A stretch of DNA of 35,801 bases from a virus (taxonomy: Duplodnaviria; Caudoviricetes), in the IMG/VR virus record IMGVR_UViG_3300032303_002091, positions 1-35,801 of that record; one strand, 5' to 3'. The notes under the pieces were generated by a model. It saw only the letters and a list, made by a program, of their open reading frames with translations, searched no databases and was not told the origin of the DNA. The first letter of the stretch is position 1, and each line of letters begins with the position of its first letter. Made by a program: the position numbers and the translations under genes. Below are positions 1 to 35,801 of the stretch, one piece after another.

Positions 1-1042
1 AGTACATTAGTGTTATCACGGTCTTGTCGTTGACCAAGCCCAAGTCCAAGGCAATAATTCTATGTATGTTGGACATTTCATTAAAGTTAAATTGACCAGT
101 TTTGTATATGGGCCAATCAGCAATTTGAAACACAGCACCTTTACCCATGACAGGCTTGCCAGCAATACGTGCTTCTCGTTCATGCGGTAAGTAGTCTCTT
201 TCCAATTGCCGTCTTGTTTCGTTCAATAAGAATGGCTGCCCCCATGGATCATATTCTGGCACATCATCCCATGCCACACGAATGTATTCATATCCTTCAC
301 TGCGATTCCAAAACTTGCTTACAAGTCCGTTGAGTCCTTTGAGTGGCGTAAACGAACAGAGGACTTTACCTTGTGTAGTTGCTGTACGAGTAACGATCTC
401 ACTGAAGAAATCATCTGGAGGTTGTTCGTCAAAGACTGCGAGATTAAGTTTGAAACCCTGTAACTGGCGTACCTCCTGAGTATAATTAGCAAATAGAAGA
501 TAACTATTGTTCCCGCTATTATGCCTAACTTCAACACCAATACAGTTGGCACCATCATTTCGCATAGTATCAACAATGATACAGCGGCGAGGAATAGCAC
601 CAGTTCCCAAGTTTTCAGTAATTTTAACATCTTGTGTTCCTATAAGTTCATTCTGTAGTACAAGGGCCACCTGACTCCAACCTTCGCCTGCTACCATACA
701 AGTTATGGGTTTGTCAAACCGGTAACCTTGCCACCAATCCGGATATTCTCCTGTTAGGTGCATGGCTGTTTCATAGCAGGTACTGACTGTTTTACCGATT
801 CGGTTGGCGGCCAATATCCCTCGGCGCTCACTTGCGCCAGTAGTAAAGAATTGTTTTTGATGCTCAAATGGTCTAAAGTATTTGAGTTGATTGAACTGCA
901 TGTCATCAGCCACAGCAATACTCAATTCCTCAAATTGCTCTCGCAATGCAGGAGGTATTGTGGTTAATGATTCATTGCTGAGATTGTGTGTGTCCAACAC
1001 ATATCTCAACGCACGAGCCATGAGTATTTCTGTACCAACCAT
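1..1042 (-). CDS. terL: Terminase large subunit, N-terminal part (ATPase domain plus start of nuclease domain); runs off the window edge
   Basis: Not in the ORF track; translated by hand from ATG at 1042. MVGTEILMARALRY...FRPFEHQKQFF (adenine-binding Q motif)...GILAANRIGKT (Walker A)...AMHLTGEYPDWWQG (P22 gp2-like)...LAVFDEQPP (Walker B)...IIALDLGLVNDKT (RNase H-like nuclease Asp). The frame stays open to position 1. Confidence 0.95.
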   Translation of the reverse strand, partial: MVGTEILMARALRYVLDTHNLSNESLTTIPPALREQFEELSIAVADDMQFNQLKYFRPFEHQKQFFTTGASERRGILAANRIGKTVSTCYETAMHLTGEYPDWWQGYRFDKPITCMVAGEGWSQVALVLQNELIGTQDVKITENLGTGAIPRRCIIVDTMRNDGANCIGVEVRHNSGNNSYLLFANYTQEVRQLQGFKLNLAVFDEQPPDDFFSEIVTRTATTQGKVLCSFTPLKGLNGLVSKFWNRSEGYEYIRVAWDDVPEYDPWGQPFLLNETRRQLERDYLPHEREARIAGKPVMGKGAVFQIADWPIYKTGQFNFNEMSNIHRIIALDLGLVNDKTVITLMY

Positions 1043-1050
1043 GACTGTGT

Positions 1051-1239
1051 TTAACGTTTTGCTTTGCGTAGTTTAGCAGATAGATACTGTATTAAGATTT
1101 CAACTTCTTCTGGGTCTAAATGAAACTCAGTATATGTATCTGGTTCGCCATCGCGACTCATACGAAAGTATATCTTGTAAGTGTCATTATCCCATTCAAC
1201 ATCTACACTACTGCTGTCATCATGCATAATATTGATCAT
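1051..1239 (-). CDS. Hypothetical protein (62 aa)
   Basis: ATGA overlap with the upstream gene, AAGGAG Shine-Dalgarno (SD), fills the gap before terL. Confidence 0.7.
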   Translation of the reverse strand: MINIMHDDSSSVDVEWDNDTYKIYFRMSRDGEPDTYTEFHLDPEEVEILIQYLSAKLRKAKR

Positions 1240-1535
1240 TGATTGATCTCCTTATGTATTTGATATATTTCGTGCAAGGCTGTGCTTAACAAGGCAATTT
1301 CTTCTGCTGTGCTGGTCCATGTTTCAGGATCATTTAATTTTTCTGGCTTGTCTATCAGCATGGCCTGTAGGCGTTCTGCAATTAGACGCATGACATGTTC
1401 TACCTGGCCAGGAAAGCGAATCTTAAATGCTTCTTTGTGCGCGGCATTGACCTTTTGCAAAATCAATGTGTCACGTGTGCGAGCAGCCTCTTGTGCTTGA
1501 AAGATAGCTCCATCTCTCATTGTGCTGTCTGTCAT
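1236..1535 (-). CDS. Hypothetical helical protein (99 aa)
   Basis: Start moved to MTDSTMRDG at 1535, just after the upstream stop and a GAGG SD, which removes the overlap. Confidence 0.75.
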   Translation of the reverse strand: MTDSTMRDGAIFQAQEAARTRDTLILQKVNAAHKEAFKIRFPGQVEHVMRLIAERLQAMLIDKPEKLNDPETWTSTAEEIALLSTALHEIYQIHKEINQ

Positions 1536-1536
1536 G

Positions 1537-2403
1537 TTAACCGCCTCTAATATCTGTGCCCCATGGATCAACAATGGCTTCTTGGTTAAACTGTCCAAAA
1601 TCTCTGTCAACAAATGTGTCCCAAATATTGCCAGCATTGATACGCATACTTTGCATCATGGTGCGTAGTCTACGACCTGTTGGTGTTAATGTACCGTCTT
1701 CGCGTTGTACCATTTGTTCGCCAGTGGCTGCACCAATCCATTTGATAATCTCTGGGCGTGTGCGACCATACTTGTCAATCTTTGATCCAACTTCTTTCTT
1801 TTCCCATGGGCCATTGATTTCATAACTGATTGTGCCATCATTGTACTTGCGAAACGTGCAGTGACATTTTTTACCTAATGCTCTATATTCTGGATCTGGA
1901 TGTGGCACAAATGGACTAAAGAAATAGTTTTGCATTTCGCTTTCGGGCGGTAAACTTTTATCTCTGGCAGGAATTGGAGGCATGGGTTCTTCTGGCACCA
2001 TGTCCACGCGATCTAAATAGGGGTTTTCATTACCAATAAAAGCTGGATCTATGTATACACCATTGAGTGCATCCATGGCAGTTTGATATTTTAATTTGTT
2101 GGCACGACCTTTTAAGTTTAACACTATGCCAGTTTCATCAAACACAAAGCGTTCAAGTTCTCGGGCTGTGGGAAAGTCTGTCATTAGGCCTTCCAAGTCA
2201 AATTCTGCTGTGCTGGTGGATTTTGGCAGTTGTGCTCGGCCTGCCACTGCTTCTGCAACATCTAAGATGTCTTGTGCTATGTCATCTGGTTGCGGAAGGT
2301 CGTATGGCGATTCTGGTGGCACACAAAGTTCTTCTGGCTCTGCTGTTGCCAATTGTGGTTCTTCCCAAACGCTGGCCTGTTTGGTTACTGTTGTTTTTTT
2401 CAT
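1537..2403 (-). CDS. Hypothetical protein (288 aa) with acidic N-terminus
   Basis: Long ORF with TAAGGA SD; no recognised motif. Confidence 0.85.
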   Translation of the reverse strand: MKKTTVTKQASVWEEPQLATAEPEELCVPPESPYDLPQPDDIAQDILDVAEAVAGRAQLPKSTSTAEFDLEGLMTDFPTARELERFVFDETGIVLNLKGRANKLKYQTAMDALNGVYIDPAFIGNENPYLDRVDMVPEEPMPPIPARDKSLPPESEMQNYFFSPFVPHPDPEYRALGKKCHCTFRKYNDGTISYEINGPWEKKEVGSKIDKYGRTRPEIIKWIGAATGEQMVQREDGTLTPTGRRLRTMMQSMRINAGNIWDTFVDRDFGQFNQEAIVDPWGTDIRGG

Positions 2404-2423
2404 TACTGTTCCTTACTATACTA

Positions 2424-2443
2424 AAGAAGCATATTTGCTTCTT
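2424..2443 (-). terminator. Intergenic hairpin, possible terminator or processing site
   Basis: AAGAAGCA-AATA-TGCTTCTT perfect 8-bp stem with a short T run. Confidence 0.45.
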
Positions 2444-2446
2444 GTT

Positions 2447-2456
2447 TATTTATTTA
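2447..2456 (-). promoter_or_regulatory. Tandem TAAATA late-promoter-like motifs
   Basis: Minus strand CTAAATAAATA overlapping the stop of 2450..3568, upstream of 1537..2403. Confidence 0.45.
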
Positions 2457-3568
2457 GGTATTCTTGCGCGAGTGGCCGCCATTTGCTGTTGTTGTGCGTT
2501 TATTCTGGCTGTATTGGTGCTTACAGGAGGCTTATATGCAGTTTGCGCTTGTTGATACTGCGGAGCCTGTGGTGTAAATATGGCCTGCGGTATTGGACCT
2601 GCTGGAGAGGCTGGTGCGGCTGGTGCGGCTGGAGCCGACGGTGCACCATATACGTCTTCCATTGTGAGGCCATACTGCTCTGGTGTTGCGATCACCATAG
2701 AGATGCCCGAATTATTGGCATTATAATAATCTTGCAAACGTTGTTCTTTAGTCCTATTGGTAAAATCATATCCTTCGGCAGGTCCTCCTCCACCTCCTCC
2801 ATTTGGATCTGGTGTCATGCCTGGTCGTATATACGGGCCGGCATAGATTTCAACGCCATATGGTAAACCTGTTGCAGGATTTCTATCGTCCTCCCATGAT
2901 TTTAGTGGTTCTGGCGTTGGCAATGGAGGAGCGATACCAATTGTATTCATTTGTCTTTGGGCTGCTTCTATCCAATCAGGTTGTGGAGTTGGCGTAGTTG
3001 GCGCCGTTTGTCCTGGATTACCAAATATTTTATTTTGATAATTTTGATAATTTTGTTGTGGAGTTATTTGATTTTGCATAAAGGCAGTTTGTGAATTCAT
3101 AGCCTGTTGTTGCGGTTGATTAAAGTTAGGTGTGTAATTACGGTTTGGCTGACCATATATAACATTAGCGTAGTCGTTATATGTTTGTTGTGGAGTTATT
3201 TGATTTTGCATAAAGCCGGTTTGTGAATTCATAGCCTGTTGTTGTTGTGGATTTAATCCACCAGAAGCTGGCCCTGAACTTTTGCCCATGCCTATTTGCG
3301 GTTGATTCATCTGCGGTTGATTATATCCACCACGGCCACCACCATAACTACGTCCTGGTAAAGGTATAGGTTGATCCATTGGACTGCCATTTAATGGGCC
3401 TCCACCAAATCTATTTGAGCGATAGTCATTACCAAAGCTGTTACCAAACGTTTGATTATTACCATAACCGCCGCCATAGCCTTGATTATAATTGCCTTGA
3501 TAACCACCGCCGGTAGATTTGCCACCGCCCGTGTTGCCACCGCCATAATTTTGTGAAGACGCTCCCAT
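2450..3568 (-). CDS. Gly/Asn/Gln/Pro-rich low-complexity protein (372 aa)
   Basis: TAAGGA SD; prion-like G/N/Q/Y N-terminus; internal duplication. Confidence 0.8.
   Translation of the reverse strand: MGASSQNYGGGNTGGGKSTGGGYQGNYNQGYGGGYGNNQTFGNSFGNDYRSNRFGGGPLNGSPMDQPIPLPGRSYGGGRGGYNQPQMNQPQIGMGKSSGPASGGLNPQQQQAMNSQTGFMQNQITPQQTYNDYANVIYGQPNRNYTPNFNQPQQQAMNSQTAFMQNQITPQQNYQNYQNKIFGNPGQTAPTTPTPQPDWIEAAQRQMNTIGIAPPLPTPEPLKSWEDDRNPATGLPYGVEIYAGPYIRPGMTPDPNGGGGGGPAEGYDFTNRTKEQRLQDYYNANNSGISMVIATPEQYGLTMEDVYGAPSAPAAPAAPASPAGPIPQAIFTPQAPQYQQAQTAYKPPVSTNTARINAQQQQMAATRARIPK
3052..3244. repeat. 61-bp direct repeat, two copies (3052-3112 and 3184-3244)
   Basis: Both encode QQQAMNSQT[AG]FMQNQITPQQ; two mismatches. 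Confidence 0.9.
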
Positions 3569-3582
3569 GATTTATTCCTTAA

Positions 3583-3888
3583 TTAACTGTTTACGCTGGC
3601 GCCCATTGCACCACCGTTTTTACTACGCTTGCCAGTGTTGCCACGAGTTGGACCACGACCCACATTGGTATTAGCATGTAGGCCTTCTACTGCCGGATCA
3701 CGGAATGATTTCATGCCACGACCGCGATTTTCCAATGCTGTAGTAACCATGTCTGCCAAGGCTGATTTTTCACTGCCACTGGCTGACTTGTCCGCCATAA
3801 AAGCACTGCGCTTGTCTGGTGTACCCATGTTGCCATTGCGTGGGCCTTGCGGTTGATTGATCTTGTGACCTGTTGAAGTTGTTTTCAT
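3583..3888 (-). CDS. Hypothetical basic Gly-rich protein (101 aa)
   Basis: TAAGGA SD; tight packing with neighbours. Confidence 0.8.
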   Translation of the reverse strand: MKTTSTGHKINQPQGPRNGNMGTPDKRSAFMADKSASGSEKSALADMVTTALENRGRGMKSFRDPAVEGLHANTNVGRGPTRGNTGKRSKNGGAMGASVNS

Positions 3889-3899
3889 AATCTATTTCC

Positions 3900-4274
3900 T
3901 TAAATTGTTGCGTTCAAGTTTAATACAGGAGTGATATACACTGGACTTGAACTGGCTGCCACACAAGCAACATAAATTGTTTGTGGTGGCAAACTGGGAC
4001 CATCACCTACTTGCACAATAACTTCACCATATGCTGGAATACAGCAACTACCGGCATTGGCACCATCACCTGTGGGAATAACAGCCGTTTGGCTTGTTGT
4101 ACCTGTACTAAAATAAATGTTTTGGTCAGCACTGCCATTGGTAATTTTTAAGAACAGGGGACCTGGTTGTCCATTAAATCCAAAGCCTGCTTCACCAGGG
4201 GTGATATTAATTTGACTGCTGGAACTTGTGGCAGTAACTTTGTGCGTTAGACCAGTAACTTGATATGCGTTCAT
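3900..4274 (-). CDS. Hypothetical beta-rich protein (124 aa), possible capsid decoration or small virion protein
   Basis: TAAGGA SD; beta-strand pattern and a YITP C-terminal motif typical of small phage virion proteins. Function is inferred. Confidence 0.6.
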   Translation of the reverse strand: MNAYQVTGLTHKVTATSSSSQINITPGEAGFGFNGQPGPLFLKITNGSADQNIYFSTGTTSQTAVIPTGDGANAGSCCIPAYGEVIVQVGDGPSLPPQTIYVACVAASSSPVYITPVLNLNATI

Positions 4275-4286
4275 TTATTTTATTCC

Positions 4287-4766
4287 TTAATATTGGCTCT
4301 TAGGACCAAAGTTCATAGGACCGCTACCTTGACCCAATTGTTTCTTGACTGGGTTAGTGCCTTTGCTCATTGTGCCATCGCCCATTGAGTAACCACTTAC
4401 ATTGATACGATCTGGATTGCCATTATAGTTTTGACCTGCACTGGGCATGAATGATCTTGTGCCACTGGGATTACGCACTTGAGGATTGGCGCTGCCTGGA
4501 AACATGTCGCGACCTGGTTGGTGCGCTGGCACACTGGCCGTTGGAGCAGGACGGTAAGCATCTTTAGTAGCACTTGGGCCACCACTTGTGCGATGATCTT
4601 GATTGCCTACACGAGGACCAGTGCCTTCATTGAATAATTTGTTGGGGTTTTGCACACCACTATATTTGTTGCCAGAGAATTTGTTAGCACCGCGGTTTAC
4701 ACCGTCACCGGCCATGCCGTCAAAGTCTAAGTTGCGGTCGTTTTGAGTTTTGCTATTAGATTTCAT
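4287..4766 (-). CDS. Hypothetical Gly/Asn/Pro-rich disordered protein (159 aa)
   Basis: ATGA overlap with the upstream gene; AGGAAAG SD. Confidence 0.8.
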   Translation of the reverse strand: MKSNSKTQNDRNLDFDGMAGDGVNRGANKFSGNKYSGVQNPNKLFNEGTGPRVGNQDHRTSGGPSATKDAYRPAPTASVPAHQPGRDMFPGSANPQVRNPSGTRSFMPSAGQNYNGNPDRINVSGYSMGDGTMSKGTNPVKKQLGQGSGPMNFGPKSQY

Positions 4767-4921
4767 TTGTTCTTTCCTTTAGTCTTCATTGACTTTTTAC
4801 CTGCTTCACGTTTTGTTTCATACGCGATTGCCACGGCCTGTTTGACAGGCTTGCCGGCTTTGACTTCGGCACTGACATTCTCATTGAATGCTCGTTTGCT
4901 TGTTGATTTCTTTAATGGCAT
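4763..4921 (-). CDS. Small basic conserved phage protein (52 aa, MPLKK...KQAVAIA type)
   Basis: MPLKKSTSKRAFNENVSAEVKAGKPVKQAVAIAYE matches a small protein type common near phage packaging genes. The ATG at 4921 lies 5 nt after TAAATA. Confidence 0.8.
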   Translation of the reverse strand: MPLKKSTSKRAFNENVSAEVKAGKPVKQAVAIAYETKREAGKKSMKTKGKNK

Positions 4922-4925
4922 AATA

Positions 4926-5291
4926 TTATTTATCCTCGGCAGCAAGGCCAGTTAGTTTTGCCAGTGCGGCTGCAAATGCGGCTTTCTTGGCTTCCACAGC
5001 GTCTGCGCTGTCAGTTACTTCTATCTTTGCCAAACTATTCATTACTTTGTTTAGGATCAAATTATGATACTTTAGCATCAGCTGTGTGTCTCTATTGCTA
5101 CGTGCTTCCATAAAGTCTTCTACCAATAATTCTTCATAATTGCGGCCATTGTTTTTGGCTGCTACTTGCTGTAGCAAGTTTTCAATTGTAACTGCGTTCT
5201 TACTGCCTTTGGGGCGGCCAGCACCAGGCTGAACACCGCCAAACTTGCGTTTGACGGGTGCGGGTTCTTTGATTTCGTTTGTGTCTTTCAT
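4926..5291 (-). CDS. Probable terminase small subunit / DNA-binding protein (121 aa)
   Basis: KFGGVQPGAGRPKGSKN motif, typical of DUF5681-like small terminase N-termini, followed by helices. Confidence 0.6.
   Translation of the reverse strand: MKDTNEIKEPAPVKRKFGGVQPGAGRPKGSKNAVTIENLLQQVAAKNNGRNYEELLVEDFMEARSNRDTQLMLKYHNLILNKVMNSLAKIEVTDSADAVEAKKAAFAAALAKLTGLAAEDK
4927..4932 (-). promoter_or_regulatory. TAAATA late-promoter-like motif (leaderless geometry)
   Basis: GATAAATA-ATATT-ATG. Confidence 0.55.
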
Positions 5292-5296
5292 AATGT

Positions 5297-5314
5297 TATT
5301 TATGCCGATAAATA
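5297..5314. promoter_or_regulatory. Back-to-back divergent TAAATA motifs
   Basis: Minus-strand CATAAATA (core 5297-5302) lies 5 nt before the ATG at 5291. Plus-strand GATAAATA (core 5309-5314) precedes an AAAGGA SD and the ATG at 5337. Confidence 0.65.
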
Positions 5315-5336
5315 CACTACATAGAAAGGACCAGCA

Positions 5337-5846
5337 ATGTTAAATTACACATGGAACAGAGCCTCGGGGCAGGACATTCAAAACATAGTCAACTTGGCAG
5401 AACAGCATTTTAGTGCGGACATAGATAAAATATTTCAACCCAATCCCATTACCTACAGCAGACATATCACACATGCTGTGGTCAATCAATATTACAATCC
5501 CAACAAAGAATTATTATTAGTAACTTATGCGGATGATAAACTCTTGGCCTATACTTGGGCACAGGCAGATCATCGTTGCAATTGGAGTGATGACGCCATG
5601 GTCAATGTCAACATGGCCAGTGTAGACATGCAACTAAATGCTCGTCAACGTGTTATGTTGGTCAAAGACATGATGAAGTTATGGGAATATTTTGCTGAGA
5701 TGGCTGGCAATGACATTGTGTGCAGTACCACCGTGCGTTATGAGCAAGATGGATTTCTCAAACTACATGCTCGCATGGGTTATGACATACGAGGATCAGT
5801 TGCTTATAAAAAGTTGGCCACGACAAAAGCTACTCCTGCCAATTAG
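5337..5846 (+). CDS. GNAT-like acetyltransferase (169 aa)
   Basis: N-terminal RASGQDIQNIVNL, central LLLV...KLLAYTWA strands, C-terminal FLKLHARMGY (GNAT motif B-like). This is the only convincing plus-strand gene. Confidence 0.65.
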   Translation: MLNYTWNRASGQDIQNIVNLAEQHFSADIDKIFQPNPITYSRHITHAVVNQYYNPNKELLLVTYADDKLLAYTWAQADHRCNWSDDAMVNVNMASVDMQLNARQRVMLVKDMMKLWEYFAEMAGNDIVCSTTVRYEQDGFLKLHARMGYDIRGSVAYKKLATTKATPAN

Positions 5847-5853
5847 TTGATGC

Positions 5854-5907
5854 TTGAGGATGAAAGCCGCAAAATATCCTCAATCCTTTATAGTGGCCTG
5901 GCGGCTT
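5854..5907 (+). other. Predicted H-type RNA pseudoknot between convergent genes
   Basis: Stem 1 TTGAGGAT (5854-5861) / ATCCTCAA (5876-5883); stem 2 AAGCCGC (5864-5870) / GCGGCTT (5901-5907). Confidence 0.5.
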
Positions 5908-5911
5908 GACT

Positions 5912-6343
5912 CTATTCCAATGTACTACGTATCATCCAAATAGACTTTTCTATGTCTAATGCTTGATCTTGACCGTAGTTACTGATTTCTTCTAATCCTT
6001 CATCACTGGCCACAACAATAAGTTCTTTGTAGTCTGCCAGTAGTGTTTCCAAATCCATCATTACCAAATCTAACAATTCATCTGCTGAGCCTTCAATGGC
6101 ATCATTGGGTATGGTGCTGGTGCTGACCACTTCAAATATATCACAGGGCATGTATTCCTGCATGGTGCGTAGGATCTCACCTATCTTGTCAATTTGTTCC
6201 TGGCGTCTTTCATAAACACCTTGTAGCAGTTTGTGATCACTACGAAAATTACGACCAGTAATGTTTACATGTGCCGCATGACTGCGAAAGTAAGTGACAA
6301 AGTTGTTTTTGAAGATCTGTGTTAGTTGTTCTGCTGTGGTCAT
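5912..6343 (-). CDS. dps: Dps family ferritin-like protein (143 aa)
   Basis: HAAHVNITGRNFRSDHKLLQGVY...IDKIGEILR matches the Dps HWNxxGxxFxxxHxxxExxY...DxxAER ferroxidase signature; C-terminal EKSIWMIRS. Confidence 0.9.
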   Translation of the reverse strand: MTTAEQLTQIFKNNFVTYFRSHAAHVNITGRNFRSDHKLLQGVYERRQEQIDKIGEILRTMQEYMPCDIFEVVSTSTIPNDAIEGSADELLDLVMMDLETLLADYKELIVVASDEGLEEISNYGQDQALDIEKSIWMIRSTLE

Positions 6344-7377
6344 TGTTGTTGTCCTAATATTCTTTTGGCGGCTTGTACACGCACAGCCATATTTAATCTA
6401 TCTTTGTCTAATATTGCACGTTCTTCAGCAGTAACATTACCATATGGCATATTTCTAATGGCTGTTCTTTGATTCATTGCACCTGCGGCTGCTTGGCTTG
6501 GTGCTTCACCACGCAGTTGTTGAGCATATGGATTATATTGTAAGCCCTGTGCATTGGGATTGGCTTCAATTTGCTTTTTGTTTTCAGCAAATTGATTTAC
6601 CATGTCATAGGCCAACATGGCATTGCCCACAGGACCTATTACTCTTGCCGCGCCACGCAGTGCTGGTCCAGCAACTTTCATTGCTTGCTCGCCATACGTG
6701 GGCACTGTTTTCAAATATTCAGCCGCTGCCTGTGCAAATTGTGGATTGGCTGCCATGGCTGCTTCAGCCGCCGGAGTTTTTAACAATGATCTAACAGCAT
6801 TGTTGCCAGGCCCAGCTGGTACACCCGCATTGGTAGGTGGTCCATACGTGCTGGATATTGTTTTACGAAAGCCTGTAGGATCATTTTGATATAATGCTCT
6901 TTGCATGGCATTGTAAGCATCTTTTGTTGCTTGGCCTTTGCCTAATTCTTGTCCAGCACCGGTAAGTCCTTGTTTGACCGCTTGATATTTGTCATATGCG
7001 CTTAATGCTTGTTGGCCTGCGGCAATGGGAGGTATACCCACAGTGGCCAAACCCAATGCATCTACAGCAGGAGCCAGCATGGGTCTTGCTTTGTATACAT
7101 CAACTGTGTTTTTCAAACCTTGTCCTACAGATTCTGCATAAGGACCCACAGCGGCTTTAGCAGCCTGACCCAATTCTGCTATGCCTGTTGGCGCACCATA
7201 ACCATATGCTGTGACAGGTATGCTGGCCGCTTCTGCTACTGCACCCACTGTGCTGGAGGCGGCCGGTGCGGCCGGTGCAGCCGGAGCCATACTGGCTGCC
7301 GCTTCGTCAATGTCAGCCTGAGTAGGTTCTTTTTCAAACTCTACCCGTTGTCCATTGACTTCATATATGAATGCCAT
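6340..7377 (-). CDS. Putative internal virion / DNA ejection protein (345 aa)
   Basis: Ala-rich helical protein downstream of the transglycosylase-bearing protein; N-terminal YEVNGQRVEFEKEPT module. Confidence 0.6.
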   Translation of the reverse strand: MAFIYEVNGQRVEFEKEPTQADIDEAAASMAPAAPAAPAASSTVGAVAEAASIPVTAYGYGAPTGIAELGQAAKAAVGPYAESVGQGLKNTVDVYKARPMLAPAVDALGLATVGIPPIAAGQQALSAYDKYQAVKQGLTGAGQELGKGQATKDAYNAMQRALYQNDPTGFRKTISSTYGPPTNAGVPAGPGNNAVRSLLKTPAAEAAMAANPQFAQAAAEYLKTVPTYGEQAMKVAGPALRGAARVIGPVGNAMLAYDMVNQFAENKKQIEANPNAQGLQYNPYAQQLRGEAPSQAAAGAMNQRTAIRNMPYGNVTAEERAILDKDRLNMAVRVQAAKRILGQQQ

Positions 7378-9824
7378 TACTGAACCTTTTTGTATTTGTT
7401 ACCACTGGCAGTTGTGCCTTCTGCGCCACCGCCCATGGCCTTGTCCCAATCCAATTCCGGAGCACGACGACGCATGATTTCCAGTATGGTGTTGAATGCA
7501 GCCTGTTTCTGTGCGGGAGGTATTGTAGGATCTGCCAAACGACCAGCGGCTTCTTTATATGATTTGACATCCATGTCACTTTGCGGTCCTTCAAATCGTT
7601 GCACACCCATTAGCACTTGATTGGCCAGGGGTGCTATGGCAGCAATGGCCGTTGCGCCCGGTGTGCTGTAACCAAAGAAGTTGCCTGCACTGTCTACAAT
7701 AGTGCCAATACCGGATCCTGTACTTTGATCAATTAATTTTTTCATTTTTACTACATCAGGCAACAACTCTCGCGCAGTCTTGAGATTCTTTTGATCATCT
7801 TCATACTGCTTCTTATAAGTTTCTTGCCATGCTTTAGATCTTGCAAGAAATACATTTTGACTTTCATTTTCATAACCAGGATCTTGTCTAAAGCGTGGTG
7901 CAGGAGGTCCATACTGCGGTGTAATTGGCGCCGGTGCTGCCTGCGCAGGAGCGGCTCCAGTTGCAACTGTTACTGTACCACCACTATTCTTAGTCACTGT
8001 AATATTGCCATTGGCATCTGGTACCAATTGCTTGCCAGTGTTCAAGTCCATTAGGGGCGCGCCGGGCGTGTCAGTTGCATAACCAACTCTAACACCATTC
8101 TCTTGACTGAACTTGCCTGCTTCTCCTGCTGATGCCTTGTTAAAGCTCATAGGACCAGCATAGCGTAGGCCAATTGCGGCGGCATTTTCTGCTTTGGCGG
8201 CTGCTGTGCCAATACTTTGTACTTGTAAGTCTTTGGGATTGCCACGGAATGCCGCTCCACCTTGAATATTGATCAAGGCACTGTTGCCGGCACTGTCAAC
8301 GCCACTGCGATAACGATTGCCAGTTTTATTATCAACGTATACTTCAGCACTGACACTGGTGCCTTTGCCCAATGCTCCGCCCATTTGATTCAACTGTGCT
8401 TTTGTCAATGGTGTGCCATCTAATAAATTGCCCTGTAGCAGTTTGCCACTGGCACTGGTTTGTACTTCAACTGGCAACATGTTGCCTTGACTATCTTGAA
8501 TGCTGGATCTTGTCCAAGCATGTCCAATACCTAACTGTTCACCTTTTTCATTGGCCAAGTCGTTTAGGCCTACATGTTTGAACAACAAGTATTGTAGCCA
8601 ATCGCCTACTGAATTGCCTTCACTGCGTTTAGTAGCAACTCTTGCCAATTCATTTTGACTTAAATTAGGCAATGTGGCTTCTGCTGTGGCTTTGTTGTTT
8701 TCATTGGTAATCATTTCAGCAACACGATTACCTGCACGTTGTCTAATAAAAAGCGGTTGACTTGTGTCACTGCGTAATTGAATCAATGCTATGGGATCAT
8801 CTTGTGCGGCTTGATAACGATCAATGCCGGTTTGACTTGTTTGCATTGGTTGAGCACCCGGTTGTGCTTGCTGTGCGGCAGCACCACTGACTAATGGATT
8901 ACCATTGGCCAATAGTCTATCAAATATTGTTTTGACTTGTTGTTCACCGCCATTAGCCTGTGCAGCCTGCGGATTGATATAGCCACTCTTAATATAATTG
9001 GCAGCACCACGTGCGCCAGCAAAGTGAGCCAATGCTAAATTGTTGGGCGCAGGTTCAACGCCCTGTTGTTGTAGTCGTTGACCATTCAATGTGTTCAAAG
9101 TATTGAACGCACGAGTTTGATCATCACGATTTAATGATGTAATGGGTCTATTGGCAAAGTATGGATCTGCACGTTGTATATCTTGGTAAGCAGGAGCAGT
9201 GATACCAAATGCACCCCATGCTGTACTTTTTCTACGCCCTTGTTCATCTGCAGGAAAGTGATAGCCAATATCAAAGTTGCCACCGCTTTCTCTCTGTGCC
9301 GTGGCAGCCGCACTGTTAACAGGCTGTGCATTGGGATTAACTGGCGCAAGTTGTTGTTGTTGTGGTTGTTGTGGAGCATAAGCACTACCATAACGCAGGC
9401 CTGGTGCACCTTGTGCAGGACCTTGTGCAAGTCCATAATCTACCTGTGGCATTTCTGGAGCTATGGGCGCTGATACTGGCTGTTGATATTGTTGCTGTTG
9501 CTGTGTATAGCCAACGTTTTGACCCATGTTGCCAATGTTGTTGACACCGCGTTCTATATTGCTGACAAAGCGTTCTGGAGCATTTTGAATATTGTTTACT
9601 AAATTAGTACCGGCTTGTTGTACAGCCGTACCCAAGCGTTCAAAGTAATTGGGCTTGGGAACTTCTTGTGTGGTTGTGTGCGTTTGACTGCCGTCTTGGT
9701 ATTGTGTAACTTCCGTAGTGGCCACAGGCGTATTGCCTGCTTTGCGGTCTTCGTCTTCTTGGCGTTTACGGCGTTCTTCTTCCGTTTCTTCCATTTGTCC
9801 AGTTGTATAATTAAATTGTGGCAT
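7377..9824 (-). CDS. Internal virion (ejection) protein with lytic transglycosylase / lysozyme-like domain (815 aa)
   Basis: QRESGGN (catalytic Glu), STAWGAFGIT and LALAHFAGARGA motifs at about 9010-9300; position typical of podovirus ejection proteins. Confidence 0.8.
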   Translation of the reverse strand: MPQFNYTTGQMEETEEERRKRQEDEDRKAGNTPVATTEVTQYQDGSQTHTTTQEVPKPNYFERLGTAVQQAGTNLVNNIQNAPERFVSNIERGVNNIGNMGQNVGYTQQQQQYQQPVSAPIAPEMPQVDYGLAQGPAQGAPGLRYGSAYAPQQPQQQQLAPVNPNAQPVNSAAATAQRESGGNFDIGYHFPADEQGRRKSTAWGAFGITAPAYQDIQRADPYFANRPITSLNRDDQTRAFNTLNTLNGQRLQQQGVEPAPNNLALAHFAGARGAANYIKSGYINPQAAQANGGEQQVKTIFDRLLANGNPLVSGAAAQQAQPGAQPMQTSQTGIDRYQAAQDDPIALIQLRSDTSQPLFIRQRAGNRVAEMITNENNKATAEATLPNLSQNELARVATKRSEGNSVGDWLQYLLFKHVGLNDLANEKGEQLGIGHAWTRSSIQDSQGNMLPVEVQTSASGKLLQGNLLDGTPLTKAQLNQMGGALGKGTSVSAEVYVDNKTGNRYRSGVDSAGNSALINIQGGAAFRGNPKDLQVQSIGTAAAKAENAAAIGLRYAGPMSFNKASAGEAGKFSQENGVRVGYATDTPGAPLMDLNTGKQLVPDANGNITVTKNSGGTVTVATGAAPAQAAPAPITPQYGPPAPRFRQDPGYENESQNVFLARSKAWQETYKKQYEDDQKNLKTARELLPDVVKMKKLIDQSTGSGIGTIVDSAGNFFGYSTPGATAIAAIAPLANQVLMGVQRFEGPQSDMDVKSYKEAAGRLADPTIPPAQKQAAFNTILEIMRRRAPELDWDKAMGGGAEGTTASGNKYKKVQ

Positions 9825-9833
9825 AGTAGATCC

Positions 9834-10601
9834 TTAACCAAACAAATTCTTAGTGCTTAATTCGTACTTGGTTGAATTTGTAGTACCGCCTTGCGTGCCG
9901 GCAAAGTTAGCATTATAACTTTGAGCAGGTGTGCCATACAATATGCTGGCATATTGATTGTACAATTGTTGCGGTGTCATTGCGGCTGTGATCTGTTGTC
10001 CAGCGGCACCCAATGCTTGTCCAATACCGCCCTGTCCCAACTGTGCTAAACTATTGGCAGCAGCCATACGCTGTGCCGCAGTGTCTTTTTGTACTTGTGC
10101 GGCAATGCCGGCCATTTGCGCTTGATTCTGGCCGGCCAATTGGCGATCCGCCAGGGCCTGACGAGCCGATCCTAAATTACCGGTACCACCGAATTGTGCA
10201 TTACGATTGGCCACGTTTTGTTGATATTGCATTTGCGCTGGCGTCATGGCCGCACGTATTTGATTGGCTTCATAATTGGGATCAAACAAACTTTGTAATC
10301 CACTAATACCACTACGCAAGGCCGACTCACCGGTACCGCCCAGGGTTTCTTGTGCTTGTTGCGCCTGGGTGCCTAAGTTTTGCGCCGCGCCTAATACGCC
10401 TGCGGCATTGTTGTTGTACATGTCCACAGCACCTCTAATGGCTTCTTGGTAAGCAGGTATGATACCCATGCCATTACCAACCCTTTGACCAGTGATAGGA
10501 TCAAAGCCAGTTAAAAAGCCTGTTTGTGCATTTATGGCAGCATCTTGCGCTTTACTTAGTGTTGGGATATACGTTGATGATCCACTGCTTTTTCCACCCA
10601 T
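9834..10601 (-). CDS. Putative DNA ejection / pilot protein (255 aa)
   Basis: MGGKSSGSS start, Gln/Ala/Gly-rich, GNLGSARQA motif typical of podovirus DNA-transfer proteins. Confidence 0.65.
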   Translation of the reverse strand: MGGKSSGSSTYIPTLSKAQDAAINAQTGFLTGFDPITGQRVGNGMGIIPAYQEAIRGAVDMYNNNAAGVLGAAQNLGTQAQQAQETLGGTGESALRSGISGLQSLFDPNYEANQIRAAMTPAQMQYQQNVANRNAQFGGTGNLGSARQALADRQLAGQNQAQMAGIAAQVQKDTAAQRMAAANSLAQLGQGGIGQALGAAGQQITAAMTPQQLYNQYASILYGTPAQSYNANFAGTQGGTTNSTKYELSTKNLFG

Positions 10602-10627
10602 AGTATTATTTCCTTAAATGTTATGTA

Positions 10628-10633
10628 TATTTA
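10628..10633 (-). promoter_or_regulatory. TAAATA late-promoter-like motif
   Basis: CTAAATATACATAACATTTAAGGAAATAATACTATG upstream of 9834..10601. Confidence 0.6.
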
Positions 10634-13600
10634 GCCGCCAAGAGCAGCCACAATTGCATCATACTGTGCTTGTGTGATTACACCTTGCTCTAAGGCCGCT
10701 TGTGCATCTTCTATACTCTTGTAACCCATGGTGGCATCTGCACGTGCCTGCGCTGTTGGCATAACAATGGGTGCTATAGATCCCATGGCTGGTTGATTGG
10801 CCACGGCCGCATTATACTGTTGTATTCTTGTAGCAGGCGCGGCGGTGGGCGCTTGGTAAGTGCCGTTCATGATGGCCTGCATGTCTTGTGGACTTAATGC
10901 TTTGGCCACGCTTTGTATGCCAAAAGGTGTTTGTGGTCCTTGACCTTGCTGTGCAAAGCTGGGATTAAAATTGGGTGCATACTGGAATGGATGAGCACCC
11001 CAATAGTATTTGCTTTGTGCATCATTGGTTGTGTTGTAAAAAGGTGTTGCTCTAATTAGGCCAGGATTTAATCCATAATAGCCAGTGTCAGCAGTAGGTG
11101 GCACATATGGTGGTGTCACTGGAGGAACAACAGGCGGAACATATGGTGGTGTCACTGGAGGAACTACGGGCGGTACAACTGGAGGAACTACTGGAGGAAC
11201 TGGGGGTTCAACGACTGGAGGAACTGGGGGTTCAACGACTGGAGGTACCGGTGGTTCAACAACTGGAGGTACCGGTGGTTCAACAACTGGAGGCTCAGGC
11301 GGCACTACTGGTCCAATTACCGGAGGTTCAACTATTGGAGGAACAGGTATTACCGGAGGTAACGGTGTTGGTGTAACTGGTCCTACTACCGGAGGATTTA
11401 CAACAGGAGTTATTGGAGTAGTTATTGGTGTTGTCACCGGAGTAGTAACCGGAGTAGTAACTGGAGTAGTAACTGGAGTAGTAACTGGAGTAGTTACAGG
11501 TGTGGCTACCGGTGTTGTTACCGGTGTTGTTACCGGTGTAGTAACTGGTGTAGTAACTGGTGTAGTAACTGGTGTAGTAACTGGTGTAGTAACTGGTGTA
11601 GTAACTGGTGTTGTAACAGGCGTCTCGGTAGGCACAACTGGACCAACAGGAGTTTCAACTGGAGTTGTCACTGGAGTAACTACAGGAGTTTCGGTAGGTG
11701 TCACTGTAGGCACAACTGGACCAGTAGGTGTAATTATAGGTGTAGTAACCGGAGTAGTAACAGGCGTAGTCACCGGTGGCGTTACAATAGGACCAACCGG
11801 AGTTGTCACCGGTGTTTCAACAGGTGTTATAGTAGGCACAACTGGACCAACAGGAGTTTCAACCGGAGTTGTTGGTGTCGTCGGTGTAATTACCGGAGTC
11901 GTCACCGGTATCTCTATAGGTGTTGTCGTAGGCACAACAGGTCCAGTAGGTGTAATTACCGGTGTCTCAACAGGAGTTGTAATAGGTGTAGTAACAGGAG
12001 GCACCACTGTAGGACCAGTAGGTGTAACTACAGGAGTTTCAACTGGTGTTATAGGAGGATACGTTATTGGTGTAGTAACAGGAGTGGTTACAGGAGGTTG
12101 CGGAACAAAGATAGGCGGCACATACGGAGTATAAGGAATTTGAAACGGTTCCGTTACTGGATATATCTCAGGCGGTTGATAAGGTGTGGTCACCGGAGTT
12201 GTAACAGGAGTTTCAACCGGAGTTTCAACAGGCACAACTGGTCCAACAGGAGTTTCAACCGGAGTTTCAACAGGAGTTGTTGGCGTTACCGGAGTTTCAA
12301 CAGGCACAACCGGTCCAACAGGAGTTTCAACCGGAGTCGTTGGTGTCACTGGAGTTTCAACAGGCGCAGTTGGTGTTGGTTGTGTTACTGGAGTAGGTGT
12401 TACTGGTATATAAGGATAGATATCCGGCGTATATGGTATTGTAGGAATCTCCGGAGGAGTTTCAACCGGAGTCTCAACAGGCACAACTGGACCAACAGGA
12501 GTCTCAACAGGCGTTCTTGGAGCTGTAATAACTATCTCAGGTAATTCTGTTATAGGAGTTGAAGGCGTTGTTACTGGAGTTGTCACAGGCGTAGTTGAAG
12601 GTGGAGTAAACTCTGCCGGCAAGTTACCAGTACTGCGTAAGGCATCCAACATTTGTTGTTCGTTTTGATTTAATTCGCCAGAACGAAATGCCAGTTGCAA
12701 CGCTATAATAGCAGGATTGGCAATGCGTAGACCTGTTGCTATGGCTTCGCTAATGCTGGTACCAATTGTAGTTAAGAAATTGTTCAAGGCCGGTATTTTG
12801 GTGGCAGCATCGGCACTGGCAGCCGCACTGGCAATGGCTTTGGCAATGGCTTCATTGGCCAATACTCTTGCATTTTCAAATGCAATTTTATCTGCGCCTG
12901 GGCCGGCAAAGGCCACAGGACTATTGGCCAAACCTTCTGCAACGGCATCATTGATAGCATCAAAATCTGGATTGCCAGTATTGCTCTTATATGGCCCAAA
13001 GTCTGGCATTGTTGGCAACTCGGGTGGTGTAAATGGTGTTTCCACAGGCGTAGTAGGAGTTGTGGGAGTTTCAACCGGTGCTACAGGAGTTACTGGCGTT
13101 TCAACAACAGGCGGTGTATATGGTGTTTCAACAACAGGCGGTGTATACACTGGAGTGTATACCGGAGGAACATAAGGAGTATAATCCGGTATAGTAGGCA
13201 CAGTGAATACAGGTTCGCTGGGTTGCAGGCCTAATCCACCAGTACCGCCGGGAGGTACAAGACTATAGTCAACGCCGGGCGTTGTTGGAGTTGATGGAAA
13301 CGTTTGAATAGGTCCTGTTGTGTAATCTTTACCACCTTGATAACCACCTTGTCCTTGCGGTCCATTACCAATGCCGCCACCCATAAAGTCACCGTCATCA
13401 CCGCTGGGTGCATTTATTTCTTGATTAGGTTGTAATGGCGGAGCAACAGGCGCCACTACCGGAGCGGGTGCCGGAGCAGGAGCGGGAGGCGGAGTGTAAA
13501 TGGGTGCGGGCGGTGCTTCTGGTTGCGGATTATATATAGGCGTGTCGGGCACTTCATATACTGGTTGATAAACAGGAGGAGGCGGAGTATATGGCGCAGG

Positions 13601-13996
13601 TTCGGGCTGTGGAGGAGGAGCAGGAGGCTCATAACGTTCTACCGGAGGAAGATTATCCGGAACAGGTGCTACGTATGGAGGATAGTATGGTTCTGGCTCG
13701 GGAGCAGGTGCTACGTATGGAGGATAATATGGTTCTGGTTCGGGAGCAGGTGCTACATATGGAGGATAATATGGTTCTGGTTCAGGAGCAGGTGCTACGT
13801 ACGGAGGATAATATGGATCTGGTTCAGGCGCTGGAGGTGTGTATGGCGCAGGAGGTGGTTCATAATAGGTAGGCTGTTCAATGGGGGGATAGTATGGAGC
13901 AGGATCAGGAACATAGCCTCCACCGCCACCGAAAAAAGGCTGTTCATAGCCTTGATCATACTGTTCGTACATTAGGTCAAAATCACCACTGTCCAT
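10631..13996 (-). CDS. Large Pro/Thr/Val-rich mucin-like repeat protein (1121 aa), probably virion-associated
   Basis: GGAG SD; TTPV, ETPV, PPVV and PEPEPYYPPYVAP repeats; lies between the nozzle region and the ejection genes. Confidence 0.85.
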   Translation of the reverse strand: MDSGDFDLMYEQYDQGYEQPFFGGGGGYVPDPAPYYPPIEQPTYYEPPPAPYTPPAPEPDPYYPPYVAPAPEPEPYYPPYVAPAPEPEPYYPPYVAPAPEPEPYYPPYVAPVPDNLPPVERYEPPAPPPQPEPAPYTPPPPVYQPVYEVPDTPIYNPQPEAPPAPIYTPPPAPAPAPAPVVAPVAPPLQPNQEINAPSGDDGDFMGGGIGNGPQGQGGYQGGKDYTTGPIQTFPSTPTTPGVDYSLVPPGGTGGLGLQPSEPVFTVPTIPDYTPYVPPVYTPVYTPPVVETPYTPPVVETPVTPVAPVETPTTPTTPVETPFTPPELPTMPDFGPYKSNTGNPDFDAINDAVAEGLANSPVAFAGPGADKIAFENARVLANEAIAKAIASAAASADAATKIPALNNFLTTIGTSISEAIATGLRIANPAIIALQLAFRSGELNQNEQQMLDALRSTGNLPAEFTPPSTTPVTTPVTTPSTPITELPEIVITAPRTPVETPVGPVVPVETPVETPPEIPTIPYTPDIYPYIPVTPTPVTQPTPTAPVETPVTPTTPVETPVGPVVPVETPVTPTTPVETPVETPVGPVVPVETPVETPVTTPVTTPYQPPEIYPVTEPFQIPYTPYVPPIFVPQPPVTTPVTTPITYPPITPVETPVVTPTGPTVVPPVTTPITTPVETPVITPTGPVVPTTTPIEIPVTTPVITPTTPTTPVETPVGPVVPTITPVETPVTTPVGPIVTPPVTTPVTTPVTTPIITPTGPVVPTVTPTETPVVTPVTTPVETPVGPVVPTETPVTTPVTTPVTTPVTTPVTTPVTTPVTTPVTTPVTTPVATPVTTPVTTPVTTPVTTPVTTPVTTPITTPITPVVNPPVVGPVTPTPLPPVIPVPPIVEPPVIGPVVPPEPPVVEPPVPPVVEPPVPPVVEPPVPPVVEPPVPPVVPPVVPPVVPPVTPPYVPPVVPPVTPPYVPPTADTGYYGLNPGLIRATPFYNTTNDAQSKYYWGAHPFQYAPNFNPSFAQQGQGPQTPFGIQSVAKALSPQDMQAIMNGTYQAPTAAPATRIQQYNAAVANQPAMGSIAPIVMPTAQARADATMGYKSIEDAQAALEQGVITQAQYDAIVAALGG
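11191..11293. repeat. 24-bp coding tandem repeat, about 4 copies (PPVVEPPV)
   Basis: ACTGGAGGAACTGGGGGTTCAACG-like units. Confidence 0.85.
11427..11620. repeat. 12-bp coding tandem repeat, about 16 copies (TTPV)
   Basis: GGTGTAGTAACT / GGAGTAGTAACT units. Confidence 0.95.
13665..13832. repeat. 42-bp coding tandem repeat, 4 copies (APEPEPYYPPYVAP)
   Basis: Units start at 13665, 13707, 13749 and 13791. Confidence 0.9.
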
Positions 13997-14016
13997 AATT
14001 GTTCTCCGTTATAGTA

Positions 14017-14022
14017 TACTTA
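14017..14022 (-). promoter_or_regulatory. TAAGTA variant late-promoter-like motif
   Basis: GATAAGTATACTATAACGGAGAACAATTATG upstream of 10631..13996. Confidence 0.5.
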
Positions 14023-14026
14023 TCTG

Positions 14027-15214
14027 TTAGCGTTTGATCAGCTGAGCAGTAAAACTTCTAATGCCCAATGTGCTGGCACCCAGGATCAGTTTGGTATCTT
14101 CGCCTGCTTCTAATGGCGGCATAGTCAATTGAAACGCATATAGATATAGACCGCGGCCTGGCGCATCAATAATGTTGTTAAACACTATATCACCAAAATC
14201 ATTGATCTTAATGGTGTCATCGGGTTCAGTTTGCGCTTCTATGGCTGTGGGTATGCTGACCACTGTGCCGTCATACTGCCACAGATATCCATTATAGGCC
14301 AAGCCCTGTGCATATATGCCTTGCGGACCAATATTGGGCGCAGTGGTTCGCTGTACAGCACGGTATCTGTTTATTTCTAAATTAACAAAAACCGGCCTAC
14401 TGCCTACAAATATCAACACATTGGTAAATGTCCACACTTTCAATTGACTCATTGTGCTACTGACAAATACTCTATCACTGGTGCCGGTCACGTTGACAAT
14501 GGCTTGATTGCCAGTAAAGAAACTTTGTCCTAAACCTTGTGTGTCTGCGTTGATTGTGATAGTGGCACCACTGACATATGCACCCCATGTAACTTCTAAT
14601 TCGCTCATGAGTATGACCTTAACAGGCGAACCATCATAGGGCGCCATGGCATACACAGTGTAAGTGCCATTGTAAGTGCTGGGCGTGGCACCCGCGATCA
14701 CAACTTGTTGTCCCAACACAAAAGGTTGAATGGTAAGATTTGTATAGGCAATGCCAGGCCTGCCCAAATTGCCATTGACTCTCACAGTTATAAAACGGCT
14801 GGTAGCGGCGCTGGGTACAGCACTGACAACAGGAATGCCTGCAGGATAAGTGGGACTGTAGGGAGCGGCCGCGGCTGGCAATGTGTTCCATAAAGGATAA
14901 GTCCAGCCATAACTTCGTCCTACGACAGCCGAGTCAGCATCGTCTCTATTGACACTGCCGGGTTGCGGCGGAGTATTATATTGCGCCAGACTGCCATATG
15001 GGCTGGCATCCTGCGCATCGTCCGGACCCAAGATAGGCATGCCGGTAAGATAAGTTTGCACTACACTATTGGTTATGGTGCCCAGTGTGCCGTTGGTTCT
15101 TATGCCTATGGCATTCATACCTTGAAAGTTTTGTCCAATGCCGCTGGGCCCGCTTAAGAGATAGTTTAAGGCATCAACTATGCTACTGCTGTTGTCAACA
15201 GGATAATGACTCAT
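14027..15214 (-). CDS. Putative tail-associated virion protein (395 aa)
   Basis: Start at MSHYPVD via TAATG coupling with the nozzle stop. Contains PFVLGQQVVIAGATPSTYNGTYTV, the same module that is repeated in the fibre protein. Confidence 0.7.
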   Translation of the reverse strand: MSHYPVDNSSSIVDALNYLLSGPSGIGQNFQGMNAIGIRTNGTLGTITNSVVQTYLTGMPILGPDDAQDASPYGSLAQYNTPPQPGSVNRDDADSAVVGRSYGWTYPLWNTLPAAAAPYSPTYPAGIPVVSAVPSAATSRFITVRVNGNLGRPGIAYTNLTIQPFVLGQQVVIAGATPSTYNGTYTVYAMAPYDGSPVKVILMSELEVTWGAYVSGATITINADTQGLGQSFFTGNQAIVNVTGTSDRVFVSSTMSQLKVWTFTNVLIFVGSRPVFVNLEINRYRAVQRTTAPNIGPQGIYAQGLAYNGYLWQYDGTVVSIPTAIEAQTEPDDTIKINDFGDIVFNNIIDAPGRGLYLYAFQLTMPPLEAGEDTKLILGASTLGIRSFTAQLIKR

Positions 15215-17136
15215 TATCTGTCGTCCTCTGTTTGTGTAAACTGCCAAGTAATGGCTGCACAGATCCAAGTATCGGTAGCGCTGGCATCACCCATTTCAAT
15301 ATTGTTAACACGAAAACTGTTTTGATTAATCTGCGCCCATGGATTATCAGTGTCCAATTGCACAGTGATGGGCGTTGAACTACTGCTGGCTGAGCCCACG
15401 CTGTTGGCACCTTCTATGGTAATGTCAATTGATCCAGTACTGGGCACAATTGTTATGCCACGTTGATCCACATTGTTAACTTCAGGCAAGATGCGATGCA
15501 CCATCATTTTGCCACTGTAGTCTTTTAACAGTTTGATATTGTCTCGTCTAAATACCGAAGTGATGGTGCCAGTAGGATTGGTGCCTGTCACCAAGAATTC
15601 TGTGCCTTGATCCTTCATTACAAGTTTGCCGCCGGCAGCACCTTGAGCATAGACTACACAGCGACTGGCAGGATCATTAAACCATGTTGAACTGCCCACA
15701 TCATATGACCATACTGGACTTTCTATAGTAAAGATAGCATTGACCACATCACGCGGTGCATTCCAAACATCTAAGTCATAACGATAACTCAACATCTTGT
15801 TGGGCACACCATTGTCGGCGGTTGTGGTAGGATAGTATATTTCAATTTGATTCTTTTGTGTGTTGACTTCCATATGAATCATGTCAGTATAGGCAGGATC
15901 CAATTGGTCGTAGAACCAATTCTTAACACGTTGATTGCCTATGCCGGTAAACTGTTGCCCATCAAACATCCATATGTCGCGAGCGTCAATACCATAGACT
16001 ATCTTGTCTGTGTTGACACTGCAACTGGGATTGAGTAGGCCTCTGCCGGTATTGAATAATCTCACGCCCAAGATAGGATCGCTGGTAGTGGTATAGTTCA
16101 ATGGACTCAATACCACAGTGTCCCAGTAGCTACAAACATACAGTTGACCATTGGAAGGAAAAGCATCTTGCAAGGGTCCACGCAAAGGCATGCCCAATTG
16201 GTCTGCCACGTTGACCAATAGGTTAGGTTCCCATGTTGCGGGCATTTGATTAAGCCCAAAGGCCTGACTCCATGATATGGTAGTGGGATATCTTGTCACA
16301 ACACTATCAACATCGGTTATGGTTAAATCTCCTGCTACCAAGATACTGCCAACGTTGGGACTGGCAAACATGCGTACAAAGCCAGCCTTAAGGCTTGTCC
16401 ATGTTTCGGGCAAATAGTTCCACACATAACTTTGATTCACTGTGGGCGCCACACCTATGGCAATGCTGGTCAAAGGACACTCAATATCCACGTAAGTTGT
16501 AGTTGAATCTAATACCAACCAGTTGTTGTTGAAGTTGGCAGTATTGGCATTTTGCACTAACACATAACCACCTATGTCAAAAGGTATCGTGGCCTGTGAT
16601 GTGGTATAGTTAATTCTAACTACACCGGCACTGGGATATGATAGTGAACTAAATGGCAATTCAGTTAGTGTACCATAACGCACTAATACAGGAGCACCTG
16701 TGCCTACATCTGGCCAAAACATGGGATTGCCTACATTATCATTAAACACCGGCACTGTGCCATTCCAACTTTCTGTTATGTTGGTAGCTATGGTATAACC
16801 CGCTATGGCAGGTTGCAAGGTGTCACCTTCGTTGGGCGTAATCTTTTCCCACGTAGTATTTGTAGTGGCATACCAGTCTCCTTCAACGTTGGCCACTACA
16901 AACCAAAAGTTGCCATCTTGTCTATAACTGCCGGTAACAAAGATAGGAGTGCCAGGCACTGTGTCTAATATCTCTTGATCTCCATACACTGACTTGATAC
17001 CACGAACATCTGTTTCTACGTTTGATCCTTGATTGTATTCGTTTGGTCCTAATGCTGTTGATGGCACGTCGGGCGTGAATGACATCTTGCTAAATGGTAT
17101 GCGGGTCTCTTCGTAACTGCTTTGTATCTGTGGCAT
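15214..17136 (-). CDS. Tail nozzle / head-closure protein (P22 gp10 or T7 tail tubular B-like, 640 aa)
   Basis: Size, beta-propeller-like aromatic pattern, GRGLLNPSCSV...IWMFDGQQF...VKNWFY...EIYYP...MLSYRYDLDVW motifs, and position before the ejection genes. Confidence 0.75.
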   Translation of the reverse strand: MPQIQSSYEETRIPFSKMSFTPDVPSTALGPNEYNQGSNVETDVRGIKSVYGDQEILDTVPGTPIFVTGSYRQDGNFWFVVANVEGDWYATTNTTWEKITPNEGDTLQPAIAGYTIATNITESWNGTVPVFNDNVGNPMFWPDVGTGAPVLVRYGTLTELPFSSLSYPSAGVVRINYTTSQATIPFDIGGYVLVQNANTANFNNNWLVLDSTTTYVDIECPLTSIAIGVAPTVNQSYVWNYLPETWTSLKAGFVRMFASPNVGSILVAGDLTITDVDSVVTRYPTTISWSQAFGLNQMPATWEPNLLVNVADQLGMPLRGPLQDAFPSNGQLYVCSYWDTVVLSPLNYTTTSDPILGVRLFNTGRGLLNPSCSVNTDKIVYGIDARDIWMFDGQQFTGIGNQRVKNWFYDQLDPAYTDMIHMEVNTQKNQIEIYYPTTTADNGVPNKMLSYRYDLDVWNAPRDVVNAIFTIESPVWSYDVGSSTWFNDPASRCVVYAQGAAGGKLVMKDQGTEFLVTGTNPTGTITSVFRRDNIKLLKDYSGKMMVHRILPEVNNVDQRGITIVPSTGSIDITIEGANSVGSASSSSTPITVQLDTDNPWAQINQNSFRVNNIEMGDASATDTWICAAITWQFTQTEDDR

Positions 17137-17156
17137 AGGTAATCCTCGTTATTGTA

Positions 17157-17162
17157 TATTTA
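17157..17162 (-). promoter_or_regulatory. TAAATA late-promoter-like motif
   Basis: CTAAATATACAATAACGAGGATTACCTATG upstream of the nozzle gene. Confidence 0.65.
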
Positions 17163-17195
17163 GCGAAGATAAGATAGAGCAAAGATTGAAATCTT

Positions 17196-17489
17196 TTAAT
17201 CCAAACTATTGTCAATTTCTAATACGTTGAAATCCGTTGTGCGGTACAAGGCATTCATTCGTTCCATCATGTTGTAAGCATGTGCTGGATTGTTGTAGGC
17301 AGTGCGTGGATACTTCATTGAGTGTTCCATTCGGTATGTGCGTCTTATGCCAATTGGATTGCCTTGATATGTCACTACCCAAAGCCCTTTGACTTTGAGA
17401 ATTTCAGTTGAGTAGCCATTGTCATCCATGTGTTGCAGTATGATTTCTTTGTTGGGTCTGCCTACTTGTTTTGGTATTTCAATAAACAT
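17196..17489 (-). CDS. Hypothetical protein (97 aa)
   Basis: AAAGGA SD; TAAGTA motif at 17514-17519; GRP...KGLWVVTYQGNPI...KYPRTAYNNPAHA motifs. Confidence 0.85.
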   Translation of the reverse strand: MFIEIPKQVGRPNKEIILQHMDDNGYSTEILKVKGLWVVTYQGNPIGIRRTYRMEHSMKYPRTAYNNPAHAYNMMERMNALYRTTDFNVLEIDNSLD

Positions 17490-17512
17490 TTGTGTTCCTT
17501 TATGTTTGTAGT

Positions 17513-17668
17513 TTACTTATCTTTTTTTAATAAATTCTTAAACGTTTCTTTGCGAATCCATTGTATCCATGCACCCGACTTTTTGCACCATTTGTTATTG
17601 CAATACAATCCCCAGTGCGGTCCTTTTGACTTTACTAACACTGTACAGTTTGAATGATCCGTTTTCAT
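17513..17668 (-). CDS. Small putative zinc-binding protein (51 aa), below the ORF-track cutoff
   Basis: Hand translation MKTDHSNCTVLVKSKGPHWGLYCNNKWCKKSGAWIQWIRKETFKNLLKKDK; ATGA overlap with 17665..18363. Confidence 0.75.
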   Translation of the reverse strand: MKTDHSNCTVLVKSKGPHWGLYCNNKWCKKSGAWIQWIRKETFKNLLKKDK

Positions 17669-18363
17669 AACCATTCCATTTCCACATAAGGTCTGCGTGT
17701 GTCTCTATACTCACCAATATAGTCTGTGTACTTTTGTGCTCTCACAGTGCTGGGCACTTCCAAATCAAATTCACAATGCCATTCACCCAACCACACATGG
17801 GCCTTGTTGCCTGCATATATGGCTGTGGTATAACGAATAGTGTTTTTTTCTCCTCGTCTATTGCCTTTGCCAATTAAAGGATTAAATCCAGTAGCTTGTT
17901 TGATCTGTTCAAAGTCTTGTACTCGTTCCATGTACCACTGATATTCTGCTTCAGTGATTTCTTTATTGGCATAATCTCGTTTGATGTCTCGTTGCCATTC
18001 CCACAACTTGTCTGTGCTGGCAAATGTAAGTTTTTTCAATTCGGCATTGTTTTTGACATTGATGTCCAAATTAATTTTTCGTCTTTTGGTATTGTCACGT
18101 GCTGGCTTTTGCACACTGACTTTGGCATAGTTTATGTCAGGTGTGGCCATGTGCAGTCGGGGTTTTTTCGCGGAACCTTCTATGGCTGTTTCACCGCAGG
18201 TGATCCCAAGAGGTGCTGAAGGCAAAGACTCAATCTCCTGGCTTGTCATGAGACAGAGATTAGTCTTTTTTATTTCTTCTTTACTATTCTCATATTCTAA
18301 GTATTTAATATTATTTTCTGCCTGTCTAAAGCGGATTTGCTCTAAGATATCTAAACTGTTCAT
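17665..18363 (-). CDS. Hypothetical protein (232 aa)
   Basis: AAAGGA SD; charged protein with no recognised motif. Confidence 0.8.
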   Translation of the reverse strand: MNSLDILEQIRFRQAENNIKYLEYENSKEEIKKTNLCLMTSQEIESLPSAPLGITCGETAIEGSAKKPRLHMATPDINYAKVSVQKPARDNTKRRKINLDINVKNNAELKKLTFASTDKLWEWQRDIKRDYANKEITEAEYQWYMERVQDFEQIKQATGFNPLIGKGNRRGEKNTIRYTTAIYAGNKAHVWLGEWHCEFDLEVPSTVRAQKYTDYIGEYRDTRRPYVEMEWL

Positions 18364-18375
18364 TGCTATTTTCCT

Positions 18376-18792
18376 TTATTCAAAAACATCTGCTACCAAT
18401 CTGGGCTTGCGTTTAAGTGTGCCTTGTTGCCAAGTCCAATCAGTATCTGCCGCTATGGCTTCTCGTAGTTCAGCCGATGGCGTACCCGTGTCCCATTTGA
18501 CTAATTCACTGTCAATGATGTCATTCAAGTTGCAGGGTGCCATTTCGCCATAACGTTTGTTGTAGCCCCACTTGGTATTGTAGTTGGGATACTTGCCCAG
18601 GGCATGTGTGCGATGAAACAAGTAGTCCACATGTCCCACAGTGATATACTTATTGTCATTGAGACTGTCACGGGCTTTAGTAATAGCTGGTAAGCCATTT
18701 AGATCTTTACCAGCATCGCTCATGTTTTTGAATCTGTCGTAGGCTTGGCCCAACCAAGTGCATACGCGATATTGTGCTTGTTCATTTGCCAT
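18376..18792 (-). CDS. Hypothetical protein (138 aa)
   Basis: AAAGGAG SD preceded by CTAAATA. Confidence 0.8.
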   Translation of the reverse strand: MANEQAQYRVCTWLGQAYDRFKNMSDAGKDLNGLPAITKARDSLNDNKYITVGHVDYLFHRTHALGKYPNYNTKWGYNKRYGEMAPCNLNDIIDSELVKWDTGTPSAELREAIAADTDWTWQQGTLKRKPRLVADVFE

Positions 18793-18809
18793 TTTGTTCT
18801 CCTTTGCTT

Positions 18810-18815
18810 TATTTA
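18810..18815 (-). promoter_or_regulatory. TAAATA late-promoter-like motif
   Basis: CTAAATAAAGCAAAGGAGAACAAAATG. Confidence 0.6.
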
Positions 18816-18831
18816 GTCTCGCTCTGTCAGT

Positions 18832-19056
18832 TTAAACTGACTGCTCGTCAGTAAAAGTTTGATCTACACGCACAATCTTGAATCGGTCAGTCAGCATCCA
18901 ATGTTTGAATTGGTTGCCTTTGTAGCGGCCTGCGCGATGCTCACTGAGCAAGATGCGGGCGTCATCTGGTGTAGCCGAATCTGGTATGTGATTGTAACGG
19001 AACCATTGTTGTTTGGTGGGACTCAATCGCCACACTTGATAGATTGTTCTTGTCAT
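18832..19056 (-). CDS. Hypothetical protein (74 aa)
   Basis: TAATG coupling with the ATPase gene. Confidence 0.75.
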   Translation of the reverse strand: MTRTIYQVWRLSPTKQQWFRYNHIPDSATPDDARILLSEHRAGRYKGNQFKHWMLTDRFKIVRVDQTFTDEQSV

Positions 19057-19820
19057 TATACCACCGCCTTGAGCAAGCCTTGGTCAGCCATAGCACGCCA
19101 GTTACGAGGATTCATGGTGTAGATCTCTGCTAACTTGACGACAGTTCGCAGACTAACTGTGTATAACTTATTACGATTCTTAGCAATGTAGTCTAAGAGA
19201 TTAGACTCTACATTAGCAGTGAAGTGGAAGTCTTTAAGCATCTTACGCTTGAGCACCATGTATGCTACCTGCTTGAACTTGCTGTCTTCACCGTTATCTG
19301 CGATAGGAATGCAGTAACTACGGTCCTTAAGAGCACCTAAGTGAGCCATTAACCTATGAGCACTGCCGCCGAAGCCTACATTACTAATAAGTATTACACT
19401 GCCTTGGAACTGGAAGGAAGTGGGCAAGCCCATAGCACTAAGCATAGCCGTGCTACTCTCCCAGTGAATGTTACGAACAGGCTTAGTGTCCATAGCAGCC
19501 TTAAGCAGGTTAAGACCTTCTACTTTACCGAATACCGAGTCCACATCATCAAGCACCAAGACACGACCTTTATCTTTATAGTGATACAAGGCGGCGTATA
19601 GACTGAGCAGACTCATATGACCTGATACGATCTTATTCTTGCCGGCGGCATACTTGTCAAGATACTGACCTACAGCATAACTCTTACCTACGCCAGGAGG
19701 GCCATTAACAATTAGAGCATGTATCTTACCAGTAGACATCTCTTTAATGTAAGTCTCCACGCCTTTGTAACGGGCGTCTAATTCTGCGAAGTCCTTTTTG
19801 TATATAGTTGCGTAATCCAT
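19056..19820 (-). CDS. AAA+ / P-loop ATPase (254 aa)
   Basis: Walker A GPPGVGKS, Walker B VLVLDDVD, sensor-1 VILISN, arginine-finger region ALKDRS. Confidence 0.9.
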   Translation of the reverse strand: MDYATIYKKDFAELDARYKGVETYIKEMSTGKIHALIVNGPPGVGKSYAVGQYLDKYAAGKNKIVSGHMSLLSLYAALYHYKDKGRVLVLDDVDSVFGKVEGLNLLKAAMDTKPVRNIHWESSTAMLSAMGLPTSFQFQGSVILISNVGFGGSAHRLMAHLGALKDRSYCIPIADNGEDSKFKQVAYMVLKRKMLKDFHFTANVESNLLDYIAKNRNKLYTVSLRTVVKLAEIYTMNPRNWRAMADQGLLKAVV

Positions 19821-19881
19821 GTTACTTCCTTTACTTTAGTTTATGAAATATAGCGAGTTAGTTTTGTTCCGCTATGTATGT

Positions 19882-19910
19882 ATTATAACGCCGAATCCTA
19901 TTTGTGTCAA
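19882..19910 (-). promoter_or_regulatory. Consensus sigma70 (early) promoter
   Basis: TTGACA-caaataggattcggcgt (17 nt)-TATAAT upstream of the ATPase gene. Confidence 0.9.
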
Positions 19911-20666
19911 TTATTCTTGGATCTGCCTTTTTTTGGCTTTAGACAAGATTTCGGCACGATTTTGAATACCTACTTTTTTTGGACCTACCTTTGCAATGTA
20001 ATCTTGAATAGAGATCAAGTAGAACTGATCGGGCAACTTCTTAATCCAACGACGAATAGTGTCACCACCAACCTTGTAATGCGTGGCTGCGGCATGATTA
20101 CTTACGAACATGCCTTGTGGAGTAACAATAGGCTTACCACGCTCACCAATTAAGTAATAATACTGTTTGGGATATTTTATCATCAACTTATTAATCTCAT
20201 GAGGAGTTGTGCCCATTGCCTCTGCTACAGCCCATTTACCAGGGAATTCACCAAGCGGAGTCATCATAGGACGACTGCGATTTTCGCGTTGCTGTTGTTT
20301 AGATTCATCAGTAGCAAACTGTTGTTTGCCTGCTTGCCTGCGACTTATACGACTCTCGGGTGTAGCGAACTGCTTGGCATTTAGTTCACGCAATTTCTGC
20401 TTGGCCTGTTCTTTTTTGTCAGCAGGTGCATGATACCAACCATTGGCCAAGTGAGGCTTTTTTGTGCCACGCCAAGCGTCAGCCCGTTTTTTAGCGGCAA
20501 CTAATCTTTTTGCCTTACTCTCAGGAGTATTCATCGTGGCCATTAAGTTTTTATACCATGTTGAATCTTTACCTTGAAGATTCTTATTCTGCTTCATTGC
20601 ACTCCAAGTCAAGAATTCATCAAGTGTGACTTCTTTACCGAATGCCAACTTTATCATATGTGTCAT
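19911..20666 (-). CDS. Basic DNA-binding protein with NUMOD3-like helices and two NUMOD1-like HTH repeats (251 aa)
   Basis: TPESKAKR / TPESRISR / TDESKQQQ repeats; duplicated P[MI]xTPxGxF...AxAxxx...IxxxxxKxPxQ[YF]YxI modules; no nuclease catalytic motif seen. Confidence 0.65.
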   Translation of the reverse strand: MTHMIKLAFGKEVTLDEFLTWSAMKQNKNLQGKDSTWYKNLMATMNTPESKAKRLVAAKKRADAWRGTKKPHLANGWYHAPADKKEQAKQKLRELNAKQFATPESRISRRQAGKQQFATDESKQQQRENRSRPMMTPLGEFPGKWAVAEAMGTTPHEINKLMIKYPKQYYYLIGERGKPIVTPQGMFVSNHAAATHYKVGGDTIRRWIKKLPDQFYLISIQDYIAKVGPKKVGIQNRAEILSKAKKRQIQE

Positions 20667-20675
20667 AATAACCTC

Positions 20676-20966
20676 TTAGTGGCAAGTATGTAGTCGCTTG
20701 TAAGCGGCATCTACGATAGGACCAGTAGTCATAACAGTAACTACCAAACCTGTATCAGCATCTATAGCCATAACTACAGGCTGATTACGGTCTTTATTAC
20801 ACCAGTGCTGAATGGTATGACCTGTAGTGGGATGAGTATACTCATAAGTCTTAACGAAGTTTGATGTAATGTCCACTGATTGTCCTTCACGAATTTTGAT
20901 GCCCAAACGGCTTTGCATACGCTCTGCGGCGTGTGTGGTAAACTGAACTAAATTTGCTTGTGCCAT
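20676..20966 (-). CDS. DUF4258-like (RelE/BrnT-fold) protein (96 aa)
   Basis: FTTHAAERMQSR N-terminal motif and VVTVM C-terminal strand; start MAQAN after a GGGAGG SD. Confidence 0.65.
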   Translation of the reverse strand: MAQANLVQFTTHAAERMQSRLGIKIREGQSVDITSNFVKTYEYTHPTTGHTIQHWCNKDRNQPVVMAIDADTGLVVTVMTTGPIVDAAYKRLHTCH

Positions 20967-20998
20967 AATAGGCCTCCCTTTTGTTAAACTATACATGT

Positions 20999-21027
20999 AT
21001 TGTAGCACCAAAATCAATATATGTCAA
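20999..21027 (-). promoter_or_regulatory. Sigma70 (early) promoter
   Basis: TTGACA-17 nt-TACAAT with extended -10 TG. Confidence 0.85.
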
Positions 21028-21078
21028 CTTGTTGCTACTTTACCGTTTATGGACTGCTTTTTTGCTGTCCATGTATTG

Positions 21079-21087
21079 ATTATAACA
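21079..21087 (-). promoter_or_regulatory. Extended -10 promoter (TGnTATAAT) followed by a hairpin
   Basis: Minus strand TGTTATAAT, then ATGGACAGC-AAAAAA-GCAGTCCAT (21049-21072); no good -35 element. Confidence 0.55.
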
Positions 21088-21140
21088 CACAAAGTATTTT
21101 TCACCTATTAAAAACCTGCATTTGCGATGCCGCTATGGGC

Positions 21141-21170
21141 GAAAAAGTGTTGTATTTTTGCAACATTTTC
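21141..21170. promoter_or_regulatory. Palindromic operator-like site
   Basis: GAAAA-AG-TGTTG-TATTTTTG-CAACA-TTTTC upstream of the early promoters. Confidence 0.5.
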
Positions 21171-21230
21171 ATATTTGCCTGGTTTTTGCACCGTCTGGGG
21201 GTGTAGGTACTGGTGTCAATATAAAAGTCA

Positions 21231-21270
21231 TAAAAAAGCCCAGAGAAAAATTGGAATAAAACTCTGGGCT
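21231..21270 (-). terminator. Rho-independent terminator
   Basis: AGCCCAGAG-16 nt loop-CTCTGGGCT followed by TTTTT on the minus strand. Confidence 0.8.
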
Positions 21271-21351
21271 AAGTTAGCAAAGAAAAGCAAGTGATTAGTC
21301 TGCCCTTAAAGGAATCCCAAATGGCTGTAAAGGATTGAAAACTCTGCTAAC
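21231..21351 (-). ncRNA. Candidate late-expressed structured small RNA (~120 nt)
   Basis: TAAATA at 21356-21361; 10-bp closing stem GTTAGCAGAG / CTTTGCTAAC with a G-U pair that works only on this strand; terminator at the 3' end; no evident ORF. Confidence 0.55.
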
Positions 21352-21354
21352 GAT

Positions 21355-21729
21355 TTATTTATCGTTCTCAACAACTTTTCTACGCGGAGGCTGAGCACGT
21401 GGATTTCGCCAAATGGCCAGATAGTCTTTATCCATCAAGTATTCAATCACAGCAGATTCTTCCTCCACATGATCCAATCTAAATATAGTACACCATTGAC
21501 GATTGTACTTGTAAACCACTGCTTCATCCAAAAATGGTATGTCTATGGGCTTGTCACTTAGCACAGCACAGTTGTAGTTGTCAGGTTCCAGGCCGCGCCA
21601 TTCAGTAAAATCCAAATAGGGTCTTTGCCAACCAATGTGATTGGCTATGGCTATGCGTGGATCGTGTAAGAGTCTTTGTGTTAATCCCGGACGTGGTGTC
21701 CAGTGATGATATTTGACATGATTGGCCAT
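21355..21729 (-). CDS. Hypothetical protein (124 aa)
   Basis: TAATG coupling with the upstream gene. Confidence 0.8.
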   Translation of the reverse strand: MANHVKYHHWTPRPGLTQRLLHDPRIAIANHIGWQRPYLDFTEWRGLEPDNYNCAVLSDKPIDIPFLDEAVVYKYNRQWCTIFRLDHVEEESAVIEYLMDKDYLAIWRNPRAQPPRRKVVENDK

Positions 21730-22007
21730 TAGACTGCCTTAAACATGTAAAATAACACTGTGCCCACCACACCCACTATGACTGAACTAATGGTGGTAAC
21801 GGCCTGCGTGGTTCGTCGGTTAGAGTCACGCTCCATGAGTAACTTGATCTCGGTAAAGTTTTGTTGCATTGATGTTTTAAGATCAGCAACTTGAGTCTCC
21901 ATATTGGACAAGCGGTTTTCAACACTTTCAATTCTCCTGTGTAATGCGTCATATCTCAATTCGCAGAGACTTACATGTGTGCCTAAATCAGTTTCTTCTT
22001 TACTCAT
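21729..22007 (-). CDS. Coiled-coil protein with C-terminal transmembrane helix; XhlA-like / holin-like (92 aa)
   Basis: HVSLCELRY, heptad coil, then ISSVIVGVVGTVLFYMF; located after the fibre genes. Confidence 0.55.
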   Translation of the reverse strand: MSKEETDLGTHVSLCELRYDALHRRIESVENRLSNMETQVADLKTSMQQNFTEIKLLMERDSNRRTTQAVTTISSVIVGVVGTVLFYMFKAV

Positions 22008-22016
22008 AATCATTCC

Positions 22017-24731
22017 TTATACTGCCAAATTGCTGTCAATGTAGCTCCAACGTGTGTTGGTAGTGTCCCAGTAGGCCATCTTGCCCCCGTTTACTGCACT
22101 GTCGCTAATTGAAATCTGCTGTCCCACTGAACCATTTGTCAGTTTAATTGTGCCTGCCACAGTTTGTGCGCCACCTGTTCCATTGGCATAACTTACAGTG
22201 GTAGTGGTACAGGCCGTCACAGTATAAGTGCCATTATAGCCTGCAGGTGTAACACCAGCTACTGTGATACTGGTACCCACTGCATATGGAGCACTGGCCA
22301 AAGCACCAAATGTCACAGTGGCCACAAAGCCATTGCCTGTGGTTGCAGTGGTGGCCAATGTATTATTAACAGCAGTGGCCAAAAATACTGGAAAGCCTAC
22401 CGGACGAGCAAATGTAGCACTGGTGTTATTAACGGTGGCCAATGTTGCTGTGGGTGTAACTGCTGATCCAGGTGCTGTGGTAAATGTATGCACATCACTG
22501 GCATAACTTTGACTGGCAGGATTTGCCACAATGCTGTTAACAATGCCTTGTGTCATTGTGCCAGGTATCACCATGGCACCTGTTGTGCTACTTAAGAATG
22601 TCAGTGTAGTGGCATTGTTAGAAACCACACGATAAGTGCCATTGTAGCCTGCGGGCTGTGCACCACTAATGGTAATGTAAGTACTTGCCACAAATGGTGC
22701 TTGACCACCGGGCCATTGCCCGGTATTGGCATAAGTCACTGTAACTGTAGTGCCATCACCGCTAATGTTAGTAGGTACAATCACTACGGCACTTTGTCCA
22801 GCACGAGTATTTTGTATGGCAGTTTGACTGCCTTGGCTGGTCAAGTTCCAATTTTCTGTAGCACTGCTGATAATTTGAGTGGGATACATGTATTGAAACT
22901 GTGTTGAAGTCACTACACCAGCAGTACCAGCAAATCTTATCAGGCCTAATTCGTCTGCTTGTACCATGCCTGCATATCGCTGTCCATTACCTGCTGTGCC
23001 GCCTTGGCCATAACCTAATCTTGCAGTGCCAATAAGAATGCTACTGGCTCGTCCAGTTGTGGGTGAAGTTTGCAAACTGTTGTCACCGCCTATGCCATAG
23101 CCACCAGTTGTTTCTATTTCTAAATACAAACCAGTGCCTGCGGTCAAGCCAGTAAGACCTGCACCACCCGCTGTGGTAGATAGTCTAATTTGATTGGCAT
23201 TGGTTACACTTTGTACATAATAAATTGTTGTGGCTGTGAGGCCATTGGCAGTGGTAGTGGGAATAACAGTATCACGAATTCGTAGTCCATGTGCCGGTAT
23301 GGTAATAATATCACCTAATACCGCATCTGTAGCAATAGTCGTAATTTTTTGATAGCGCGGCACATAACTGGCAAACACTGGAGTTACACCAAGGTTATTG
23401 GTGGCCAAATTGGAGCCTAAGTTACTGCTGTTGGGAGTAAAAGCAAACGCACTGAACCTGGTTACATCACTAACTGCCGTGTTAGCGGGTGTTGTGCTAA
23501 ACAACAAGTCTTGAGCGGCCTGTATGTACAAACTGGTAACAGTGCCTGAACTAATAGTGCCAGTGGCCACATTTAGTGCATAAACACCCGCACCACCAGG
23601 AGTACCTGACTGTTGTCTATTAATAATAAACACACTGCCTGGAGCCGCTGTGGTCAAACTGGCACTGCGTATTTCATTGCCCACACCGATAGCACCCTGT
23701 GTGGTACCTGCCACAGTTTGAGCACCAGTTGTGGTGTTGGCAAAACTCACAGTGGTTGTTGTACAAGCAGTGACTTTATAATAGCCGTTATAACCAGTGG
23801 GTGTTACACCTGCTACTGTGATAAAACTGCCCACAGCATAGGGAATATAAGTTTGTGCGGCAAATGTCAATGTGGCTGTAGTGCCAGTACCTGATGCGGC
23901 TGTTGTAGTTAAACTTGTACCAGTCATAGCAGTCACTGTCATTTGTCCAACAGTTTGTGCGTTGATTGTGGCATTGGCAAATGACGCAGTAAATGTTGCT
24001 GTTGTGGTTTGTCTTTGGTTTTGACTGGCTGTTAATCTAAATGCACCTGGAGGATAAGGCATGGTATCACTGCTCCAACCATCACCAAGTCCTGAACCAT
24101 TGGTTGAACCCATGTTGGGTTGTGAATAGATAGTCATCAAACTGTCATTGGCATTGGCTGCGCCACTACCTCTAATAGCACCTGCTACTGTTTGAGCACC
24201 AGTAGTTGTGTTGGCATAACTTACTGTGGTAGTGGTACAAGCAGTAACTTGACTATTGACAGTTCTATAACCAGAAGGTACAATAGTGTCCACAGCAATG
24301 TAACTGCCAACTATGTAAGGAGGCACTGTTTGTGCGGCAAATGTCAATGTGGCAGTTGAGCCATCACCTGATGCCGCTGTTGTGGTCAATGTAGTAGCAC
24401 GACTTACTTCTGTGCTAAAAGCACTCGTTGGAAAACTATAACCTGGTGTTGAAGTAGCAGTGGTTTGATAGTCACGAATTAACATTCGTTGACCATTTTG
24501 AGCACCGTTGTCCCAGTTGCTGGCCAAAAATCCATTGCTGGCACGACTATTGTTGTCACGTTGTATGTCATTGCTGCCAGCATAACGTCCTACTTGTGCT
24601 ACAATATCACTGCCAAGACCAGTACTGCTAATTATATTACCGGTTGCACCATCTATTGTAACACTGGTGGTACTGCCTGTAGTTGGTCCTACATCAAGAC
24701 CATTTCTTACTCTAAAATTCTTTGTTGCCAT
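22017..24731 (-). CDS. Tail fibre / receptor-binding protein (904 aa)
   Basis: Thr/Gly/Ala-rich; MATKNFRVRNGLDVG N-terminus; four copies of a ~70-aa beta module; C-terminal MAYWDTTNTRW. Confidence 0.8.
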   Translation of the reverse strand: MATKNFRVRNGLDVGPTTGSTTSVTIDGATGNIISSTGLGSDIVAQVGRYAGSNDIQRDNNSRASNGFLASNWDNGAQNGQRMLIRDYQTTATSTPGYSFPTSAFSTEVSRATTLTTTAASGDGSTATLTFAAQTVPPYIVGSYIAVDTIVPSGYRTVNSQVTACTTTTVSYANTTTGAQTVAGAIRGSGAANANDSLMTIYSQPNMGSTNGSGLGDGWSSDTMPYPPGAFRLTASQNQRQTTTATFTASFANATINAQTVGQMTVTAMTGTSLTTTAASGTGTTATLTFAAQTYIPYAVGSFITVAGVTPTGYNGYYKVTACTTTTVSFANTTTGAQTVAGTTQGAIGVGNEIRSASLTTAAPGSVFIINRQQSGTPGGAGVYALNVATGTISSGTVTSLYIQAAQDLLFSTTPANTAVSDVTRFSAFAFTPNSSNLGSNLATNNLGVTPVFASYVPRYQKITTIATDAVLGDIITIPAHGLRIRDTVIPTTTANGLTATTIYYVQSVTNANQIRLSTTAGGAGLTGLTAGTGLYLEIETTGGYGIGGDNSLQTSPTTGRASSILIGTARLGYGQGGTAGNGQRYAGMVQADELGLIRFAGTAGVVTSTQFQYMYPTQIISSATENWNLTSQGSQTAIQNTRAGQSAVVIVPTNISGDGTTVTVTYANTGQWPGGQAPFVASTYITISGAQPAGYNGTYRVVSNNATTLTFLSSTTGAMVIPGTMTQGIVNSIVANPASQSYASDVHTFTTAPGSAVTPTATLATVNNTSATFARPVGFPVFLATAVNNTLATTATTGNGFVATVTFGALASAPYAVGTSITVAGVTPAGYNGTYTVTACTTTTVSYANGTGGAQTVAGTIKLTNGSVGQQISISDSAVNGGKMAYWDTTNTRWSYIDSNLAV
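22153..24390. repeat. Four dispersed copies of a ~70-aa domain in the fibre gene
   Basis: TTAASGxGxTATLTFAAQ...PYxVGSxIxVxGxxPxGYNGxYxVTACTTTTVS[YF]ANxTTGAQTVAG at about 24180-24390, 23707-23915, 22560-22770 and 22153-22360. Confidence 0.85.
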
Positions 24732-24748
24732 AATTCATTATCCTTATG

Positions 24749-27730
24749 TTAATTTAAGCCTGTATAATAGACTTTGTATGTTGTAACTGCATTTGTTGGA
24801 GTTACTAATAATCTCACATTGGCGCCACTGATATCTGTGTTCCAATCTGTTAAACTGGTACTGGTCCACATTTCATTTGACACTGTTATATAACTGGTTG
24901 TGCCATTGGTTGTTATTGCAATGTCTGCAGAATGATAATTGCCGCCGCTGACAATGTTTACTTGATATTTAAGATTATGATAAAAAGCAAATGCTATACT
25001 TACAAGAACTTGATCAGCTGTAGTAGTACTGGTAGTTAAAGCGGCAGTTTGAGTTATTGATCTACCAGCTATTTGTATATTGCCAGCGCCATTACCAAGA
25101 ACCAATGATGGATTTCTAATGTTAAATGTGCCAGTTGTAGTACCCGCATTTATAAGTGTGGCTGCACCACCAATATTAACAGTGGTAGCTGTGGTATTGT
25201 ATAATGTAGCAGTTGTTTGTGTAGTTGTTATGTCACCGCCGTTGACTGCCAAATCACCAGTTAAGGTCATGTCAGCAAATGTTGGACTGCTGGTAGTGGC
25301 TATGTCTTGTGGTGTGCTTAATGTTACTGCACCAGTACTGGCTGAAGCAATAATTTGATTGGCAGTGCCAGTTATTGAAGTTACACCAGCCGATCCTGGA
25401 TCACTGTTGGTAATGGTAATGGTATTGGCATCTGTTCTTGACACAGTAATACCAGTGCCTTGAGCAAACTTTACTGAATCTGTAGTGCTGTCACTACCAT
25501 TTAAGTTTAAGTTAGCACCACCAGTAGCTGTTGATGCATCAATGTTGTATGTTGTATTTGTATCTGTAGAATTTATAGTAACAGCACCAGTTGCACCACT
25601 GATAGATATATTAGTGCCAGCAACAATACTGGTTACACCTGTGTTGCTGACCACTACTGCGCCAGTAGTTGGGCTTACACTTACGCCAGCGCCTGAACCT
25701 GACACACTGGTAACACCTATAGTGGCCAAATCAACCCAGCTGGTGTCAGTGCCATTGGTAGTTAGCAATCTGCCAGTGTTGAGAGTTTGACTGGGCAGTA
25801 ATGCGTTGATAGCATCATTGGCAGTGGTTTGACCAGTACCACCCAAATTGATTGGCACTGTGGTCAATGAAATAACAGTGCCAGTTACATCAATAGGACT
25901 TACACCTGTATAAACATTGCTACGACTAAATTCAGCAAATGTAATAGCACTGGTACCAAATACAATAGCGCCAACGGGTGCATTTAGCACATAAGCAATA
26001 TTGGCCTGTGTAGTGCCGTTTTGTACAAAGAAATAGTCGTTAAGACTTAATTGATTTACACCCGATCCATATGTATCAGCATCTGTGGCACGAGTAAGAA
26101 CAGTGCCACCAGTTGCCCATGTGTATACGCCATTATAAGTTTGATTAGTTTCGTCTTTGACTAAAATACGATTGGTGTTTAGTAATGTGTATCCATCCAA
26201 CACAGTTAAGGCAACACTTAGTGTAATGGTTGCTCCAACACCAACACCAGGCCCGCCTGGTTGATTATACGTTACTGTGCCGCCTGTAATACTTGCAAGA
26301 CTTGCTGTGGTAGCCGCCTGCACTGGAGCGTGAAATGTTAGGCCAGTTGTAGCAATATTATCAACATATTGTTTAGTGGCCAATTGTAAATTAGTAACAG
26401 GATCTTGTGTAACTTCAACACTGGTCAAGCCAGTCAATGTCAATGTGGTATCACCCAATGCTATAGCAGTGTCACCTATGGTAAAACTGCCATCAACCCA
26501 TCCCAAGTTTCCGCTGCCATCTGTGTTGATCACTTGACCACCAATACCATCCGTTAATGGCAGTGTATAATAATTAGTGCTTATTGTGCCAATTGATTTG
26601 AAATTATTGTTAACTGTGGTAGTGCCTGTGCCAGCACCAATGTTTACCGCAGTGGCAGCACCACCTATGTTTAACGTAGTGGCAGTGGTATTGAATAAGT
26701 TTGATGTAGCGGAACTGGTAAGTAAATCACCAGTGGTAGTTCGTATAGAAGAATTTACTTGCAAAGCCGGTCTAACAGTTACATTACCTCCGCTGGCACT
26801 GCCAATGGTCATAGTAGTGGCCGCACCAGCCAAATTAACAGTAGTAGCAGTGGCATTGACCAAATTGAATGTAGCGGCTGTGGTTGTTATGTCACCGCCG
26901 TTCACTGCCAAGTCGCCTGTTAAAGTCATATTGGCAAATGTTGGACTGCTGGTAGTGGCAATGTCTTGTGGAGTACTTAGGGTAACAGCACCAGTACTAC
27001 TTGAAGCAATAATTTGATTGGCAGTGCCAGTTATGCTGGTAACGACACCTAATCCACCAACTGTGGTCCATGACAATGTGCCACTGCCATTGTTGGTTAA
27101 AACACTATTGGCAGCACCTGCTGTACCAGGCAATGTATATGTCAACGTTGATCCAGTAGCAGGCACAGCAAATTGACTGCTGCCGCTGGTTGATCCATTT
27201 AATTTAATTGGTTCGTTAAATTCGGCTGATGTAGATCCTAACGTTAAGAATGGCGTGCCAAAACCACTGGTGCCATTGGTAAAAATAAATGTATCGGTAA
27301 CGGGATCAAAATATAAAAAACCACTGTTTGGTAAACCTTGAAACGTAAGACCCTGAAGACCACTGCTACCATCGCCAATTGCTATTTGTGAATATTCTAA
27401 AAATATTGCTACGTCGGGTTCAGTTTGAAAAACCCCAGGCCCAGTTACATATAAACTCATAAAACTGGGACTGTCTCCAGGCCCAACAGGCTGTCCAATA
27501 CTGACCAATACGTTACCTGTTGTGGGATTTACTGTTACACCAGTGCCAGCATTTACACTATAAACACTGCTGTTGACTTGACCAGTGGTAAAATTACTGG
27601 CATTGCTGTACAGGCCAGTGGTGTTATTTGCGGATACTACACCAATTGCGGTTGTTGAATATGGACTGGTGTTTTCACTGATGGGTACTACTTCTGTTAT
27701 GGCCGATCCATATAAACTGGTGTTAGACAT
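24749..27730 (-). CDS. Long tail fibre protein (993 aa)
   Basis: Thr/Gly-rich; YTLPGTAG...VLTNNGSGTLSW, ATKQYVD, RILVKD...NGVY...LTRATDAD and GVTSIVAG fibre motifs. Confidence 0.85.
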   Translation of the reverse strand: MSNTSLYGSAITEVVPISENTSPYSTTAIGVVSANNTTGLYSNASNFTTGQVNSSVYSVNAGTGVTVNPTTGNVLVSIGQPVGPGDSPSFMSLYVTGPGVFQTEPDVAIFLEYSQIAIGDGSSGLQGLTFQGLPNSGFLYFDPVTDTFIFTNGTSGFGTPFLTLGSTSAEFNEPIKLNGSTSGSSQFAVPATGSTLTYTLPGTAGAANSVLTNNGSGTLSWTTVGGLGVVTSITGTANQIIASSSTGAVTLSTPQDIATTSSPTFANMTLTGDLAVNGGDITTTAATFNLVNATATTVNLAGAATTMTIGSASGGNVTVRPALQVNSSIRTTTGDLLTSSATSNLFNTTATTLNIGGAATAVNIGAGTGTTTVNNNFKSIGTISTNYYTLPLTDGIGGQVINTDGSGNLGWVDGSFTIGDTAIALGDTTLTLTGLTSVEVTQDPVTNLQLATKQYVDNIATTGLTFHAPVQAATTASLASITGGTVTYNQPGGPGVGVGATITLSVALTVLDGYTLLNTNRILVKDETNQTYNGVYTWATGGTVLTRATDADTYGSGVNQLSLNDYFFVQNGTTQANIAYVLNAPVGAIVFGTSAITFAEFSRSNVYTGVSPIDVTGTVISLTTVPINLGGTGQTTANDAINALLPSQTLNTGRLLTTNGTDTSWVDLATIGVTSVSGSGAGVSVSPTTGAVVVSNTGVTSIVAGTNISISGATGAVTINSTDTNTTYNIDASTATGGANLNLNGSDSTTDSVKFAQGTGITVSRTDANTITITNSDPGSAGVTSITGTANQIIASASTGAVTLSTPQDIATTSSPTFADMTLTGDLAVNGGDITTTQTTATLYNTTATTVNIGGAATLINAGTTTGTFNIRNPSLVLGNGAGNIQIAGRSITQTAALTTSTTTADQVLVSIAFAFYHNLKYQVNIVSGGNYHSADIAITTNGTTSYITVSNEMWTSTSLTDWNTDISGANVRLLVTPTNAVTTYKVYYTGLN
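25224..27034. repeat. ~150-bp diverged direct repeat (25224-25375 and 26884-27034)
   Basis: Both encode ITGTANQIIAS[AS]STGAVTLSTPQDIATTSSPTFA[DN]MTLTGDLAVNGGDITT; differences are mostly synonymous. Confidence 0.9.
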
Positions 27731-27739
27731 ACTGTCTCC

Positions 27740-28951
27740 TTATCTTATGTTGTATTGACGATATTGACGCGGTTGCCAAACACTTGACAACTTGGTATGT
27801 CCACCTGACCATTTACCCAAATTGTTTTGATCCAATACTGTGTCATAGGCCAAATCAAACTTTCCTGCGTATATGCTGGCATCTGCGGCATTGTGACGTT
27901 TGATAAAATACTCTCGTAAACTTGCGTAGACATAACCTTCTGGCCATGTGTTTAATACTGCATTGGTCTGTACAGTTTGGTTAATTATTTTAATAGTGGT
28001 AACATCGCCTGCTACGGGAGTTGTTCCGCCTGTGGCTGTGTAGGTAATACCATTTGCGCCAATTAAACTGGTTACTGTGTAAACACCGCCAGTGCCTAAT
28101 GATCCTGTGTCATCAATAGCAGATATTTCTTCACCTATGTCCATGCCTTCGTTGGTAGTCATGTTTGATATTGTGGCAGTCCAAGGACCTGCACCTGATA
28201 TTGAACCCACTGTGCCTGTTGTGCTGACCAATGTGTCTGCCACTGGACTGAATAACAATGGCCATGCTTTGTAATAATACATGTTGACCAAAGCACCTAC
28301 ACCCAAGGTAGGCACGAATTGATATTTGTTATAAACTTCACTGAACTTGCCGCGAATAATCTGTGGCACATTGACTGGTTGCAAGTACAATTGTGCCAAC
28401 ATGCTTTGAGCAATAATATCTCTGTCACCGATACGGTCATAGATAATCCAAGGACCAGTAGGAGTGCTGGTTGCGGCATTGGTGCTGAATGTTATGGTAC
28501 CACTGACTGTGCCGGTATTGGCTATGCTGAGTGTAATGGTTTGCGTAGGACTGGTACCAGTAACATTGGTCACTGTGGCATTGGTAGCAATACCAGTGCC
28601 TGACACTATCATGCCATTTACAATGGGTTGATTGTTTATTGTAGCTGTTGTGGTAACAATGGTTGTGGCACCACTTGAACCTGTACAGGTTGCACTTGTT
28701 GAATATTGATAACCTTGTCTAAAAAACAAGATTGGTCTGTTCATGTCGCCTGGAATTTCCAATTGTCCAGTGCTGTCAATAACACCAATATTGGCTGGAG
28801 CATATGGATCACTACGTAGTGCTGGTAATTCAACATTACGCATTGACATTTCTGCCATATTGATACATTGTTTAATTTCGTTAGTGTTAGTACTACCGGT
28901 AAAATCTTTTAGATAATCAACTAAGTCGTCTGCTGTTGGAATAAAAAACAT
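27740..28951 (-). CDS. Head-tail adaptor (SU10 adaptor / tail tubular A-like) with inserted beta domains (403 aa)
   Basis: IKQCINMAEMSMR N-terminal helix, VNMYYYK and NTWPEGYVYASLRE motifs; position after the capsid genes. Confidence 0.7.
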   Translation of the reverse strand: MFFIPTADDLVDYLKDFTGSTNTNEIKQCINMAEMSMRNVELPALRSDPYAPANIGVIDSTGQLEIPGDMNRPILFFRQGYQYSTSATCTGSSGATTIVTTTATINNQPIVNGMIVSGTGIATNATVTNVTGTSPTQTITLSIANTGTVSGTITFSTNAATSTPTGPWIIYDRIGDRDIIAQSMLAQLYLQPVNVPQIIRGKFSEVYNKYQFVPTLGVGALVNMYYYKAWPLLFSPVADTLVSTTGTVGSISGAGPWTATISNMTTNEGMDIGEEISAIDDTGSLGTGGVYTVTSLIGANGITYTATGGTTPVAGDVTTIKIINQTVQTNAVLNTWPEGYVYASLREYFIKRHNAADASIYAGKFDLAYDTVLDQNNLGKWSGGHTKLSSVWQPRQYRQYNIR

Positions 28952-28952
28952 A

Positions 28953-29537
28953 TTAGTGTCCCTTGAAGAATCGTTGTTGTCCTACTTTAGTAGGATATGG
29001 TACATCAACAGGTATTGGCAACCTGCCATGCGGGTAGCAGACAAACTGTGGATATTCCTGTTGCACAACACGATAGAATTGTGCTTTTAATGTACGGTCA
29101 TGTTTGATAGCGTGCCATGGCATGCCACCAAAATATTCATCACTGATTTTAATAGCAACTACATTGGGCAAGTCCATCCATTTGTAACCAATAGTGCCAT
29201 CAGGCATATATGGACCCAGTGGATCCGGCACGCCTGCTTCAGCGGCTGCTCTATAGGCTTTGACACCCGCTATCACTGCTTCAATATTGTGCTGTTCTCG
29301 TTTAATGTAAAACTTGCCATCTTCGCGTCCAGTGGTAACGGTAATATTACCGCTTTTGTTGTAGTCACTACGCTGCCAATCGCCTTTCATGGCATTGTAT
29401 AACCGGTCGTTTTGCAATAATTTGTCGGCTACACCATTGTGGTTGGTAATGGTACCACCATGATCTTGACGCCAGTAGTTGTGATTTTTCTCTGGGTCCG
29501 TGTTGTCTAAATATTCGGGTTGATTTATATTGTTCAT
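28953..29537 (-). CDS. Conserved hypothetical head-module protein (194 aa)
   Basis: Lies between capsid and adaptor; ATG 5 nt after CTAAATA. Confidence 0.8.
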   Translation of the reverse strand: MNNINQPEYLDNTDPEKNHNYWRQDHGGTITNHNGVADKLLQNDRLYNAMKGDWQRSDYNKSGNITVTTGREDGKFYIKREQHNIEAVIAGVKAYRAAAEAGVPDPLGPYMPDGTIGYKWMDLPNVVAIKISDEYFGGMPWHAIKHDRTLKAQFYRVVQQEYPQFVCYPHGRLPIPVDVPYPTKVGQQRFFKGH

Positions 29538-29542
29538 ATGTA

Positions 29543-29548
29543 TATTTA
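29543..29548 (-). promoter_or_regulatory. TAAATA late-promoter-like motif (leaderless geometry)
   Basis: CTAAATA-TACAT-ATG, directly after the capsid hairpin; no SD. Confidence 0.7.
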
Positions 29549-29555
29549 GTCATGA

Positions 29556-29579
29556 CAAAGGCTACCGAAGTAGCCTTTG
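29556..29579 (-). terminator. CUUCGG tetraloop hairpin after the capsid gene
   Basis: CAAAGGCTAC-TTCG-GTAGCCTTTG perfect 10-bp stem; weak U tail. Confidence 0.75.
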
Positions 29580-29602
29580 CAAGTATCACACTACCTAACT
29601 GA

Positions 29603-30832
29603 TTAGGAAACGCTACCTGGACCTGCGTTTACACGACGTACCAAGTTGGCATTACGTGGGCTTGTAACAATTGTGCTACCAGTTGTGATGTTGTTTAACA
29701 TACCAACACCTGCTGGGTTACGAACAATTAGTGTACCTTCCATTAAGAACTGATCTAATGAAGCGTCAGCTGAACTGAATACTTCATTGTTAGGACCTAA
29801 GTCACGTAAACTTCCCCATTGCAAGACGTCCTCGTTCAAGAAGTAAATGCTGTTGCTTGTACCAGACTGGTCCATAATCCATGAATCATAAACTTCGTAT
29901 GTGTAGTTGAAGTCGCCTTCGTAAGTTTGAATTGTGTCACCACGCTCAACATTACGACGGTTTACGCTGGTGTTTGAACTAACAATGTTGTCACTGATAG
30001 TTGTGCGTAAACTTGTTGGAACAACCATAGTACGAATCTTAGCGTTGTAACGTTGTTCAGCAGTAGTTACCAATTGCTTGTATAATACTGGGCTGAATAC
30101 TTGATTGCTAAAACCAGAACCGTTTGGTGTGTAGTAGTAGTTACCTGAAGCAACAACATACAATGCGTTAGTACCGCTTGGGCTACCTGTCAATTGACTC
30201 AATGTTGTTGAACTTGTGTCACTGCTGGGTGCGTTGTAGTTTGTTGTCAAACCTGCTTCTGTACCACTTACTGTGTTGAAACTCAGTGTACCTGCGTATG
30301 AAGCCAATGAACCCATACGACGACCACTTGTGTTTTGGCTACCAGCAGTAGTTTGGCTGTTACCAGTAGCAGTACCACTTTGACCTGAATACTGTGTACC
30401 GATTTGGTCATTACGAACTAACTGTTGTTCCACGTCAAACATCATTTCAATCAATTGCTTGACTTCTTGATATGCTTGTGGATCACCACCAGATTGCATA
30501 ACAGCACGAGCAGTACCAGTGGCACCAATCGTAGTTTGGAAAATCTGTGTGAAGTTGTTCAAGTTGTAACGCTGATTACTTTCTGCGTAGGTTGGGCTAA
30601 CTGCGGCACCTTCTTGTACAGCATTAACTGCTGGCAAGCGATAAATGTCATCAGTCCACAAAGGTTGTGTGCTGTTAACTTTACGCTTTTTGCTCATACA
30701 CATGTTTAGAACAGGTGTATCATCTTTAACTCTGTTAGAGACATCTAAATCTAAATCTTTGACAACGATATCAGTTGCGAACGGGCCTGTACCATTGCCA
30801 AGATTTGTAGTATTAATTGCATATGTAGGCAT
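29603..30832 (-). CDS. Major capsid protein (SU10 MCP / DUF5309-like, 409 aa)
   Basis: DTPVL...W.DD...AVQEG...NFTQIF...GTARAV...AYQEVKQLIE..DVEQ...RRMGSL and GTLIVRNP motifs; strong AAGGAGG SD; follows the scaffold gene. Confidence 0.9.
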   Translation of the reverse strand: MPTYAINTTNLGNGTGPFATDIVVKDLDLDVSNRVKDDTPVLNMCMSKKRKVNSTQPLWTDDIYRLPAVNAVQEGAAVSPTYAESNQRYNLNNFTQIFQTTIGATGTARAVMQSGGDPQAYQEVKQLIEMMFDVEQQLVRNDQIGTQYSGQSGTATGNSQTTAGSQNTSGRRMGSLASYAGTLSFNTVSGTEAGLTTNYNAPSSDTSSTTLSQLTGSPSGTNALYVVASGNYYYTPNGSGFSNQVFSPVLYKQLVTTAEQRYNAKIRTMVVPTSLRTTISDNIVSSNTSVNRRNVERGDTIQTYEGDFNYTYEVYDSWIMDQSGTSNSIYFLNEDVLQWGSLRDLGPNNEVFSSADASLDQFLMEGTLIVRNPAGVGMLNNITTGSTIVTSPRNANLVRRVNAGPGSVS

Positions 30833-30850
30833 AATGGCCTCCTTAAAATA

Positions 30851-31981
30851 TTATCTACCACCTCTACCCTGTCGCATTCGTTGCAACTGGGCCATTAAGA
30901 GGTTGTCGCCAGCGGTCTTATCGCCGGCTTTGGCTTGTTCACGAAGTTTTTCAATATTGCTATCTGCAGACCTTGAAGTATTGCTTGAGCCTTTGCGACC
31001 AGTCAACTGTGCCATACTGGCACCTGCTGACTTGGTAGTGGGTTTATCTCTATATCGTAAACCATCACGTACTAAACTTAATAAGCTTTCGTCACTGGCA
31101 AGTAAATCAATATTGGCTACACCTGGAATCAATTGCTGACTGGCTTGTGGCCAAATCTTAGCAATCTTATCACGTACTTCATTGTAGACATATTCATTTT
31201 TTAACTCTTTGTCCTGAAAGTTCTTACGAGTATGAGTTAATATCTCATTTACCTGATGGGCACGAACTTGTTTGAACTGATCTACTGCTGGTTGTAACTG
31301 GCCTATGACCTGTTGCTGTTGCCTTATCCATCGTTCATTCTGTTGCATACTCGCTTGAATCCTTGCTCTTTGAGCTGGATCCTGTGTTCTGGCCAATTGT
31401 TGCTGAAACGTTGTTTGATAATTTTGAGTTTTCAAAATCTCATCATACGCACTTTGCAACTTTGGTTGAACAGTAAACTCCATTGCCAAAGTTAAACCTT
31501 CTTGCTTTGCACGAACCTCATTTAAGTATTCATCAAACTGGGCTCTATCAACTTTTAACTGTCTTGCTTCTTCGTGTATTGCTGATCCTTGGCCCAATAT
31601 TGCCGCTGCCTTTTTAGCATCAATTACAACTTCTTTACCATTACGCATAAACTTGAACTTGGCGTTCGGGTTTGTGTCTGCGAATTCTAAGAAATCAATA
31701 AGTTCATCTGCTGTTGAATTACTACTGTCAGTGCTTACAGTTTCCTGGGCGTCTGCTTCATAATCGGCTGTGTCTATATTGTTGCTGTCAGTATCATCAA
31801 TTTCTGGCACAGCATCACTGCTGTTGGGTGCCACAGGGTTTTGACCTGTTGCAGTTTGATTTGGGTCTTGCAGTTGATTACGCATTGCGGTCATTTTGTC
31901 TGCTATGACTTGGTCCAAACTTTGAACTGCTTGTGATTCAGTGGCCGCCGGTTGCTGGTTAGGGCTGATCGTTGTTTCCAT
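30851..31981 (-). CDS. Capsid scaffolding protein (376 aa)
   Basis: Acidic disordered N-terminus, NGKEVVI motif, long Gln-rich coil, basic C-terminus; directly upstream of the capsid gene. Confidence 0.8.
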   Translation of the reverse strand: METTISPNQQPAATESQAVQSLDQVIADKMTAMRNQLQDPNQTATGQNPVAPNSSDAVPEIDDTDSNNIDTADYEADAQETVSTDSSNSTADELIDFLEFADTNPNAKFKFMRNGKEVVIDAKKAAAILGQGSAIHEEARQLKVDRAQFDEYLNEVRAKQEGLTLAMEFTVQPKLQSAYDEILKTQNYQTTFQQQLARTQDPAQRARIQASMQQNERWIRQQQQVIGQLQPAVDQFKQVRAHQVNEILTHTRKNFQDKELKNEYVYNEVRDKIAKIWPQASQQLIPGVANIDLLASDESLLSLVRDGLRYRDKPTTKSAGASMAQLTGRKGSSNTSRSADSNIEKLREQAKAGDKTAGDNLLMAQLQRMRQGRGGR

Positions 31982-31994
31982 ATATTTTCCTTAA

Positions 31995-32336
31995 TTATAC
32001 ATTGGGGACTTCATTAGTCTTACCAATGCGGTTTTTTAAGTAAACAGCCCTTTTGAGACTGTTTACAAAATTGTCAACGCCCGCAAGTTCGTTACTGATA
32101 GCGATCCTGCGAGTGTTGTCGTCCAGCGTATGACTGCGAATGGATGCTAATTCATCCGCCAGACTGAATTTGAAATGATGTATAAACAATGCTAATTCTT
32201 TGTTTTTTAACAATGCTTCTGCTTGACTGCCATAATGTCTAACTCTGTCTGCTTGACTGGGAGTCAAAGACTTTAATTGACCAACATCTATTGTCAATCT
32301 GGCGTTGTATGCTTCTATGCTATCTTCACTAATCAT
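31995..32336 (-). CDS. Conserved hypothetical protein between portal and scaffold (113 aa)
   Basis: GSQAEALLKN helix motif typical of this gene position; ATG 6 nt after ATAAATA. Confidence 0.75.
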   Translation of the reverse strand: MISEDSIEAYNARLTIDVGQLKSLTPSQADRVRHYGSQAEALLKNKELALFIHHFKFSLADELASIRSHTLDDNTRRIAISNELAGVDNFVNSLKRAVYLKNRIGKTNEVPNV

Positions 32337-32342
32337 ATCGTT

Positions 32343-32348
32343 TATTTA
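32343..32348 (-). promoter_or_regulatory. TAAATA late-promoter-like motif (leaderless geometry) heading the scaffold-capsid operon
   Basis: CATAAATA-AACGAT-ATG; no SD. Confidence 0.65.
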
Positions 32349-32354
32349 TGTCAA

Positions 32355-34637
32355 TTAACTGTATACCTTGGGATCACCGGCTGCCATGCTCATGAAGTCC
32401 AATTGACTTTCAGCATCAGTGCCGGCCACTTCCATTTCTATTTGTCGGGCTTTGACATCGTTCAAGTTGGCCACGCTTAGTTTCTGTTTGTCTTCTGGGT
32501 TTGGTTCACGAGTGGCTCGTTGTTCTTCTGCCTGTGCTAACATGGCTTTGACTTCGTCATCACTTGGCAAGTATGTGTCGCTGTCTTTGACACCCAATAC
32601 ATATAGTGTGTCAGCAAATGGCTTTTTGATCTTTTTGTAAATCTCCGGAGTTAGCGTACCTGCTTCTACCATGCTTTGTGTAGCTGAATATAATTCAGCC
32701 TGACACTTTTGAATAATTTGCAAGCGACCTAATGCGTTTTCTTCACTCATCATGCCCAAAGACAATTCCAAATGTATTTGATGACGATCACAGAAGTTCA
32801 TGTCATCCCAAGCCAAATAATCTAAGAACACGGGTTGCTTGTCCGGATGGCTTGTGGCTGCTAACTTTTTAACGCCATAGTCATCACCATACTGTATCAG
32901 TGTGCGCCATACCAACCATAGTGCTTCACGTAGGCCTTCTGCACAGTTACGCACTGTATTGTCTTGTATAATTTGATTGGGTGTTAGGGCCATTTGCAGT
33001 TTGATGCCGCTGTTACCTGGTGCCATGACTTCTGGGTTAAACACATCCTGCGGAGTTGTCATGCCCACCATGGCCATGGTGTCTTGTTGTATGCGATCCA
33101 TGGCCACTTCTAAGAACTGCAAATTACCACTGGGAGGAGGAATTTGATAAATGTCTTTGGCTGGATCAAACTTGCTGTCCAAAATAAAGATAGCACTTTC
33201 GCCATCCTGCAACATTTCAAAGTCAAGTCTATCTGGCTTGACACCAATACGTGGAGTTGCTGTTAACAAGCCCAATTGTATTTCTGCACGAGCCGCTGAT
33301 GTGTTGTATTCCTGCATGGGAATAACTGACTCAGCAATGCTCATACCATAGAAGTTGCCAGGCAAGGGTTTTGGACACATGTTGGCCACTGGAATAAATT
33401 CAACTTCACGGGCACTGATAATATAACTGCCTGAATAGATCAATTCAACCAATTCTAATTCGCCATCACCATCTATGTCATAACGATTCCACACTGTGAC
33501 AATACTGATAATGCGACTGTCTGGATCTGCACTTGCGGCACTGCTGACAGGAATACCCATGACTGGTACTGAGTCACGTGCGTGTATGGCCAAGTTGTTC
33601 AACACTGAACCTGCTTGGTATGCTCCGTTCATGTTGTATTCGGCATGCACACGAAACTTTTCCAAATCAATATCTGGATATAGATCCATTGCTTCCTGTA
33701 TAGTCATAGGATCATAAAAACCACAGAATGGCTGATCTTTCATTTCTGGCACTGTGGGATCACAGATCCAGTAGTGCTGTGCAATGGGATGAAACTTGAC
33801 GTTGATATTGTAGCCAGTTAGTTTATACTTGGCCTTGTAAATTGTATTGCGTTTGATTGCACTACGCAGTATCTCATCTTGTCCGTCCACTTGATCCTGT
33901 GCCATGGCTGTTTGCTCTGCCATCATGTTCAAAGGATCTTGTTCTTCTGGCAATTGTTTTAATTGATCTATTTGCATGTTAATTTGGTCTTGACCAAATT
34001 GCTGTTGTTGATCACCTGCCAGCTGTTGTATCTCAGCAAGAACTTTATCCATTTCAACGTTGATTTGTCTGCGGCTTTGACGCATGGCTGTGAGTCCGCT
34101 TTCTGCTGCCTGCTGTTCAAAGGCACGCAATTGATCCATTGTGCCTTCTGTTTCCACATAGCGCACAATTTGTTCACGCACGGGTTTAATCATCATCATG
34201 CCATTTTTATGCATACAAGCATCCATGATCCAACGCTCTAATATAAAATGTGGATCATTCATTTGATTAACAACTTTGCTGACCATGTTAGTGGCCTGAC
34301 GAGCCGCTTCGTTGTCATCTTCTCCGTCTGCTACAAATTCAAAGTTTATTTCGCCATTGCCAATAAGGCCTTTGGCAATAACTGCTGTGGCATAGTCCAC
34401 TACCGGTTTAACTGTGGGATGAATGTAATCCATGCCATTAACAGGTGCTGTTGATTCACTAACAGCCAAGCATAGATAGTGATAGTCAGCCGCGCGATTT
34501 ACTGCGTTCTTTGTGCCCAAGTAGCGCAGATAACTGGCCATCTTTGTATCCATTTGATTCTTCATACGAACAAAACGATTGTTGATTGTTCTGTTTTGAT
34601 CTATATCTTGAATCGGTATACATTTAATGTTTAACAT
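32355..34637 (-). CDS. Portal protein (P22/SU10-like, 760 aa)
   Basis: EDDNEAARQAT, DACMHKNGMM, YDIDGDGELEL and PKPLPGNFYGMSIAE motifs; lies between terminase and scaffold. Confidence 0.92.
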   Translation of the reverse strand: MLNIKCIPIQDIDQNRTINNRFVRMKNQMDTKMASYLRYLGTKNAVNRAADYHYLCLAVSESTAPVNGMDYIHPTVKPVVDYATAVIAKGLIGNGEINFEFVADGEDDNEAARQATNMVSKVVNQMNDPHFILERWIMDACMHKNGMMMIKPVREQIVRYVETEGTMDQLRAFEQQAAESGLTAMRQSRRQINVEMDKVLAEIQQLAGDQQQQFGQDQINMQIDQLKQLPEEQDPLNMMAEQTAMAQDQVDGQDEILRSAIKRNTIYKAKYKLTGYNINVKFHPIAQHYWICDPTVPEMKDQPFCGFYDPMTIQEAMDLYPDIDLEKFRVHAEYNMNGAYQAGSVLNNLAIHARDSVPVMGIPVSSAASADPDSRIISIVTVWNRYDIDGDGELELVELIYSGSYIISAREVEFIPVANMCPKPLPGNFYGMSIAESVIPMQEYNTSAARAEIQLGLLTATPRIGVKPDRLDFEMLQDGESAIFILDSKFDPAKDIYQIPPPSGNLQFLEVAMDRIQQDTMAMVGMTTPQDVFNPEVMAPGNSGIKLQMALTPNQIIQDNTVRNCAEGLREALWLVWRTLIQYGDDYGVKKLAATSHPDKQPVFLDYLAWDDMNFCDRHQIHLELSLGMMSEENALGRLQIIQKCQAELYSATQSMVEAGTLTPEIYKKIKKPFADTLYVLGVKDSDTYLPSDDEVKAMLAQAEEQRATREPNPEDKQKLSVANLNDVKARQIEMEVAGTDAESQLDFMSMAAGDPKVYS

Positions 34638-34661
34638 CGTAAGATATCCTTAATAATACAT

Positions 34662-34667
34662 TATTTA
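34662..34667 (-). promoter_or_regulatory. TAAATA late-promoter-like motif
   Basis: CTAAATAATGTATTATTAAGGATATCTTACGATG upstream of the portal gene. Confidence 0.65.
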
Positions 34668-34686
34668 GCAGAATTTTTTGTTGGAT

Positions 34687-35226
34687 TCAACTATTGATGT
34701 AATCTTCTAACAACATGGTGGGCAAAGCGGCGTGTTGTTGTATATAGGCCAGTTGATGTGGTTTCAAGGGTGCGCCGTTGGTTAAGAAATTACCCCTAAC
34801 TGATTGATTACCCACTGTTTTGAATTTTGGGTTCTTGGTGTAGTCTGCTATGATTCTGCGGCCATGACCATTGTCCTGTTCATAATAGTTTAAGAATATA
34901 AAATCAACATCAGCAGGAGCACCATGGGCCACAGTGTTGACATTGGCAAGCCATTTGGTATCTACCAACATGTCGCAGGCAAAGCCTTGAGAAATGCCGC
35001 TAATTAACAAATGTTCCAAATTGGCTATGCTGTTGATTTTGCCTGTGTAAACAATGTCAAAATCATGTGTGTTGTCAATGTCATACAAACAGCGTCCTGT
35101 GACATGTGCAGTCAATTGACTCCATTCAATAATGTGTTTCATTCTATCATACCAAGAAACAATCTTTTCTTTAGTTGGTTTGCCCCACGGGCGATGTGTG
35201 CTTACCGGTCCTCTTCTATAATACAT
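34687..35226 (-). CDS. Putative Pol-beta-superfamily nucleotidyltransferase-like protein (179 aa)
   Basis: AHVTGRCLYDIDNTHDFDIVYTG resembles hG[GS]x9-13DhDh; later MLVD supplies a candidate third Asp; AGGAG SD. Confidence 0.5.
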   Translation of the reverse strand: MYYRRGPVSTHRPWGKPTKEKIVSWYDRMKHIIEWSQLTAHVTGRCLYDIDNTHDFDIVYTGKINSIANLEHLLISGISQGFACDMLVDTKWLANVNTVAHGAPADVDFIFLNYYEQDNGHGRRIIADYTKNPKFKTVGNQSVRGNFLTNGAPLKPHQLAYIQQHAALPTMLLEDYINS

Positions 35227-35234
35227 ACGTGCTC

Positions 35235-35801
35235 CTATTCTGCGCTAAAGGTCCGCTTCCAAGCAGGCCTGTTTGTGTCATCTCGCTTGACATATCTATC
35301 TCTCTGCGCCAACATTCTCTGTGCTGGTGTTTTGTTGTCCCATGGTTCAGCCAGACTGTTTAGGCAGCCCAATAATGCATAACGTGCTGAGTCAATTGTG
35401 TCATCTGGATCACTAAAGCGGCCTTTTTCATCTACGAAATAGTTTCTTGCGTCTTGTAAAAATTCAGCACAGTTTTCGTTGATCATTAATGATCCCACTT
35501 CCATCATTTGTCGCATTTGATTTATACCATATGCTTTGTGATTGGTCACACGCCCTTGACTGTCTGGCGGATTCATAATGGGCTTTTCCAACACATTCAA
35601 TTCGTAACTGTCAAACAATTCTCTTATGCTGTTGGCACTCATGGTGTATCTGCCAGGAGTACTTGCATCAGCAGGTAGCACAATAGGACAACCAAACACT
35701 TCAGGACGAAGTAAATGATTGATATACTGAGTGGGCACAGCTTCTTCAATGCCCTGCACAATAATTTGTCTATGTAAGTAAGCAGTCTTTTCATATAGAT
35801 C
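35235..35801 (-). CDS. terL: Terminase large subunit, C-terminal nuclease part
   Basis: Open from the window edge (DLYEKTAYLHRQII...); IVLPADA and DPDDTIDSARYA (terminase C-terminal DD..DA.RY motif). Confidence 0.93.
   Translation of the reverse strand, partial: DLYEKTAYLHRQIIVQGIEEAVPTQYINHLLRPEVFGCPIVLPADASTPGRYTMSANSIRELFDSYELNVLEKPIMNPPDSQGRVTNHKAYGINQMRQMMEVGSLMINENCAEFLQDARNYFVDEKGRFSDPDDTIDSARYALLGCLNSLAEPWDNKTPAQRMLAQRDRYVKRDDTNRPAWKRTFSAE

What the first reader, a model, noticed from the sequence alone, without database searches (positions are those of the whole stretch)
1..35801. Candidate helper-dependent satellite phage: full podovirus virion module, but no recognisable replication, sigma or lysin genes, and T4-type late promoters
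Seen in sequence: the genome appears closed (terL wraps around the ends) and is mostly morphogenesis genes. I recognise no polymerase, primase, helicase, SSB, initiator, integrase, repressor, RNA polymerase, sigma factor or free endolysin. Late genes are preceded by TAAATA/TAAGTA with no evident -35 box, and only a ~2 kb module has sigma70 promoters. Established: T4-like phages transcribe late genes from a -10-only TATAAATA promoter read by phage-encoded gp55 with gp33 and the gp45 clamp. Known satellites such as P4, PICIs and PLEs usually steal virion parts. Inference: this element does the reverse. It builds its own particle but relies on a co-infecting large T4-like phage for late transcription, DNA replication and possibly lysis.
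Basis: partly seen in the sequence, partly recalled or inferred. Interest (0 to 1): 0.92.

Follow-up and report, generated by a model that had tools for sequence, protein, structure and literature searches.

The report
Phage borrowing a jumbo phage's sigma
This essentially complete 36-kb phage genome encodes a whole virus particle but no detectable sigma factor, cell-bursting enzyme or replication enzyme, and places a jumbo-phage-type late-promoter box before its particle genes, so it likely multiplies only in cells co-infected by a jumbo phage, like a bacterial virophage.

Summary
Observation confirmed and extended. The window is a whole phage record (two bases short of closing inside terL) of a 32-38.5 kb podovirus family. 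TAAATA sits 8-65 nt before starts far above chance: 11 of 21 sites in the window. It precedes the portal gene in 66 of 66 family loci versus 0 of 58 in the autonomous sister lineage. Spacing peaks at 11 nt (no Shine-Dalgarno) and 27-28 nt, matching T4-late geometry, with no -35 box. No gp55-like sigma was found in 23 family genomes, and no endolysin of two families that 21 of 26 sister genomes carry. Jumbo myophages (PA5oct/Rak2-like) carry a gp55-like sigma, the same box and spacing, endolysins, and relatives of several of this element's genes. An unrelated 26-31 kb siphovirus family shows the same design and shares accessory genes. Corrections: the exact T4 octamer is absent; gp33/gp45 may not be involved; 4 of 20 relatives carry their own primase-helicase, so replication dependence is not family-wide. 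Helper dependence, host and exact helper are inferred, not shown. Closest precedents: MiniFlayer (satellite virus) and virophages (helper late promoters).

The parts
2..1042 (-). Terminase large subunit, N-terminal ATPase part (continues across the record's end)
   Evidence: PF03237, phrog_2; 22 of 22 relatives match
35235..35801 (-). Terminase large subunit, C-terminal nuclease part; join two bases short
   Evidence: PF17289
1537..2403 (-). g4, core protein of unknown function; predicted small helical (Rho-N-like) plus beta domain, not sigma-like; also in the autonomous sister phage
   Evidence: best Z 4.2, weak
4926..5291 (-). Probable terminase small subunit (position and motif; label inferred)
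   Evidence: core in 20 of 21 family genomes; weak DUF5681
5297..5314 (.). Back-to-back TAAATA boxes serving 4926-5291 (11 nt before ATG) and 5337-5846 (28 nt)
5337..5846 (+). Core gene on the opposite strand, GNAT-like by eye (label recalled; no family hit)
   Evidence: 21 genomes including sister
5912..6343 (-). Dps/ferritin-like DNA-binding protein; core in 21 of 21 family genomes; same PHROG as in jumbo G023
   Evidence: PF00210, phrog_3636
6340..17136 (-). Podovirus tail and predicted ejection-protein block, including a 1121-aa Pro/Thr-repeat protein (10631-13996)
   Evidence: phrog_3287, phrog_33352; repeats; 'ejection' label inferred from position
10628..10633 (-). TAAATA box 32 nt before 9834-10601; present in 18 of 19 orthologues
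17157..17162 (-). TAAATA box 26 nt before the 640-aa tail protein
17196..17489 (-). g19, small protein shared with jumbo phages G023/G026 (about 30%) and the siphovirus family
17665..18363 (-). g21, unknown alpha/beta protein in the swappable replication-module slot; candidate initiator (inferred from position only); 63% identical copy in unrelated siphovirus G054
18376..18792 (-). g22, unknown, first gene behind the box at 18815
18810..18815 (-). TAAATA box heading the g22-g21-g20 operon
19056..19820 (-). NrdC.10-like AAA ATPase; relatives in T4-like and jumbo phages and in Polynucleobacter-named proteins
   Evidence: phrog_1250
19882..19910 (-). Perfect sigma70 promoter before the AAA gene
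19911..20666 (-). NUMOD-type homing-endonuclease-like DNA-binding protein (lead)
   Evidence: ESM Atlas neighbours NUMOD1/NUMOD3, scores 0.85-0.87
20676..20966 (-). Small DUF4258-like protein behind the second sigma70 promoter (20999-21027)
21729..22013 (-). Holin/haemolysin-like coiled coil plus hydrophobic C-terminal protein, with no endolysin beside it
   Evidence: weak phrog_1193/937/689, E 0.002-0.005
22017..27730 (-). Two tail-fibre genes; residues 444-621 of the 993-aa fibre are 54% identical to a jumbo-phage G023 protein, and the same domain is commoner in unrelated small phages
28953..29537 (-). Conserved post-capsid gene; box at 29543-29548 lies 11 nt before the ATG (leaderless type)
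   Evidence: 60 of 76 family orthologues vs 0 of 74 sister
29603..30832 (-). SU10-type major capsid protein
   Evidence: PF17236, phrog_1328
30851..31981 (-). Probable scaffold protein (position; label inferred)
   Evidence: core
32355..34637 (-). SU10-type portal protein
   Evidence: PF23899, phrog_1216
34662..34667 (-). TAAATA box 30 nt before the portal gene
   Evidence: 66 of 66 family loci vs 0 of 58 sister loci

Best explanation
This is a non-integrating podovirus-type genome that encodes its own particle but likely works as a satellite virus, its particle genes likely being transcribed by host RNA polymerase loaded with the gp55-like late sigma of a co-infecting jumbo myophage, whose endolysin likely releases it. 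Shown: full virion gene set, conserved -35-less TAAATA boxes at T4-late spacing, no detectable sigma or endolysin, and the same boxes in gp55-encoding jumbo phages. Inferred: on entry only the small sigma70 module (AAA, NUMOD protein, DUF4258-like) is read; when the helper's late sigma appears, the g22-g21 slot and all virion operons switch on; the satellite packages its DNA with its own terminase and leaves when the helper lyses the cell. Least certain: replication. Some relatives bring a primase-helicase, while this genome would need host or helper replisome parts, possibly recruited by g21.
For: Box position: 191 of 387 TAAATA sites near starts in 21 genomes vs at most 0.146 for 14 same-composition hexamers; 9 of 186 sites have a -35-like hexamer; only 22 of 186 double as stop codons. 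Spacing peaks at 11 nt (44 sites) and 27-28 nt (40); Shine-Dalgarno in 1 of 63 sites at 10-13 nt vs 71 of 96 at 20-36 nt. This fits a T4 late box starting at -13 (PMC2988020 passages; Aeh1 variant a/gC at -13/-12 equals the family's commonest form, 101 of 186). Sister contrast: 282 of 534 (75 family loci) vs 20 of 562 (76 sister loci); portal 66 of 66 vs 0 of 58. Endolysin: chitinase type 11 of 26 sister vs 0 of 17 family genomes; phrog_7 10 other sister genomes vs 0 of 23; RusA 12 of 26 vs 0 of 23. No gp55: phrog_234 0 of 23 family, 1 of 1 jumbo control; custom gp55 HMM best E 0.59 on ORFs and 2.7 on six frames, hhalign at most 1% for 16 clusters. The core genome has no conserved early gene. 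Candidate helper G023 (192 kb, 55% complete): gp55-like sigma beside gp47/46, T4-type capsid and portal, two endolysins, Dps; TAAATA 39 of 73 near starts, same two spacings; 114 of 266 in 40 related loci; at least 600 such gp55 loci. Convergence: siphovirus family B has the boxes (166 of 354, 79 loci), no sigma or lysin hit and shares accessory genes with family A.
Against: Nothing was cultured or assayed and no RNA was examined. Helper not identified: the jumbo clade sampled prefers AA/GG/CA before TAAATA (RC in 8 of 114) while the family prefers RC (101 of 186). No recent DNA exchange was seen (best blastn 65-78% in fibre repeats). The shared fibre domain is closer in unrelated small phages. 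Dataset overlap is not discriminating (13 of 71 vs control 5 of 45). 4 of 20 relatives and 2 of 5 family-B genomes carry primase genes. 5 of 26 sister genomes also had no hit to the two endolysin queries, so a blank does not prove absence. Many accessory ORFs have no family at all, and g22, g20 and g23 were not folded. An earlier unchecked note (e1-5326346) read a similar box in a small phage without invoking a helper.
Confidence: 0.72

Rival explanations
1. The host's own RNA polymerase (a housekeeping or alternative sigma in an unknown host lineage) reads TAAATA, and the phage is an autonomous minimal phage that uses host replication and a non-enzymatic or unrecognised lysis route.
For: Host is unknown. 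An earlier unchecked note describes a small phage with this box before early and late genes alike (e1-5326346), and others describe such boxes on bacterial islands. The window keeps a holin-like gene.
Against: The window's early module uses canonical sigma70 promoters. The sister lineage with 60% identical capsid lacks the box. In 30 metagenomic loci around relatives of the AAA gene, those inspected being chromosomal islands, only 35 of 275 sites lie near starts. The box and spacing match phages that carry their own gp55 (PMC5259590). This reading does not explain loss of endolysin and RusA.
Confidence: 0.11
2. The phage is autonomous and encodes an unrecognised late activator or sigma substitute among its unknown genes.
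For: Several core ORFs (clusters 3, 5, 6, 13, 14, 16, 17) and most accessory ORFs have no or unknown-function family hits. Sigma70_r2 also missed the true gp55 of G023, so profile searches can miss divergent sigmas.
Against: No early-position gene is conserved across the five genomes with terminal repeats. The one sizeable soluble core unknown (g4) is shared with the box-less sister phage and models as a non-sigma fold. g21 models as an alpha/beta sheet protein and is absent from the 20 relatives. Family B shares the box but no core gene found in all members of both families.
Confidence: 0.09
3. The element persists as a plasmid-like carrier using its sigma70 module and uses the helper's sigma only as an escape or defence trigger, so it is a resident, helper-induced satellite rather than a co-infecting one. 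This differs from the best explanation in lifestyle, not in promoter use.
For: Sigma70-driven AAA/NUMOD/DUF4258-like cassette; primase-helicase modules of plasmid/PICI type in some relatives; no known helper-attachment protein.
Against: No integrase, partition or repressor hit in any genome scanned. A strict sigma70 promoter pattern was found in only 11 of 21 family genomes. Only one 3.2-kb MAG contig among 185,579 species genomes carried the capsid gene, and none of that MAG's 23 family relatives did.
Confidence: 0.08

Closest known systems
MiniFlayer / MulchRoom satellite phages of Streptomyces BE-cluster phages (PMC10690885; abstract, introduction, methods and part of results read)
   Same: Own capsid, portal and terminase; no replication genes; MiniFlayer lacks an integrase and has its own short tail; depends on a large virulent helper.
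   Different: 14.8-17.4 kb vs 32-38 kb; siphovirus helper of about 130 kb; no shared late-promoter mechanism in the parts read; homology to this family was not found (capsid search of 50,697 phage records gave one hit, MW202484).
Virophages Sputnik, Mavirus, Guarani (PMC6723459, passages)
   Same: Self-made virion; helper's late-promoter motif upstream of own genes; some carry their own replication enzymes.
   Different: Eukaryotic hosts and giant-virus factories; here tailed phages and a bacterial sigma swap; inhibition of the helper untested.
T4 late transcription (gp55, gp33, gp45; PMC2988020, passages) and the ATAAATA late motif of Rak2-like jumbo phage CBB (PMC5259590, passages)
   Same: -10-only box, TAAATA core, Aeh1-type RC prefix, AT-rich downstream, spacing to start.
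   Different: No cognate sigma in the genome; exact TATAAATA absent from the window; gp33/gp45 not detected in CBB, nor gp45 in 5 incomplete jumbo fragments.
PLE of Vibrio cholerae, PICIs, P4, cf-PICIs (abstract of PMC13595925; introduction of PMC10690885; search listings)
   Same: Activation tied to the helper's transcription programme; primase-helicase modules in some relatives; homing-endonuclease-derived DNA-binding gene.
   Different: Those integrate and steal capsids or tails; this family has no integrase hit and encodes head, tail and fibres.
Autonomous sister podoviruses (MW202484 and 39-45 kb IMG/VR relatives)
   Same: SU10-type capsid (60% identical) and portal, shared head/tail gene order.
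   Different: Sisters carry endolysin, RusA, ERF/Sak, SSB, initiator genes and a distant TerL, and lack the box.

Membership tests
Satellite virus of bacteria (MiniFlayer kind) | Encodes its own virion and packaging genes | tested here: met
Satellite virus of bacteria (MiniFlayer kind) | Lacks recognisable replication enzymes | tested here: inconclusive
   None detected in the window, but g21/g22 are unknown and 4 of 20 relatives carry primase-helicase
Satellite virus of bacteria (MiniFlayer kind) | Cannot propagate without the helper | not testable with these tools
   needs culture
Satellite virus of bacteria (MiniFlayer kind) | Physical attachment to the helper virion | not tested
   no binding test run
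T4-type late promoter | Conserved -10 box with TAAATA core and no -35 element | tested here: met
T4-type late promoter | Start site about 11 nt after the first T of TAAATA | tested here: inconclusive
   ATG spacing peak at 11 nt without Shine-Dalgarno fits, but no RNA ends were mapped
T4-type late promoter | Read by a gp55-family sigma | not testable with these tools
   no gp55 in cis; gp55 present in jumbo phages with the same box
PICI / PLE / P4-like / cf-PICI | Integrase and chromosomal residence | tested here: not met
   no integrase hit; essentially closed free genome; 1 small MAG contig in 185,579 genomes
PICI / PLE / P4-like / cf-PICI | Missing capsid or tail genes taken from the helper | tested here: not met
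   capsid, portal, tail and fibre genes present
Autonomous SU10-capsid podovirus (MW202484 lineage) | Own endolysin and recombination/replication genes | tested here: not met
   0 of 17 and 0 of 23 family genomes for two endolysin queries, 0 of 23 for RusA

The most novel reading that the evidence does not exclude
Aquatic jumbo myophages are parasitised by a widespread guild of full-virion tailed 'bacterial virophages': at least two unrelated lineages (32-38 kb podoviruses and 26-31 kb siphoviruses) have independently dropped lysis and transcription control, rewired their virion operons to the jumbo phage's gp55-like late sigma, and share a pool of accessory and swappable replication modules. 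Many small 'complete' metagenomic phages now counted as ordinary would then be hyperparasites identifiable from promoters alone.
Probability: 0.6. Interest if true: 0.93.

Novelty: new variant of a known kind. Interest (0 to 1): 0.86.

Why it matters
The MiniFlayer paper presents its two Streptomyces systems as the first satellite viruses of bacteria, and a 2026 review says it is unclear whether satellites become commoner as helper genomes grow (PMC13359090, passages). If right, this adds hundreds of loci in two families (187 and 249 loci) that parasitise jumbo phages through transcription rather than by stealing parts, the bacterial parallel of virophages. It gives a sequence-only signature (helper late box, no sigma, no lysin) for finding such elements. 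It also gives a direct test: a promoter reporter with and without a jumbo gp55-like sigma, which would also show whether these clamp-less sigmas work in trans.

Tried and rejected
Fragment of a larger genome: rejected; all 80 listed relatives are at most 38.5 kb, 5 of 22 long ones have terminal repeats, and terL spans the ends. Box as a stop-codon or AT-richness artefact: rejected. TAAGTA as a main variant: weak. Sigma28 or archaeal TATA reading (both consensus forms recalled): no downstream GCCGATAA-like column in the matrix and Shine-Dalgarno motifs present. Hidden folds: g21 model (mean pLDDT 69) gave no PDB match with E<=0.001 and best Z 5.4 to small beta-barrels; its three significant viral matches are uncharacterised; Atlas had no usable hit; the profile search gave 12 unnamed proteins. 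g4 best Z 4.2. g19 profile and the muralytic-looking stretch of the 815-aa protein (motif judged by eye) had no meaningful PDB or Pfam hit. The 366-aa slot protein has polymerase-A-like motifs by eye only, with no Pfam, PHROG or PDB hit. Finding the specific helper through the AAA gene (3 loci, 34%), the fibre or blastn gave no close link. Co-occurrence: dataset overlap uninformative (top-80 lists only); gp55-gp47 relatives were present in all four runs laid (63-214 contigs, one study, no control). No RNA holder listed. Cr30 region showed little signal (2 of 9); PA5oct region 12 of 90 vs 22 of 497 controls. Host: Polynucleobacter-named AAA relatives at 52-57% are only a hint; the Actinomycetota MAG hit looks like a stray contig. 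The portal tree did not finish; a quick TerL tree was used. Literature searches listed no description of this system; subscription papers and supplements were not seen (CBB promoter table S7 was not opened).


Full report
What the window is. The window is a whole virus record. It has no terminal repeat, but the terminase gene runs off one end and resumes at the other. Comparison with 20 relatives shows the join is two bases short, and contigs of a related strain read through it. Pfam and PHROGs on 38 ORFs give an SU10-type capsid and portal, terminase, tail and fibre proteins, Dps, an AAA ATPase and a weak holin-like hit; nothing for replication, integration, repression, sigma factors or endolysin. 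No tRNA. The capsid protein finds 187 loci in IMG/VR; the 80 listed are all on contigs of at most 38.5 kb. Of 22 long ones, 5 have terminal repeats. Relatives occur in a run labelled freshwater metagenome. Among 185,579 species genomes only one 3.2-kb MAG contig matched, so the family is not seen as a prophage.

The box. In the window 11 of 21 TAAATA sites lie 8-65 nt before a start, against 33 of 413 for same-composition hexamers; the count itself is not raised. I fetched 20 of the 22 long relatives. Over these and the window, 191 of 387 sites are near starts, the next-best permutation reaching 0.146. The consensus is RCTAAATA or NATAAATA with no information at -35. Spacing is bimodal: 11 nt, where 1 of 63 genes has a Shine-Dalgarno motif, and 27-28 nt, where 71 of 96 do (starts come from my own simple ORF caller). 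The T4 review (PMC2988020, passages) puts the first base of the 8-bp late box at -13, so TAAATA starts at -11. The 11-nt class is then what leaderless transcripts would give (inference). The same review gives the Aeh1 variant a/gC at -13/-12, the family's commonest form.

A natural control. The only capsid match among 50,697 annotated phage records is MW202484, 41.8 kb, 60% identical, annotated with Cro, SSB, ERF, RusA and a chitinase. Its lineage (541 loci, 80 fetched) lacks the box: 20 of 562 sites in 76 loci against 282 of 534 in 75 family loci (loci under 6 kb dropped). Before the portal gene it is 0 of 58 against 66 of 66. Two endolysin queries together hit 21 of 26 sister genomes and none of the family (0 of 17; 0 of 23); RusA hit 12 of 26 against 0 of 23. 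So gain of the box goes with loss of lysis and recombination genes. This is one lineage contrast, not many independent ones, and the two groups have distant terminases.

No reader in cis. The family core is virion genes plus Dps, a GNAT-like gene, a probable TerS and a few small unknowns; no early gene is shared. Representatives of non-core clusters and singletons of 62-700 aa were scanned (113 and 93 proteins by PHROGs, 113 and 77 by Pfam); shorter and longer ORFs were not. They gave methylases, glycosyltransferases, HNH nucleases, GroES and fibre parts, but no sigma, integrase or repressor; one weak endolysin-PHROG hit (E 5e-7) falls on an ejection-position protein of G007. The gp55 PHROG found 0 of 23 family genomes and the jumbo control. 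Sigma70_r2 found 0 of 24, missing even that control. A gp55 profile built here found nothing in ORFs or six frames. Models of g4 and g21 are not sigma-like.

G007, G010, G014 and G015 carry a primase plus VapE-type helicase, scattered on the tree among relatives without it. Other members hold different 350-370 aa unknowns in the accessory region, and the window holds g22-g21 behind a TAAATA box there. I read this as a swappable replication slot, with g21 a candidate initiator by position only.

Who could read the box. A tail-fibre search led to G023, a 192-kb fragment estimated 55% complete. It has a gp55-like sigma next to gp47/46, T4-type capsid and portal, two endolysins and a Dps of the same PHROG as the window's (111 of 228 ORFs scanned). 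Its TAAATA sites are near starts in 39 of 73 cases with the same two spacings, and 114 of 266 in 40 of 80 related loci. At least 600 loci carry this sigma. Its closest cultured relatives are PA5oct/Paride (40%) and 121Q-type phages. For the Rak2-like phage CBB, an ATAAATA motif before structural genes and a gp55-like sigma without gp33 or gp45 were reported (PMC5259590, passages). The window's AAA gene is an NrdC.10 relative found in 1,299 phage records, best in PA5oct-type phages at 33%, and g19 has jumbo homologues. Against a specific pairing: prefix preferences differ (vs 40), no close DNA identity, and co-occurrence tests were uninformative or uncontrolled. The AAA gene's closer relatives include Polynucleobacter-named proteins and chromosomal islands, a weak host hint.

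A second lineage. g21's only IMG/VR relative lies in G054, a 28.3-kb genome with overlapping ends, tape measure, tail J, and an unrelated capsid, portal and terminase. Its family has 249 loci (80 fetched), with TAAATA near starts in 166 of 354 sites against 0.10 for controls. In G054 (34 of 38 ORFs scanned) and four more genomes (50 of 67 accessory ORFs) PHROGs found no sigma or endolysin, and primase genes in two. It shares fibres, holin-like, HNH, g19 and slot proteins with family A. No sister control was run for this family.

Verdict. The best reading (0.72) is a satellite virus that builds its own particle and borrows a jumbo phage's late sigma and lysis. It works like a virophage (helper late promoters before its genes, PMC6723459 passages) and like MiniFlayer (own virion, large virulent helper, PMC10690885), but is not a PICI, PLE or P4-like element. 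Membership of the satellite viruses rests on dependence, which these tools cannot test. Eight literature searches listed no account of this system. Earlier notes of this scan on similar boxes in other elements are unchecked leads, one of which argued against a helper.

Noticed in passing
L312 / G054 (28,285 bp) and L413-L492, G084-G088: Unrelated siphovirus family of 26-31 kb with TAAATA boxes, no sigma or lysin hit, and accessory genes shared with the window's family (g21 63% identical).
   Followed up: partly
window 10631-13996: 1121-aa protein made largely of Pro/Thr/Val tetrapeptide repeats behind a TAAGTA box; the gene at this position varies from about 150 to 1650 aa among relatives.
   Followed up: no
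L493, L501, L524, L534: The AAA + NUMOD-like pair of the window's sigma70 module also sits in small chromosomal islands with recombinase-like genes (judged by eye), a few with TAAATA boxes; possibly further jumbo-phage satellites.
   Followed up: partly
L085:9653-10750 (G016), G002, G084, G085: A 350-366 aa protein with polymerase-A-like motifs by eye, shared by both families in the replication slot, with no Pfam, PHROG or PDB hit.
   Followed up: partly
window 5912-6343: Dps-like gene is core in 21 of 21 family genomes and belongs to the same PHROG as the jumbo G023 Dps; the sister lineage has a different small ferritin-like gene.
   Followed up: no
window 8955-9317 (inside 7377-9824): Stretch resembling a lytic transglycosylase by eye within the predicted ejection protein; no Pfam or PDB support.
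   Followed up: partly
L114:8575-8826 (G021), G012, G020: GroES-like gene on the opposite strand in three relatives, while jumbo G023 encodes a GroEL.
   Followed up: no
G018 ends: The record repeats about 2.5 kb at both ends though classed as linear, so it is probably complete.
   Followed up: no
window 2450-4766: Run of Gly/Asn/Gln-rich, probably disordered genes upstream of terL; two of them conserved in 16-18 family genomes.
   Followed up: no
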